In this document: positions 1 to 64,000 of the stretch, in pieces
How the letters are laid out: each line of letters begins with the position of its first letter
How positions within the stretch are numbered: the stretch's first letter is position 1
Origin: a virus
Lineage: Duplodnaviria; Caudoviricetes
DNA: 64,000 nucleotides
Reading direction: 5' to 3' (one strand)
Virus record (IMG/VR): IMGVR_UViG_3300020577_007133
Location: 40,773-104,772 of that record
The notes under the pieces: generated by a model
What the model saw: the letters and a program-made list of their open reading frames with translations, nothing else
The model's database searches: none
What the model was told of the DNA's origin: nothing
Position numbers and translations under genes: made by a program

Positions 1-1
1 A

Positions 2-271
2 CCGGATTTAGAACACATAAAAAAAGTAGGAGTTTTGAAGAATGACCAAATCACATTGTCAGTAATTCAAAACTCTGACTATTTTACGATGTTAGATTCG
101 ATTGACGGTATTATTGCTTTAGCATACGAAAACGATAGTAGTGATATCGATTTTGCTAAACAAAAACGATTGGTTTTTAAATACGGTGAAACCGAAGAAT
201 CAGTCAAAGATAAATTATATGAACGAGATTTCGTTTTAGAATTTGAAAAAACATTAAAATATGAACACTAA
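2..271 (+). CDS. hypothetical protein, probably 5'-truncated by the window edge
   Basis: The frame of ORF 35..271 is open back to position 2; the TTG start at 35 is probably internal. Confidence 0.6.
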   Translation, partial: PDLEHIKKVGVLKNDQITLSVIQNSDYFTMLDSIDGIIALAYENDSSDIDFAKQKRLVFKYGETEESVKDKLYERDFVLEFEKTLKYEH

Positions 272-1220
272 TAAGAAAAAATTAAAATTAGTTAAAGAAG
301 GTATCAAAGCTTCTACTTTAAATAAAATGTCTGATAAACAAGTCGACATTTTATTTAATCGATTATTGGAATCTAAGAAAGAAACTGACGAGGCTGTGAC
401 TCAAAATGTTCAAAAAACAACGTATAGTAATAGTGAGGCGAAAGGTAAAAGTTTTGCCGGAACGACTACTATTAATACGGATGGGTCTGTAACAGTTACC
501 AAAGAAGGTGAAGTTAAAGAAGATGATGATATTGATTTAGTCCAAGACCCGGACGCAAGTGCTGATGGTATGGGTATGTTTGAGGAAAAAGAAATTGACG
601 AAAAATTTGAATCAAAAAAACAACAAAAATATTTCTTCGCTAAATGTGGTGATGGAAAAACAACAGAACAAAAAAAATGGTGTAAAATGGCGGATGAATT
701 CGCAAAAAAAACTAACTTTGCAAAACTTCCTGAAAAGAAAAAGAAAGAAACCAATGAAGGTTATAAAGATATGGTAGGTGGTGCGTTTAATAAAGTTATG
801 AAAAGTAAACTTAATCAAATGGGTCCGAAACCAACTTTTGGGGAAAGCGAAATTGAAAAACAAATTTTAAGATTAGTGGAAAAACACATTACACCAAAGA
901 TGACGAAAAAAGAACTAGTTAATTTAATTGAAGGTGATACTAAAACCGCACCTGCAAAACCAAAAGAAAAAGAAAGAGTAAAACCAAAACATCCTTTTAA
1001 ACCTGACCCGGATAAGAAAGGGGCTCCAAAGGCTAAAAAAACTGAAATGGATGAGGACACTAAAACTGCACCGGTCAAACCTAAAGTTAAACCCGGTACA
1101 ACTCCAAGACCTAAACACCCATTTCAACCTAATCCGGATAAAAAAGGTGCTCCAAAAGCCCAAAAGAAAGAATTACCAAGTTTTTTAACATTTAACGCAA
1201 TAGGTCTTAATAACAAATAA
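261..1220 (+). CDS. Lys/Pro-rich hypothetical protein, putative internal head protein
   Basis: 319 aa ORF; duplicated DTKTAPxKPK...PKHPFxPxPDKKGAPKA unit; several (L/I/M)xE motifs. Confidence 0.7.
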   Translation: MNTNKKKLKLVKEGIKASTLNKMSDKQVDILFNRLLESKKETDEAVTQNVQKTTYSNSEAKGKSFAGTTTINTDGSVTVTKEGEVKEDDDIDLVQDPDASADGMGMFEEKEIDEKFESKKQQKYFFAKCGDGKTTEQKKWCKMADEFAKKTNFAKLPEKKKKETNEGYKDMVGGAFNKVMKSKLNQMGPKPTFGESEIEKQILRLVEKHITPKMTKKELVNLIEGDTKTAPAKPKEKERVKPKHPFKPDPDKKGAPKAKKTEMDEDTKTAPVKPKVKPGTTPRPKHPFQPNPDKKGAPKAQKKELPSFLTFNAIGLNNK

Positions 1221-1221
1221 T

Positions 1222-2595
1222 ATGAGTGCAAATTTAAAAATGGATAACGTTTTAAAAGTCAAAAGTGACTTAGATAAAAAATTAATCAGTGAAGGATTGA
1301 CCGAAAACGAAACTAAGATGTTAAATGAGATTAATCGTAGATTAAGTGAGGCACCTATTGATTATGAAGGACCTGAAAGAATGGAACCCGGGATTGAGAG
1401 ACAAATAACTCAAAAACGAACACCATATCACGAACATCCGGCATTACCAACTGATGGTGATAGAGATTATATTGAATTAATTTCTTCTCAACGATTTAAA
1501 GATTCTGTTGAGAAAGTTAGACAATTTTTAGGTGATACTAGACCAATCCAAGGTAATAACGCCTTTATGGGATTAATTTCTTCCATTATGGGTAGTTTAG
1601 GACAAATTGTTATGATTCAATCACAACATAAAGAATATCTTGAAAATTTAGCCGTCGATTTAGTTAAAAAAGAATTAGGTATCCCTGAAGGTCAATTACA
1701 ATTTGACGTTGAATTAGTTGGTGGAGGTATGAGTGCCGCAGAAGGAATGCAAACACAACCTCAACAACCGGACGAAGAAGATGTTGAAGAAGCATTTAAG
1801 GAAGGTGAAGAACATCAGGAAGAGATGGAAGACTTTATGGATGCTATGGAAAAATTCAACTTAGAAAAAGCTAAGAGAAGAATGATTAATTCATTAGTTC
1901 AAGGTGCGGCTTTTAAAGGTGGGCATATGTACGTATTAGTGAGTGATGAAATCAATAGATTAAATCCTCAATTATTAAACTTATATGGTGTTACCCAATC
2001 ATTAATGGAACATTTATATTGGTTATATCCTGATATGGAAGGAATGGCTGGTTCAGGTGGTGGTCAATTAGGACAATCAGAATCAGACCCTGAGACTGAC
2101 CCACCAACAATTAAAGCAAAGGCGGTTACTTTCCCATTATTAGTTCACGAAATTGTTAAAGGTATTTATTCTTTATATGGTGACCAAGGATTACCTAACG
2201 ACCCGGTTCAAAGAAATATGGTTGTTAGTGCTGAGGATTCTTTACCATCGGAAATTTGGGATTCAAGGTTAGGTCCTATTTTTTGGGAGAAATTTAGAGA
2301 CGCTTGGCCTGACAAATTATATGAAGACGACCAAAGACATCTTCAACAATATTTATTTATGAGATTGTCTCAATTAGACGCGAGACAATTCCTAAACTTG
2401 GCTAACGCTATTTTAGCCGATAAACCAGAAGCAAAACAGGTAATTGATAGAATGGTTAATGAAATCGTCGATATTCTTAAAAAACACGAATACGAGACAA
2501 AAATGTATGACGATGAAAACGATGATGATTATGGTGATGACGATGATGATTTTGACGATTTAGATGATATCGATTTGTCTTCATTAGGATTCTAA
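1222..2595 (+). CDS. hypothetical protein with acidic C-terminus, upstream of terminase
   Basis: 457 aa ORF tightly packed in the operon. Confidence 0.75.
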   Translation: MSANLKMDNVLKVKSDLDKKLISEGLTENETKMLNEINRRLSEAPIDYEGPERMEPGIERQITQKRTPYHEHPALPTDGDRDYIELISSQRFKDSVEKVRQFLGDTRPIQGNNAFMGLISSIMGSLGQIVMIQSQHKEYLENLAVDLVKKELGIPEGQLQFDVELVGGGMSAAEGMQTQPQQPDEEDVEEAFKEGEEHQEEMEDFMDAMEKFNLEKAKRRMINSLVQGAAFKGGHMYVLVSDEINRLNPQLLNLYGVTQSLMEHLYWLYPDMEGMAGSGGGQLGQSESDPETDPPTIKAKAVTFPLLVHEIVKGIYSLYGDQGLPNDPVQRNMVVSAEDSLPSEIWDSRLGPIFWEKFRDAWPDKLYEDDQRHLQQYLFMRLSQLDARQFLNLANAILADKPEAKQVIDRMVNEIVDILKKHEYETKMYDDENDDDYGDDDDDFDDLDDIDLSSLGF

Positions 2596-2617
2596 AAAAA
2601 TTACCGACAACGTATGT

Positions 2618-4387
2618 ATGTCGAATTTAACTAAAGAACAAGTATTAATTGAATACGTAAAATGTAATAGAGATACTGAATACGCATTAAGAACTTACTT
2701 AGAAACGTATGATAACACGGTAAAAAAATATGTTCCATTAGAACTTTTTCCGGACCAAATTACTCTATTAGATGATTATGAAAACTACAATGAAAACATA
2801 GCATTAAAATACAGACAAGCCGGGGTATCAACAGTTACCGCGGCTTGGATGTCTAAAAGACTGGTTTTCGCAAGAAAAGAAACTCCTGAAAAAATATTAA
2901 TTATTGCGAATAAGTTGGATACCTCATTAGAGATGGCCAATAAAATTCGTTCATTTGTTGGTCAATGGCCATCTTGGACCGGTGTAGGTTTTGATAAAGC
3001 CAAAAATTCCCAAAAACATTATAAATTAACAAATGGTTGTGAGGTTAAAGCCGTTGCGACATCTAAGGATGCGTTACGTGGTTTTACACCTACAATACTT
3101 GTATTTGATGAGGCCGCGTTTATCGAAGCAGACAGTGACTTTTGGTCTGCGTGTATGGCATCCCTATCTACAGGGGGTAAAGTAATTGTTGTTTCTACAC
3201 CGAATGGTTATGACGCAATTTACTATGAGATATATGACCAAGCGTTACGTAATATGAATGATTTCAAAATTACGGAAATGTTTTGGTATAGAGACCCAAG
3301 ATATACTAAAGATTTATTTTTTGTTAAAACAGATAATATTATTCATTATTTATTAAATAAAGAAGAGTATGACCCTAATACGTTTATTGATTGGGGTGTT
3401 AAATCTTATGACTCGAGGAATTTTGATGAGGTCAAAATATTAATGGCTGACGGTTACAAACCTTGTTCTTCTTGGTTTGAGGCGATGGTTAAGAAATTAA
3501 AATACGATAAACGTAAAGTATCTCAGGAGTTAGAATGTAACTTCTTAGGTTCCGGGGATAACGTATTTGATTCATTAATGATGCAAGATATTCGTGAGAA
3601 TATGATTTTGGAACCAATACAAAAACTTATGGGTAATGCTCTTTGGATTTGGAAGGAACCGGTTGTTGGTCATAAATATATAATGGGTGTCGATGTTTCC
3701 CGCGGGGATTCTGAAGATTTTAGTTCGTTCCAAATTATAGATTTTGACGAAAGAGAACAAGTTGCGGAATACGTTGGTAAATTACCTCCTGATACTATGG
3801 CGGAAATTTGTTTTAAATGGGCTAAAATATATTCGGCATATGTTGTTATTGATATTACCGGAGGTATGGGTGTTGCAACATCAAGAAAATTACAAGAAAT
3901 GAATTATAAGGATTTATATGTTGACGGTGTTGAATTAGGTAATCAATGGAAATATGACCCTAAGGCAGCAGAAAAAATCCCGGGAATTAACTTTAATAAT
4001 AAACGTGTTCAAATCATCGCCTCGTTTGAGGAAGCGATGAGACACAAATTTAGAATTTATAGTTCTCGTTTATATAACGAGATGAATACATTTGTTTATA
4101 TTAATGGTCGTCCTGACCACCAAAAAGGTCATCACGATGATATGATTATGTCTATTTCGATGGCAACATACGTGGGGGAATCATCCTTTGCTAAACTAAC
4201 TAAAGTTACAGAACAAACTAAGGCTATGTTAGAGTCTTGGTCTGTTAGTAATAATGAAACGGTTAAAGAGCATATTCATTTTGACCCAGTAATTCCACAT
4301 TATCAAGATAGAATTAACCAATTTAACGGACAACAACTTAGTCGAGAAGATTATCAAAGATATGGTTGGTTATTTGGTATGAGATAA
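2618..4387 (+). CDS. terL: terminase large subunit (T4 gp17-like)
   Basis: Walker A KYRQAGVST, Walker B ILVFDEAAF, coupling motif STPNG, nuclease motifs GVDVSRG and HDD. Confidence 0.95.
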   Translation: MSNLTKEQVLIEYVKCNRDTEYALRTYLETYDNTVKKYVPLELFPDQITLLDDYENYNENIALKYRQAGVSTVTAAWMSKRLVFARKETPEKILIIANKLDTSLEMANKIRSFVGQWPSWTGVGFDKAKNSQKHYKLTNGCEVKAVATSKDALRGFTPTILVFDEAAFIEADSDFWSACMASLSTGGKVIVVSTPNGYDAIYYEIYDQALRNMNDFKITEMFWYRDPRYTKDLFFVKTDNIIHYLLNKEEYDPNTFIDWGVKSYDSRNFDEVKILMADGYKPCSSWFEAMVKKLKYDKRKVSQELECNFLGSGDNVFDSLMMQDIRENMILEPIQKLMGNALWIWKEPVVGHKYIMGVDVSRGDSEDFSSFQIIDFDEREQVAEYVGKLPPDTMAEICFKWAKIYSAYVVIDITGGMGVATSRKLQEMNYKDLYVDGVELGNQWKYDPKAAEKIPGINFNNKRVQIIASFEEAMRHKFRIYSSRLYNEMNTFVYINGRPDHQKGHHDDMIMSISMATYVGESSFAKLTKVTEQTKAMLESWSVSNNETVKEHIHFDPVIPHYQDRINQFNGQQLSREDYQRYGWLFGMR

Positions 4388-4407
4388 TATTTATCTAAAA
4401 AGAATAA

Positions 4408-6189
4408 ATGGGATTTAGTGATAGAAAACGAAGTATTGATGTTTCCGTTAACATTAACTTAGATTTAAACCAAGAAATAAAACCTAATCAATTTTTAGTT
4501 GATAACAACATTAAAAGTGGGGATTTTGTTACTCGAAAAAAATCAGGTAATATTTTAGCGGGGTCTAAACTTAATGTTGAAGGTCAAGGAATTTATAATG
4601 TTAAAGTAATAAAAGGTCTTACTAAGGTATTACCTAAACCAATTGAGGTAAATGGGGGGATTCCTCCAACACCAACATTAACTCCAACACCATCTGTAAC
4701 CCCAACATTAACACCAACACCAACAATAACTCCTACTTCAAGTTGTAATTGTACTTATCTTGATGTTACTATTACAGAAAGTGATTTAATATTATCGGTG
4801 GGTAATACTGACTTATCACTAAATAATGCGGTTTTTGTTAAATACCGAAACTGTGGTACAAATACAGTTATAACTAAAAAATACACTTCGGAAGGGACAT
4901 TCCTTAATGATATTTGTGCGGTTTCAAGTACTACACCTGGAACTTCTTATTATGCAAATAATTCTCAAGAATTTGGTAGCAGTACCGCGAATAATAATGG
5001 TATATGTTGTGTACCTCCAACACCTACACCAACCCCAACACCTTCAATAACACCAACAAATACAATAACTCCGACAACAACCCCAACCACAACTCCAACT
5101 CCAACACCAACTCCAATATTCCAATTTACTAGTCAAAACTTATCGGGTATTGGTGGTCCTAATTATTTTTATTTAACAGACCAAGTAGACAATACTACTT
5201 CGTCCTACTTATATGGATTCTTTACCGGTTACACTTATAATAACACATCTGTGAATTACATAATTAAATTAAATCAAGATTTAACTGTTGATTATAGTTT
5301 TACAGGTGGTACTCAATTTAATATTAGTCCTTGGCCGTTCTTATATAATTCATTGACACAACAACCTGATGGAAAATTAATTGCAACAGGTACTTTTACT
5401 CAGTATAGTGGCGTATCCAGAAATAGAATTATTAGATTAAATACTGATGGGTCAATTGATAATACATTTAATATTGGTACAGGATTTAATAGTATTACAG
5501 AAGGAACGGCAATAGATTCGTTAGGTCGAATAGTTGTTGTTGGTTTCTTTAGTTCGTATAGTGGAACTTCAAGTTCAAGAATTGCAAGATTAAATAGTAA
5601 TGGTTCTTATGATTCAACATTTGTAGTTGGTACAGGATTAGATAATACCGGAGTTGAAGTTTTAATGAATTCAGATGATTCTATGTTTATATCAGGATAC
5701 TTTAGTTCTTATAATGGAACGTCAACTCCGAACCATATCACAAAATTATTATCTAATGGTACTATTGACACATCTTTTAGTGGTGGAACAGGTTTTAATA
5801 CAATTATTTATCAACCAAATGGATTAATGAGAATATCCGGGGAAACGTCGTTCTACGCCTTTGGATTCTTTACAACATATAGTGGAGTGTCGGCAAATAG
5901 AATTATTAAATTAAATATAAATGGTACTATTGACAACACATTTAATAGTGGTACCGGATTTGATAATGTAGTTTCTTTTGGTAGTGTTATATGGGTAAAT
6001 AAATTATTATTTAATGGTGCGTTCACTTCATATAACGGGGTATCTTCTAATGGTACTATTATTCTTAATTCTGATGGAACAATATACCAAACATTTACAA
6101 CTTCATATACGTCAGTATTTACAATTGGTAGTAAATTATATGGACAACCATTAAATCAACCAATTGAATTACTAACAACATACCCTTAA
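4408..6189 (+). CDS. Pro/Thr-linker protein with a Cys domain and a C-terminal delta-60-type repeat (beta-propeller) region; putative virion decoration protein
   Basis: Two (TP)n tracts; repeats QPDGKLIATGxF...NRIIRLNxDGSIDxTF. Confidence 0.75.
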   Translation: MGFSDRKRSIDVSVNINLDLNQEIKPNQFLVDNNIKSGDFVTRKKSGNILAGSKLNVEGQGIYNVKVIKGLTKVLPKPIEVNGGIPPTPTLTPTPSVTPTLTPTPTITPTSSCNCTYLDVTITESDLILSVGNTDLSLNNAVFVKYRNCGTNTVITKKYTSEGTFLNDICAVSSTTPGTSYYANNSQEFGSSTANNNGICCVPPTPTPTPTPSITPTNTITPTTTPTTTPTPTPTPIFQFTSQNLSGIGGPNYFYLTDQVDNTTSSYLYGFFTGYTYNNTSVNYIIKLNQDLTVDYSFTGGTQFNISPWPFLYNSLTQQPDGKLIATGTFTQYSGVSRNRIIRLNTDGSIDNTFNIGTGFNSITEGTAIDSLGRIVVVGFFSSYSGTSSSRIARLNSNGSYDSTFVVGTGLDNTGVEVLMNSDDSMFISGYFSSYNGTSTPNHITKLLSNGTIDTSFSGGTGFNTIIYQPNGLMRISGETSFYAFGFFTTYSGVSANRIIKLNINGTIDNTFNSGTGFDNVVSFGSVIWVNKLLFNGAFTSYNGVSSNGTIILNSDGTIYQTFTTSYTSVFTIGSKLYGQPLNQPIELLTTYP

Positions 6190-6238
6190 CATATTATACA
6201 ACTATTTATATAGGAAAAAAAATATTTAAATTTAAATT

Positions 6239-8155
6239 ATGGAAAATAATCAAAATACAGATTTAACAGTTTGGCAGAGGTTATCTAGAGCCTTTGGTCC
6301 AAATTCGTTATTAAATCAAGATTACCCAACATATTCATTAGATAAAAAGGAGTTATTAAAAACAACTTCTAAAGCCGAATATGAAAGGGAAAAATTACAA
6401 GCACAACAAACTTATTACTTAGCCAACCAATGGACTAAAATTGAGAGTAATCTGTATACTCAAGCGGTTTATTATGAGCCAACACGTTTAGCGTCATTTT
6501 ATGATTATGAATCTATGGAGTATACTCCGGAAATTTCCGCAGCTTTAGACATTTATGGTGAAGAATCTACCACAGTAGATGAAACCGGTCATATGTTACG
6601 TATTTATTCCGAGTCAAAAAGGGTTAAATCAATCTTGGATGATTTGTTTAATAATGTTTTAGATATTAATACAAATTTAACTATGTGGACAAGAAATACT
6701 TGTAAATATGGTGATAATTTTGTATATCTTAAATTAGATTCTGATAAAGGTGTTATTGGATGTATGCAATTACCTAACATAGAAATCGAACGTTTGGAAC
6801 GAGGTATGGCTGCGAAATCAGCAAATATTGAGGAACCTATTGAAAACAAAGGTCTCCGTTTCAAATGGAAGGCTAAAGATATGGAATTTAACTCTTGGGA
6901 AATCGCCCACTTTAGATTATTAGGTGATGATAGAAAACTCCCTTATGGTACTTCTATGTTGGAAAAAGCGAGACGTATTTGGAAGCAATTATTATTATCT
7001 GAGGATGCAATGTTAATTTATAGAACATCAAGGGCACCGGAGAGACGTGTATTCAAGGTATTCGTTGGTAATATGGATGATAAGGATGTTGAAGCTTACG
7101 TACAACGTGTGGCTAACAAATTTAAACGAGACCAAGTTGTAGATGCTAAGACAGGTAATGTTGATATGAGATTTAATCAGATGGCTGTTGACCAAGATTA
7201 TTTTATCCCGGTACGTGACCCGGCACAAACAATGCCGATTGAAACTTTACAAGGAGCTCAAAACTTATCAGAAATTGCTGATATCGAATATATCCAAAAG
7301 AAATTACTTACAGCACTCCGTGTTCCAAAATCATTCTTAGGGTTTGAAGAAACTGTTGGTGATGGTAAAAATTTATCTTTACAGGATATTCGTTTTGCAA
7401 GAACGATTAATAAAATACAAAAATCTATGGTTGCCGAATTAAATAAAATCGCAATTATACATTTATTTTTATTAGGTTTTGAAGATGAGTTATCAAACTT
7501 TACTTTAACATTAATCAACCCATCAACACAAGCGGATTTATTGAAAGTTGAGGTATGGAAAGAAAAAATTAATTTGTATCAACAAGCGGTTGCTGCAATT
7601 GATGGTATTGCACCTGTGTCAGTTTCTTGGGCTAAGAAAAATATTTTAGGTTTCTCCGACGAAGAAATTAAACTAGATTTACAACAACAACGTATTGAAA
7701 AAGCGGTTGGTGCTGAATTAACAAACACTGCGACAATTATTACTCATACCGGTATTTTTGATAATATCGATAAATTATATGGTAACCCATCAGGGTCAAC
7801 AAGTGGAGGTGGTGTAGAACCATCATCACCGGCACCACCGGGAGGTGGAGGAGGTTTTGGAGGTGGAGACTTCGGAGGAGGTCCTGAACCTGATTTAGGT
7901 GGTGAATTAGGTGGTACACCTGAAACACCAGGAGGTACACCTGAAACACCGGAAGGTGCTCCTGAAACACCGGGGGCAGAAACACCACCGGAAGGAGAAG
8001 AAGAATTAACTCCGGAATCATTTAATAGAGATAACCTTAAAATCTTATTAGAAAATGATAGTCTGATTGAAGAATCCTCTTATATTGATTTATCCAAGGG
8101 TAAAAATTCTTTAGGTGAAATTGAGTCTCAATTAGGAAAACTTCTAAAAGATTGA
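6239..8155 (+). CDS. portal protein (T4 gp20-like)
   Basis: Motifs YGTSMLEKARRIWKQLLLSEDAMLIYRTSRAPERRVF, DYFIPVR and DIEYIQKKLLTALRVP; G/P/E-rich C-terminal tail. Confidence 0.95.
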   Translation: MENNQNTDLTVWQRLSRAFGPNSLLNQDYPTYSLDKKELLKTTSKAEYEREKLQAQQTYYLANQWTKIESNLYTQAVYYEPTRLASFYDYESMEYTPEISAALDIYGEESTTVDETGHMLRIYSESKRVKSILDDLFNNVLDINTNLTMWTRNTCKYGDNFVYLKLDSDKGVIGCMQLPNIEIERLERGMAAKSANIEEPIENKGLRFKWKAKDMEFNSWEIAHFRLLGDDRKLPYGTSMLEKARRIWKQLLLSEDAMLIYRTSRAPERRVFKVFVGNMDDKDVEAYVQRVANKFKRDQVVDAKTGNVDMRFNQMAVDQDYFIPVRDPAQTMPIETLQGAQNLSEIADIEYIQKKLLTALRVPKSFLGFEETVGDGKNLSLQDIRFARTINKIQKSMVAELNKIAIIHLFLLGFEDELSNFTLTLINPSTQADLLKVEVWKEKINLYQQAVAAIDGIAPVSVSWAKKNILGFSDEEIKLDLQQQRIEKAVGAELTNTATIITHTGIFDNIDKLYGNPSGSTSGGGVEPSSPAPPGGGGGFGGGDFGGGPEPDLGGELGGTPETPGGTPETPEGAPETPGAETPPEGEEELTPESFNRDNLKILLENDSLIEESSYIDLSKGKNSLGEIESQLGKLLKD

Positions 8156-8176
8156 TATTTATAATAAAAACATATT

Positions 8177-8893
8177 ATGAAATTCGGAATATTAAAATCA
8201 AAAATAGAGAACGTATTATTAGAATCATACGCCAACGATACATTTAAAGATGAAATTAAAAATTTCAAAAAATTAGTTTTGGAGAATAAAAATGTAAGTA
8301 AATTATTTTACTTGTATGATGAATTAAATTCCCCAAAATCATTAAGTGAGTCGTATGCAAGAGAATACATCAATGAATGTATTAAGATGTATGAGAACAC
8401 AATTAATAAAGTAAAACCTTCAGATTTAGATAAAATTAAATCTTGGGTTGGTAATAAACAGGTAGAAAATCTTTATGAAAATATTGATACATTATTTTCT
8501 ACGGATGTATTAACGATTGAATCAAAAATTAAAAGTCGTAATATTATTGTTGAGTCATTAAAAAAATTACCGGTTAAAGAAACTACGGGTATTGAATTAC
8601 CATTAAGTACTATGGTAAGTGTTGCTAATAAAACTATTAAATCTTATATCGAAACTCTTAATGAGTCAGAAAGAGAAGAGTTAAAAAAATTATTAAGTGA
8701 AGATGATTCAAAATTAAGTTCAGAATTTGAGGTTATCAAAGAAGACGTGGTTTCAAAATTAACAGAAATGAAAAATGCTAGCACTGATACCACAATGCAA
8801 AATAGAATAGATGAAACTTTAACTAAAGTATTATCTGAAAAATATGACAAATTAACTTATTTCAAACTTAAAGGACTAAAAGAAAATCTTTAA
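8177..8893 (+). CDS. hypothetical head-module protein
   Basis: 238 aa helical ORF after the portal, preceded by the GATATTTATA motif. Confidence 0.75.
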   Translation: MKFGILKSKIENVLLESYANDTFKDEIKNFKKLVLENKNVSKLFYLYDELNSPKSLSESYAREYINECIKMYENTINKVKPSDLDKIKSWVGNKQVENLYENIDTLFSTDVLTIESKIKSRNIIVESLKKLPVKETTGIELPLSTMVSVANKTIKSYIETLNESEREELKKLLSEDDSKLSSEFEVIKEDVVSKLTEMKNASTDTTMQNRIDETLTKVLSEKYDKLTYFKLKGLKENL

Positions 8894-9084
8894 TTATTGT
8901 TTGATTTAAATTTTTTCTGAACATATTTAGCTTTATTAAGACCGTCACGTTTAATTACTGACGGTTTTTTAAATTCTTTTCTTTTTGCTAATTCAGAACT
9001 CTGTCTTGTTTTGATTACTTTACTTTTGTAAATTTTCAAAGCTTTCTCAATTGTTATATTATTTTCTAATTTAACTATAATCAT
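8890..9084 (-). CDS. rpsU: ribosomal protein bS21 (phage-encoded)
   Basis: 64 aa basic protein matching the S21 pattern: IIVK..NITIEKALKIYKSKVIKT....ELAKRKEFKKPSVIKR....KAKY. Confidence 0.85.
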   Translation of the reverse strand: MIIVKLENNITIEKALKIYKSKVIKTRQSSELAKRKEFKKPSVIKRDGLNKAKYVQKKFKSNNN

Positions 9085-9115
9085 ATACTACATATATCAC
9101 AAAATTCGGTAAAAT

Positions 9116-9144
9116 TTGACTCCGGGGGTAAAAATACTTATTTT
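9116..9144 (+). promoter_or_regulatory. putative sigma70-like promoter
   Basis: TTGACT-N17-TATTTT upstream of ORF 9182. Confidence 0.4.
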
Positions 9145-9181
9145 TTTATTATAATCAATAAACATTATAATATGAAAAAGA

Positions 9182-9640
9182 ATGAAGAAGGGGAAAACCT
9201 CTCAACTAAAGGGTTTTAAAACCGCAAAAGTGTTATACGGAACAGTAGATTCGGTAACATTAAAATCACTTTACTTAAATATTCAAACTTGGGTGGAGCC
9301 AATAATTGAGTGTGAAAATTGGAACAGAATTGTTCTTAATATGAGTAGAAATGTAAAACACTCAGTCTATAAGACGATAAACAAAAAAATCTTCGACGAA
9401 AAATTTATAGTTGATTTAGACCTACGGTCAAGTGGTTTAAACGTTGATAAAAAATCATTTATGAATCTTGAAATTAATTTTTATCTAATCGATAATACTA
9501 TAGATTTTAAATCCCTAACAATTAAAGAAACGTTAAATGATATTACAAATCAAATTTTTATGGATAACTTTTTGAACAATGAAATATTCAAATTTTATCT
9601 AACAAAAAAAGATAAATTGTTACAAAGTGATAATGTTTAA
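9182..9640 (+). CDS. hypothetical protein
   Basis: 152 aa ORF divergent from bS21. Confidence 0.7.
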   Translation: MKKGKTSQLKGFKTAKVLYGTVDSVTLKSLYLNIQTWVEPIIECENWNRIVLNMSRNVKHSVYKTINKKIFDEKFIVDLDLRSSGLNVDKKSFMNLEINFYLIDNTIDFKSLTIKETLNDITNQIFMDNFLNNEIFKFYLTKKDKLLQSDNV

Positions 9641-9663
9641 TATTTATTATTAAAACATTGAAT

Positions 9664-10389
9664 ATGAATTTAAAAATATTACAACCAAATGAATCAGGAA
9701 GAGGTATTCTTATCGAATATGATGCGGGTTATATTTCACCAACAGAAACAAGAAATATTGAAATAATCCGTGAATCTAGAGAAATGTTAGACCATTCAAA
9801 ACCATTTGAGTTTTATGCTGTATTACAAAAATATAATACACCAAATAGAAATGGTCGTGTTTATCCTGAAAAAATATTAAAAAGAGAAGCAGAAAATTAT
9901 AAAAAGATGATTAATAAGGGAATTGCTCTTTCAGAGTTAAATCACCCTGAATCATCTTTAATTGACTTGGATAGAGTTTCTCACGCTATCACAGATGTTT
10001 GGTGGGAGGGTAATGTGTTAATGGGTAAAATTAAATTACTTACCTCTCCGGGATTTCACGAAAGTGGGATTTGTTCTACTAAAGGTGATTTGGCCGCGAA
10101 CTATCTAAGACAAGGTGTAACTTTAGGTATATCATCAAGAGGTGTTGGGTCATTAAAAAAAGTAGGAGAACAAAACGAAGTTCAGGATGATTTTGAACTA
10201 ATTTGTTTTGACTTAGTATCTTCACCTTCAACTCCGGGGGCTTATTTATTTTTAAATAAAGAAGACAAACATCTTTATGATGAAAATCTTGAAGAAGAGA
10301 AAAAAATGAGTGTTGAAAGACACGTTGGGGATTCTGGTAATAAATCTCTTGACTTAATGAAAAAATTAAACGATTATTTAGGGTATTAA
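9664..10389 (+). CDS. prohead core protease (T4 gp21-like)
   Basis: Motifs NRNGRVYP, ELNHP, GISSRGVGS and FDLVSSPSTPGA; ATG at 9664 preferred to TTG at 9658. Confidence 0.93.
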   Translation: MNLKILQPNESGRGILIEYDAGYISPTETRNIEIIRESREMLDHSKPFEFYAVLQKYNTPNRNGRVYPEKILKREAENYKKMINKGIALSELNHPESSLIDLDRVSHAITDVWWEGNVLMGKIKLLTSPGFHESGICSTKGDLAANYLRQGVTLGISSRGVGSLKKVGEQNEVQDDFELICFDLVSSPSTPGAYLFLNKEDKHLYDENLEEEKKMSVERHVGDSGNKSLDLMKKLNDYLGY

Positions 10390-10406
10390 ACTAAATAGAA
10401 AAAAAT

Positions 10407-10616
10407 ATGGACGAAAAGTATTTCATTGCAAAAATTGCGTTAGAGACCGTGGATAATGAATCCGGTAAAGTAAAAATTAAAAGAGAAGAAAAATTAGTGA
10501 GTGGGTACAACCCTACAGATGTGGAGGCAAAAGTTACTAAAGTTTTTGAAAACTACACAATGGATTGGAGAATCACTGCAATTGTTGAAAGTAAAATTGA
10601 TGAAGTGATAGAGTAA
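10407..10616 (+). CDS. small protein resembling the Bacteroidota DUF4494 family
   Basis: Pattern YFIAKI......GKVK...EEKLV....TDVEAKV.......WRITAIVESKIDEV recognised by eye. Confidence 0.5.
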   Translation: MDEKYFIAKIALETVDNESGKVKIKREEKLVSGYNPTDVEAKVTKVFENYTMDWRITAIVESKIDEVIE

Positions 10617-10638
10617 TAATTTTATTCAATAATTTAAT

Positions 10639-10665
10639 AAAGAGGACATATCGTCCTCTTTTTTT
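10639..10665 (+). terminator. rho-independent terminator
   Basis: AAGAGGAC-atatc-GTCCTCTT followed by a T run. Confidence 0.8.
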
Positions 10666-10751
10666 ATGCTTTTTAATTTTTTGATAATATTTATAGAAAT
10701 ATAAAAACCTGTTATGAATTTAGTAAAAATTGAACTTTTTTCATAATGGGA

Positions 10752-10760
10752 GATATTTAT
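10752..10760 (+). promoter_or_regulatory. phage promoter motif (G/A/C)TATTTAT, putative late promoter (representative copy)
   Basis: Sense-strand copies just upstream of starts at about 4387, 6202, 8154, 9640, 10752, 14469, 17397, 42640, 55892 and 62118 (+), and 15833, 17320, 22699, 38425, 42590 and 62058 (-). Confidence 0.75.
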
Positions 10761-10785
10761 ATATTAAAATAACATTAAAACAAAA

Positions 10786-12354
10786 ATGGCAAACGAAAAA
10801 TCTTTAGTTGAAGAGGCTATCATTCAAATGAAAAATTTGGAAGAAGCTGTCGCTGAGAATGCAAAAGGAATACTTGCGTCAACAATGTCGCGAGAAATCA
10901 AAGAATTAGTAAAAGAATCTCTTACTGAACAAGACGAGGATGAGATTGAAACTGACATTGATGTAGAAGAACCTTCAGGTTCTGAGGATATTGCTGACAT
11001 TGAAATGGATAGTGATGAATTAGATGATGAGGATGATGATACAGATATGGATAATATAGATATCGATATGGATATTGATGACGAAGATATGGACGACGAA
11101 GATATTGAGGATATGGACGACGAAGATATGGACGACGAAGATACCATAGATTTAACTGACGCAGACGATGAAGAAGTTTTAAGAGTGTTTCAATTAATGG
11201 GACCGGATGATAATATTGTTGTTACTAAAGACGACAAAGGAAACACCCACCTAAAAGATGAAGAAACAGGTAAAGAGTATATGATTGTTGGCGAAAGTGA
11301 AGAAGAAGAAATGGACGAGTCTTGGGATGAGGAAATGGACGAAGAGTGGGGCGGAAACAAAGATGATTTTAAAAGACGTGATGGTCATAAAATTGGTGAT
11401 GTTGACGGACACTATAAAGATTATGAATCAGACGAAGAAGAAATGGACGAGTCAATTGAATCTATCGTAGAAAGAATGTTTAATTCTGATGACGAAGATG
11501 ATGAGGAAATGGATGAAGAAATGTATGAATCTGACGACGAGGAAATGGACGAAGAAATCGTCTATGAAATTGAAATGGATGAAGAAATTGAAGAATCTAT
11601 TTATGAGTCAAAATCAACAATCAAACCTAAAGGTGTTGGTATGGGAAAACCTAAGTTCTCATATGATTCAAAACCAAATCAAGGTGAAGGTTTTAAAACT
11701 AAAATGAAAGAGGGACCAAAAACTATGGGTACCGGAAAAGCTAAATTTACTTATAAAGATGGTGAAAACGCCGGAAGTAAATTAAGTAAAAATAAAATGG
11801 TGAAAAAATCTGAAACTAAAGAAGGTTCAACTGTTAAAAAAACAGAAACTAAAGAAGCTTCAAGAACATTAGGTAATGGGTCAGCATTTAGAAAAGGAGG
11901 TTTACCAAAACCAAGAGCACATTCTAAAGTAAATTCATCAATTAAAGAAAATACTTCAAATACCGAATTACAAGTTTTAAGAGAAAAGAATGAAGAATAC
12001 AGAAAAGCTTTAGATATTTTTAGAAATAAATTAAATGAAGTTGCGGTATTTAATTCAAACTTAGCTTACGCTACTCGTTTATTTACAGAACATTCTACTT
12101 CAAAACAAGAAAAAATAAACATTTTAAGAAGATTTGATAGTGTTGAAACAATCAAAGAATCTAAAAATTTATATCAGACAATTAAAAATGAATTATCAGA
12201 AGTTGGAATTAAAACTCAGTCTGTTAATGAATCACTTGAAAGAAAAATTGCTAAAGCACCTTCAACAGGTTCAGCGGTTAACTTAATTGAATCAAAAACA
12301 TACGAGAATCCACAATTCTTGAGAATGAAAGATTTAATGTCAAAAATTAAATAA
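10786..12354 (+). CDS. prohead core/scaffold protein (gp22-like)
   Basis: Lies between protease and major capsid gene; very acidic with repeated EMDE; coiled-coil C-terminus LNEVAVFNSNLAY. Confidence 0.85.
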   Translation: MANEKSLVEEAIIQMKNLEEAVAENAKGILASTMSREIKELVKESLTEQDEDEIETDIDVEEPSGSEDIADIEMDSDELDDEDDDTDMDNIDIDMDIDDEDMDDEDIEDMDDEDMDDEDTIDLTDADDEEVLRVFQLMGPDDNIVVTKDDKGNTHLKDEETGKEYMIVGESEEEEMDESWDEEMDEEWGGNKDDFKRRDGHKIGDVDGHYKDYESDEEEMDESIESIVERMFNSDDEDDEEMDEEMYESDDEEMDEEIVYEIEMDEEIEESIYESKSTIKPKGVGMGKPKFSYDSKPNQGEGFKTKMKEGPKTMGTGKAKFTYKDGENAGSKLSKNKMVKKSETKEGSTVKKTETKEASRTLGNGSAFRKGGLPKPRAHSKVNSSIKENTSNTELQVLREKNEEYRKALDIFRNKLNEVAVFNSNLAYATRLFTEHSTSKQEKINILRRFDSVETIKESKNLYQTIKNELSEVGIKTQSVNESLERKIAKAPSTGSAVNLIESKTYENPQFLRMKDLMSKIK

Positions 12355-12389
12355 TAAATAAACTAAAAAAACAAATAAAAACCAAAAAA

Positions 12390-14207
12390 ATGGGAGCATT
12401 ATTAGAATCAGGTCTAGTTGGTAATATTGGGTTAAAACACCTTAAAGTTATCAAAGAAGATACTATCAACAAATGGGATAAATTAGGATTCCTAGAAGGT
12501 CTTAAAGGACACTTAAAAGAAAACGTAGCTCAGTTATATGAGAACCAAGCGTCTTTCTTAATTAACGAGGCAACAGGTGAAGGTTCAAACGGTTCATTCG
12601 AAACGGTTGTATTCCCTATTGTAAGAAGAGTTTTCTCTAAATTATTAGCGAACGAAATCGTATCAGTACAAGCAATGAACTTACCAATCGGTAAATTATT
12701 CTACTTTGTACCTAAAATTCAAGGTTTCTCAGGTGGAACTATTAGTCAATCAGGTGACCACTACTCACCGGTAGGTTCTCCGGGTAATTACCCTGGTAAT
12801 CCAACTAATGGTTATACAGGTGCAGGAGCATACCAAAAAAACCTTTATGATTTATTCTACGAAGGTACTGAACCAGGTTTAGACCCTGAAGGATTATTCG
12901 ACTATTCAAAAGGTAGATGGTCGGCTATTACGGCTAACTGTCAAACTGTTGCGTGGTCTAATGGTGATTTAGTAACATCAGCATATACTGCGGGAGAATT
13001 TAGAAAAATTTTAGTTGCTATGTCAGGTTTCTCATCTACGGGTGATGGAAAATTAATCGGACCTAACGGTCAAGAAATGGATACTGAAGAGTTTTTATCA
13101 GGTCTTAGATTATTCACTTCTGACTCAACTGTGGCAACACAATTAGGTACATCAACTTATAGTAATTTATTATTTAGAGTTGTAACTCAAAAATACGGTA
13201 AAGGTATTGCACAATATGGAACTACAACAACTACTACTTGGCCTACTGATGGTAATGGTGGTTCATTTAAAAACATTTGTGACGCTACAGGTGTTATCTA
13301 TTTAGAAATTGATACTCAAGTACCGGTTTGTGTTTCTTGTGGTCAATCAACACCTGATGGTTATTCAGGAGCTACTATTACAACAGCAGCTTGGTCAGGT
13401 ACAGGTGCTAGCTCACCAATTAAAGCGGCTTTCAGACGTTACGAAGAGTTAGAGTTTGAAGATAAAATCGGTGAAGTTTCTTTCGATTTAGAATCTGTTA
13501 CAGTTTCTGTTACTGAAAGAAAATTAAGAGCACAATGGTCTCCTGAGTTAGCTCAAGACGTTGCGGCTTTCCACAACATCGATGCTGAAGCTGAATTAAC
13601 AGCTTTATTATCTGAACAAGTTGCAGCAGAAATTGACCGTGAAATCTTACGTGATTTACGTAAAGGTGCAGCTTGGACATTACGTTGGGATTACAACGGA
13701 TGGAGAAGATTATCAGCAACAACTTCTTATACTCAAAAAGATTGGAACCAAACGTTAATCACTGCGATTAACCAATTATCAGCACAAATCCACAAATCTA
13801 CATTAAGAGGTGGTGCTAACTGGATTGTAGTTTCATCTGAGGTTTCAGCTATCTTTGACGATTTAGAATACTTCCACGTATCTAACGCGTCTCCTGAGCA
13901 AGACCAATACAATATGGGTATTGAAAGAGTTGGTACATTAGCAGGTCGTTACCAAGTATACCGTGACCCTTACTTCCCAGCAAACACTGTGTTAATCGGT
14001 CACAAAGGTACATCGTTACTTGATACAGGTTACATCTACGCTCCGTACGTACCGTTACAATTAACACCAACAATGTACAACCCATTCAACTTTACACCTA
14101 TTAAAGGTATAATGACACGTTACGCTAAGAAAATGGTTAACGACCGTTTCTATGGTAAAATCACAGTTGATGGTGTTAGAACATTCGATTTAAGAGAATT
14201 GAGATAA
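12390..14207 (+). CDS. major capsid protein (T4 gp23-like)
   Basis: Motifs IVSVQAMNLPIGKLFY, RKLRAQWSPELAQDVAAFHNIDAEAELTALLSEQVAAEIDREI, GYIYAPYVPL and GIMTRYA. Confidence 0.97.
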   Translation: MGALLESGLVGNIGLKHLKVIKEDTINKWDKLGFLEGLKGHLKENVAQLYENQASFLINEATGEGSNGSFETVVFPIVRRVFSKLLANEIVSVQAMNLPIGKLFYFVPKIQGFSGGTISQSGDHYSPVGSPGNYPGNPTNGYTGAGAYQKNLYDLFYEGTEPGLDPEGLFDYSKGRWSAITANCQTVAWSNGDLVTSAYTAGEFRKILVAMSGFSSTGDGKLIGPNGQEMDTEEFLSGLRLFTSDSTVATQLGTSTYSNLLFRVVTQKYGKGIAQYGTTTTTTWPTDGNGGSFKNICDATGVIYLEIDTQVPVCVSCGQSTPDGYSGATITTAAWSGTGASSPIKAAFRRYEELEFEDKIGEVSFDLESVTVSVTERKLRAQWSPELAQDVAAFHNIDAEAELTALLSEQVAAEIDREILRDLRKGAAWTLRWDYNGWRRLSATTSYTQKDWNQTLITAINQLSAQIHKSTLRGGANWIVVSSEVSAIFDDLEYFHVSNASPEQDQYNMGIERVGTLAGRYQVYRDPYFPANTVLIGHKGTSLLDTGYIYAPYVPLQLTPTMYNPFNFTPIKGIMTRYAKKMVNDRFYGKITVDGVRTFDLRELR

Positions 14208-14224
14208 TCAAAATCTTAAAATAT

Positions 14225-14254
14225 AAAAAAAGAGGACTATATGTCCTCTTTTTT
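14225..14254. terminator. bidirectional rho-independent terminator after the major capsid gene
   Basis: A run + AGAGGAC-tatat-GTCCTCT + T run between convergent genes. Confidence 0.85.
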
Positions 14255-14455
14255 ATTTGTTACCCTAATCGCTTTGGATAAGACCTCACATTCACCCAAT
14301 GAATATATTCCGGATTGATATGCGTATTTAACGGCTTGTGTTAAATAATAAATTCCGTGTTCTTTTGTCATAGTTGATATGATAGCATCCAAATGTTGTT
14401 CTGTTTGTATTGGGATAGATTCAAATAATTTTCCGAATAAAGATTGTTCTTCCAT
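14237..14455 (-). CDS. hypothetical protein
   Basis: 72 aa ORF with ATG start, ends in the terminator. Confidence 0.6.
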   Translation of the reverse strand: MEEQSLFGKLFESIPIQTEQHLDAIISTMTKEHGIYYLTQAVKYAYQSGIYSLGECEVLSKAIRVTNKKEDI

Positions 14456-14483
14456 TTTAGTATTTTTAGATATTTATAATTAT

Positions 14484-14867
14484 ATGAAAAAAAATAACAA
14501 AATACAGATTACAGAAGCAACCGGTGATAGTTCCGGGGGAAGAGGTTCTTATGTCGCACCAATGCAATTGGGTATTAGACAATTTAAAAAATCTCAGATG
14601 GGGCCGTTTACCATTCCGGTATCCAAATACGATAGTCCGGAATTAGAGTACGATAGTTATGATGGTTCGATGGATGAAACAAATAAACAGATTAAGAAAA
14701 TAGAATCCAAAGCAAAAAAAGTAACTAATTATATTAAAAAACACCCAAATTCAACATTTAGTGATGATGAAGGTAATAATATAAATCAAACTCCCGGTAA
14801 AAATAAAACCATTGTCCCAATTATTGGAGAATGGATTGAGATAACCCAAGATACTATTATAGAATAA
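14484..14867 (+). CDS. hypothetical protein, putative internal head protein
   Basis: Likely start MKKNNKIQITEA at 14484, directly after GATATTTATA (14469-14478). Confidence 0.65.
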   Translation: MKKNNKIQITEATGDSSGGRGSYVAPMQLGIRQFKKSQMGPFTIPVSKYDSPELEYDSYDGSMDETNKQIKKIESKAKKVTNYIKKHPNSTFSDDEGNNINQTPGKNKTIVPIIGEWIEITQDTIIE

Positions 14868-14896
14868 AAAACCCCTACTCTAAAGAGGGGTTTTTT
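14866..14896. terminator. bidirectional terminator
   Basis: AAAAACCCCT-loop-AGGGGTTTTT between convergent genes. Confidence 0.75.
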
Positions 14897-15318
14897 GTTT
14901 TAATCAAAATTTTATTTTTTAGTTTTGATAATGAATATTCAACCTGTGATTTCATTTGGTCAATTCTCTTCATTCTATTTTCTTGTACTTTATTGTCGTA
15001 CATATTAATCATTTTTTTCCATTCTCTATCACTTAATGGTATATTACTATAATAACATACGTGATTAATTATTGTTATTTTTTTATCATCAAGTATTATA
15101 AAAATGCCCAATTTTTTATTCTCAACTATTCTGTGTGATGATAAAGGTGCAATCTCGTAAATTGAGTTAATATGTCTAAGTACGTTCCGGAAAATGAATT
15201 TACAATCATTAATATCGGCTAATCTTCCCGGGTCAACAATATCATAAAAGTTTTTTAACTCTAAAAGTTTTTTCTTAACTCTTCTTCGTTTTATTTTACG
15301 TTTTAAAAATTTTATCAT
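14875..15318 (-). CDS. basic hypothetical protein
   Basis: Likely start MIKFLKRK at 15318, downstream of a Bacteroidota-type promoter. Confidence 0.6.
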   Translation of the reverse strand: MIKFLKRKIKRRRVKKKLLELKNFYDIVDPGRLADINDCKFIFRNVLRHINSIYEIAPLSSHRIVENKKLGIFIILDDKKITIINHVCYYSNIPLSDREWKKMINMYDNKVQENRMKRIDQMKSQVEYSLSKLKNKILIKTKNPSLE

Positions 15319-15336
15319 AACTTTAAAATTATTGGA

Positions 15337-15367
15337 CAAATATACGAATAAAAAAATAAACACCAAA
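15337..15367 (-). promoter_or_regulatory. Bacteroidota housekeeping-type promoter (-33/-7)
   Basis: Minus strand TTTG-N19-TATATTTG matches TTTG-N19/21-TAnnTTTG. Confidence 0.65.
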
Positions 15368-15423
15368 AAAAAATGGAAAAAAATTAATTTTTCCATTTTA
15401 AATAATTTTTTTCCTATAACTTT

Positions 15424-15810
15424 TTAATTATTTAAACCATTAAAACCTCCAATACTCACCGTATTATTTTGGGAAATTGCACGATTTTGAGAATTAACAT
15501 ATATTGCGTGAGGAACAGTTGTTGCAGTAACTGATTCAACTGAATCGCAACTTGTACAATTTATTGACGTAATACCTGCACTATTGGCCGGTGTTATACA
15601 TTGTGTACAAGAAGTGTATGGTCCATATGCTAATGTTAGTGTAGAATCATTTGTTGTTGTTACACCTGATGATGATATTGTGATACATCTACCATCATTA
15701 ACTTGATAAATTCTGTTAATCGGGTTTGCAGTTATAATTAAATCATCCGTAATGAAAGTTATTGAGGTACTATCATTACAAGTTGTTGCTGTAAAATATC
15801 TATTTGCCAT
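15424..15810 (-). CDS. small Cys/Thr-rich putative virion protein
   Basis: 128 aa; YTSCTQC and CTSC motifs; GATATTTAT upstream. Confidence 0.65.
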   Translation of the reverse strand: MANRYFTATTCNDSTSITFITDDLIITANPINRIYQVNDGRCITISSSGVTTTNDSTLTLAYGPYTSCTQCITPANSAGITSINCTSCDSVESVTATTVPHAIYVNSQNRAISQNNTVSIGGFNGLNN

Positions 15811-15836
15811 AATGTTTTTTATTTATAAATATCTAA

Positions 15837-17297
15837 TTATTCCAAATACTTTAAATTTACTATTTGGAATTTAATTTGTTTTTTATATGTATTTATTTCA
15901 CCACTACTTATCACTTTTAAATCAATATAATATTCATTAGGTATTTTGTCTCTAGTGTCAAATATAAAGTAATATTCGTTTGGTGTTCTATTTATTTTAG
16001 TCCAATCCTGAACTTCAACCTCGGTTTGACCTTCACGTACATATACCCGATAATAAGCCTCTACGTTTGGTAATAATTTTTGAGTGGTATATGCTTGTTT
16101 AATAACAACTCCGACTTTTCTAATATCAGTATTATATATTTTTTCATCCTGTTTAATTCCGTAAAAATCAAAACCATACACTTTGGGTTCTTGTGTTGTG
16201 GTACCAATTTGAATCGATTTTTTCAATGGATGAATTGTAAATGAATTTGTAACATTTGGTAATGAAAAACCATTTAAAGTTAATCCCGACCAAATATCAT
16301 AAAAAGAACAAGGGGTTTGATATCCAATCAGAGGGGGAATTGTTACTTCATAGACACCTTTGGTTCTTTGGCACACATCTAAATAAGGGGTTGATAATCC
16401 TAATATTGGTGTTCCATTTGCATCGGATATAGAAACTGAAGGTAATGAGTCTAAGTTAATAGGGTTACCATCTTCATAAAGATATAGATACAACTTATTA
16501 ACTTTACCTAATGAGAATGAATTTCTATCATCTTCAATTAAGTCATCATAGTTAGTTTCTAAGAATGGTTCGTAGAATGTTTGAGTATGTCTAGTAAAGA
16601 ATTGTACTTCGTAGTTCTCAGTTAATCCTGTTAGGTTTTCCACTTGTGGTAGATAAGCAATTCCCCACCCGGTAACATTAGTTAATTGACCGGTTAAAAT
16701 ACTGTTAATTTCATTCGTCATATCAAATGAAATATTTTCATTACCAAATTGGAAATGTTGAGTATCCACGATTGTTAATGCACTATAAGGGAACATTCCG
16801 GTATTCTTATTGTTATAGATACCCGGTTCAGTCCAACCACCGATTGTTGTTGTTTGAATCCAATTGGAAGGTCTTGTAGAGAAGTTTTTATCTGAATTAC
16901 TATAATCGTAAATTAAGTCGGCAAAATCATAACCAACACCTTCATCCCATATTTGGTTATCCGGTATTCTAAATAGAATTAAGTCAAATGATGTTGCACG
17001 TAATCTACCTTGGGAAGTACTCGTATTTAATGTTTCAAGATTAAATGTTGAAGTATTAACCATTCTTAATGTGTGGGTCATACCATCAGTACAAGTTGTA
17101 GATATTGTTCCATCGGCAACCTTTTCTTGAAGAAGTGTAAGGTCTAAATCAAATATGAAACGACTATAACCATTTGGGTACTGTGATGTCGCCAACGAAC
17201 CATAAAATAGTTCAGTCACCGGGTTTCTTCCGGTGTTGGTTAAACTATTTGATATGATTGTATTGTTTTTACTAAAATAGGAATTGTTAATTGACAT
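15837..17297 (-). CDS. putative structural (tail/baseplate-associated) protein
   Basis: Beta-rich ORF; likely ATG at 17297 (MSINNSYF) after GATATTTAT at 17320-17312; next to the baseplate hub gene. Confidence 0.6.
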   Translation of the reverse strand: MSINNSYFSKNNTIISNSLTNTGRNPVTELFYGSLATSQYPNGYSRFIFDLDLTLLQEKVADGTISTTCTDGMTHTLRMVNTSTFNLETLNTSTSQGRLRATSFDLILFRIPDNQIWDEGVGYDFADLIYDYSNSDKNFSTRPSNWIQTTTIGGWTEPGIYNNKNTGMFPYSALTIVDTQHFQFGNENISFDMTNEINSILTGQLTNVTGWGIAYLPQVENLTGLTENYEVQFFTRHTQTFYEPFLETNYDDLIEDDRNSFSLGKVNKLYLYLYEDGNPINLDSLPSVSISDANGTPILGLSTPYLDVCQRTKGVYEVTIPPLIGYQTPCSFYDIWSGLTLNGFSLPNVTNSFTIHPLKKSIQIGTTTQEPKVYGFDFYGIKQDEKIYNTDIRKVGVVIKQAYTTQKLLPNVEAYYRVYVREGQTEVEVQDWTKINRTPNEYYFIFDTRDKIPNEYYIDLKVISSGEINTYKKQIKFQIVNLKYLE

Positions 17298-17331
17298 AAA
17301 ATGTTTTAACAATAAATATCTTCTAACTTAA

Positions 17332-18617
17332 AAACTTTTTTTATATTTTTTTTTTAGATAAAATTAATAAAAAATCTAAACTTTTACTAAATTTGTGATA
17401 TTTATATATAAGATGATTTATAAATCGTATAAATATAGAATTTATCCTAACAAACAACAAGAAGAACTTATATTAAAACATATGGGTTGTTCTCGTTGGA
17501 TTTATAATTATGGGTTGTCTCGAAAAATACATCATTACCAACAAGTCGGGAAAGGGTTATCCAAATTTGATTTAAAAAAAGACCTACCCGAACTTAAAAA
17601 AAATGAAGAAACATCTTGGTTAAAAGAGGTTAATTCTCAAACCCTACAAGCGTCATTAGAAAATTTAGATAAAGCCTTTACCAAGTTTTTTAAAGATAAA
17701 AAAGGATTTCCAAAATTTAAGTCAAAAAAAGATAACAGACAAAGTTTTAATATACCACAAAACACAATAATTGATTTTGAATCCGGAAAAATAAATTTAC
17801 CAAAATTTAAAACGGATATTAAAGTTAAGATTGATAGAGTTTTTGATGGAACAATTAAAACCAGTACAATAAGTAAAACACCAACCGGAAAATATTTTAT
17901 TTCTGTTTTGGTTGAGTCGCAACAAGAATTACCAAAGAAAAAACCATTGAGTGAAAAACAAGCCATAGGAATTGATTTAGGTGTTAAAACTTTTGCAACA
18001 TTATCAAACGGAATGGAAATAGAAAATCCAAAACATTTAAAAAAATCATTAAAAAAATTAAAGAAATTACAACGTAAAGTCTCTAAAAAACAAAAAGGAA
18101 GTAATAACAGACTAAAATCCGTTAAAAAACTAGCAATACTTCACGAGAAAATAACCAATAAAAGAATGGATTTCTTACATAAAACATCACATTATTTGGT
18201 TACAAATTTTGATACTTTATGTTTGGAAACATTAAAATCCGGTAATATGATGAAAAATCATACATTGGCTCAAGCTCTTAGTGATATATCTATTAGTAAA
18301 TTTAATGAGATGATTGATTATAAATCCGAATGGTATGGATGTAATATTTTGAGGATAGGACAATTTGAACCTAGTTCTAAAATGTGTTCTTGTGGTGTTA
18401 TAAATAAAGAATTAAAATTAAATCAAAGAGTTTGGACTTGTAATAGTTGTGGAACAACACATAATAGAGATATTCTAGCGGCAAACAATATTAAACACTT
18501 TGCTTTTACAAAAAATAATACTGCTGGAACGGCAGAAATTTACGCTTGTGGAGATATGAAAGACAATAGTCGGTCAGCCCAAGAAACCCTACAATAATTA
18601 ATTGTAAGGTGGTTCAA
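17332..18617 (+). mobile_element. IS200/IS605-family solo TnpB element (no tnpA)
   Basis: tnpB ORF; right end with hairpin CCTACAAT...ATTGTAAGG ending GGTTCAA; left boundary inferred 3' of TTAA (17328-17331). Confidence 0.6.
17413..18597 (+). CDS. tnpB: RNA-guided endonuclease TnpB
   Basis: N-terminal YKYRIYP, RuvC-I GIDLG, RuvC-II LCLETL, Zn finger SSKMCSCG..CNSCG, RuvC-III HNRDILAANNI; catalytic D-E-D intact. Confidence 0.93.
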   Translation: MIYKSYKYRIYPNKQQEELILKHMGCSRWIYNYGLSRKIHHYQQVGKGLSKFDLKKDLPELKKNEETSWLKEVNSQTLQASLENLDKAFTKFFKDKKGFPKFKSKKDNRQSFNIPQNTIIDFESGKINLPKFKTDIKVKIDRVFDGTIKTSTISKTPTGKYFISVLVESQQELPKKKPLSEKQAIGIDLGVKTFATLSNGMEIENPKHLKKSLKKLKKLQRKVSKKQKGSNNRLKSVKKLAILHEKITNKRMDFLHKTSHYLVTNFDTLCLETLKSGNMMKNHTLAQALSDISISKFNEMIDYKSEWYGCNILRIGQFEPSSKMCSCGVINKELKLNQRVWTCNSCGTTHNRDILAANNIKHFAFTKNNTAGTAEIYACGDMKDNSRSAQETLQ

Positions 18618-20182
18618 TTTATACGAATATTTTGATTTAGAACAGTATTATTTACATCGGCTAATAATTGGTTAATACTGGTTTTGGTTGTTTTGGAACC
18701 TTGGGTCGCTTCATCCGGTACCATATTAGAGTGAGGGTGAACGTGATTGTTCATAAAATCAACAATTTTTTCAATTAACTTGATTAATTCTTCACCCCTA
18801 ACAGAAGAGTACGTTTTTTCAAATAAAGTATCTCCAACACCAACAAATCTATCTTGAGGAATACCATAAAGGGTATCAGATAAATTAATAATACCTTTTG
18901 GACTACCTGAGTTTTGAGATAATAAATAAACTTTTTGAGCCCCTAATACCCCATAACTAATATCTTCACTTTGTATTTTTGAAGGGGTTATACTTTCTTC
19001 TTTTAAATCAGACTGAGGTCCAAATAATGGTTTTCCTCCTTTATTTCCGGAAACTAAAAACCAACCTTCCTCTTTTGAGTTATTAAGTTTTATATTGTTG
19101 TAGAAACGACGATAATTGATATATTCCAACACATCAGGTAATGCGGTTGATGGTGAGAATTTTTTACCGGTTTCGTAGGTTTGTTTTGATGGGGTTACAA
19201 TAAATGGAAATGCGTTTCTTAAATTCTGAATGTTATTAACGGTTATACCGGTAAATAAAATGTTTGGTGAATATATTAGTGATATGAAATCATTAATAAT
19301 TTTCACACATTCAGTAAAAGGTTTACCCATAAAAGAAACTGATTCCAATTCGGCACCATAATCCTCACCACTAGTTAAATCTAATATTGTATCAAACTTA
19401 AAATTTTGAGTATTAACTTTTGAACTTGGTTTTAGATTATATAGTTTAACAGAACCGGTAAATGAATCGGCACTCGAGTTTAGTGTAGTAATATCCCAAA
19501 CAATCATTTTTTGAACCATTTGGATATTCTCAACTAATCTATATTTTGTTTCTTTTGGTAAATTTGTTTTTGTTTGAGTGAATCTTGTTAATTGTAAAAA
19601 CGCTCTATTTTGATTTCCAACCGGGAATTTATCTTTTGATAATTCTTTTGTTTTTCCGGCACGAATTAAAACTTCATTTTCTTTAACAATAACATCGGCA
19701 GTTCCACGACCCAATAAAGCATTATCTCCCGGTTCCGGAAATACCCCTTTACTTTTATCATTACGATATTCCCCGTCTTGGTTTTTCAAACTCATACCTT
19801 GTTTGATTCTATCACCGGTTGCCAAGAATTTTTTAGCCCCTTGGTAATATTCAAATGGTGAAGTCATTGGGGATGAAAACGGACCTTGAAGATAAAATTG
19901 ATTTTTATATGGGTATTTTTTATTCATATAAATAATATGAACGTACTCATCTATTTTAGGTGTTTGACTAATATAGAAAGGTAATAAAGGTAAAAAGATT
20001 AACGGGTCTTTAGATGTCCATTTATCCGTCTCTTCATTCCAATCAGGAACTGACGCAATAATATCTTGATAGTTCTTCGTTTCAGGTATAATACGAAGTC
20101 TACCTAACATCATCGGGTCTTGGTTGTCATAAACATACCCCGGAAATAATATTTGATATTTATTTTCGTTATCTATTGTCAT
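18614..20182 (-). CDS. baseplate hub/spike protein (gp5/gpV-like)
   Basis: N-terminal OB-fold motif VYDNQDPMMLGRLRI...PKIDEYVHI; C-terminal HVHP spike-tip motif. Confidence 0.65.
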   Translation of the reverse strand: MTIDNENKYQILFPGYVYDNQDPMMLGRLRIIPETKNYQDIIASVPDWNEETDKWTSKDPLIFLPLLPFYISQTPKIDEYVHIIYMNKKYPYKNQFYLQGPFSSPMTSPFEYYQGAKKFLATGDRIKQGMSLKNQDGEYRNDKSKGVFPEPGDNALLGRGTADVIVKENEVLIRAGKTKELSKDKFPVGNQNRAFLQLTRFTQTKTNLPKETKYRLVENIQMVQKMIVWDITTLNSSADSFTGSVKLYNLKPSSKVNTQNFKFDTILDLTSGEDYGAELESVSFMGKPFTECVKIINDFISLIYSPNILFTGITVNNIQNLRNAFPFIVTPSKQTYETGKKFSPSTALPDVLEYINYRRFYNNIKLNNSKEEGWFLVSGNKGGKPLFGPQSDLKEESITPSKIQSEDISYGVLGAQKVYLLSQNSGSPKGIINLSDTLYGIPQDRFVGVGDTLFEKTYSSVRGEELIKLIEKIVDFMNNHVHPHSNMVPDEATQGSKTTKTSINQLLADVNNTVLNQNIRIN

Positions 20183-20393
20183 TTGGATTCATTCGTTTTT
20201 GATATTCTTTTAATATCATATTATATGTTGTCTCAATTCTATCAATTTGTTCGGTACCTTTTAATACCATATTTTTGGTAAATTCAAAATCTTCTTGAAG
20301 ATGGTCCATAACCATCACCAAATCTTTATTTGATGAATTTTTATAATCATTGATTATACTTAATATTTTTGCTGATTTCTCTTTTCTATCCAT
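20169..20393 (-). CDS. small coiled-coil hypothetical protein
   Basis: 74 aa ORF in the operon. Confidence 0.65.
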   Translation of the reverse strand: MDRKEKSAKILSIINDYKNSSNKDLVMVMDHLQEDFEFTKNMVLKGTEQIDRIETTYNMILKEYQKRMNPNDNR

Positions 20394-20395
20394 AA

Positions 20396-22300
20396 TTAGA
20401 ATTTTTTACCGTAAGCATTTGCCGGAACCGTTAACATAGCCGGTGTAATTGTTAATGGTCCGATGGCGATTTGTACTTTATTATTTTCAGCATCTTCAGT
20501 TGCCATTGCTTTCATTTGTCCGAATTTTCCTAAAATATCTAAATTAGGGGCTCCACTTGGCATTGCACCGGTTGGAATACCCAAACTTTGCATTTCCTCA
20601 ATAACACCAATAAATGCTCTTGATTCTGAATAACCATCCAATAATTGGGATGCAAATAACAATGGTAAAGGAATACCTCCACCACCAAGTCCCGGAAGAT
20701 TAATTAAATTAAGAATCGCGAATATCTCATCAACCAAACTTTTACATTTCCTATAATCACTTATTATTGAAACGATAGCTAATAACAACGCGATTAATTT
20801 TAATATCATTGCGTATTTTTTAAACACTTTTTCTTTAACAATATCGTTAATAATTTGTTGTATCAATTTTAAAATATCTTCCTTGATTAATTTAAACAAT
20901 TCCTCAACAAATATCGCCCCGACTTTAGAAACAAGATTAATGAAGAATTTTTTAAATATTTTAGCAAAGTCAGTAAATGTTGTAATACTATCCGCCAAAA
21001 TATTACCTAAGGCTTTATACATCACAATTATAGGTAATATCATTTTTGGAGTGATTAATGCACTAATCATCCCGTGGGTGATTAACTTAATAAAATTAGT
21101 ATCAACCACAACTTGTGGGTTTACGTTAATACCAGCACCAATCCAAGCAGGATTATTAGCTAATACATCAGTAATGTTATCGGCAGCATTTTCAAATTCG
21201 GTTCCTTCATAAAAATTTAATGTTCCTAATGCCGATACTATTTCATCAAAATTAACCGGTAATAATATATTATCACAATCTTCAAATTGGATTACCCCAT
21301 TTTTAATATTCTGTACTCGAGTTTCAATATTACGTAAATCAATTTCTGTGAACTCAAAAAAAGCATCATCAATAGCTCCATCTAATTCAGGTACCTTAGC
21401 TATTCCACTAGTATCAATTTCGTTTCCTCTATTATCAAAACACAATCCTAATATTCTTGCAAGGATTAATTCAAACTTACTAGCGTTTTCCACCTGTGAA
21501 ATACCCGCATCAATTTTCATTGAGATTACACCTGATAATGATTCCATAATCGATGCAATAATATCAGTATCCTCTGCCATTCTTATGGTATCATAATAAT
21601 CAACCATAAATTCACCAACTTTTAAAGGATTACTTCTATTTTTTAATGTTACCTCAAACCAAGGACCAGTCGTACCTAAAACAGGGTGTAATTCATAATA
21701 TTTAATATCAAATAAATCTTGACCTGATTTACCAACGTGAGAATAGGTTGTCGTAGGATTCATCGTTAATTGATGTAACTCACGATTCATTGAGAATGGA
21801 ACTTGACCTATTTGAATTGATTTTTTTTCGTAAATAATAACTCCAACCTCGTCTTGGGGGTCAATAAGTAATCTATTAAATAAATCAATAGAACTTACTT
21901 TAACATAAACAGGACCCGGGTTATATGTTTGTTGTTGGTCACAACCTAACGCAGTTAAACAATCTTTGATAACGATTGTTCGTAATCTTGGTTGAACATT
22001 TTTAATGGTTCTTAGTAATAATCTTTTAATATATTTTGGAGAACCACTACCATTTCCACCTGTAGTATTGGATAAATCCAAAAGTTGCTCAAATTGATTT
22101 TTAACTTGTCTTTGATAACGCTTGGTTTGTTCTTTAACACTTGTTAATGATTCTGAAACATTTGATTTAGTTTTCTCAAATGATTCACCGGCTTTTTTAG
22201 TTGCGTCATTATATTGAGATTTAACATCACCAAATGATTTTGTTGCGTTAACTCTTTTTTGAATTTTATTATAATCAAAGTTAATATCTAATGACGGCAT
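20396..22300 (-). CDS. hypothetical protein with hydrophobic C-terminal helices
   Basis: 634 aa; segment LKLIALLLAIVSII. Confidence 0.75.
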   Translation of the reverse strand: MPSLDINFDYNKIQKRVNATKSFGDVKSQYNDATKKAGESFEKTKSNVSESLTSVKEQTKRYQRQVKNQFEQLLDLSNTTGGNGSGSPKYIKRLLLRTIKNVQPRLRTIVIKDCLTALGCDQQQTYNPGPVYVKVSSIDLFNRLLIDPQDEVGVIIYEKKSIQIGQVPFSMNRELHQLTMNPTTTYSHVGKSGQDLFDIKYYELHPVLGTTGPWFEVTLKNRSNPLKVGEFMVDYYDTIRMAEDTDIIASIMESLSGVISMKIDAGISQVENASKFELILARILGLCFDNRGNEIDTSGIAKVPELDGAIDDAFFEFTEIDLRNIETRVQNIKNGVIQFEDCDNILLPVNFDEIVSALGTLNFYEGTEFENAADNITDVLANNPAWIGAGINVNPQVVVDTNFIKLITHGMISALITPKMILPIIVMYKALGNILADSITTFTDFAKIFKKFFINLVSKVGAIFVEELFKLIKEDILKLIQQIINDIVKEKVFKKYAMILKLIALLLAIVSIISDYRKCKSLVDEIFAILNLINLPGLGGGGIPLPLLFASQLLDGYSESRAFIGVIEEMQSLGIPTGAMPSGAPNLDILGKFGQMKAMATEDAENNKVQIAIGPLTITPAMLTVPANAYGKKF

Positions 22301-22306
22301 ACGGTA

Positions 22307-22687
22307 TTATTTTTTCAATTTATATGAATCCATATCTTTGGAAATATCTTTTTCCATTAAAGTTCGTAATAATTCATCATCACCTAAATCTGTAATTGAA
22401 AAACTACCACCCCCATCATTACTGTTAACCGTTTTTTCCCATATTGAGGATTGTAATTTTGAAAGAGTTAATTTTTTCTCAACGCAATCATTGATTATTT
22501 TTTGTTGTTTTTCGATAACCGGACCTATGACTGTCATATCTTCCGGGTCTTTCATCATAGTAAGCATTTTATTTTGGATTCTAATAGCGGTACTTCTTTG
22601 TTCCACAAGTTCATTGTAGATTTCTTGCATCAACGCTAACATTGATTCCTTACTAAGATTGATTTCTTTTTTTGTCGGTCTTGCCAT
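22307..22687 (-). CDS. helical hypothetical protein (possible terminase small subunit)
   Basis: 126 aa, two long helices, own ATATTTAT motif; the function guess is weak. Confidence 0.55.
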   Translation of the reverse strand: MARPTKKEINLSKESMLALMQEIYNELVEQRSTAIRIQNKMLTMMKDPEDMTVIGPVIEKQQKIINDCVEKKLTLSKLQSSIWEKTVNSNDGGGSFSITDLGDDELLRTLMEKDISKDMDSYKLKK

Positions 22688-22712
22688 ATTAATAAATATT
22701 AAAAATCATATT

Positions 22713-23462
22713 TTATTTAACCATACTCTGAACTAAGTCAAAATACATATTCTTATATTTTTTCATAGAACCTCGAATTTCTTTTGTTGAAAGATTAGTC
22801 ATTTCTCGTAATGAGAGTAAAATGATATTTTTATTGAATTTATTATTATCGTTACCAACAAAAATATTTTCATAATTGTCGAATAAATCATACAACGCTT
22901 GACCAAGTTTTATTTCGTTTTCATTCAAGTTTTCTGATTTAATAAATATTTCTAGTTTAATTAAAAAATGATGTATAACTTTTTCAGAATCTAAATTATC
23001 ATTTTCAATATAATAGGAATACTCTTCATTATTCTCCAAATTAGTTGAAATATCTTCGTAAGATATTTTTCTATTGATGTCTTTTTGGTCTTTAATAATT
23101 TGACCCATCAAATAGTTTTTACATATGGTACCAAAATAAGAGTAAGCCTTCTTTTCTTTAGAAGGCTTAAACTTATCAATTTTTGTCATTAAAAATGAGT
23201 GAGTGTCTATATGGATTTCCTCGAAGTCCATATCTTTTCTATATAATTTATATCTTCTAATAATTGAAGATATCATTTTATCTAAAGGTTTTCTTAAAAA
23301 CTCATTATATATTTTATTTCGTTCTTCAGATGATTCAGTTTCTAAAAACCTAATAACCGCCATCTCTTCTCTAACATCAAAATAATTTGTTTGTGTGGGT
23401 TTTCTACCTTTCTTTTTTAACTCAACATTCGTATCTCCTGTTAAATTAATTATGTCAACCAT
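22713..23462 (-). CDS. phage sigma factor (T4 gp55-like, sigma region 2)
   Basis: MISSIIRRYKLY...FLMTKIDKFKPSKEKKAYSYFGTICKNYLM resembles sigma region 2.3-2.4. Confidence 0.7.
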   Translation of the reverse strand: MVDIINLTGDTNVELKKKGRKPTQTNYFDVREEMAVIRFLETESSEERNKIYNEFLRKPLDKMISSIIRRYKLYRKDMDFEEIHIDTHSFLMTKIDKFKPSKEKKAYSYFGTICKNYLMGQIIKDQKDINRKISYEDISTNLENNEEYSYYIENDNLDSEKVIHHFLIKLEIFIKSENLNENEIKLGQALYDLFDNYENIFVGNDNNKFNKNIILLSLREMTNLSTKEIRGSMKKYKNMYFDLVQSMVK

Positions 23463-24274
23463 TAAACTTCTACCGGTTCGTATTTTATGGCTCTATCATT
23501 AATGAAAAAATATTCTTTTTTGGCTGATTCTACCCAAAATTTAACCTCATCAGGTGTTAATACATCTTCACCATTTTTGTAATTCCAAAAAATTGACCCT
23601 TCTCTTAAATTCATATGTTTATATCCAATTCTTGGGATTGACATAATTCTAACCGAATTGTAAGTTAATCTTAAAAATAACTCATAACCAAATGTCAATT
23701 TAAAAGATGGTTTTAATAAACCAAAATCAATAAAAGTATCTTTTTTAATAACCATTCCGGAAATTTGGAAATTTTGATATTCCATTAAAGTTTCATTGGT
23801 TAAGATACCCATTTCCGGAGTAAAATTAGCTGCAAATGTTGCTTCATTAGTAAATCCGGCGAATTTAGTATTTTGGTCGACATCAACAACTATTGGTAAA
23901 AATACTTGAACATCCGGATATGATTCCGAAAATTTCAATACATTTTTAAACCAAATTGATGAGTATTCATCGTCAAATTCAAACAATGAAACCCAAGTAG
24001 ATTTAGCACTTCTAACACCATAATTAATTTGAGCCGAATAATTAGGTTCTTTAGTCCATTCTACTTTTACCACAGGTAAATCTCCGAAATCAAAATTATT
24101 TAAATATTCAACCAAGGAAGTTTCATTAGTGTGAACGATAATTAATTCATTAATCTCTGTTTTTTGAATTCGTAGTGATTCAATAGCTTTTTTAAAATAT
24201 TCATCAAAATCTCTAACTTTTGATGATTTGATTGGTAGTATTACTGATACGTCAAATTTTGTTACTTCTTCCAT
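23462..24274 (-). CDS. GT2-like glycosyltransferase
   Basis: Motifs VSVILPI, INYGVRSAKSTWVSLFEFDD and ELFLRL; likely start MEEVTK. Confidence 0.75.
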   Translation of the reverse strand: MEEVTKFDVSVILPIKSSKVRDFDEYFKKAIESLRIQKTEINELIIVHTNETSLVEYLNNFDFGDLPVVKVEWTKEPNYSAQINYGVRSAKSTWVSLFEFDDEYSSIWFKNVLKFSESYPDVQVFLPIVVDVDQNTKFAGFTNEATFAANFTPEMGILTNETLMEYQNFQISGMVIKKDTFIDFGLLKPSFKLTFGYELFLRLTYNSVRIMSIPRIGYKHMNLREGSIFWNYKNGEDVLTPDEVKFWVESAKKEYFFINDRAIKYEPVEV

Positions 24275-24275
24275 A

Positions 24276-25334
24276 TTATTCAATTGTTTGTAATTTAGAT
24301 AATTGTTCTTCAAATGATTCTCTTCTTGTGTTCAAGAATTTCTCAAATAATGAAACACATTCAGTGTCAAATGATTCTTTGGTTGGTAAAGAGTCTATTG
24401 TTTTTTTCATTTCAACATATAAATTTTCATTAACATTATCCTCTAACCAATTTTGTAGATAATCGGCAACGAAATCCACCATTTGAATTTTATTATTAAC
24501 CCAAAGACCATTGTCTTCAGTCATCCACTCAGGGATTAAATTAGGTACTAAACCTAAAACCGGTACTCCGGATTTCATAGATTCTAACGGAAATGTACCA
24601 TAACCACTTGTTTCGTCAATCCAAACTGATAAACAAGAACTTTCTAATCCTTTGGCGAATTCTTTTTCTGTTAATCCTCTCATATCTCTAAATGTAACCC
24701 ATCGATATTGTGGAAATTTAACATAAAAAGATTTAATTAGATTTGCGGTATCTCTAGGTTCTCTTGAATGAACCGAAATAATAGGTTTAGAAGGTAATGT
24801 TTGAGGTTTAAATTCGTCTGAAATGTATGGGGTTAATATATCAAAAGATACATTTCTCATTAAAGACTCAATCTGTTCTTTTTGTTTATTTGATGTTGTT
24901 ATACATTTTAAAAACCCTAAATCAGACCACGATTGTCCCGGTTGTAATGTTTCTAATATATGGTCATATGCTTGACACAAAACAATTTTACCACAAGGTA
25001 AGTTTGTAATTTGTGACATAACAAAACCATATAATTCCGGAATAACAATTAAATCTTCTGGTGATATTTCTAAGTTTTGACCTTCAATAGATTTATGTGG
25101 TAATTTCATATATTCTTCACCTAACCAACTTGAAACTCCTGTATAATCAGGGGTCTCGTGTAAAATAATTGGATTATAACCCGAGTTTAGTAACGATAAA
25201 CCTAATCTATAGATATATGCGATAGATGCTTTGGCATTACCTTTTGTGTCTTGAGAGATAAGATAAATTCTTGATTGCTTATTTTTCATATTCTCAATAG
25301 ACAATTCTAGTTTTGTAATTTGTTCTTGATTCAT
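24276..25334 (-). CDS. GT-B fold glycosyltransferase
   Basis: Motifs DLIVIPE and ETSGYGTFPLESMKSGVPV (Ex7E-like). Confidence 0.7.
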   Translation of the reverse strand: MNQEQITKLELSIENMKNKQSRIYLISQDTKGNAKASIAYIYRLGLSLLNSGYNPIILHETPDYTGVSSWLGEEYMKLPHKSIEGQNLEISPEDLIVIPELYGFVMSQITNLPCGKIVLCQAYDHILETLQPGQSWSDLGFLKCITTSNKQKEQIESLMRNVSFDILTPYISDEFKPQTLPSKPIISVHSREPRDTANLIKSFYVKFPQYRWVTFRDMRGLTEKEFAKGLESSCLSVWIDETSGYGTFPLESMKSGVPVLGLVPNLIPEWMTEDNGLWVNNKIQMVDFVADYLQNWLEDNVNENLYVEMKKTIDSLPTKESFDTECVSLFEKFLNTRRESFEEQLSKLQTIE

Positions 25335-25335
25335 A

Positions 25336-25614
25336 TTATATTTTATTTAGTAAGTTTTTATATAGTAGTGTATTAAACGCTATTTTAAATGGTATTGATA
25401 TATTATTTGTCGCTTTCGCACCCAATGTTTCGTCAATCTCTTCCTGTTCATCCATAATGATTTCCATCATTAATTTAACCGTTTCGTATTTAATTATACT
25501 AATATGTGCCGATTCAGTAACACCTGATGTGACAATTTTGTCCCCTTTAATTTGAACGTAGTCATCTATTTTGTCTAAATCCAAATAATAATTTTCTCCT
25601 AATACTTTTAACAT
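25336..25614 (-). CDS. hypothetical protein
   Basis: 92 aa ORF in the operon. Confidence 0.7.
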   Translation of the reverse strand: MLKVLGENYYLDLDKIDDYVQIKGDKIVTSGVTESAHISIIKYETVKLMMEIIMDEQEEIDETLGAKATNNISIPFKIAFNTLLYKNLLNKI

Positions 25615-26210
25615 TACATTAATTTTGTTAATTCAAATTCTAATTCTTTAATTGTTTTTATAGAATTATCTGATTTGATATGTTTATTGTACTCCGTTTG
25701 ATATTTTATGATTATTTTATCTTCCGGATGTTCTAATAATAGTGCAGGATTTGAGGTAAGTAAAACATCAATTTCACTCCACATCGAATTTATTGTTGAA
25801 TTGCTATAAAATTTTACTTTTTCAATTAAACAACCGAACTTAGAAAGGAAGAATAGTGATGCTGGTTTAGATTTACCTATTTCATCTGAAACGATTATTA
25901 AATCGTGACTATCTCGTAAATTTAAATAAATGTCATTTAATTCATTAAAACTTGAATATTCGGTTGATTGTGCGTGTCCAAAAATTTCCATCGGAAATTC
26001 TTCATACAAAAAAGAATATAAATCATCATTAGAAGGAAACTCAAAATGATTTTTAAGTTCTAACGATGTTACCGGTAGATTCATTTCATATTTAAATGAT
26101 TCATCATCTTCAATACCTTCTGTTTTGTCAATATAAAACTTTTGATATGTCTGTTCTATTTTACCAATGGTGTTTCTTAAAACACCATTAATCTCAATTG
26201 CTATTCTCAT
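25614..26210 (-). CDS. HAD-fold 5'(3')-nucleotidase-like protein with degenerate active site
   Basis: RIAIEINGVLRN in place of xIxIDxDGVL; C-terminal DVLLTSNP...EYNK. Confidence 0.55.
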   Translation of the reverse strand: MRIAIEINGVLRNTIGKIEQTYQKFYIDKTEGIEDDESFKYEMNLPVTSLELKNHFEFPSNDDLYSFLYEEFPMEIFGHAQSTEYSSFNELNDIYLNLRDSHDLIIVSDEIGKSKPASLFFLSKFGCLIEKVKFYSNSTINSMWSEIDVLLTSNPALLLEHPEDKIIIKYQTEYNKHIKSDNSIKTIKELEFELTKLM

Positions 26211-26955
26211 CTTCCTCTTCGGTTTTATCGTATTTACTTAAAATTCTACTAATTAATGGGTTTCTAACAATATCTTTTTTATCTTTAAATTCAAAAACAG
26301 AAATATCCCTATCTTCTCTGAATTTTTCAATTGCATCCCATAATCCACTATGTGTTTTATTTTTGTATTTATCGGACTGTTCAACATCCCCGGAAATAAA
26401 AAATTTACTATTAAACCCAATTCTTGTTAAAAGTAATTTCATTTGACTTGGAGTTGCGTTTTGACCCTCTTCAAAAATTAAAATAGAGTTGTCAATATTC
26501 ATACCTCTCATAAAAGCTAATGCAAATACTTCGATAATATCAGCGTCTTTTAATTTTTCCCTATTTTCTTTCCCAATAATTTTATTCATTAAATAATATG
26601 ATGGAAAAATATAAGGGTCTAATTTTTCCTCAACGTTTCCGGGAAGAGAACCTAATTTTTCTTCAGCCTCCACAGCCGGTCTAACAATGATGATTTTTTC
26701 ATATGGAGTTTCCGGGTCGGCCAACAAATCAAGTGCAGCTTTCATAGTTATATAACTCTTACCTACACCCGCGGGTCCTGAACAAATAGTTACTTCACTA
26801 CTAATCAAAGTCTCATAATATTTTTTTTGATTTGTTGTGAGGAATTTTTCTTTAGTTTTCCTTTTAATTACTTGAGTTATAAACTCTTTTTTATTAATTG
26901 GTTTTGACACAACCTCAGGAGTTGGTTTAGGTTTGTTTTTGTTGCTTACTGCCAT
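26194..26955 (-). CDS. phoH: PhoH-family ATPase
   Basis: Motifs GPAGVGKS, RPAVEAEEKLGSLPG, AFMRG, EGQNAT, LLTRIG, GDVEQSD and DIVRNPLI. Confidence 0.93.
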   Translation of the reverse strand: MAVSNKNKPKPTPEVVSKPINKKEFITQVIKRKTKEKFLTTNQKKYYETLISSEVTICSGPAGVGKSYITMKAALDLLADPETPYEKIIIVRPAVEAEEKLGSLPGNVEEKLDPYIFPSYYLMNKIIGKENREKLKDADIIEVFALAFMRGMNIDNSILIFEEGQNATPSQMKLLLTRIGFNSKFFISGDVEQSDKYKNKTHSGLWDAIEKFREDRDISVFEFKDKKDIVRNPLISRILSKYDKTEEEDENSN

Positions 26956-26962
26956 TTTTAAA

Positions 26963-27943
26963 TTATTGTTGTTTATAGTAATCTAACCAATGTTTAATCA
27001 TTTCATCTAACATACTTTCAAAAGTATAGTCGTGAGACCAACCGGTTGCTTTTACTAATTTAGAAGAATCACCTTTTAAATTATGTAACTCTTCAGGTCT
27101 TAAAAATTTTTCATCTTGTTTAACGTATGTTTTCCAATCTAAACCTAATTTACCGAATACGTATTCACATAATTCTTGAACTGAATGTGAAACACCTGTT
27201 GCACATACAAAGTCATCAGGTTTATCTAATTGTAATATTTCCCACATAGCTTTCACGTAATCTTTGGCGTGACCCCAATCTCGTGTAGCATCTAAGTTAC
27301 CTAATTTTAATTCATTTGATAAACCAAGTTTAATTTTAACCGCTTCTTTACAAACTTTATTAGTTACAAAGTTTGTACCTCTTCTTGGTGATTCGTGATT
27401 AAATAATATTCCATTTGAAATAAACATTCCGTAAGAATTTCTATAATTACGACAAATATTGTAACTAAATACTTTGGCACATCCATAAGGTGATACCGGA
27501 TTCATTGGTGTAGTTTCTCTTTGATAACCATCCTCATCAATAGAATTACCAAACATTTCTGATGAAGATGCTTGATAAATTTTAATCAATGGGTTTATTA
27601 ATTTGACTGATTCTAAAATATTTAAAGTCCCTATACCTGTAACATTTGCGGTATATAAAGGTTGGTCAAATGAAATTCTTACGTGAGATTGTGCTGCTAA
27701 ATTATATATTTCGTCAGGATTAACCTCACTTACGACTCTAACCAATGATGATAGGTCAGTTAAATCAGCGTAATGTAATTTTATTTTATCATAAATTTTA
27801 TCTAATCTAGATGTTTGATTTTCAGAGACAGAATTTCGTTTTAAAGTTCCGTGAACTTCATAACCTTTTTCTAATAAAAATTCAGCAAGATATGAACCAT
27901 CTTGACCATTTATTCCAGTTATCAAAGCAATTTTATTTTTCAT
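26963..27943 (-). CDS. gmd: GDP-mannose 4,6-dehydratase
   Basis: Motifs ALITGINGQDGSYLAEFLL, NLAAQSHV, YQASSSEMFG, SPYGCAK, LFNHESPRRG and RDWGHAKDYV. Confidence 0.96.
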   Translation of the reverse strand: MKNKIALITGINGQDGSYLAEFLLEKGYEVHGTLKRNSVSENQTSRLDKIYDKIKLHYADLTDLSSLVRVVSEVNPDEIYNLAAQSHVRISFDQPLYTANVTGIGTLNILESVKLINPLIKIYQASSSEMFGNSIDEDGYQRETTPMNPVSPYGCAKVFSYNICRNYRNSYGMFISNGILFNHESPRRGTNFVTNKVCKEAVKIKLGLSNELKLGNLDATRDWGHAKDYVKAMWEILQLDKPDDFVCATGVSHSVQELCEYVFGKLGLDWKTYVKQDEKFLRPEELHNLKGDSSKLVKATGWSHDYTFESMLDEMIKHWLDYYKQQ

Positions 27944-28746
27944 ATTTCATCAATTGTTTTCCAATTATTTAATTTAGGGTGAAACATACCATTAGTTGGG
28001 TATATTACCGTGTTGTCGTTTAAAATACCGGCAGAATAACTAAACGCACTTTTACCGATAACTAAAATATCTGAATTTATAAAATCTAACCATACTTCAT
28101 TATCTAATGTTTTATCATCATATTTAATATCATACTCTTTAAATAATTCGTTATTAAAATTTTTTCTTTGTGTGTATATGGTAATTTTATAATCACTATT
28201 TATTTTTGTTTTTAATTTATTGATAACATCCAAATAATACTCATCACTCAACCATCTATCTTCCGGATGATTTTGAGAAACATCTCCCCTTCTTATATGA
28301 ATTTTAATATCTAAAAAATCTTTTTTTTGTTTTTTAGGTAATTTAAATATTTCATTTTTTAACTTTGTTTTTATTAATATAGTATGATTAAAAACTTCTA
28401 ATTCCGTTTCACCACTTAAATTAGGGTGTACTAAAAAAATAACATCGGTATGATTAACCTCAGTAATTAATTTACCCGAAAATTGTAAAAAATTTTCCCA
28501 TCTATCACAAACATCTAAATACTCATCTCTTAAATTTTCAATGGATTTATAATGGTATAATATAAATTGATTAGAATTAAAATTGATACCAAAGCCTTCA
28601 TAGGTTAAAGGTGTGTATACAAATTCATAATCAAACCCTTTATTTCTTAAATAATCAACATATGATATCAAATTGATTATTTTTAAAATCCTTGACCCAA
28701 TTCCGTGGTCTAAAATTTTATTTGTTATATATTTATACTTCATCAT
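27940..28746 (-). CDS. putative GDP-deoxyhexose (fucosyl-type) transferase, GT11/GT23-like
   Basis: HGIGS, IHIRRGD and KSAFSYSAG correspond to fucosyltransferase motifs I and III. Confidence 0.6.
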   Translation of the reverse strand: MMKYKYITNKILDHGIGSRILKIINLISYVDYLRNKGFDYEFVYTPLTYEGFGINFNSNQFILYHYKSIENLRDEYLDVCDRWENFLQFSGKLITEVNHTDVIFLVHPNLSGETELEVFNHTILIKTKLKNEIFKLPKKQKKDFLDIKIHIRRGDVSQNHPEDRWLSDEYYLDVINKLKTKINSDYKITIYTQRKNFNNELFKEYDIKYDDKTLDNEVWLDFINSDILVIGKSAFSYSAGILNDNTVIYPTNGMFHPKLNNWKTIDEI

Positions 28747-29887
28747 TTATAATATTTAAAATAATGTTAATTTGAGTTTCTGTTAAATCTTGATGGTTGG
28801 GGATATAAAAACCATACTCATTTACTAACTCACAATTAGGTAATGATTGATTACCATATTTTTCATACCACATTGGTTTCTTACTCATATCACCAGCAAT
28901 TAACGGTCTAACCTCTATATTATTTTTTTGTAATCTATCAATAATTTTTTGTTTATTTTTATGTACGATAGGAAATGCAAAATTAGATATAAAATTTTCA
29001 TTTAAATTAACAATGTTTAACTCTGAATTTTCAACACCTTTTAAATATTGTTTAAAATTCTCATTTCGTTTTAATGAATAATTATCTAATTTATCGATAG
29101 CTCTTAAACCTATAAATGCTTGTAAATCTGTTGCTCTTAAATTAAATCCCGGGACATAAAAATTATATAATGATGTGAAATTATCAACGTTGTACTTTAC
29201 TCTTAATTCATTTTGTTTCCATTCAGGTAAATCTCTATCCCACCCGTGACTTCTCATCATTAATAATAAATGATAAAAATCTTCATCATCGGTGTTTACA
29301 AACCCACCTTCAATAGTGCTCAAATGATGACCAAAATACATTGAGAAAAATGAGGCGTATCCAAATGACCCTAAATATTTATTTTTATATTTAGACCCCA
29401 TACTTTCACAAACGTCTTCAAACAAAGTTACGTTATATTTTTCACATAGATTAATAATTTTATCCATATTAGGTACTAGTCCTAATGGAGAAACTAAAAT
29501 AAATGATGAGGGTGACTCAGTTTTAAAAATTTCTTCTAAATGAATTAAATCACAAGATAAATCCTCAAGATTACAATCACACATAATAGGTTCCATTCCT
29601 AATAACATTGGTGAACTTACGTCAGTTGCCCAACTTAATGATGGTATTACAATTTTTTTATTTTGAATATTTTTGGAATATAAATATGCCGCCAAGGATA
29701 GTAAAATTGCGGATGAGCCTGAATTAACAAATACGGAATACTTTGTTCCTATTTTACGTGCCCATTTTTTTTCTAATTCAATTGTTAAATCTCCTTTAGT
29801 TAACCTTGGTATCTCATCTTGAGATAACCACTCAATAAGATGTTTAATATCATCCCTATCTATTGTATCACTTACTAATTTTATCAT
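28733..29887 (-). CDS. colD: PLP-dependent GDP-4-keto-6-deoxymannose 3-dehydratase (ColD-like, DegT family)
   Basis: Motifs FVNSGSSA, EDVCESMG, FSMYFGHHLSTIEGG (His at the catalytic Lys position) and RSHGWDR; no Fe-S Cys cluster. Confidence 0.75.
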   Translation of the reverse strand: MIKLVSDTIDRDDIKHLIEWLSQDEIPRLTKGDLTIELEKKWARKIGTKYSVFVNSGSSAILLSLAAYLYSKNIQNKKIVIPSLSWATDVSSPMLLGMEPIMCDCNLEDLSCDLIHLEEIFKTESPSSFILVSPLGLVPNMDKIINLCEKYNVTLFEDVCESMGSKYKNKYLGSFGYASFFSMYFGHHLSTIEGGFVNTDDEDFYHLLLMMRSHGWDRDLPEWKQNELRVKYNVDNFTSLYNFYVPGFNLRATDLQAFIGLRAIDKLDNYSLKRNENFKQYLKGVENSELNIVNLNENFISNFAFPIVHKNKQKIIDRLQKNNIEVRPLIAGDMSKKPMWYEKYGNQSLPNCELVNEYGFYIPNHQDLTETQINIILNIINDEV

Positions 29888-30770
29888 AAACTTGTTTTAT
29901 ACCTTTTTCAAAAGGTAATGGATTGAAGTTAGGAAGTAAATTATATAACTTATCTATCGACACATCTTTTCGATATTGACCATCAGGTTTTGTTGTGTCA
30001 AAATTAATTTTTATATGTTCCAATTTTAATACTTTTAAAGTGATTTCCGCCATTTCTTTAATAGAAAGATTTTCTCTATTGGCAACATTAAAACTTTCGT
30101 ATATGTTTTTTGTTAAACATTCATTTATCACCCAAGCTAAATCATCTGAGTACATAAATTGACGTAAAGGTTTTCCTGTTCCAAATAAAATTATCTCATC
30201 TTTATTTTCATTTTCCGCTTTCATTATTTTTTCTAATAAAGCCGCCACAAAATGACTATTGTGACCCATTTTATCATTTTCACCATATAAATTACAAGGT
30301 GTTAAATATTGATATTTGGTTCCGTGTTGTTTATTTAGAGCATCTATTTGAACGGCAAATGACCTTTTTGAATACCCATATGAAAAATTAGTAATTGTTG
30401 GTGGTCCTAAATGTAAATCGTCCTCAGTCATCGGGTAATTTGGGACGGTATCGGGATAAATGCAAGTTGATAGAATCCCAATAAATTGTTTAACTCCGTA
30501 TTTGAATGATTGCTCAACCATATAAGTATTCATTTTAATATTTTCGATGTAATAATCGTGAGGGTTTTCTATATTATCAATAATACCACCAACTCTGGCG
30601 GCTAAATGAACGACTTTGGTTGGTTTATATTTTTCAAACATTTCTTTAACTTCACTCTCGATGGTTAAATCATAATCTTTTGATGATATATAAATCGCAT
30701 ACGGCATAATTTTTTTTAATGACTTACCAACCATTCCGGAACCTCCGGTTATTAGTATAATTTCTTTCAT
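29868..30770 (-). CDS. fcl: GDP-L-fucose synthase / GDP-colitose synthase (Fcl/ColC-type epimerase-reductase)
   Basis: Motifs TGGSGMVG, HLAARVGGI, STCIYP, YGYSKR, PCNLYG, GTGKPLRQF and KPDGQYRK. Confidence 0.88.
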   Translation of the reverse strand: MKEIILITGGSGMVGKSLKKIMPYAIYISSKDYDLTIESEVKEMFEKYKPTKVVHLAARVGGIIDNIENPHDYYIENIKMNTYMVEQSFKYGVKQFIGILSTCIYPDTVPNYPMTEDDLHLGPPTITNFSYGYSKRSFAVQIDALNKQHGTKYQYLTPCNLYGENDKMGHNSHFVAALLEKIMKAENENKDEIILFGTGKPLRQFMYSDDLAWVINECLTKNIYESFNVANRENLSIKEMAEITLKVLKLEHIKINFDTTKPDGQYRKDVSIDKLYNLLPNFNPLPFEKGIKQVYDKISK

Positions 30771-30774
30771 ATTA

Positions 30775-31566
30775 TTATTTATTAAACTCATTTAATATCG
30801 TGGTTTTTAACCTTTCTCTAAAATCAAGATATTCCATACTCTTTATGTAGTTGGATTCAATAAATTCTAATTTTGAGTTATAAGTTTCAGGTGTTATTGT
30901 ATCTATTAATGGTAAAATATCATCATAATTTTCAATAATAAACATTCCTCGTTTATCAAAAAAATCACCTATATTAGGTGCACCAAAATAAATAGGTATC
31001 GTTTTAGTTTGGAAACAATCAATTAATTTCTCACTAAAATAATTGTTATGTCTAATGTTTTCAATTGATATGTGATATTGGGAATAGAATATTTCATTTT
31101 TTTTAAAGGGGTCTTTGATTTCTTTAAATTCATACAAGTTTGGGTTAGGTGAATTTCTACTATTAAAAATATCAACAGGGATTTTAGAATCTTTCAGTAT
31201 TTGGGGGAGTTTATGTCTTATCTGATGACCAATTAATGAATATTTATTACCAATTAATGTAGTTATTTTATATTCTTTATCATTAAAAGAATAATCCAAA
31301 ATCCAAGATGTACCAAAAGGAAATAAACGACTATTACTACATTTAGATAAAATCTCGGTATCCCAAGTTAATATTAGATTAAAATTTTTATGATTTTTTA
31401 TTACCGATTCTTTTATATGGGAAATTTCGTTAGGTTCTATAACCCATAAAATTTTAAAACTGTCCGTCAATGATGGATTAGGTTTATCAACGTATAATTC
31501 ACAAGGAATCGGGGTTTTTAAATTTAAACCTAAATCGAACGTGCTATTTACTAATAAATCATACAT
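30775..31566 (-). CDS. GT10-like (alpha-1,3/4-fucosyltransferase-type) glycosyltransferase
   Basis: YHISIEN...NYFSEKLIDCF..KTIPIYFG is the GT10 signature. Confidence 0.75.
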   Translation of the reverse strand: MYDLLVNSTFDLGLNLKTPIPCELYVDKPNPSLTDSFKILWVIEPNEISHIKESVIKNHKNFNLILTWDTEILSKCSNSRLFPFGTSWILDYSFNDKEYKITTLIGNKYSLIGHQIRHKLPQILKDSKIPVDIFNSRNSPNPNLYEFKEIKDPFKKNEIFYSQYHISIENIRHNNYFSEKLIDCFQTKTIPIYFGAPNIGDFFDKRGMFIIENYDDILPLIDTITPETYNSKLEFIESNYIKSMEYLDFRERLKTTILNEFNK

Positions 31567-31578
31567 TTATTTATATGT

Positions 31579-32316
31579 TTATAAATTTATAATTTTTTCA
31601 ATAAGTTTTAATTTAACCATATTATTTATTTTATGAAGTTCAATTAAATCGTTACCGGTAATTTTTTTATTTTTAAATTTGTCATAATTAATTGTTTCTA
31701 TACCATTTTGACATTCCACTTGTAATCCACAAAAAATCATTTCCAAAAATTTTGCTTTATTTTGATAAGTAATATCATTTTTCTCTCCTTTACCTTCAGT
31801 TGTTATATACCCTTTTGAATATGTTGATATAATCTCATAAACGTCTTTAAGAGTATTTCCCCGAACATACTCACACGTTTCCGGGATATTTCTACCATAT
31901 AATTTATGACCGAAGTAACATTGTCTATTATTTCGTTCTTCTTTATAATCAGGAAAATGAGTGTCTAGTAAGTAATAGTCACTTATGTAGGTGGAAATTG
32001 GGAATCTATCCTGATATTTCTTATCAAATAAAATAATCATATCAATTAAATTCTCGTTAATTAAAGTATCAACAAACGGAAATCTTGATTCATCATAAAA
32101 TAACGATACAATTTTTATTCCTTGTTTTTTTGCTAAAATTACTTCATTTTTTCTGACCCCAATTTCTTCCGGCATATCTATGAAGAGCCAATATTTAGTA
32201 TTATCAAGTGTTTGTCCCTTATCCTCATAAAAATATTCAGGTTTTATTGAGTGGAGACCATAATAACCGTGAATTTTATTAAATTCAAAGCTCCCGTCAA
32301 ATGTGCATTTAATCAT
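31579..32316 (-). CDS. hypothetical protein, possibly a divergent glycosyltransferase
   Basis: 245 aa within the glycan cluster; KAKFLEMIFCG resembles a GT-B C-terminal motif. Confidence 0.5.
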   Translation of the reverse strand: MIKCTFDGSFEFNKIHGYYGLHSIKPEYFYEDKGQTLDNTKYWLFIDMPEEIGVRKNEVILAKKQGIKIVSLFYDESRFPFVDTLINENLIDMIILFDKKYQDRFPISTYISDYYLLDTHFPDYKEERNNRQCYFGHKLYGRNIPETCEYVRGNTLKDVYEIISTYSKGYITTEGKGEKNDITYQNKAKFLEMIFCGLQVECQNGIETINYDKFKNKKITGNDLIELHKINNMVKLKLIEKIINL

Positions 32317-32332
32317 AATAATTTTGATTATT

Positions 32333-33103
32333 TTATATTTTTATCCATTCATTAGGTATTATATCGGTGGTTGGATGTTTTATCAAATCTCCAAACCATA
32401 ATGACGGAGCAATTACTTTTTTATTTTGGTTATTATTTAACCAAGCTCCCCACCAACTGAAAGTAGAGTTTGATATTATATTATGATTACACAATGACAT
32501 CATATATAAATCATTAATGTTACTCTCACCTTTAATATAATGGATGTTATCAAAAATTAAATGTTTTTCACACCATTCTATATCATCAGAAAATATTATA
32601 ACATTCACATTTTTATCGTTAATTATATCATATGAATCTTCATAATACTTAACGCTTTGTATTGGGTGATAATTAGATAATCTTACGTAATCACCTCTTC
32701 TAACGTGAATTGAAATAGTGTTTTCAGTTAAAAATGGGTATTTTTTATTTAAATAACTTTTAACATCCTCAGGTATTTCTAATTCACTTCTGATTATATT
32801 TTCGTTTTCTTTAAAATATTTTTCAGATTGCCAATACCCGTCCAAATATGTATTATCACCTATGTTTTTAAAAGTAAAATCATCGGTAATTCTATTTAAA
32901 ATGGGGTTGTATGATTGGTGGTTAACACTAAGTTTTTTAAATTTATCAAGTTCTAAACCTCTACTACTAACATCGGGGAAACTTTTACCTATTTGATTTA
33001 AATCAAAATAATATTCGGTATTATGAGTGATAGATAAATTTCTAGTGACCGCCCATTGAAATAATTGATTCCCTAAACCTCCTTGTATTTTTGTTACTAT
33101 CAT
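32333..33103 (-). CDS. GT11 alpha-1,2-fucosyl/colitosyltransferase
   Basis: Motifs GGLGNQLFQ, GYWQSEKYF, HVRRGDY, FSDDIEWC and NSTFSWWGAWL. Confidence 0.92.
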   Translation of the reverse strand: MIVTKIQGGLGNQLFQWAVTRNLSITHNTEYYFDLNQIGKSFPDVSSRGLELDKFKKLSVNHQSYNPILNRITDDFTFKNIGDNTYLDGYWQSEKYFKENENIIRSELEIPEDVKSYLNKKYPFLTENTISIHVRRGDYVRLSNYHPIQSVKYYEDSYDIINDKNVNVIIFSDDIEWCEKHLIFDNIHYIKGESNINDLYMMSLCNHNIISNSTFSWWGAWLNNNQNKKVIAPSLWFGDLIKHPTTDIIPNEWIKI

Positions 33104-33727
33104 TTATTTTATTAACCAATCATAATTAACAACTTTATTTTCAATATCAGAATGTCCAACAAGTTGAGTAGTTATTTTAGTTGATGTACAGTAAGTGTTA
33201 TACTTTTTTTGTAAATAAGTCATTGCCACATCAACTTCAAGGTCCATAGGTGTAATAATTTTAATAAGTTCTTCAAAAACATAATTCTTCATTACTAAAC
33301 AATGAGTTGTAAATGTATGATTTAACTTAATACAATACTCATTTATATTTTCGGTTTTATGACCCATATGGTAATTATGGTTACCACCAAAATATAAAAT
33401 CTCCCAATCATTAGGTGTGTGATTTAAAAAAGTTTTTAAATCTTCATTAAAATTATCTAAAAAAACACAATCATCCTCAATTAAACAAACAACACCATCG
33501 TTATTTTCTATCCACTTATCATAAATTTTTAAATAAGTTTTTGCTAATCCTAAAGCTCCATTAGTTATTCTTGTTATTTTAGGTAGTTCGTGACCGTTAA
33601 TAGCCTCTATTATTTCGTAAGTGTTACACTCAGTTTTTTTTAATTCTGAGATAATATGATTTCTTCTATCTTCACGATGTTTGAGGTTAATCACATATAT
33701 ATTATTGGTTAAGTAATTTAACGTCAT
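33104..33727 (-). CDS. GT25 glycosyltransferase
   Basis: Motifs YVINLKHREDRR, EAING, LIEDD and DWEILYFG. Confidence 0.8.
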   Translation of the reverse strand: MTLNYLTNNIYVINLKHREDRRNHIISELKKTECNTYEIIEAINGHELPKITRITNGALGLAKTYLKIYDKWIENNDGVVCLIEDDCVFLDNFNEDLKTFLNHTPNDWEILYFGGNHNYHMGHKTENINEYCIKLNHTFTTHCLVMKNYVFEELIKIITPMDLEVDVAMTYLQKKYNTYCTSTKITTQLVGHSDIENKVVNYDWLIK

Positions 33728-35118
33728 ATCAAAACATTATTAAAATTTTTATTCATTATTTTATTATACAACTCTTGTTGGTTATTATTTGCTTCGGTTG
33801 AAACCGTACCATCACTTTCGTGATGAAAATACATAAACAAAGGTTTTGGGATTCTTTTACCGGAATAACCATTTATTCCCATTCTAATCCATAAATCATA
33901 ATCTTCCCAACCTTTTAATGACACATCATATCCTCCACATATTTCAAAAGCTTTTTTATGAAACATAGAACAATTCACAATAAAAGGTCCTTGTTTTAAT
34001 CTTTCCAATGACCATTCAGGTCTTTGCTCAATACCTTGTAATTGACCTATGTGATGTGTGTCACAATATACCGGGCTAATATCTTTATTGTTTTTTAATA
34101 TATTAACACAAGATTGTATATAATCCGGGTGTATAGTATCATCAGCATCCAAGGGTAATATAAAATCACCAGAGGAAAGTGATACACCATTATTTCTTGC
34201 AGAAGACGGACCTTGATTTTCTTGGTGAATAATTTTTATATTAGGATGATTTTTAATACTTTCCAATTTCAGTTTCACGTAGATATCTGAAGAACCGTCA
34301 TCGACGATTATAATTTCAAAATTTTTATAGGTGGAATTAAAAACGGATTGTAATGTTTTTTCAAACTGAATCCCGTAGTTGTAAATCGGTATAATAACAG
34401 ATACAAGAGGTTGTTTATGATTAATTTTAATCGTAGGGTATTGAGATTCTAATTTAATTGGTAAATTATCTTTATACGTATCAACAAATTGTATTCTATT
34501 TTTTTCCCATTCATCATTAGTCATTCCTATTGATAAGTGGGTAAGGGGTACGTTAGAAATGGTCCCGACTTTAACTCCTTGAATAAAATTACTCATACAA
34601 AATGAGGTGTCATAAAAGTGAAAACCTTTAAACGATTCATCAAAATTTGTTTTAAGATTACTTTTTTTAACCGAAAATAAAACACCATCAACAATAACCG
34701 AATCAATAATTCTAGACCCAAAAGGTCTATTGTATTCTGATAACCATTTTCTACCATTGTGTTGGTGATATACCTGTCCAACCATTTCACCTTGTATATC
34801 CCACCATCTTCCGGATTCTGGATAGTAAGTTGTTCCGGCAACCCCTAAAATACCATATTCAGGTTTTTTAGTGAAATGTTCTAAAATTCTTTTACCCCAA
34901 TATTTTTGTTCAAAAATGATATCATTATGACAAAAAATAACAATATCATATTTAGAATCATTTAATCCTTTATTATAAACCTCAGTTAAACTAAACTGAT
35001 TGTAATTGAGATACTCTAATAACTGAACATCTTTTAGACCTACAGTATCTAAAAGATGTTGTTTAAATTTATTATTATATTGTTCGTCTTTATGAGTTGA
35101 ATAAACTATTGAAATCAT
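33724..35118 (-). CDS. two-domain GT2-type glycosyltransferase
   Basis: N-domain FCHNDI..GVAG..FDE.F.GFHFYD; C-domain VSVIIPIYN, VDDGS, ARNNG, LDADD and WEDYDLW. Confidence 0.85.
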   Translation of the reverse strand: MISIVYSTHKDEQYNNKFKQHLLDTVGLKDVQLLEYLNYNQFSLTEVYNKGLNDSKYDIVIFCHNDIIFEQKYWGKRILEHFTKKPEYGILGVAGTTYYPESGRWWDIQGEMVGQVYHQHNGRKWLSEYNRPFGSRIIDSVIVDGVLFSVKKSNLKTNFDESFKGFHFYDTSFCMSNFIQGVKVGTISNVPLTHLSIGMTNDEWEKNRIQFVDTYKDNLPIKLESQYPTIKINHKQPLVSVIIPIYNYGIQFEKTLQSVFNSTYKNFEIIIVDDGSSDIYVKLKLESIKNHPNIKIIHQENQGPSSARNNGVSLSSGDFILPLDADDTIHPDYIQSCVNILKNNKDISPVYCDTHHIGQLQGIEQRPEWSLERLKQGPFIVNCSMFHKKAFEICGGYDVSLKGWEDYDLWIRMGINGYSGKRIPKPLFMYFHHESDGTVSTEANNNQQELYNKIMNKNFNNVLI

Positions 35119-35720
35119 ACTAAACCTGTTGAACCAAATCCGTTGGCACCTCGTTCTTTTTTATTTATTTCACTAACCTCAGTTAAATCGACCCAACCAC
35201 CATTTACTACAGGACAAACAACCGCTTGTCCAAATTTCATACCTTTCGGTATTGTAACTTCAGTAGGGTTAGTATTAAATATTATACCTTTAACTTCACC
35301 GGTATAACCATTATCTACGGTTCCCGGGGAATTTAATACCATAAGACCTTGGTTAATTGCTAATCCACTTTTTGTTCTAACTTGAATCTCAAATCCGTCT
35401 TTAATATCGAAACATAATCCACTTGGAACTAATGCTCTACCAAAAGGTGGTATTACAACATCTTCCGTTGAATGTAAATCAAATCCGGAATCACTATCGT
35501 AATTATATTTTGGGGTAATAGCGTCAGGGTGTAGTTTTTGAAATGGTAATGGTAATTTAGCTCCACCTTCAATCATTTGTTTTTCAAGTTCTTCTAAATC
35601 ATAATCCATTTCTTTCATTATGTCATTATAATTAATCTCACCTGTTTCTGATGAGAAAGTTTCTTGAAGTCCCATTAGTTTTTTTCTAAGTTCTTCTAAT
35701 TGTTCAAAATTATTCTCCAT
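35115..35720 (-). CDS. dut: trimeric dUTPase
   Basis: Motifs SGFDL, RTKSGLA, NSPGTVDNGYTGEV and RGANGFGSTG. Confidence 0.95.
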   Translation of the reverse strand: MENNFEQLEELRKKLMGLQETFSSETGEINYNDIMKEMDYDLEELEKQMIEGGAKLPLPFQKLHPDAITPKYNYDSDSGFDLHSTEDVVIPPFGRALVPSGLCFDIKDGFEIQVRTKSGLAINQGLMVLNSPGTVDNGYTGEVKGIIFNTNPTEVTIPKGMKFGQAVVCPVVNGGWVDLTEVSEINKKERGANGFGSTGLV

Positions 35721-36421
35721 TATTCTAAATTCATTAATTTTTTGATTACGTCAATTAAAACTAAAACATCTCTCTCACAATACGCTGAAATTTCAACTAA
35801 CATACCTTTATTCCAATAACAATCGTGAACTTTATCTCCGGTAACATCACCTTCTTTTGGTGATGGAACTTCTAAACTTGTACACATAAGGTCTAAGGAA
35901 CCAATAGCGGTATAAGCCCCATATTGCCAAACTTCTTTGGTGTCAATAGCTTTTACTTCCCAAGGTTTTGTGTCGTAAGATGGTAAAATTGATGGTGGCA
36001 TAAGATTATTAATAATCATTCTTTTTGCCATCATTGGTATATCAAAGTTTTTAAGGTTATGACCACACAAATAGAAATCTAATTTACCACAACGATTAAG
36101 TAATGATTGAGCTTCTTTTAATACTTGTTTTTCATCATCACCCGAGAATGTTTGTTTTTTGATTGTTCCGTTGTCCATAACGAAAGCAACACTAATACAA
36201 ACAATCTTCGCAAACTCCGGAACCAAAGCGGTTCTTGTTGCAAATACTTCATTTTTAGTTCTGTCTTTATCCTCCGGAAATCGTTTTAAAAACCAATCAT
36301 AATATTTATCAAATTGTTTTGCAATCTCCGGTCTTTTTTCAAGACAAGTATCATAATCTTTTTCAATTCCAACTGTTTCTATATCAAGAAACAAAATTTT
36401 TGTAAGCGGTACTCTAATCAT
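35720..36421 (-). CDS. DnaQ-superfamily 3'-5' exonuclease (PolB-type standalone)
   Basis: Motifs FLDIET, GHNLKNFDIP and YCERDV. Confidence 0.85.
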   Translation of the reverse strand: MIRVPLTKILFLDIETVGIEKDYDTCLEKRPEIAKQFDKYYDWFLKRFPEDKDRTKNEVFATRTALVPEFAKIVCISVAFVMDNGTIKKQTFSGDDEKQVLKEAQSLLNRCGKLDFYLCGHNLKNFDIPMMAKRMIINNLMPPSILPSYDTKPWEVKAIDTKEVWQYGAYTAIGSLDLMCTSLEVPSPKEGDVTGDKVHDCYWNKGMLVEISAYCERDVLVLIDVIKKLMNLE

Positions 36422-36431
36422 TTTTTTATTT

Positions 36432-37649
36432 TTATTTAATTAAACTTTTGTACCAAATCGCTCTATCATCGGTTACTTTATTAAGGTCGTATTTATCTTT
36501 TACTGTGTTGTATAATCTCTCACCAAGTTCTTTAATCATCTCAGGGTTCTGAACTAATTTTTTAATGGCTTTTGACCAATCACTATGGTTTCTACTTTCC
36601 GGGATTAAGATTGCATTACCTTCTTCGTTAAACTCTCCATTTTTCAAACAGTGTACTAAATCAATTGTATATGGACCAACTTCTGATGCAATTAAAGCTT
36701 TCTTATAAAACCCTGCCTCAATTACTTTAAGTTGTGATTTCATACGATTAAAGATATGATTTTTAATTGGTGCTAAAGATATATCAAATTTTGAATAATT
36801 CATAGCATATGTGTTGACAGGTTTTGTCCATACTCTGACATATGGTAAATCATTTCCTGATTGATATTCACCTTCTTTAAATTCTAATAAGAATTTTTTA
36901 TAATCATCTTCGATAGTTCTGTAGTTTGTTGTGAATATCTCCTCATAACGAGCCCAAACAGTTTCTTCCGGTTTAATATCTCTTTGTTTTTGTTCATTGG
37001 TTTGTGGGTTAATTTCCGTTACAGTTCCTCTTGTATCAAAACCACAAATTACATATTGAATTTTATCGTTAATGTCGTTGTTTTTTTGAACGAATCCGTC
37101 TAATAACATTAAATCGTGTAAGTGAGATGAGCCACCTAACCAACCAACTCTAATTTTATCTGATGGTGGTGTAGGTTGATTAAATTGTAGTTCTTTTGGA
37201 TTAATAGCGTTTGGAAAAACAATAACATTTTTATTTAATTTTTTAATTTCGTCCGCAAAAATTTGTGTCGTTGTGGTAACATAACTAGCCACCCTTAAAT
37301 TATTTTTAATTTTTTCATCAATTTTATTTTGTACTATAATATTATGGATTGGGTGTTCTTTGGTTGGTAACCAATAATCATCTAAATCGATTATAACAAT
37401 AATACCAATTGATTTTAACCACTCAATAATTTGAGTTGACATATCGTAATCTTGACCAATAGTTCTATGAGCGTGAACTATCTGATACTTCTTCCAATAT
37501 TCAATATTATTTATTTGAGGTTCATAATCAATATCTACGTGAAAATCATCCGGATATAGATTTTGTAACATAACGTGAGGGTCAACAGAGCGAAATTTCG
37601 AGACTCCTGTAGTATCTGAGGGCAGAACTAATACATTAATTTTTTTCAT
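36432..37649 (-). CDS. GT-B glycosyltransferase
   Basis: Motifs IDLDDYW, VGWLGGSSHLHDL and DISLAP...FNRMKSQLKVIEAG...IAS.VGPY. Confidence 0.8.
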   Translation of the reverse strand: MKKINVLVLPSDTTGVSKFRSVDPHVMLQNLYPDDFHVDIDYEPQINNIEYWKKYQIVHAHRTIGQDYDMSTQIIEWLKSIGIIVIIDLDDYWLPTKEHPIHNIIVQNKIDEKIKNNLRVASYVTTTTQIFADEIKKLNKNVIVFPNAINPKELQFNQPTPPSDKIRVGWLGGSSHLHDLMLLDGFVQKNNDINDKIQYVICGFDTRGTVTEINPQTNEQKQRDIKPEETVWARYEEIFTTNYRTIEDDYKKFLLEFKEGEYQSGNDLPYVRVWTKPVNTYAMNYSKFDISLAPIKNHIFNRMKSQLKVIEAGFYKKALIASEVGPYTIDLVHCLKNGEFNEEGNAILIPESRNHSDWSKAIKKLVQNPEMIKELGERLYNTVKDKYDLNKVTDDRAIWYKSLIK

Positions 37650-38394
37650 ATTTTTCTAATATAGTTTTAAGATTATTAGGTTTGTCTAAATCACACTCCC
37701 AAATAATTTCTAAATTATAACCATATTTTTTAATATTATCAACTCTTAAATTATCCTCATCCCAAATTTCTTTAGCTGTCTTTTTCTTATGAGGATGAAA
37801 ATAATCTTCATCGTATTTATTAGGGTTACAATGCCAATAATCACCATTAAATTCAATTATTAAGTTTAATGATTCAATATAAATATCACAAACATATCTA
37901 CCAACCGAATATGAACCAGTTGGTTTATACTTTAATTTTTTAACTTGTGTTAATAATTTTTTTTCTTTATTAGATACCGAATTTTGTCTTGGGGGGTTTT
38001 CAGATATTTTTTTTGAAATTAACTCAACTGTTTCTTTGGTATGTGTTTTACCATAAAAAGGATTCATTTTACCTACTTGTAACTTTAACGAACAGGGTTT
38101 ACATAATGAAGTCCCATTTATTTTTCTAAAGTGATTTCTACAAGCAATAGCTTTATCTTTTGAGGTTGTTTTGATGTTTTTATTACAACTTGGACATTTA
38201 CGAGTTACATAATATTTACCACTTTCTTTTTTAATATCTAATGTAGAACATCTATCCCTTTTTCTAACGAGATTATGTTTGTTTAATACTTTAAGAATTG
38301 TAGGTTTTGATAAACCAACTATTTTAACAATTTCTAAACTACTTTTTCCCTTCTTATATTCTGAAATAATTTTTTTTTCAGTTTTAATATCCAT
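37636..38394 (-). CDS. free-standing homing-type endonuclease (HTH + Zn ribbon + NUMOD3 + Vsr/DUF559-like nuclease)
   Basis: NUMOD3 motif NPFYGKTHTKET; CDIYI..NLIIEFNGDYWHCNP; GYNLEIIWE; likely start MDIKTEK. Confidence 0.8.
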   Translation of the reverse strand: MDIKTEKKIISEYKKGKSSLEIVKIVGLSKPTILKVLNKHNLVRKRDRCSTLDIKKESGKYYVTRKCPSCNKNIKTTSKDKAIACRNHFRKINGTSLCKPCSLKLQVGKMNPFYGKTHTKETVELISKKISENPPRQNSVSNKEKKLLTQVKKLKYKPTGSYSVGRYVCDIYIESLNLIIEFNGDYWHCNPNKYDEDYFHPHKKKTAKEIWDEDNLRVDNIKKYGYNLEIIWECDLDKPNNLKTILEKYEKN

Positions 38395-38458
38395 AACGTA
38401 ATCCTTTTTTATGATAATAAATATCAGAGGTTTAATCAAAAGGAAACTTTTTTACATT

Positions 38459-38488
38459 AAAAAACCCCAATCGATTAAGATTGAGGTT
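38459..38488 (-). terminator. putative terminator for the 41.3-38.5 kb operon
   Basis: AACC.CAATC-loop-GATTG.GGTT hairpin with an A run on the plus strand. Confidence 0.55.
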
Positions 38489-38508
38489 GTTTTGTTGAGT
38501 AAATAAAG

Positions 38509-39123
38509 TTAAGAGATTTTTTTTATCTTAGTAACCTTACCTTCAAATATATGTTTTCCAACTTTAAAAGAAAAGACTTCATTTGATTTTTGTGTTGATT
38601 CTGTTAGAATTCCATTTTCTTGTAGAACTTCCTCAACAACTTCTTTAAGTAAAGATTTTAATTGATTAACATTTGGTAATACTTGTTCTTGTAATGGTTG
38701 TCTATTTTGTGTTGGTTGATTGTTTTTAGGTTTTGTTCCCATCAATCTCGATGCCTTTTCAACTAAGTCATCAGACAAAACTGTATTACCACCCATTGAG
38801 CTCGGTTGTTCTATTGGATGTTCAATCATTAATCGTTTAATTGCATCCGGTAATTTTGATGCCATAACTCTATCAGATGTTAGAGGTTGTGGTATATTAA
38901 TTTGACTTGGAACTGATGATAAATAAGGTTGTGTTACATCTGATTCTTGTAATAATTCTTGTGGAATATTATATCTACTTGATACAGGTTCAAATGATTC
39001 TACTTCAGGAATATTATATGTTGCAGCTGCGGTCATATCTCCTGACCTTGGCATATGATTATGTTTTTCCATTATTTGTTTGGAAATCATTAATTTTTTA
39101 ATTAAATCGTCTTCACTATTCAT
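38509..39123 (-). CDS. hypothetical protein
   Basis: 204 aa; motifs SKLPDAIKRLMIEHPI and GKHIFEGKV; several LxE motifs. Confidence 0.7.
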   Translation of the reverse strand: MNSEDDLIKKLMISKQIMEKHNHMPRSGDMTAAATYNIPEVESFEPVSSRYNIPQELLQESDVTQPYLSSVPSQINIPQPLTSDRVMASKLPDAIKRLMIEHPIEQPSSMGGNTVLSDDLVEKASRLMGTKPKNNQPTQNRQPLQEQVLPNVNQLKSLLKEVVEEVLQENGILTESTQKSNEVFSFKVGKHIFEGKVTKIKKIS

Positions 39124-39125
39124 AA

Positions 39126-39740
39126 TTATCTATTTTGTGTTTGTCTGATGATGTCCGCAATTTGAGGTCTTAATGAGTTTTTCTCTTCATCAGATAATTT
39201 TTTATTGGTTTTAGATTCAATACCCGCATAAATTCTTCTATACGCTTCTGCGGCTTTTGATAAATCAACACCTTCTAACCCACCTTGTCTTTGGATATCA
39301 TTTAACATTTGATTTACCACTGATGTTATAATATTTGTATATGGTGATGATTGTTGATTATCAAACACTGCGTTAATTATAACTCTAGTCATACTTTTAT
39401 CACCATTAAAATTATATCCCGGTTTCGGAGTTGTAAATTTTTCACCTGAAGGTTTAAAAGATTGTATTTTATCTACTCTAAATAACCTCCAACCAGGTAA
39501 GGGTTGTTCTCCTTTATATGCGGTGTGTGAAGCACCTTCGTCGTCCCAAGCTCTTAAAACAGGGTTTCCTGCTTTAGAGTATCCGAAACAAACAGGTTCA
39601 ATACTTCTTAAACCTCGTCCTCCGGGTTCATCACCATCATAATAAATGATAACCTTATCTTTGTTTTTAATAGCATTAACAATCGAATCGATTGATGCTA
39701 TTTCTAAAATAAGGGATTTTATGGTGTTGTAAAGTTTCAT
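39126..39740 (-). CDS. WYL-domain protein
   Basis: AIKNKDKVIIYY....GLRSIEPVCFG.......LRAW....GWRLFRVDKI. Confidence 0.8.
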   Translation of the reverse strand: MKLYNTIKSLILEIASIDSIVNAIKNKDKVIIYYDGDEPGGRGLRSIEPVCFGYSKAGNPVLRAWDDEGASHTAYKGEQPLPGWRLFRVDKIQSFKPSGEKFTTPKPGYNFNGDKSMTRVIINAVFDNQQSSPYTNIITSVVNQMLNDIQRQGGLEGVDLSKAAEAYRRIYAGIESKTNKKLSDEEKNSLRPQIADIIRQTQNR

Positions 39741-40036
39741 TATGCACTTGGAGTTGTGTAAGGTGCGTTTGGTTTATATTCATTAATAACTATTTCAGAA
39801 TTTCTTTCTTGAATATCTTGAATAGCTCCTGCTTGTTGATTATAAACATCTAAAAATCCTCCGGTACCTTTACCTTGAGCATCTCCGGTTGCCAATGCGT
39901 CAGGATTTACGGTCGAATATTCGTTTGAATTTTTTTTATAATCGTTTTTTGGGAACAACATAGCTCTTTGCATATCGGCAATTGCTGATAAATCGTTTGA
40001 TGGTTGTTCAAAATTTAATGGTTCATTTACTGCCAT
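39740..40036 (-). CDS. hypothetical protein
   Basis: 98 aa ORF in the operon. Confidence 0.7.
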   Translation of the reverse strand: MAVNEPLNFEQPSNDLSAIADMQRAMLFPKNDYKKNSNEYSTVNPDALATGDAQGKGTGGFLDVYNQQAGAIQDIQERNSEIVINEYKPNAPYTTPSA

Positions 40037-40038
40037 AA

Positions 40039-40509
40039 TTATAATATTTTTTTCATTAATTCGTTTATTCTTTTCAGATTTTCGGTAATTGCCGTATCAT
40101 ATTTATTAATTGTTGAGTTATGATTTTGACTTGGTCTATTCATACTAACAATACCGTCTTTTTCGTGTGGTTTAATATGTTGGTTTGGTAGTACTTCGGA
40201 TTTGGCGTTTTTAGCCGATTCCAATGAATCTCTATCACCTTTTAAAGTATTTTCAACCCAATTTCTTACATAATGACCACCATTTAAAATATGAGGAATT
40301 TCGTCTTGATGACCATTGAAATTATCAAACCAATTTTTCATACGTTTTAATTGTTGATAAGTTATTTCACCTTTCTCACGTAAATCTTTATTTCGTTTGA
40401 AACCTTCGGTTGTCTCATCAACTTCTCCAACTGCTTTGAAACATTTGTCTAAATATTCAAGAACATCTTGAGGAACCGGATATGTTTTACCATATAATTC
40501 ACTATTCAT
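40039..40509 (-). CDS. hypothetical protein
   Basis: 156 aa; ITYQQLKRMKNWF motif; C-terminal ITENLKRINELM. Confidence 0.7.
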   Translation of the reverse strand: MNSELYGKTYPVPQDVLEYLDKCFKAVGEVDETTEGFKRNKDLREKGEITYQQLKRMKNWFDNFNGHQDEIPHILNGGHYVRNWVENTLKGDRDSLESAKNAKSEVLPNQHIKPHEKDGIVSMNRPSQNHNSTINKYDTAITENLKRINELMKKIL

Positions 40510-41338
40510 TATCCGATGATTTTAAAACTTTAATTAGTTCATTTATACTAATACCTTCTTTTTTTGCCATATTTTTAATGGATTTAAGATTTTTCTTTAA
40601 TATTTTACTAACACTAACATCTTTTCTAACAACATCAGAATCTGATTTTGATTTTTTGGTTAAAATATCTTCAACCATTTTTCTCATCATTTGTTTTTGT
40701 TGTTCTTCGAGTGAATTTTTTTCTGATAATCGTTGTCTTAATTCACCATCTTCAACTTCTTCTTTTGGTAATTTACCAAATTGTTTTGCTCGTTCAACAG
40801 GATTTTCAACACCCATCTCTTTTAATTTTTTGACGGTATCATTGTAATCCATATCTTTAGTTTCTTCGTATCCAAATGCCTCAGAGTAATCCACTTCATT
40901 TAATACATCTTCACCTTCAGTACTTTCACCATAATAAACTCTATAACCTCTCATTACCGGGTCATTAGTTGTTCTTGCAGCTTGAACCGTTTGGTCCATA
41001 GTTTTCTTAGGTGCTAAATATTGATTATAACGAGGGATTCTTGACCCCAACATATTACCATCTTCATCTACCAATTCGTCAATTTCTTTTTTAGATTTAA
41101 TACCTTTTAATTTTTTATCTAATGCTTTTTTGGTAACTTTTGATTTTGTTTTCATTGCACTTGAAACAACTCCCTTAACTTTTTTCTCATCTTTTTTATC
41201 AAAATCAATTTTCTCATCTGATTTCCTTGATTCGGTTATAGTTTCGGCCACATTATAATATAATGATATTTTATCACCTCTATCTTTCAAATAGAAATAA
41301 CAATTGTTTTCAAAATATTCAGTATTAAAATTAATCAT
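40502..41338 (-). CDS. hypothetical protein, putative internal head protein
   Basis: Likely start MINFNTE at 41338; many (I/L)xE motifs. Confidence 0.7.
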   Translation of the reverse strand: MINFNTEYFENNCYFYLKDRGDKISLYYNVAETITESRKSDEKIDFDKKDEKKVKGVVSSAMKTKSKVTKKALDKKLKGIKSKKEIDELVDEDGNMLGSRIPRYNQYLAPKKTMDQTVQAARTTNDPVMRGYRVYYGESTEGEDVLNEVDYSEAFGYEETKDMDYNDTVKKLKEMGVENPVERAKQFGKLPKEEVEDGELRQRLSEKNSLEEQQKQMMRKMVEDILTKKSKSDSDVVRKDVSVSKILKKNLKSIKNMAKKEGISINELIKVLKSSDNE

Positions 41339-41353
41339 ATCAACTTTTTCTAT

Positions 41354-42600
41354 TTGGACTACCAATATTATTTGGATTCTGAAACATTATTCAGAAGTTT
41401 AAACGTTTCATCGATTGTGCCAACTGAAGTTGGTCTTATTTCATCTCCACGTCTGTTATCGTCAGTCCCTGACGATTTATGTTTATATCCTTCTTTAAGG
41501 ATGTTTATACTTGCGTTTAAATCTCTATCTAATTTTATTTTACAAGATGGACAAGTCCATTCTCTAATATCAAGTTTTAGATTTTGATTAATGTATCCGC
41601 AACAATTACAAGTTTTACTGGAAGGAAAAAATCTATCAATTTTAACTATTTCTTTATCATTCCATTCCGCTTTATATGTTAAAAGTTCTATGAACTTACT
41701 CCACGAAGCATCTGAAATATGTTTTGATAATTTATGATTTTTAATCATTCCTTTAATGTTTAAATCTTCCAATACAATTACATCGTATTTTTTGATTAAT
41801 TCTGTGGATACTTTGTGCAAATTATCTAACCTAGAATTGGTTATCTTCTTATAAATATTTGCAACTTTTAATTTTTCTTTTAAATAACGATTTGACCCAT
41901 AAGTTTTTCTACTTAAATGTTGTTGATGTTCTTTAAGTTTTCTTTCATAGGTTTTTGTATATCTATTATTTTTGTATTTAAATCCTTCGGATGTAATCAC
42001 AAAATCCTTTAAACCCAAATCAATTCCGATTGATTTTCCTGTTTTTGGTAAGACTTTATGAGTTGTTTCTACCAAAATGGAAACAAAATATTCATTTGTT
42101 GGTGTTTTTAATATCGTACAGGATTTAATTATTCCGGAGAAACTTCTTGATAAAATTAAATCAATCGGTTCTTTAAATTTAGGTATTTTTAGTTTTCCAT
42201 CTTCTAACTTAACAAATTGTGGAACTTTAAAACTATTTTTAGATTTTTTTGATTTAAATTTTGGGAATTTTGTTCTTTTTTTAAAAAAACCATTATAAGC
42301 ATCGTCTAAATTTTTTAACGATGATTGTAATGATTGAGAATTAATTTCATTTAACCAAAAATATTCTTTTTGTTTTTTTAATTCGGTTAATGATTTAGAA
42401 TTATCGGAATAATTTAAGTTTTGTTTGTTATTCTCATATTCTTTTTTTCTTTCATTAAGAAAATAATTATAAGCAAACCTAATGGAACCAAAATGTTTGT
42501 TTAAAAGTACTTTTTGGTCTTCATTCGGTTTTAATTTATATTTATATGATTTTAACATTTATTCTATTTTCTTTATATAGAATAAATATCATAAAAAATA
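41354..42600 (-). mobile_element. second solo TnpB (IS200/IS605-family) element
   Basis: tnpB ORF; right end GGTAGTCCAA resembles the first element's GGTGGTTCAA; left boundary uncertain. Confidence 0.5.
41368..42558 (-). CDS. tnpB: RNA-guided endonuclease TnpB
   Basis: Motifs YKYKLKP, GIDLGLK, IVLEDLN, PSSKTCNCCG..CPSC and LDRDLNASINI; catalytic triad intact. Confidence 0.93.
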   Translation of the reverse strand: MLKSYKYKLKPNEDQKVLLNKHFGSIRFAYNYFLNERKKEYENNKQNLNYSDNSKSLTELKKQKEYFWLNEINSQSLQSSLKNLDDAYNGFFKKRTKFPKFKSKKSKNSFKVPQFVKLEDGKLKIPKFKEPIDLILSRSFSGIIKSCTILKTPTNEYFVSILVETTHKVLPKTGKSIGIDLGLKDFVITSEGFKYKNNRYTKTYERKLKEHQQHLSRKTYGSNRYLKEKLKVANIYKKITNSRLDNLHKVSTELIKKYDVIVLEDLNIKGMIKNHKLSKHISDASWSKFIELLTYKAEWNDKEIVKIDRFFPSSKTCNCCGYINQNLKLDIREWTCPSCKIKLDRDLNASINILKEGYKHKSSGTDDNRRGDEIRPTSVGTIDETFKLLNNVSESK

Positions 42601-42660
42601 GAAAAAACCTAATTTAATTACAGATTATTTTATTTTTAACTATTTATTGTAAAAAAGATT

Positions 42661-45600
42661 GTGAGTCAGAATATAAATCAATATCCAAGACCTAATTGGG
42701 GTATAAAGTTAGCGATTGATGCTAGTGATATGACCTTAGTTAATGATGAGAGAAACTATAATGAAGAAGTGGTTTTCTCACCATATCTTATTGCTCAAAC
42801 ATACGGTAATAGATTACCTTTTTCTTTTGATACTAATAATTCAGATTCGGTACAACCATTAGATTTGAGTTACAAACAATATGATTTTGATAATGTTTTT
42901 GTATCAACGAATTATTATAACCCGGACAACATTGATTTAAGTTGTTTAACCGCAAACACATCTTGTGATATCGGTTTAACAGGTATTGACAATGGTTTGG
43001 TTACGGATATGACGGGTCAAACAATAACATTTACGAATGGAATTAATGATTTCACCAAATTTGATAGATTATCGTTTGATAGAAGATTAAAAATGTTCCA
43101 AGTTACGGGATATACCAGTTCAAATGTTAGATTCTCGGGATTTGATAAGACCATATTATATGAGGTTGTAAGTAAAAACGATTCTGTTGGGTATTATCAC
43201 GAATTATATGGTGGTTTCTACCAAGGGTTTTATAAGTTATTTGGTTATGATTATGAAATTTTCCCTGAAAGAATGAATAAGGGATGGTCGGTTGAGATGT
43301 TATTAAAACCAAGATTAACTAACGAATATGGACCATCTTCAGGTGAAACAACATTAAACGAAATATACCCGGAAAATAAAGATATTTTCTTTTATTTTGG
43401 AACTCGTGCTGAGAATAAATTTTATCATTATGCTGATGGACATCCAAGATGTTTAACTGGATATAATAGAGTAACTTCAGAGGTTACCGGATTAACAACT
43501 TGTGCTTGTTGTGATAATTCTGTGGTTAATAGTAGATGTATCTATGTTTATCCACCAAGACCAACAGATAAAGATTGTAATGGATGTATAACTTGTGGAT
43601 GGGAATATAAAATTCACGATTGTCCGGTTGTTACCCCAACTCCAACACCAACCCCTACACCGTCACCGACACCGTCAAATTGTGAACCTATTACCGCTTG
43701 TACCGAAGGTTGTACTTGTTTAAATTGTACAACTTGTAATGAATGTAAAGTGTGTGATACTTGTAATTTAACACCGGGTTCGGTTGAGAATACTTGTGAG
43801 AGTGACCCGTTATATGATTCGATGTCTAATGTAATTGCATTAAAATTATGTGGTGACCCAAAAAACCCACAAATCGGGGTTAGATTATTAAGATTTACCG
43901 GAGATTGTGTAACAACCGGTAGTTGTTCAACAACAGGTATAACATATTCAACAGGTTATACAATAGATAATTATTGTACTCCAAACGGAATATATGATTA
44001 TTGTGAGAATATAAATCCGGATTATTTGGAAAGCGAACATTGGTTCCACGTAACGGCCGTTTGGGAAAGATATACTTGGTTAGATACTTGTGATTTATGG
44101 TATAGAGGTGGATTAGGAGATATAACTGAAACTAAATACTTAGATGGTTTAGCGGAAAATTCTGTTGCACTAATTACTGTACCATATACTCAAACTTGCG
44201 GAACTGACCCACAACAAATCGATTTGGTTAATCTAAATGAAAAATGGTTAATCGATAAAGATTTCAGAAAAGGAAGATTAAAAATTTATGTTAACGGAAG
44301 GATATTCCATACATTCCAAGACATTGAAGAAATAATACCGAGAGGTTTAAATACCGATAAAGAGAAACAGGTTGGAGTCCCATTTAATATTTCTTGGGGT
44401 GGTGGAACACAAGGTTTAAGAGAGAATTTAACATTCTCATCAACAACCGGAACAACATATATCCAAGACCCAGAATCTTTACCAACAAATGACTTAAGTG
44501 GTACCACATATAGTGGTTTAACTACTAATATATTATTGGAACAAAATTTCGGTGGAACATTTGAGGGGGGGGTATCTCAATTCAGAATGTATGTATCACC
44601 ATTATCAGCACCTGAGGTTAAACATAATTTCAACTTATTAAAAGATACTTTTGATATGTTTAATCCGGATTGTCCTGATTGTGGTGAAAATTTCTGTCCG
44701 GTAAATGATTTTAGTTACGAAATTAATGGTGAAACCCCAACACCTACACCTACGATAACAGAAACTCCGACTAATACCCCAACTCTAACCCCAACACAAA
44801 CACCGACAAATACTCTAACACCAACACCTACAATAACAGAAACTCCAACTAATACACCAACAATGACACCCACGCCAACTCTTACGTCAATCCCGCCACA
44901 ATTAACCCTTATAGTTGATTATACACCAGGCTCTATCATTGCTTCATATTCATTATTTTTAAATCGTTTATTTACCGAAGAGATAAATGTTACTTTTGAA
45001 AATATTTTAGATGTTTATAGTGGCAACCCAATTACGATAGTTACGGGTGTTACTATTAATTTAGGTAATTTTTCAGGACAAACTATTGTAACAATAAATG
45101 AAGATTACAATAACTTTAATGGTAATGTTAGTTTTAGTCAATTATCTGGTACTCCAAGTGGAAGCACATATACAATTGAGTATATTAATCCATTTCCCAC
45201 ACCAACACCAACTATAACCAATACTCCAACCGAGACTCCAACTCAAACACCGACCGAGACTCCTACAAATACGCCAACACCAACGGTGACTGAAACTCCT
45301 ACAAATACACCTACTAATACACCTACACCTACTGTAACTGAAACGCCAACTAATACACCAACTCCAACTGTAACAGAAACTCCAACAAATACTCCTACTC
45401 CAACAGAAACTCCTACACCTACTGTAACTGAAACTCCTACGCCTACTGTAACCGAAACTCCGACAATTACACCTACCCCAACAGTAACGCCAACTCCAGG
45501 ACTATCACAAACACCTACACCTACAAATACTGTAACTCAAACCCCAACTAACACCCCTACAAATACTGTAACACCAACAATGTCGTCACAAACAGTTACA

Positions 45601-46902
45601 TATTCAACATCAACATCTATTATTGCAAACCCTGAAAGAGGTTTACAAAAATATTCTAAAAATGTGAGTAGTAATGGTTCTTACGATTTTGTTAATCAAA
45701 CCACATTAATTAATAATAGAACGGGTAGTGATAAAGTAACAGTTTTATATAGATATATAATCCTGAGTGGGTACAATAATACGGATATTATAGATTCCAC
45801 TTATTTGGATAATTTACAAACAGATTTTAATAGAATAAGAAATGCTGGAGTTAAAGTGATTCCTAGAATTAGTTACAATATAGTAACAACCGCTAATACA
45901 CAACCTTCAAAGGCTAGAATTATATCACATATAGAAGCATTGGCGAGTACAATAAATGCAAATAAAGATATTATTTTATCTATACAAGCAGGTTCTATTG
46001 GATTATATGGTGAGTGGTATTATACTGATAGTAGTGTTGAGTTTGGAGACCAAGGTAATATATCCCCAAGTCAATGGTTAAACAGAAAAGATGTTGTTGA
46101 TGCTATGTTAACTAACTTTGAAGATGTCCCTATTCAGGTAAGAACTGCTAAGGCTAAACAAGAAATGTACGGTAGTACTTTAATATCAGGTTCAACAGCT
46201 TATCAAAATACACCATTGGCTCGTGTTGGTTTTTATAATGACGCATTATTGAATGATTATGGGGATGAAGGTACATATGATGTTAGTGGTCAATGTACAA
46301 ATCCTGTTGGTTCATTTGATTATGATTTTATATCTAATGCAGGTTTTTATCTACCTAACACCGGAGAATCAAATGGTTTTAATTCGTGTGATGGAGGATT
46401 AAGGACTAGTGGTGCAAACGCAACCTATGAATTTAATTTATTAAATTTTAGTGTTATAAATAGAGATTATTACCTACCAATTTGGGATAATTGGATATCA
46501 ACTGGTTATTATGATGAAATACTAAAAAACATGGGTTATAGATTAGAATTAATCTCTTCAACTTTAAGTGGTAGTAATTTATCATTAATTATTGATAATG
46601 TAGGATACTCAAAAATACTTTTTGAGAAAAAAACATATATAATATATAGAGATAATTTAAATAACGAATATAAAAGACTTTTACCGTTAGATATAAGAAC
46701 ACTAACTAAAGGTCTTAATACTGTCAATATTACGCTACCGAATGATGTGCCAAGTAATTCTTATTCATTGTTACTACAAATAACGGATAAAAATAGTGGC
46801 TTGGAAAATAGAGTAGAATACTGTATCCAATTAGCAAATATCGGATTATGGGAATCAATTACGGGTTATAATAATTTATTACAAACAGTTATAGTAACTT
46901 AA
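42661..46902 (+). CDS. large virion-associated protein: Cys-rich regions, three Pro/Thr tracts, C-terminal DUF4874/DUF4832-like glycoside-hydrolase-fold module
   Basis: (TP)n and TETPT tracts; C-terminal [32 protein letters not shown] and MGYRL. Confidence 0.7.
45195..45580 (+). repeat. long imperfect tandem repeat encoding [12 protein letters not shown] (mucin-like tract)
   Basis: About 130 codons, mostly ACN/CCN; shorter tracts near 4660, 5010, 43630, 44730, 47130, 54040, 54290, 54570, 54900, 55770 and 62560. Confidence 0.9.
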
Positions 46903-46917
46903 AACATAAAATAAAAA

Positions 46918-47937
46918 ATGAGTACAATTACAATACAAAGTATAAATTATAGTGGTGAGGTTGCAAATATTATATTTAAACCTTACGGACTAAATAATGT
47001 GATTAATTTAGGGAATCAAACGTTACCTTATATTTTTAACCCAACATTATTAACACCACCCCAAAATGTATATGGTGTTTATACCATATTGGTTGAGGGT
47101 GCGGATTGCCCGTCAATATTAAATGTTCCATTACCAACACCAACTCCTACACCAACAATAACTGCAAGTCCAACACAAACACCAACACCTACGGTTACCC
47201 CTACAGTAACACCAACATTTGACCCTTGTAAAATAACACCAACTCCGACTAATACCCCAAGTGTAACCCCAACAAAAACACAAACACCAACACCGACACA
47301 GAGTCCGGGGGCGTCTCCAACACCAACGAATACACCAACCACAACAAAAACACCTACACCGACACCAACACCATTATATTTTGCGTATTTATTTATAGAA
47401 CCGGTTTCAGGGTCAACAGATATTGGACAATGGATGTATGATAATGGAAGAAATTTCTTTGGATTTACTAATTATTCCCAACCAACTCAAGACCAAACTG
47501 AGTTTGATATCGATATGAATACTTATGTTGATTTTAGTGGTTGGACTGACGGTTTGTTCCCGGCATTAATTAAACAAACGGTTCCACAAATATCAGGTGG
47601 TGAAGATAGTTTTAATAATTCAATCGTTGCTTACAATTTCTTAACAACTGAAATACCTAGTGATTACGTTAATGGATTTGGATGGTACTCTTGGATGATT
47701 CCGGTTTCATTAACAAATAATGAAAGACAAATTATGATTGACTTGAATACTAGTAATAATCCTAATTTATTAACCGGTGTTGGTACAGAATTAACAATTA
47801 ACTCTTACACTTTCACCTATACAGGAACAACGATTCCGCAAACAACTTATAGAGTTTACACAACGTATCCTAATACTATATTTAAAATAATAGACACTCA
47901 AAATATTTATATGAGAGGTAATACAATAGCACCATAA
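46918..47937 (+). CDS. Pro/Thr-linker putative virion protein
   Basis: Two globular parts separated by an ~80 aa (TP)n tract. Confidence 0.75.
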
Positions 47938-47938
47938 T

Positions 47939-50900
47939 ATGAGTAATTTTTTAGAAAAAATACCGGTTTCACCTATAACTTCTTTTGGTAGTCCATCAGT
48001 AACGAATGGTTCTACTATTGGAACTAACTTCAGTATTTTACAAGTTGGTGGATATATGGAAGTATATTCATTATCAGGTTTAACATATACAATACCACCG
48101 GTTACCGGTCAAATTGAATTTACCGGTAATACAATTCCGATTCATTTTACAAAAGGTTCAGGGTCTGTATTCTCACCTGACGTATTAACACTTAACTCTG
48201 ACAATATTTCTTCGGGTAGAAGAAAATTGGGAATGTTAGTTTATGTATATGAAACGGAGAAAATTTATCAATATACGATTGACAATTATGAGACATTATG
48301 GAATAACGCGACCGGAGCAACCGGTCCTGGTGGACCAACAGTGGTTATCTCAGATTTTGGAACAACAGTAAAAAATAACTCACCTGAAGGGATTGCTTTT
48401 ATAAATGCTTGGACATCATCTACAATATCAGGAATTGATGGTTATGACGATACAAATGCGTCTTGGAGAGTGTTACAAACAGGTGGGAGTGGAGTTTCAA
48501 TAACCGGAGGTTCATTTAATAATACTACGGATACTTTAACCTTAAATAATTCAACCGGTGGTACAATAACTATTACCGGATTCACAGATTATTATACAAC
48601 CGGATTTACCTTTAATCCTTCTAACTATGATTTAACGATAGAAAGAAATGACGGATTACCTAGTTTATCCGTTAATTTATCAATTTTAGCTTCGGATGTA
48701 ACAATTACCGGTGGTACGTACAATTCATCCACAGGTACCGTAACATTTACTAATAATACTGGTGGGACATTTAATGTTACCGGTTTTCTAACCGGTTTTA
48801 CTGACATTTATGTAACCGGAGGTACATTTAATAATAGTACTAAAATACTAACATTAAGACGTTCAGATAATATTAATATCAATATCTCAGGGTTTACCGA
48901 TACTTTTGTTACCGGAGCAACTAAGTCAGGGACGGTTGCAACATTTACTAATAATACCGGAGGTACATTTACATTAACAGGTTTGACGGATGTTTTTGTT
49001 ACCGGTGGTACTTATTCATCATCAACCGGTATTACTACTTTTAGAAACAATACTGGTGGTACATTTAATATTTCGGGATATTTTAAACCTTCAGATGATA
49101 TATATGTTACCGGAGGTACTGTTAGTCACGGTCCAAACGAAGCAAATAATGTTTTATATTTAAACAGAAGTGATAATAATACGGTAACCATACAAAATCT
49201 TGTGGATGTTTACGAGATAAGTAGAAATGATTTATTAGGTGTTATTGCAGATAAAGCTGTAATTAAAGGTAAAACATATAAAGTCAATAAATGTGACTCA
49301 GTATTATATGATAATGGTACAAATAGTGAAAGTGATAATGTTTATACCACGATATATTTAATAGGTGTTTCAAATAGCAAGGTGTCTGAGTCTGGTATTG
49401 GTGTATTTTATACCCCTAAATATTCTGATATATCTATATTTGTTGAACTTTATGTGTATACAGAATCTGATTTAGTTATCTGGGGTGGTTATGTTTGGAA
49501 ATGTAAAACAAGTGGTACGTATAATAGTCTTGACACTTTTACGTTAGATACTAATTATTGGGAGCTAATATTACCTTTTACCAATTCAAATGAACTTAAC
49601 ACTGAAGATTACACAATTCGTTATGATGACGTTATTTATGATATAGATAATGATATAATCATTTATCGTAATGAAGAGAATATTAATATAGTAAGTACTA
49701 CTGTTGAAAATATTGATTATTGGGTTAATAAAAAATCATTTTATAATCCAATTAGAGCATTCCAATGGGGTAATATTTATACTAATGATAAAGGTATCGG
49801 GAACCAAATTATTATTAATTCATACAATGAAAATATAAATTATACAGGTGATTACCAAATAAATTTTTACTTTGAAGGTGGAAGTTATTTGAGAAATAAT
49901 TTTGTAGAGGTTGGTTCGTATCAAAGAAATTTCTATTTTAAGGATAATTCATACCAAGATGATAGTACTTTAACCAGAATATCAAGTCAAAATTCTTTGT
50001 TTTTAACAAATAATTCTTATATATCAAAAATTACCCTTAGTCAATCATATCAAGACAATATCTATTTAGATAATGATTCTTATATGGACAGTATATTGAT
50101 AACTAAAGGTTCAAATCAAACCTCTATAAAGTTAAATGGATATTCATATTTTGAAAATATTATATTAAAATCCGATAGTTCTTATCAAGATAGTTTATGT
50201 TTCACTAATAATTCATACCAATCTAACATTACTTTTGGTCCTGAGTGTTATCAGTTTAATTTTAATTTTAATAATGGTTCATATCAAAATATTATAAATT
50301 TACAAAACAACGGTAAATTTTCACAACAAGAATATTTTGATTTTAATAACGGTTCTTACCAATCTAACATAACCATTGATTCTAATAAGCAAGAATATTT
50401 TACATTTAATAATGGTTATCAAGATAATTGTAGTGATAATAAAGGTCAATCTTATATCGTAATTGAAAATGGTTCTCAGATAAAGGGTTTTACTGACGCT
50501 CAAGATAAAATAACAATTAAAGGTTATAATTTAGATTGGGGAAGTTACGCATCAATAGCACAAAGTGGATTATTTTTCATCCACAATTTACCAAACGAAA
50601 CAACAACAAGTCTTATAGGTAAAAAAGATAACAGACTTGTTGAAGTTAGTGATTTATATTTTGATGGTAATAAATGGGTGTTAACTGGTAATATAACGGT
50701 TGGAGGTTTAACCGCAACAACACTTTCGGCATCCACATATTTAGGATTACCAATTGATATTAGAGTTACCGGAGCAACTAAATCAGGGACGGTTGCAACA
50801 TTTACTAATAATACCGGAGGTACTTTTACTCTAACAGGGTTGACTGATACATTTGTAACCGGTGTAACTTATATAAATAACACGTTCACATATACAAATA

Positions 50901-53176
50901 ATACCGGGGGAACTTTCAGTGTGTTTTTCAACACTATGACGGGATTAACAGTTAATACTATATCAGCACAAACATTTTACAATCAAGGAGTTGATATTAT
51001 TAGTTCATTATATAACGTAGAATCTACCGGTACCGATGATTTTAGTGGTTTAACTAGAGTGTCAGCAACTCAGTTTAATGTTGCTCCGGTACACGGATAT
51101 ATAGTTAATAATGATTCTATTAATAAGACTATTATAGAAGTTAATTATTCTGGGATTACTAATCAAACAACACCATTTTTAAATACGGATGTTGCAACCT
51201 ATGTTTTAATAAATTCAGGTTCAACCTTAGTATTACAAAACACATATCCAACACCAACAGAAAGAAGAGATAATATATTTTTAGGTCGTATTGCTCATCC
51301 GGATAAAACAAGTATTGTAACGGCAAATAATACTTCTGATTTTATTCAGTCACCTATGTCTGTGATAAGGGATATGTTTACTCCAATTCCTTTAATTAAT
51401 TCAGGTATTGTTGTTACACCTAATGGTACTAATTTAAGTATAAATACTTCGGCAGGTTCTTTATATGGTTTAGGTATTAATTATTATTTAAACAAAAAAA
51501 ATCCGGATGTTGTTTCTATTTCAGGTAATTCACCTACGACTTTTCAATATAGAACTCAAACAGGTGGTACATTATCAAATACAACGTTAATTGACCCGAC
51601 TAACTATGATTTAAATGGTGTAATAACACCCATAGGTAGTCCTGCGAAACAAGCCACAAATCAAAGAATATATTTATTCCCTTCGGGACAAATAAGAATC
51701 CAATATGGTCAACAAAAATATTCTGATTTAACAAGTGCGGTTGCAAATGTATTAACAGAACCATTCATTACGTTTTCAAACAACAGAGATAATGCAATAC
51801 TAATCGGTATTATTTCAGTGGCGTCTGATGCTACTGATTTATCAAATCCTTTAGAGGCGTATTTCAGTAGTGTTTCAAAATTTGGTGAGTTATTAGGAGG
51901 TACGGGAGGTCTTTCAACTACTACATTACAACAAGCTTACGATAATTCAACAACACCTGAGATAGTTATAAATTCAACATTAGATGGATTATCAATTAAA
52001 AATGGAACCGGAAATGCCGATAATATAACAAACTTAATTGAAGGTATTAATTCAGGTGGTACTACAACCTCGTTTGTTCGTTCGGATGGGTTATTTTCAG
52101 GTAATTCTGTATCAACCCCGGGATTCACGGCAAACACAAATGGTGCTACGGGTGTAACTATTTCGGCATCAACATATCTAGGTTTACCAACAGATATTAG
52201 AGTTACCGGTGGAACTTATAGTGGTGATACTATAATATTTACCAATAACACCGGTGGAACTTTTAGTGTAACAGGGATTACAACAAGTTCATCATTTACC
52301 GGAGGAACTGTGTCAGGAGAGACTAACTTTACCGGTGGTTTAACCGCTAACACAATATCTGCAACAACATATCAAAATTTACCACCTATTAGTTTAGATG
52401 GGTTATCAGATGTTACTATTTCAACAGGTGTTACAACAGGTAATACTTTAATGTTTGATGGAAGTTTTTGGCAAAATGTTGACCCATTTGATTATTTTGA
52501 TGCTAAACCTGTTATATATCAAAAACATACCAACATACCAACATTTGGTGGTCTTGGTATAAATAATGTTGAAGGTGTTGGTATCATAGCAAATGGTGCA
52601 ACATTAAGAAGCTGGGCAGATACTAATTTGGTAACAAGAGGACAAAGACTTGGTATGGTTGTTTCTACGACTGGTAGTTTATCACAATTAAGACAAACTT
52701 TAAATTATATGAGTATAAATGGTGGGTTTGACATGATAACTGCTTTTAGTATGTCAGAAAATGCAACCGATACTGCTATTAGATTTTTTATAGGACTTAC
52801 AACGAATATTATTTTTACCAATGTTGAGCCTGACACTCTATTAAATATTATTGGTATCTGTAGATTATCATCCTCTAATAACTTACATTTAATCAATAAT
52901 GATAATACTGGCACAGCAACAACTTTAGATTTAGGTTCAAATTTTCCAGCCAATACAATTGATACTGATAAGTATCAATTAAATATTAAAACAATATCAG
53001 GGGGTATTTATCTCAAATTAGATAGACTTGGTACATCTTTTTATTATGAAACAATAATAACATCAGATATACCATCAAATTCAACTGGTTTAAAATTTGG
53101 AGCATATATTGTCGATACATCAGGTCCGAATGTTAGCACTGGTTTCGATTGGTATGGAACACATATAAAAATATAA
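47939..53176 (+). CDS. long tail-fibre-like protein
   Basis: 1745 aa; RRKLGMLVYV motif; many DxxVTGGT..T.TFTNNTGGTF repeats; central SYQxN beta-helix-like repeats. Confidence 0.7.
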   Translation: MSNFLEKIPVSPITSFGSPSVTNGSTIGTNFSILQVGGYMEVYSLSGLTYTIPPVTGQIEFTGNTIPIHFTKGSGSVFSPDVLTLNSDNISSGRRKLGMLVYVYETEKIYQYTIDNYETLWNNATGATGPGGPTVVISDFGTTVKNNSPEGIAFINAWTSSTISGIDGYDDTNASWRVLQTGGSGVSITGGSFNNTTDTLTLNNSTGGTITITGFTDYYTTGFTFNPSNYDLTIERNDGLPSLSVNLSILASDVTITGGTYNSSTGTVTFTNNTGGTFNVTGFLTGFTDIYVTGGTFNNSTKILTLRRSDNININISGFTDTFVTGATKSGTVATFTNNTGGTFTLTGLTDVFVTGGTYSSSTGITTFRNNTGGTFNISGYFKPSDDIYVTGGTVSHGPNEANNVLYLNRSDNNTVTIQNLVDVYEISRNDLLGVIADKAVIKGKTYKVNKCDSVLYDNGTNSESDNVYTTIYLIGVSNSKVSESGIGVFYTPKYSDISIFVELYVYTESDLVIWGGYVWKCKTSGTYNSLDTFTLDTNYWELILPFTNSNELNTEDYTIRYDDVIYDIDNDIIIYRNEENINIVSTTVENIDYWVNKKSFYNPIRAFQWGNIYTNDKGIGNQIIINSYNENINYTGDYQINFYFEGGSYLRNNFVEVGSYQRNFYFKDNSYQDDSTLTRISSQNSLFLTNNSYISKITLSQSYQDNIYLDNDSYMDSILITKGSNQTSIKLNGYSYFENIILKSDSSYQDSLCFTNNSYQSNITFGPECYQFNFNFNNGSYQNIINLQNNGKFSQQEYFDFNNGSYQSNITIDSNKQEYFTFNNGYQDNCSDNKGQSYIVIENGSQIKGFTDAQDKITIKGYNLDWGSYASIAQSGLFFIHNLPNETTTSLIGKKDNRLVEVSDLYFDGNKWVLTGNITVGGLTATTLSASTYLGLPIDIRVTGATKSGTVATFTNNTGGTFTLTGLTDTFVTGVTYINNTFTYTNNTGGTFSVFFNTMTGLTVNTISAQTFYNQGVDIISSLYNVESTGTDDFSGLTRVSATQFNVAPVHGYIVNNDSINKTIIEVNYSGITNQTTPFLNTDVATYVLINSGSTLVLQNTYPTPTERRDNIFLGRIAHPDKTSIVTANNTSDFIQSPMSVIRDMFTPIPLINSGIVVTPNGTNLSINTSAGSLYGLGINYYLNKKNPDVVSISGNSPTTFQYRTQTGGTLSNTTLIDPTNYDLNGVITPIGSPAKQATNQRIYLFPSGQIRIQYGQQKYSDLTSAVANVLTEPFITFSNNRDNAILIGIISVASDATDLSNPLEAYFSSVSKFGELLGGTGGLSTTTLQQAYDNSTTPEIVINSTLDGLSIKNGTGNADNITNLIEGINSGGTTTSFVRSDGLFSGNSVSTPGFTANTNGATGVTISASTYLGLPTDIRVTGGTYSGDTIIFTNNTGGTFSVTGITTSSSFTGGTVSGETNFTGGLTANTISATTYQNLPPISLDGLSDVTISTGVTTGNTLMFDGSFWQNVDPFDYFDAKPVIYQKHTNIPTFGGLGINNVEGVGIIANGATLRSWADTNLVTRGQRLGMVVSTTGSLSQLRQTLNYMSINGGFDMITAFSMSENATDTAIRFFIGLTTNIIFTNVEPDTLLNIIGICRLSSSNNLHLINNDNTGTATTLDLGSNFPANTIDTDKYQLNIKTISGGIYLKLDRLGTSFYYETIITSDIPSNSTGLKFGAYIVDTSGPNVSTGFDWYGTHIKI

Positions 53177-53182
53177 AAAATT

Positions 53183-53605
53183 ATGACTTATAAAATATCA
53201 AAATATGGAAATATAATTAAAGTTGATGATGGAATTATCACTTTAATTCCGATGGACGAAGGCTCATCATTATATCAAGAGTATGTTCAGTTTTTAACAG
53301 CTGGAGGTACTGTTGAACCAAGTAATTTATTTACTGAAGAAGAAGAGTTAGAATTTAACACACCTTCTGAGGTTGCTCTTTGGAAATTAAGATTTGTCTT
53401 ATCACAAATGCAACTTGCAGATTCGATAACTGATGCTATGAATCAATTACCGGAACCACAAAAAACAGCTTCGAATTACATTTGGAACTACGGTAACAGT
53501 ATTGATAGACAAAGTTCAACAATCTCTTTTATCCAAACCGCTTTAGGTCTTACAGATAATCAAGTTAATAACATATACATACAAGCAAATTCTTTAAGGT
53601 TGTAA
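53183..53605 (+). CDS. putative fibre assembly/chaperone protein
   Basis: Directly follows the fibre gene; motifs IPMDEGSSLYQEY and IWNY...IDR....LGLTD.QV..IYIQA. Confidence 0.55.
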   Translation: MTYKISKYGNIIKVDDGIITLIPMDEGSSLYQEYVQFLTAGGTVEPSNLFTEEEELEFNTPSEVALWKLRFVLSQMQLADSITDAMNQLPEPQKTASNYIWNYGNSIDRQSSTISFIQTALGLTDNQVNNIYIQANSLRL

Positions 53606-53617
53606 TATATAATAATT

Positions 53618-53821
53618 ATGATAGAAATTAAATACCCCCCAGTTACAACGTACTTTATCTCATATGAAGATAACGATACTAACCCTCATTATGGTGAGGT
53701 TAATTCGGACCAATATATGATTACTCCGAAACCTAATTTATTTTCAACTACGAATAAAGAAGAATATATTACGGAGTTATTAACTTATGGAATAACTTTA
53801 GACACAACAGATATCGTATAA
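53618..53821 (+). CDS. hypothetical protein
   Basis: 67 aa ORF coupled to the next gene. Confidence 0.6.
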   Translation: MIEIKYPPVTTYFISYEDNDTNPHYGEVNSDQYMITPKPNLFSTTNKEEYITELLTYGITLDTTDIV

Positions 53822-55830
53822 TGCAAGTAATTCAAATCACTAGTTTAACGGGGCATTCTCCTTATGATATTACAATTTGTGATATTACCAACACATATTG
53901 TTATTCCGGGGTAACCGGAGCAACAAGTGTTCCGTTAACTATTGATATACCAACAGAATTGTCGGGTACAACAGAATTATTAGTCGTTGTTACAGATTCA
54001 ATTGGTTGTCAAGAAATTCAATATCATATTTGTGATGAACCGATACCGTCTCAAACTCCAACCCCAACCCCAACAATTACACCAACAAATTTAACGTGTA
54101 ATTGTATTTCAATTGAGAACCCTTCCGGGGTTACATTAAATTTTGGGTATACTCAGTGTGATGGATTACCTTTTTATGGTCCAATATATTCCGCAACAAC
54201 ATTATATGTTTGTGGTAAAGACCCCTATGGTGATGTTGGTTTAAATATTAATATATCTACCGAGATTTGCACCGGGGATGTTTGTTTAGGTCCAACGCCT
54301 ACACCAACAACAACACCTACCCCAACGCCAACCTTACCACCGGTTGTAGGGTATTTCCAAGATACTTGTGATTTATCATACGAATTTGTATTAACCAATT
54401 TACCACCATCATTTGTTCCTACCTATGGAATTTATTACATCCAAAGTTCGGGTTATGTTGGTTGTGCGATAAGTATAACAGGGACAAGTTCTACTAATAT
54501 TTTTTCATTTGTAGCTTTAGGGTCTCAACCAAGTACTTACCATTGTCAAAAGGCTAATTTCATTTATCCTTGTCCGACATTAACACCGACTCCGAGTATT
54601 ACTCCTACAATAACACCAACCCCAACAGTTACAATGACGGTCACGCCAACAAATACTATTACACCGACACCAACAACATCCTCAATATACAATATTTTTA
54701 AAGTTAGGTCTTGTTGTGACGGTGATGAAATAATAAAATTTATGAGTTTGCCGTCATATTTTTTACCCGGAATATCGGTTGTTGATAATTCTGGTAATTG
54801 TTGGAGAATTTTATCAACCTCAACAATTACCCCAAATGAATTTTGGAATCACGGAACAACATATCTTTTTTGTGACCCTTGTATTGATGTTCAAACTTGT
54901 TCCCCAATACCTACTGTCACGCAAACAACAACTCCAACACCAACTGTAACACCTTGTGTTCCACAAATGATATATAGTGGTGAAAACTTTACTAGTATGG
55001 AACTTAGTAATGGAGCGTCTTTCAAGTCGGACGGTACAATAGTATACGTTAGCACTCATAATGGTTCACCACTTGATAATATTAGTGCTTATTCATTATC
55101 AACTCCGTGGGATGTTTCGACAATTAATTTACCAAAAATTGGAAATTCAATTGGGTTCCCATTGGGTAACCCTAGTTCGGTGATTGGTCAGTATTTTTCA
55201 CCGGATGGTCTTAACTTATTTTTTGCAAATGGTGCCCGAAACGGTGTTTTCAAATACACATTGTCGACACCGTGGGATGTTTCAACGTCTATTTATTCTC
55301 CAGGTGATTTCGTTACAGGAGCAACTTTAACAGGAGCATCATTTTTAGAATTTACCCCTGATGGTTTATTTATGTTTGTCACAGTTACAGGTAGTCTTCT
55401 TAAAAAATATAGTTTAACCACACCTTGGGTTATAAGCTCGGGGGTAGTAGAAATTCAATCAATATCTGTTGACACTACTTTTGATTTTACTTTTCAAAAT
55501 AACGGATATTACTTATTTTCTATGATTGATATTTTTGGAAGTTTAAATATTAGAAAACAGGTATTATCAACACCTTACGATTTAACTTCAATTGTTTTAA
55601 CAGAGACAAAAGATGTGACTAGTTTTATACCTAACGGTAATTTATATACGATTAGTTTTAGAGACGGTTTTAAAGGATTTATTAGTGGTTATTATTCTTC
55701 AGGACCGGCACGTACAGAAGTTTATGCTTTTAATCTTACCTGTGAGTATGATATTAATGGGTCACTAATATTACCTACACCAACACCTACCCCAACTAAC
55801 ACTTTAACACCAACACCAACACAACCATAA
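53821..55830 (+). CDS. mucin-like protein: Cys modules alternating with five Pro/Thr tracts plus a YxLSTPWDVST-repeat beta-propeller
   Basis: Repeats F..DG...Y.LSTPWD(V/L)S; ends in (TP)n. Confidence 0.75.
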   Translation: MQVIQITSLTGHSPYDITICDITNTYCYSGVTGATSVPLTIDIPTELSGTTELLVVVTDSIGCQEIQYHICDEPIPSQTPTPTPTITPTNLTCNCISIENPSGVTLNFGYTQCDGLPFYGPIYSATTLYVCGKDPYGDVGLNINISTEICTGDVCLGPTPTPTTTPTPTPTLPPVVGYFQDTCDLSYEFVLTNLPPSFVPTYGIYYIQSSGYVGCAISITGTSSTNIFSFVALGSQPSTYHCQKANFIYPCPTLTPTPSITPTITPTPTVTMTVTPTNTITPTPTTSSIYNIFKVRSCCDGDEIIKFMSLPSYFLPGISVVDNSGNCWRILSTSTITPNEFWNHGTTYLFCDPCIDVQTCSPIPTVTQTTTPTPTVTPCVPQMIYSGENFTSMELSNGASFKSDGTIVYVSTHNGSPLDNISAYSLSTPWDVSTINLPKIGNSIGFPLGNPSSVIGQYFSPDGLNLFFANGARNGVFKYTLSTPWDVSTSIYSPGDFVTGATLTGASFLEFTPDGLFMFVTVTGSLLKKYSLTTPWVISSGVVEIQSISVDTTFDFTFQNNGYYLFSMIDIFGSLNIRKQVLSTPYDLTSIVLTETKDVTSFIPNGNLYTISFRDGFKGFISGYYSSGPARTEVYAFNLTCEYDINGSLILPTPTPTPTNTLTPTPTQP

Positions 55831-55890
55831 TAATTAAATAATATTATTTATCTTTTTATTTAAAAAAAATACTACTTTTTTATTAAAACA

Positions 55891-55909
55891 AGATATTTAT
55901 ATAATATGG
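55891..55909 (+). repeat. 19-bp perfect inverted repeat, left copy (partner at 62041-62059)
   Basis: AGATATTTATATAATATGG versus CCATATTATATAAATATCT; contains the promoter motif and start codon. Confidence 0.85.
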
Positions 55910-56061
55910 GAAGAAAACAAAAATCGTTAGAAGAAAAAAAAATTAAAGTCAGTATTAGTTTAGATAGAGAATTATATTCTTTAATTAAACAAGACAAATT
56001 AATGCCGTCCCGTATTATCGAAAAATTGGTTAGAGAATATTATGGAAACAAAAATTTGTAG
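55906..56061 (+). CDS. 51 aa ribbon-helix-helix-like protein (missing from the ORF track)
   Basis: Hand translation MGRKQKSLEEKKIKVSISLDRELYSLIKQDKLMPSRIIEKLVREYYGNKNL*; overlaps the HNH start by 20 nt. Confidence 0.8.
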   Translation: MGRKQKSLEEKKIKVSISLDRELYSLIKQDKLMPSRIIEKLVREYYGNKNL

Positions 56062-56629
56062 TAAATGTAAAGTTAATAAAGATGTTTGTGAATTTCATAA
56101 AGGAAAAACTAAGGATGGATATCAATACCAATGTAAAGAATGTAAAAAAAAATATTCATTATTAAATGTTAATAAAGAAAACATACGTAAAAATACTTGG
56201 AAATTAAATAATCCTGATAAAGTAAAAAGTGCCAAACAAAAATATTATCAAAATAATAAGTTTAAAGAAATTAAACGCAACACCGAATATGGGAATAAAA
56301 GAAAAAAAATTGATAACATTTTTAAATTGTCGTGTATTGTTAGGTCAAGAATTTATGAGTTTATAAGAAAAAATAATATTAAAAAAACAAACAAAACTTT
56401 TGATATTGTTGGTTGTTCACCAAAATATCTTAAAGAACATCTTGAACAACAATTTACTGAAGGAATGTCTTGGGAATTAATGGGGAAATACATTCACATT
56501 GACCACAGAATACCTTTATCCTCAGCAAAAACTGATGAAGAAGTTTACAAACTTTGTCATTATACTAACCTTCAACCAATGTGGGCTAAAGATAATTTAA
56601 AAAAATCAAATAAAATGATGTATTTATAA
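56042..56629 (+). CDS. HNH endonuclease with N-terminal Zn ribbon
   Basis: CSKC...CKEC; GCS..LKEHLEQQF.EGMSW...HIDHRIPLS...CHYTNLQPMWAKDNLKKS. Confidence 0.88.
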   Translation: METKICSKCKVNKDVCEFHKGKTKDGYQYQCKECKKKYSLLNVNKENIRKNTWKLNNPDKVKSAKQKYYQNNKFKEIKRNTEYGNKRKKIDNIFKLSCIVRSRIYEFIRKNNIKKTNKTFDIVGCSPKYLKEHLEQQFTEGMSWELMGKYIHIDHRIPLSSAKTDEEVYKLCHYTNLQPMWAKDNLKKSNKMMYL

Positions 56630-56661
56630 AAATGTTTTTTTATTTTTTTAATAAAAAAATT

Positions 56662-57912
56662 ATGAATACTATTTTTATACAGATTGCGTCCTATCGTGAC
56701 CCCCAACTTAAACCAACTATTGATGATTGTATTAAAAACGCTAAATACCCAAACAATTTAGTATTTGGAATAACTAATCAATATCATCCTGATGATGAAT
56801 TTAATATCGATGAATATCAACAAGATGAGAGGTTTAGAATTGAAAATATCTTATATTCGGAATCCAAAGGAGCTTGTTGGGCTCGAAATTTATTACAACA
56901 AAGGTATAGTGGTGAAACCTATACACTTCAAATTGATTCTCATATGAGGTTTACACCTAATTGGGATGTTGAAATGATAAAAATGATTAAACAACTTCAA
57001 AAGAAAGGATTTAAGAAACCTTTATTAACCGGTTATGTTTCATCTTTTGACCCGGACAACGACCCGGCCGCAAGAGTTCAAGAACCTTGGAGAATGTCTT
57101 TTGATAGATTTATACCGGAATCTCCTGTATTTTTCTTACCTGAAACCATTCCGGGATGGCAACAATTGACAGAACCTGTACCAGCAAGATTTTATTCCGC
57201 ACACTTTTGTTTTACGTTAGGACAATTCTGTAAAGAGGTCCCACACGATGAGAATTATTATTTTCACGGAGAAGAAATATCTGTGGGTGTTAGAGCTTTC
57301 ACTTGGGGTTATTCTTTATTCCATCCTCATAAAGTTTTAATTTGGCACGAATATACAAGAAAAGGAAGAATTAAGTCCTGGGATGATGATAAAAAATGGG
57401 TTGATAAAAATAATTCATCACATTTAAGAAATAGAAAACTATTCTCTATGGATGGTGAAATTTATAACCCGGAAGAGTTCGGGATTTATGGTTTCGGGTC
57501 AGAAAGAACTTTAAAAGATTATGAAATATATTCAGGATTAAGATTTTCAAGAAGAGCGGTACAACAATATACTTTAGACAAATATTATCCACCTAATCCA
57601 ACAATTTATGAAACGGAAGAAGATTGGGAAAATAGTTTTGCAACCATTTTTAAACACTGTATCGATATTGGGTTTCATCAGGTCCCGGAAAAGGATTATG
57701 ATTTTTGGGTAGTTGCTTTCCACGGAGAAAATGATGAAACAATATTCAGAAAAGATGCGGATATTAATGAAATTAATATGATGATGAAGGACCCGGATGG
57801 TTATTGTAAAATTTGGAGAGAGTTTCAAACTATCCATAAACCAAAATATTGGGTTGTATGGCCTCATAGCACGTCAAAAGATTGGTGTGAGAGAATAACG
57901 GGTAATTTGTAA
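56662..57912 (+). CDS. GT60-like polypeptide/hydroxyproline alpha-GlcNAc transferase
   Basis: Motifs TIFIQIASYRD, SKGACWARN, LQIDSHMRF..NWD, FYSAHFCF, VPHD..YFHGEE and WHEY; likely start MNTIF. Confidence 0.8.
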   Translation: MNTIFIQIASYRDPQLKPTIDDCIKNAKYPNNLVFGITNQYHPDDEFNIDEYQQDERFRIENILYSESKGACWARNLLQQRYSGETYTLQIDSHMRFTPNWDVEMIKMIKQLQKKGFKKPLLTGYVSSFDPDNDPAARVQEPWRMSFDRFIPESPVFFLPETIPGWQQLTEPVPARFYSAHFCFTLGQFCKEVPHDENYYFHGEEISVGVRAFTWGYSLFHPHKVLIWHEYTRKGRIKSWDDDKKWVDKNNSSHLRNRKLFSMDGEIYNPEEFGIYGFGSERTLKDYEIYSGLRFSRRAVQQYTLDKYYPPNPTIYETEEDWENSFATIFKHCIDIGFHQVPEKDYDFWVVAFHGENDETIFRKDADINEINMMMKDPDGYCKIWREFQTIHKPKYWVVWPHSTSKDWCERITGNL

Positions 57913-57915
57913 AAT

Positions 57916-59562
57916 ATGAATATTCATAATATTAAAAAAATTGTAATCAACTTAAAACGTAGACCGGATAGATTAGAAAGTTTTGAAAAAGAAATGAACT
58001 TTATCGGTTGGGATTATGAAGTTTTTGATGCAATAGATAAAGGTGGTTATGTTGGATGTGCATTATCTCATCAAGAAATAATTAAGGAATTCGTTAACTC
58101 GGATGATGAATACATTATGATTTTGGAGGATGACTGTTTTTTTATGCCATATGCTAAAAATCAGTTAGAAAAATCATTAGGAGAATTAAAAAATACTGAA
58201 TGGGATTTTTTACATTTAGGTCCGAGTATAAACTGTCCGGTAAATAATTATTCTGAAAACTTATTAAATTTATTCGAATTACCAAAACAAGAACCACATC
58301 ATCGGGGGATATATAATACAGTTTGTTATATTACAAACAAAAAATTTGCTAAAAGAATCTTAGATTGGGTTGTTGAAAGTCAAAAAGCTATAGACCAATT
58401 TTTCTACGAAGACATATACAAAGAATTAAAATGTTTTGCAACTTCTATCCCGATAGTAACCCAAAAAAATGGTTTTTCAGATATAAATAACACAAACGAT
58501 AATAACCATTATCTAATAACTTACAATTGGAATTTATATACTGAAAATAAAATAAGTACTTTGTATTACGATATAAATTATTGTGAAAAGGAAAAAAAAT
58601 ATCCTGAACAAATCACAAAAAAAATAAATAAAAAAGTTGAAATAAAATTCCCTATTTTAGAAGTAAAATCTGAATATAGAGTAAAATTTATAACCGCCAT
58701 ATATTCAAATTTAAATGGAACTGAATTAGGTGGAAGACCAAATAGATTTGGTCATTACAGGTGGAGTTTGTTATCTATAATGAAAATGTCTGATGCTGAT
58801 TTTATTTGTTACACATCACATGAAGAATTTGAGGGTTTGGAAAAGTTTTTTTATGAAGAAAATAATGTTGATAGAAAAAAATTACAAATTGTGAAATTTA
58901 ATTTGTATGAAAATGAATTTTCTGATGTAATAAGCAAATATAAAGATGTTGAAGGAATAAAAAGAGGGGATAGATGTATTGAAATTCAGTATATGAAATT
59001 TATTTGGTTTCTTAATGAAGATAAAAGTTATGATTACTATTATTGGATTGATGCGGGTCTTTCACACTGTGGATTGATACCTAACAAATATCTCACGTTA
59101 TCCGGTCCTCATAATAGGGGTTATTATGAAAGTTCATTATTCAATAATTTATTTTTAAACAATTTAATTAAAAAAACCGGTGATAAGTTTTCAATAATTG
59201 GGAAAGAGAATGATAGAAATTTTTGGTCTGGTACTGTGAACCCAAAACATTTTTTTAACTATGATAGAACGATTCATATAATAGGTGGTATGTTTGGTGG
59301 AAGAAAAGAACTATGGGAAACAATTGTTGAATTATTCAGAGAATATGTTTATAAAGTTTCTGAAGAGGATGGAAGATTGTATCATGAAGAAGATATTATG
59401 ACACTTATGTTTAGAAACCATTCTGAGCTATTTAATGATTTTTATTTTGAAACTTGGTGGCATGAAAATGAAAGAATAGAAGGAACTAACATGGAAGAGC
59501 ATGTAAAAAATAATAAAAGTTTTTATAAGATATTAACAGAACTTAATAACATATATGAATAA
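57916..59562 (+). CDS. GT25 domain fused to an HtrL/YibB-like domain
   Basis: N-terminal VINLKRRPDRL, GCALSH, ILEDD; C-terminal ITAIY, YYWIDAGL, GGMFGG, EEDIM. Confidence 0.75.
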   Translation: MNIHNIKKIVINLKRRPDRLESFEKEMNFIGWDYEVFDAIDKGGYVGCALSHQEIIKEFVNSDDEYIMILEDDCFFMPYAKNQLEKSLGELKNTEWDFLHLGPSINCPVNNYSENLLNLFELPKQEPHHRGIYNTVCYITNKKFAKRILDWVVESQKAIDQFFYEDIYKELKCFATSIPIVTQKNGFSDINNTNDNNHYLITYNWNLYTENKISTLYYDINYCEKEKKYPEQITKKINKKVEIKFPILEVKSEYRVKFITAIYSNLNGTELGGRPNRFGHYRWSLLSIMKMSDADFICYTSHEEFEGLEKFFYEENNVDRKKLQIVKFNLYENEFSDVISKYKDVEGIKRGDRCIEIQYMKFIWFLNEDKSYDYYYWIDAGLSHCGLIPNKYLTLSGPHNRGYYESSLFNNLFLNNLIKKTGDKFSIIGKENDRNFWSGTVNPKHFFNYDRTIHIIGGMFGGRKELWETIVELFREYVYKVSEEDGRLYHEEDIMTLMFRNHSELFNDFYFETWWHENERIEGTNMEEHVKNNKSFYKILTELNNIYE

Positions 59563-61231
59563 CATAACATTAGTAACCGGATTATGGGATATAGGAAGAG
59601 AAAATTTACAAGAAGGATGGTCTCGTTCATTCCAACATTATTTAGATAAATTTCAACAACTATTACAAGTTGATGTGAATATGATTATTTTTGGAGATGA
59701 AGAATTAGAAAAATTTGTATCAGAAAATAGACGAAGTGAAAATACACAATTTGTTCGTAGAGATTTATCTTGGTTTAGGAATAATGAATTTTATGACAAA
59801 ATACAAAAAATAAGAACCAACCCTGAGTGGTATAATCAAGTTGGTTGGTTGTCAGAATCTACACAAGCTAAATTAGAGATGTATAATCCTTTGGTGATGT
59901 CCAAAGTTTATTTATTACACGATGCAAAGATTTTAGATAAGTTTGATTCAGAATATATGTTTTGGATTGATGCCGGATTAACAAATACTATTCATCCGGG
60001 GTATTTTAGCCACGATAAAGTTTTAGATAAATTACCAAAGTTAGTTAAAAACTTCCACTTTGTTTGTTTCCCATATGAAACCAACAGTGAAATCCACGGG
60101 TTCAAATATCAAGAGTTATGTGAGTTAGCCGGTAAACCGGTTAATATGGTTGCTAGAGGTGGTTTCTTTGGTGGTAAAAAAGAAGTGATTTCGGAAATCA
60201 ATACGATTTATTATGGGTTAATGAAAGATACTTTATCCCAAGGTTTAATGGGTACTGAAGAATCTTTATTTACTATTATGACTTACAAGTATCCAAATCT
60301 AATTAGTTATTCTGAAATTGAGGGTAATGGTTTGATGGGTAAATTCTTTGAAGATTTAAAGAATATGTCAGTCGAAGTTAAATCGGAAATACCAAAGGAT
60401 GTGGTTGTTAATAATTTAGACACTTCAAAGGTTGGTCTTTACGTAATTACATTTAACTCACCAAAACAATTAGAAGTTTTAATTCAATCAATGTTAGATT
60501 ATGATAAAGATTTTATTGAAAAACCAAAAAAATTCTTATTGGACAATTCAACAGATTTATCAACAACACCAAGATATCTTGAAATATGTGAACAATATGG
60601 TTTTGAACATATTAAGAAAGACAATATTGGTATTATGGGTGGTAGAGTATTTGTTGCGGAACATTTTAATGAAACCGATTTGGACTTTTATTTTTTTTGG
60701 GAAGATGATATGAATTTATATCCAAAAAAAGGTGAAGTTTGTAGAAATGGGTTTCCAAGATATGTAGATAATCTTTATCAAAAATCATTAGAGATTATTG
60801 AAAAAGATAATTTTGATTTTTTAAAATTGTCTTTTACTGAATTTTATGGTTCAAATGATATACAATTTTCGTGGTATAACGTTCCACAGGACTTCAGACA
60901 AAATAATTGGCCTAATAACCCTAAATTACCGGTTCAAGGATTAGACCCTAACGCACCAAAAACAGAATTTAAAAATATTAAGATACACAAAGGATTACCA
61001 TATGTTAATGGTGAAATATATATTTCTAATTGGCCAATAGTATTAAACAAAGAAGGTAATTACAAATGTTATCTAAAAACTAAATGGCAATTTGCATATG
61101 AGCAGACTACTATGTCTTATGTTTATCAAGAAACAGTGAAAGGAAATATTAATCCCGGATTATTATTATTATCACCAATAGAACACGACCGGTTCCATCA
61201 TTATGACGGTTCATTAAGAAAAGAATCTTAA
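59555..61231 (+). CDS. HtrL/YibB-like domain fused to a GT-A-like domain
   Basis: TLVTGLWDIGR, YNPLVMSK, FWIDAG, GGFFGG, GTEE; second domain FFWEDD. Confidence 0.7.
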   Translation: MNNITLVTGLWDIGRENLQEGWSRSFQHYLDKFQQLLQVDVNMIIFGDEELEKFVSENRRSENTQFVRRDLSWFRNNEFYDKIQKIRTNPEWYNQVGWLSESTQAKLEMYNPLVMSKVYLLHDAKILDKFDSEYMFWIDAGLTNTIHPGYFSHDKVLDKLPKLVKNFHFVCFPYETNSEIHGFKYQELCELAGKPVNMVARGGFFGGKKEVISEINTIYYGLMKDTLSQGLMGTEESLFTIMTYKYPNLISYSEIEGNGLMGKFFEDLKNMSVEVKSEIPKDVVVNNLDTSKVGLYVITFNSPKQLEVLIQSMLDYDKDFIEKPKKFLLDNSTDLSTTPRYLEICEQYGFEHIKKDNIGIMGGRVFVAEHFNETDLDFYFFWEDDMNLYPKKGEVCRNGFPRYVDNLYQKSLEIIEKDNFDFLKLSFTEFYGSNDIQFSWYNVPQDFRQNNWPNNPKLPVQGLDPNAPKTEFKNIKIHKGLPYVNGEIYISNWPIVLNKEGNYKCYLKTKWQFAYEQTTMSYVYQETVKGNINPGLLLLSPIEHDRFHHYDGSLRKES

Positions 61232-61908
61232 TTTAATATTTTATCACTTTTCTTCAAATTATCTTCAGCCCATAGTGGTTGAAGATTTGTGTAATGACAA
61301 AGTTTATAAATTTCTTCTTCGGTAGTTGCGGATGATAATGGTATGATGTGGTCAATGTGCCACCCATATCGACTATAATTTTCCCAAGACATCCCATTAG
61401 TAAATTGTTTTTCTAAATGTTCTTTTAAAAATTCTAAAGAACAACCAACAATATCTAAAGTTCTATTATTTTTTGGTATTTTGTTAGTTTTTAATATATT
61501 GTAAAATCGACTTCTAATGTTAAATTGTATTTTTTTAAGGGGGTTTGTTTCACGAGTAATCTTCATATAATTTCTATTATATTGTTTTACTTTTTCTTTA
61601 TTTTTTTCTTCCCATATTTTATTAGATTCTCTATGTTTTTCTTTATTTAAATTATACCAATTTTTATTTATTTTTTTTACTTTGTCAGTATTATTTATAT
61701 AATAATTTTTATTGTATTCAGGATTTTTATTATACCAATTTTGTAAAGTTTCTTTTCTTTTATTCACATTATTTTCTCTATAAATTTTACCATCGATTTT
61801 ACGACACTCTTTACAAGAAGTTCTTAATCTGTCCTTAGTTGAATTGTGTACCCCGAATTCACATACATCTTTTTCTTCTTTACATTTACTACATATCTTT
61901 TTTTCCAT
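61228..61908 (-). CDS. HNH endonuclease with N-terminal Zn ribbon (paralogue of 56042..56629)
   Basis: CSKC...CKEC; WHIDHIIPLS...CHYTNLQPLWAEDNLKKS. Confidence 0.9.
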   Translation of the reverse strand: MEKKICSKCKEEKDVCEFGVHNSTKDRLRTSCKECRKIDGKIYRENNVNKRKETLQNWYNKNPEYNKNYYINNTDKVKKINKNWYNLNKEKHRESNKIWEEKNKEKVKQYNRNYMKITRETNPLKKIQFNIRSRFYNILKTNKIPKNNRTLDIVGCSLEFLKEHLEKQFTNGMSWENYSRYGWHIDHIIPLSSATTEEEIYKLCHYTNLQPLWAEDNLKKSDKILN

Positions 61909-62044
61909 AATATTCTCTCAATAGTTTATTAAGTAATGTTGATTTTTTTACTTTTTCTTCAACCATTCGGTCAAATAAATCTCGGTCTAAACTTATCCCA
62001 AATTTAACCTTTCTGTTTTCTTCTAATTTTGTTGGTCTTGCCAT
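61889..62044 (-). CDS. 51 aa ribbon-helix-helix-like protein (missing from the ORF track)
   Basis: Hand translation MARPTKLEENRKVKFGISLDRDLFDRMVEEKVKKSTLLNKLLREYYGKKDM*; same 20 nt overlap with its HNH gene. Confidence 0.8.
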   Translation of the reverse strand: MARPTKLEENRKVKFGISLDRDLFDRMVEEKVKKSTLLNKLLREYYGKKDM

Positions 62045-62141
62045 ATTATATAAATATCTCGTTTATTGTTAAAGTTTCACTATAACTAATAATAATTAAA
62101 TATTTTTGTTTTATCAACTATTTATAAATAAAAAACGTCAA

Positions 62142-62645
62142 ATGAATTTTAACATAAAAAAAAATGCCACATTACCAATTTTAAAACTTTCTGTGATAAA
62201 GGACGGACGCAGTGACTATAATAATTTTATGGAATTGTTGGAGACTTCAACCATATTCTTTTCTATGGTTAATTCTGATACAGGTATTCCAAAAATAACT
62301 TCAAGACCTGCAGGATTTGTAGAAAAGATTTTTGATGAACCAAATGCTGAACCTGAATACTACATTTATTATCAATTTACTAAACAAGACACTAGCATAG
62401 AAGGTAGATATGAAGGTCAATTTTTAATCAAAACTGATGACGGTAATTTAATTTTACCTATCAGAGAAAAGTTATTTATTTATATTCAAGATTCTTTTAT
62501 TGCTGATGATTTAACATACACAACTTGTTATACCTCAGAGTTTCCTTGTTGTGCTGTACCGACACCCACACCAAGTGTTACCACTACACACACACCAACT
62601 CCAACTTTAACACCTACACCAACTTTGACACCTACTCCGTCATAA
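62142..62645 (+). CDS. BppU-like beta-sandwich structural protein with a C-terminal Pro/Thr tail
   Basis: FNIKKNATLP.L...YYQFTKQDT..EGRYEGQF, then CCAV(PT)n to the stop; ATG at 62142. Confidence 0.6.
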   Translation: MNFNIKKNATLPILKLSVIKDGRSDYNNFMELLETSTIFFSMVNSDTGIPKITSRPAGFVEKIFDEPNAEPEYYIYYQFTKQDTSIEGRYEGQFLIKTDDGNLILPIREKLFIYIQDSFIADDLTYTTCYTSEFPCCAVPTPTPSVTTTHTPTPTLTPTPTLTPTPS

Positions 62646-62674
62646 TTGACTTAAACAATTTATTATTTTATATT
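62646..62674 (+). promoter_or_regulatory. putative sigma70-like promoter for DNA polymerase
   Basis: TTGACT-N17-TATATT. Confidence 0.5.
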
Positions 62675-62738
62675 TATTTGAAATAAGGTAAATCTCATCA
62701 AGAATGGGAGCTAATATACCACTTTAAAAAAATATATT

Positions 62739-64000
62739 ATGATATCACAAGAAGAAATTAAATCATTCCTTGAGGGTAATGATAATGAGCAGTATATCGT
62801 CGCTGTTGAATTTGACTACGTCACCGACGCAATATACAAAGTAATCGAAGACCCGGTTAAGGGTAAGTCAATCAAAAAAGACACATTTACTCCGTTTGCT
62901 TGGGTTGGAGACCTACGAGATTTGAATTTTTATTCAAAATCAAAAGACCAACAAAAAGAAGCAATGAAAAAACACGGAATTATCATCGATAAATTACGTA
63001 CCACAAATGAAGATGGAACAACCAATGAAAGATTGGATAGAGGTCTTAAATTTATGGTTAAATCGATAAAAGGTTATCGTGCTTTAATCCAATTTTTCCG
63101 TGAGGGTGGTGTTGACCCTTGGGGTGAAAAAACCAAAGATAAGATTATGATTTTACCCCCCGTTGAGCAATACTTAATTTCAAGAGAGAAAAGATTATTC
63201 AAAGGGTATGAAGAATACAACGACATTACAAGACTCGGATTTGACTTGGAGACGACCGCTCTTGAACCAAAAGACGGTCGTATATTTATGATTGGAATTA
63301 AAACCAATAAAGGATTCCAAAAAGTTATTGAATGTGCGACAGAGGACCAAGAAAGAAAAGGTCTTGTTGAGTTCTTCAATATTATAGACGAAATTAAACC
63401 ATCGATTATTGGTGGGTACAATTCAGCAAACTTCGACTGGTTTTGGATTTTTGAAAGATGTAAAGCTCTTAACTTGGACATTAAAAAAATTGCAAAATCA
63501 TTAAACCCTTCAAAAACTATTTCACAAAAGGATGGAATGTTAAAACTTGCAAATGAGGTTGAAAGATTTTCACAAACTCAAATGTGGGGTTATAACATTA
63601 TTGATATTATTCACTCAGTTCGTAGAGCACAAGCAATCAATTCAAGTATCAAATCTGCCGGTTTGAAGTATATTACACAATACATTAAAGCAGAAGCAGC
63701 TGACCGTGTTTATATTGACCATAATGATATTGGACCAATGTATGCTAAAAAAGAAGAGTATTGGTTAAATGTTGAGAATGGAAAATATAAAAAAGCCGAT
63801 AATCCTGCATTTGATAATTTAGATACAAGATTCCCGGGGAAATATATTAAAGTTACCGGTGATAATATTGTTGAGAGATATCTTGACGACGACTTAGAGG
63901 AAACGTTGACAGTGGATGATGAATTCAACCAAGGAACGTTTCTATTAGCATCAATGGTACCAACAACATATGAAAGAGTTTCTACTATGGGAACCGCTAC
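62739..64000 (+). CDS. family B DNA polymerase, N-terminal part (runs off the window; missing from the ORF track)
   Basis: Hand translation MISQEEIKSFLEG...; ExoI FDLETT, ExoII GYNSANFDW. Confidence 0.85.
   Translation, partial: MISQEEIKSFLEGNDNEQYIVAVEFDYVTDAIYKVIEDPVKGKSIKKDTFTPFAWVGDLRDLNFYSKSKDQQKEAMKKHGIIIDKLRTTNEDGTTNERLDRGLKFMVKSIKGYRALIQFFREGGVDPWGEKTKDKIMILPPVEQYLISREKRLFKGYEEYNDITRLGFDLETTALEPKDGRIFMIGIKTNKGFQKVIECATEDQERKGLVEFFNIIDEIKPSIIGGYNSANFDWFWIFERCKALNLDIKKIAKSLNPSKTISQKDGMLKLANEVERFSQTQMWGYNIIDIIHSVRRAQAINSSIKSAGLKYITQYIKAEAADRVYIDHNDIGPMYAKKEEYWLNVENGKYKKADNPAFDNLDTRFPGKYIKVTGDNIVERYLDDDLEETLTVDDEFNQGTFLLASMVPTTYERVSTMGTA

Follow-up and report, generated by a model that had tools for sequence, protein, structure and literature searches.

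The presence, in one phage genome, of proteins with long threonine/proline tracts and of a glycosyltransferase from a family that acts on polypeptides raises the question of which molecule receives the sugars: the phage's own appendage proteins, the host envelope, some other protein or the DNA. The window, a stretch of 64,000 nucleotides, belongs to a 104.8-kb contig representing only about 35% of the genome of its source, a T4-like jumbo phage of ~300 kb from wastewater or freshwater, which probably infects Bacteroidota. More than 597 relatives of this phage were found in IMG/VR by their capsid protein, and 6302 GT60 protein clusters were counted for the same group. Near-identical multi-kb contigs spanning 42661-62273 occurred in four wastewater 'metatranscriptome' runs and, because such libraries may contain DNA, they speak for presence and habitat only, not for transcription; these contigs revealed a 78-nt in-frame length variant within one tract of the gene at 42661-46902. 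The features of the window on which the argument rests are the following.

4408..6189, plus strand: tract protein of 593 aa, with two tracts (62 aa) and a DUF5122 beta-propeller, in the terminase-portal interval
23462..37649, minus strand: variable sugar island, with GT2, GT1-like, PhoH, Gmd, DegT-family enzyme, epimerase/reductase, GT10, GT11, GT25, double GT2 and dUTPase genes
42661..46902, plus strand: fibre-like protein of 1413 aa, with an N-domain, a Cys-rich region, four tracts (199 aa) and a C-terminal DUF4874+DUF4832 pair
46918..47937, plus strand: tract protein of 339 aa, with three Thr/Pro tracts (75 aa)
47939..53176, plus strand: tail-fibre-like protein of 1745 aa, tract-free (PHROG 16641 tail fiber, E 1e-19)
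53821..55830, plus strand: tract protein of 669 aa, with Cys-rich modules between five tracts (108 aa) and a beta-propeller-like C-half
56042..56629, plus strand: HNH-type homing endonuclease (PHROG 1035 endonuclease VII)
56662..57912 (longer ORF from 56632), plus strand: soluble GT60-family (PF11397) glycosyltransferase, proposed initiating polypeptide HexNAc-transferase
57916..59562, plus strand: two-part transferase, with an N-terminal GT25 domain (PF01755, E 8e-15) and an XacN1 ORF332-like C-terminal domain
59555..61231, plus strand: HtrL/YibB-like domain (PF09612, E 6.7e-20) and a second C-terminal domain, proposed chain extender
61228..61908, minus strand: second, inverted HNH-type endonuclease, a paralogue of 56042, sporadic among relatives
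62142..62645 (longer ORF from 62106), plus strand: small tract protein, with a 140-aa N-domain and a 28-aa C-terminal Thr/Pro tail

An ORF scan of the 104.8-kb contig recovered Thr/Pro tracts in exactly the five ORFs named in a preliminary description of this DNA (4408, 42661, 46918, 53821 and 62142), and no further tract ORF was found among the ORFs of at least 80 aa. The 15 tracts comprise 472 residues, of which 216 are Thr, 143 Pro and 21 Ser (46% Thr, 30% Pro, Thr:Ser ~10:1), and match the dense Thr/Ser/Pro tracts that characterize acceptors in the mucin-type class. The TPTPTP codon pattern was observed 14 times on the coding strand of the contig, versus 0 and 1 times for the reversed control pattern. 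The Cys-rich modules attributed to the tract proteins were recovered in 42661 and 53821 (2.8% and 3.6% Cys outside the tracts, against 0.73% in other window proteins), were marginal in 62142 and unclear elsewhere.

From their context, the tract proteins are putative virion proteins. A tail-fibre profile was matched only by 47939, the tract-free neighbour of the tract genes, which anchors the tract block as a host-recognition module. Against cultured phages, tblastn returned no match for ORF 42661 and a weak similarity of the C-half of 53821 to hypothetical proteins from roseophages and other phages, and the unassigned subdomains of 42661, 46918, 53821, 57916, 59555 and 62142 had no significant Pfam match with E up to 1. 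The N-domain of 62142 was kept immediately 3' of the glycosyltransferase cassette in 35 related loci. A TATTTAT motif was found 13 nt 5' of both 42661 and 4408 and also upstream of 62142; it precedes the portal, protease, tail fibre, three tract genes and GT60, and none of the sugar-island genes. This motif, short and AT-rich in a genome of 30% GC, may be a late promoter.

The GT60 motifs reported earlier (IASYRD, QIDSHMRF, FHGEE) were located in ORF 56632/56662, and the suggested profile check identified 56662..57912 as a clear member of the Pfam GlcNAc family PF11397 (226 bits, E 1.3e-66, for a cut-off of 21), in a match spanning profile positions 1-45 and 95-350 of 352. The catalytic GT-A domain covers ~aa 1-305, and the C-terminal part (~aa 327-416) is a conserved beta domain, for which a protein Atlas search gave no match. 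Its structure was taken from an alignment-based model, a single-sequence AlphaFold prediction having been discarded (pLDDT 32.7). The model presents the GT27-related GT-A fold of the GT60 family, in which the DxH and a downstream His metal site are intact, and this fold is nearest to the mucin-initiating ppGalNAc-transferases, being nearer to polypeptide transferases by ~4 Z units. Since PDB sequence searches with 56662 alone and with a 42-sequence profile gave no meaningful match, the relation to GT27 holds at the fold level only. The N-terminus leads straight into the opening strand of the fold (E4-11), with no hydrophobic leader from the M at 56662, and the N-terminal signal anchor of the Golgi pp-alpha-GlcNAcT subgroup is absent, as in the soluble Skp1 Gnt1 branch.

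The characterised GT60 enzymes all put GlcNAc on polypeptide, either on Thr/Ser of mucin-type domains or on the hydroxyproline (Hyp) of Skp1, the Skp1 form being soluble and cytoplasmic (PMC8724618). By family and modelled fold, 56662 is predicted to catalyse retaining GlcNAc transfer from UDP-GlcNAc to Thr/Ser or Hyp. The earlier view of GT60 as protist enzymes was incomplete, since more than 574 bacterial species representatives also carry homologues, and the uncharacterised phage and bacterial branch comprises 4425 representative clusters.

PF11397, PF01755 and PF09612 were the only Pfam families found in the cassette, and their association is not restricted to the window. Residues 255-540 of 57916 shared 29-33% identity with GT60-adjoining ORFs in the phages XacN1, Xoo-sp13 and RAS14, and 59555 was 41% identical over its full length to XacN1 ORF330. 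Of 80 bacterial loci, 23 have an HtrL-like gene of the 59555 type next to GT60, as do 45 phage loci, and one Myxococcales ORF of 1210 aa fuses the HtrL-like protein to GT60. The 56042-type endonuclease, in contrast to those 45, was present in only seven related loci, and the HNH-type endonucleases 56042 and 61228 play no part in glycosylation.

The co-occurrence of GT60 with (TP)n proteins, which had been proposed as a check, was found among phages. All eight large GT60-bearing phage genomes tested, that of Xanthomonas phage XacN1 included, were tract-rich, whereas nine of nine T4-like or jumbo phages lacking GT60 had no TPTPTP match over 3.3 Mb. Matches numbered 29 in XacN1, 26 in Xoo-sp13, 19 in RAS14, 14 in the contig itself, and 13, 14 and 45 in three further genomes (G037, G038 and G039). 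The strict pattern undercounts, because G040 scored 0 despite a 763-aa TPTN-type tract protein adjoining its GT60. A distant GT60 (29%) occurs in a complete 108-kb genome (G016/L263), which was discounted as tract-rich because its DNA-pattern matches fall on the strand opposite to that of a 735-aa ORF. Tract proteins were located within 10 kb of GT60 in 38 of 44 related IMG/VR loci, and PF11397 was found in 8 of 36 viral records chosen solely by a (TP)5 tract, compared with 4 of 50,697 phage records overall.

Phage GT60 genes form at least three separate lineages, and a single clade was rejected (AU p 1.6e-105) for a group that had been chosen after viewing a first tree. XacN1-type enzymes group with Burkholderiales and L259/L260 with Verrucomicrobiota; the clade of the window groups with Bacteroidota-binned contigs. 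Direct adjacency of GT60 and a tract protein was observed in several deep lineages (L259/L260, G038, L275, L298, L313). Sequence comparison thus supports a link between GT60 and tracts that extends well beyond synteny within one clade.

The virions of one of these phages, XacN1, contain at least two Schiff-stained glycoprotein bands, and the authors of that work propose the GT60 homologue ORF334 as a candidate glycosylation enzyme (PMC5852040). ORF334 is 46% identical to the GT60 of the window; the HtrL-like partner (41%) and the ORF332-like domain are also common to both phages, and TPTxT-type tracts occur in at least 16 XacN1 proteins. However, XacN1 differs in host phylum, in GC content, in a GT60 lineage nesting with Burkholderiales, in a carbamoyltransferase that replaces the GT25 domain, and in that most of its tract genes are distant from GT60, which sits amid replication genes, near those for DNA polymerase, RNase H and NUDIX. 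XacN1 is cultured, and public proteomics data exist for it.

A comparable arrangement was detected in bacteria. Around bacterial GT60 genes, 14 tract ORFs were found within 0-2 kb (273 kb scanned) versus none at 6-10 kb (437 kb), and two of the tract ORFs encode type VI secretion VgrG spikes bearing (TP)n tails, such a spike being the neighbour of GT60 in Ralstonia and Achromobacter. The VgrG spike is assembled in the cytoplasm. Neither partner needs the other, because tracts occur in 28 of the 36 tract-bearing viral records without GT60 (five of these being complete genomes) and, in about 60 of the 80 GT60 loci from bacteria, the nearest 4 kb are free of tract ORFs.

Since unrelated phages and bacteria also combine GT60 with tract proteins, the phage probably coats its own appendages with sugar. 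Family, modelled fold and gene association make it reasonably probable that GT60 primes threonines in the tracts of fibre-like and appendage proteins that the phage itself encodes and that the cassette transferases extend these sugars, giving glycan-covered stalks. Late in infection, the soluble 56662 enzyme would act in the host cytoplasm with a UDP-HexNAc donor, most likely UDP-GlcNAc supplied by the host. Through its DxH/His metal site, it would attach an initial sugar to threonines of the tracts, which would serve as domain linkers within these proteins. The multidomain transferases 57916 and 59555 would then extend the sugar, and the resulting stiff, protease-resistant, glycan-bearing stalks would be incorporated, with their proteins, in or on the particle. 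The glycocalyx-coated virion and the virion location of the tract proteins proposed in the preliminary description remain putative, and the interpretation given there is, as a whole, partly supported.

The sugar island bears on another possibility, in which the cassette alters a glycan of the host envelope during infection, be it lipopolysaccharide, capsule or a wall polymer, for instance against superinfection, and the tracts are unglycosylated linkers. The GT25 and HtrL/YibB families were named after LPS biosynthesis, the island of the window (Gmd, GT10, GT11, GT2) resembles phage sets for host surface glycans, and many phages have tracts without GT60. This reading is nevertheless unlikely, since the modelled fold lies ~4 Z units nearer to polypeptide transferases, the enzymes begin at the first fold strand with no membrane anchor, GT60 and the island are not co-inherited, and the tract/GT60 pairing in three phage lineages and in bacteria, as well as the VgrG link, would be left unexplained. 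As judged from gene content, GT60 has its constant companion in 59555, the HtrL-like protein of two domains, and not in the GDP-deoxyhexose island. Because that island, with its Gmd, is missing from three of five genomes having both GT60 and tracts, the deoxyhexose capping of the tracts proposed earlier is speculative; the accompanying count of about ten further glycosyltransferase domains was roughly right (nine with Pfam matches, two of them weak), and any action of these domains or of the GDP-deoxyhexose pathway on the tracts would be conjectural.

It is similarly improbable that GT60 modifies a single site of another phage or host protein, as for Skp1, with the tracts co-travelling as a trait of elaborate appendages. 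The Gnt1 branch of GT60 does target one residue in one cytoplasmic protein, many bacterial GT60 loci have no nearby tract ORF, and the XacN1 enzyme has a replication-gene setting; against this, tract ORFs in bacteria fall steeply as the distance from GT60 grows, and GT60 directly adjoins tract proteins in the deep phage lineages named above. The prolyl 4-hydroxylase (PF13640) of a Skp1-type, Hyp-linked route was absent from the 104.8-kb contig, about 35% of its genome, and from four of the five large GT60-bearing genomes, and this route was set aside on that ground. Hypermodification of phage DNA against restriction, in the style of T4-type glucosyltransferases, is far less credible: the cassette adjoins the DNA polymerase gene and is flanked by homing endonucleases, the XacN1 GT60 is close to DNA polymerase, RNase H and NUDIX genes, and DNA-decorating phage transferases are diverse (cited in PMC12619734), but the known DNA glucosyltransferase families (T4 alpha/beta-GT, GT-B) were unmatched while the 56662 model is GT-A, family and fold point to polypeptide acceptors, bacterial homologues occur in type VI secretion or surface-protein settings and none in a DNA-modification one, and the tract association would be left without explanation.

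The proposed glycosylation of tract threonines by GT60 may be compared with several known systems. The protist GT60/PF11397 enzymes (Dictyostelium, T. cruzi, Skp1 Gnt1) share the family, the GT-A fold, the DxH and the lack of a ricin-type lectin domain with the window enzyme, which is soluble like that of Skp1, and its candidate acceptors are Thr/Pro-rich like protist mucins, T. cruzi gp72 having a PTVTPT-type domain. In contrast, the window enzyme is phage-encoded, has an extra C-terminal beta domain of ~90 residues, lacks a Golgi anchor and a partner prolyl hydroxylase, and its activity is a predicted one. The animal and apicomplexan ppGalNAc-transferases (GT27) differ in belonging to another CAZy family, with ~12% identity to 56662, and 56662 has no lectin domain. 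In Gram-positive cocci, GtfA/GtfB prime Ser-rich adhesin repeats with GlcNAc in the cytoplasm, and neighbouring transferases extend the sugar; this initiator is a GT-B enzyme unrelated to GT60, and its acceptors are secreted adhesins, not phage proteins.

To our knowledge, glycosylation of phage-particle proteins is experimentally known only in a few mycobacteriophages, to which the capsids of giant algal viruses may be added. In mycobacteriophages, glycans have been demonstrated experimentally on the C-terminal ends of capsid and tail-tube subunits, and transferases encoded by these phages are believed to modify their structural proteins within the cytoplasm (Freeman et al. 2023, via PMC12619734). 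Compared with that system, the candidate acceptors of the window are linker tracts of fibre-like proteins, the initiator is of another family, and the system is a predicted one; the gp23-like capsid protein (12390-14207) is tract-free, with no C-terminal extension of the mycobacteriophage type, and no tail tube gene was identified within the window. The 'moraphage' treated in PMC12619734 is of another jumbo-phage lineage.

It is conceivable, and we advance it tentatively, that a widespread prokaryotic 'mucin-type' system, so far undescribed, is built around GT60 enzymes, which would work in the cytoplasm on the Thr/Pro tracts of appendages of contractile machines (fibres and baseplate proteins in phages, VgrG spikes in type VI secretion). 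Phages would have taken the enzyme from their hosts several times, and the protist enzymes, both mucin-initiating and Skp1-type, would be a eukaryotic offshoot of the bacterial family. If GT60 primes the Thr/Pro stalks, a very abundant environmental group of jumbo phages would have glycan-covered appendages. The same would hold for cultured phages of Xanthomonas and Stenotrophomonas and for the type VI spikes of some bacteria. Such glycans would matter for the recognition of hosts, for resistance to proteases, for adhesion to the polysaccharide matrices of sludge flocs and for immune recognition of therapeutic phages, and mucin-type O-glycosylation would gain a bacterial and viral history.

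The five Thr/Pro tract proteins named in the preliminary description were recovered by a scan of all contig ORFs, in which (TP)n-type tracts were found in exactly ORFs 4408, 42661, 46918, 53821 and 62106/62142 (numbered by their starts in the window) and in no others. Of the 472 residues that make up the 15 tracts, 46% are Thr and 30% Pro, with Ser accounting for just 4%, and the codon pattern for TPTPTP was found 14 times on the coding strand versus 0 and 1 times for the reversed control. The accompanying Cys-rich modules, which had been ascribed to all five proteins, held for 42661 (2.8% Cys outside the tracts) and 53821 (3.6%), against 0.73% elsewhere, but not for the whole set. The phage carries T4-like packaging and head genes in the window, as follows:

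2618, large terminase, T4-like packaging gene
6239, gp20-type portal, T4-like
9658, gp21-type protease, T4-like
12390, gp23-type capsid protein, T4-like head gene

The five tract proteins are putative virion components, since there is a tail-fibre gene in their neighbourhood, 4408 lies between terminase and portal, and the cultured Xanthomonas phage XacN1 offers an analogy. The small ORF 62142 was kept as the downstream neighbour in 35 loci. The largest tract protein (ORF 42661-46902) ends in a DUF4874 and DUF4832 pair (residues 990-1393), domains of unknown function fused here to a phage fibre-like protein, which may form a putative enzymatic or binding tip. Wastewater contigs from four runs showed a 78-nt in-frame deletion (window 44770-44847) inside the second tract of 42661, and tract length therefore differs between near-identical strains; a 195-nt variant was also seen in the tail-fibre ORF 47939, at 49947-50141.

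The window spans bases 40773-104772 of an IMG/VR viral contig of 104,772 bases, which was rated by CheckV as about 35% complete, and has a GC content of about 30%. Because near-complete relatives measure 281-321 kb, the virus is regarded as a jumbo phage; by capsid, it comes closest, among cultured phages, to Flavobacterium phage immuto and to Mel-JY01 of Microcystis (~41% identity). Samples from rivers, bioreactors, wastewater and activated sludge contained DNA near-identical to that of the window. The host is likely a member of the Bacteroidota, since GT60 copies 60-78% identical to that of the window sit on contigs binned into MAGs of this phylum (Saprospiraceae, Bacteroidia, Chitinophagia). 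Two IS605 OrfB/TnpB-type genes with HTH, OrfB_IS605 and Cas12f-like TNB domains were observed at 17395-18597 (plus strand) and 41368-42558 (minus strand), one of them immediately upstream of the fibre-like gene block.

The assignment of the proposed initiating glycosyltransferase (ORF 56632/56662-57912) to family GT60 was borne out. The motifs IASYRD, QIDSHMRF and FHGEE are present, the protein scored 226 bits against the Pfam GlcNAc profile PF11397 (cut-off 21), and it matched, at E 8e-163, a phage family annotated merely as 'glycosyltransferase'; a PDB sequence search returned no relatives at the sequence level. The fold predicted from 42 diverse homologues (pLDDT 96.2) had as its top Foldseek matches the ppGalNAc-transferases T4, T2, T1, T10 and T12 and Toxoplasma T3. 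Judging from conservation, the active site looks intact, because D92-x-H94, H229 and the FHGEE residues E204-E205 show no or almost no variation among homologues. The protein begins at the first strand of the fold, without an anchor, and residues 327-416 constitute an additional beta domain, kept in phage and many bacterial homologues, for which no family match was found. Up to four tandem GT60-like stretches were observed in metagenomic proteins of 1600-2460 aa (P0122, P0123, P0126).

The co-occurrence of GT60 and tracts was strong in phages. Among 44 IMG/VR loci with GT60 at 60-91% identity, 38 had tract proteins within 10 kb, frequently as the next gene. A distant group of cultured phages, namely XacN1 and Xoo-sp13 of Xanthomonas together with RAS14 and CM1 of Stenotrophomonas, carries GT60 at 44-46% identity; the three of these four that were scanned gave 29 (XacN1), 26 (Xoo-sp13) and 19 (RAS14) TPTPTP matches, with controls of 0-1, whereas nine GT60-lacking T4-like or jumbo phages (immuto, Mel-JY01, uncultured LR756508, XbC2, BF, CBB, GAP32, SCTP-2 and Kaldavass) gave none in 3.3 Mb. 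In XacN1, TPTxT-type tracts occur in at least 16 proteins, including ORF325, which adjoins the baseplate wedge, ORF369-372, which adjoin the tail sheath, and ORF350. Arg is present in the XacN1 tracts, which therefore yield tryptic peptides, and virion proteomics data for this phage are public (ProteomeXchange PXD008065, jPOST JPST000339). Purified XacN1 virions showed at least two Schiff-stained glycoprotein bands, not assigned to proteins, and the authors of that study proposed ORF328 and the GT60 homologue ORF334 as candidate enzymes (PMC5852040). In the reverse direction, PF11397 was detected in 8 of 36 viral records chosen solely for a (TP)5 tract, compared with 4 of 50,697 records across the whole phage collection; the eight include deep lineages at 35-41% identity, and in the records L259 and L260 a 265-aa ORF separates the GT60 gene from a downstream protein carrying three (PT)n tracts. 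The association is strong but not obligate: 28 of the 36 tract records were without GT60.

The phage enzymes did not form a single group in the GT60 tree, where XacN1-type enzymes grouped with Burkholderiales, those of L259 and L260 with Verrucomicrobiota, and the clade of the window with Bacteroidota-binned contigs. Constraining all phage GT60s to one clade changed the log-likelihood by -209.6 units (AU p 1.6e-105), the constrained group having been named after the first tree was seen.

GT60 homologues were found in more than 574 bacterial species representatives. Around those at 35-58% identity, 14 tract ORFs lay at 0-2 kb (273 kb scanned), eight at 2-6 kb and none at 6-10 kb (437 kb). Most bacterial GT60 loci have no tract ORF nearby. 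A type VI secretion cluster (TssF, ImpA) surrounds the GT60 gene both in Ralstonia sp. 25C and in a MAG of Achromobacter, where VgrG spikes with (TP)n tails lie 0.9-3.7 kb from it:

L317:12270-15134, VgrG spike of Ralstonia sp. 25C, Phage_GPD and gp5 C-domain, (TP)n tail of >100 residues
L306:15052-17523, VgrG spike of the Achromobacter MAG, Phage_GPD and gp5 C-domain, (TP)n tail of >100 residues

In Ralstonia and Paraburkholderia, the ORF immediately upstream of GT60 was fimbrial/MrkD-like.

The GT60 gene forms a cassette with transferases 57916 and 59555. The latter, a 558-aa HtrL/YibB-like two-domain protein, is the constant partner of GT60: proteins of its type lie beside GT60 in 23 of 80 bacterial loci and in 45 loci of phages, one of which is that of XacN1 ORF330 (41% over the full length). 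Parts of the cassette are naturally fused in a single 1210-aa ORF of a Myxococcales MAG (L304:17-3649), made up of GT60, the C-terminal domain of 59555 and an HtrL-like domain. The C-half of 57916 resembles ORF332 of XacN1. A GT25 domain makes up the N-half, in whose place XacN1 carries a carbamoyltransferase gene. This 765-aa enzyme (ORF333, L047:13439-15736) immediately follows GT60 and has homologues in Xoo-sp13 and RAS14, which suggests a carbamoylated glycan in these Xanthomonas and Stenotrophomonas phages; the cassette of the window phage contains no carbamoyltransferase. Two HNH endonuclease genes flank the cassette and are taken as later insertions, since they were found in only seven related loci.

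The window does contain a sugar island:

23462-37649, minus strand, sugar island with Gmd, a DegT-family enzyme, an epimerase/reductase, and GT10, GT11, GT25 and GT2 domains

It is not a clean sugar operon, as genes for PhoH, dUTPase and a PolB-type 3'-5' exonuclease are interleaved (26194-26955 and 35115-36421, both minus strand). The proposed deoxyhexose capping is speculation, because no link was seen between island and tracts; Gmd is missing in XacN1 and in two near-complete relatives having both GT60 and tracts. The claim that nucleotide-sugar supply lies within the window did not hold for UDP-GlcNAc, for which none is encoded there. The motif TATTTAT was found 4-34 nt upstream of the portal, protease, 10786, tail-fibre 47939, tract genes 4408, 42661 and 62142, and GT60, and before none of the sugar-island genes, a pattern that fits late co-expression, although the motif is short and AT-rich.

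All characterised GT60 enzymes transfer GlcNAc onto polypeptides, the acceptors being Thr/Ser in mucin-type domains (Dictyostelium, T. cruzi) or Skp1 hydroxyproline, and the Skp1 form is soluble and cytoplasmic (PMC8724618). Prolyl hydroxylase was not a regular partner of GT60 in the window contig and its large relatives. Phage virion glycosylation per se is already known, and the literature searched gave no account of GT60 paired with tracts, whether in phages or in bacteria. Host-glycan remodelling and a different protein acceptor are unlikely alternatives, and DNA modification by the cassette is a very unlikely one. The reading favoured here, with moderate confidence, is that the phage O-glycosylates its own Thr/Pro stalks in the cytoplasm: GT60 would prime the stalks and the other cassette transferases would extend the primed sugar.
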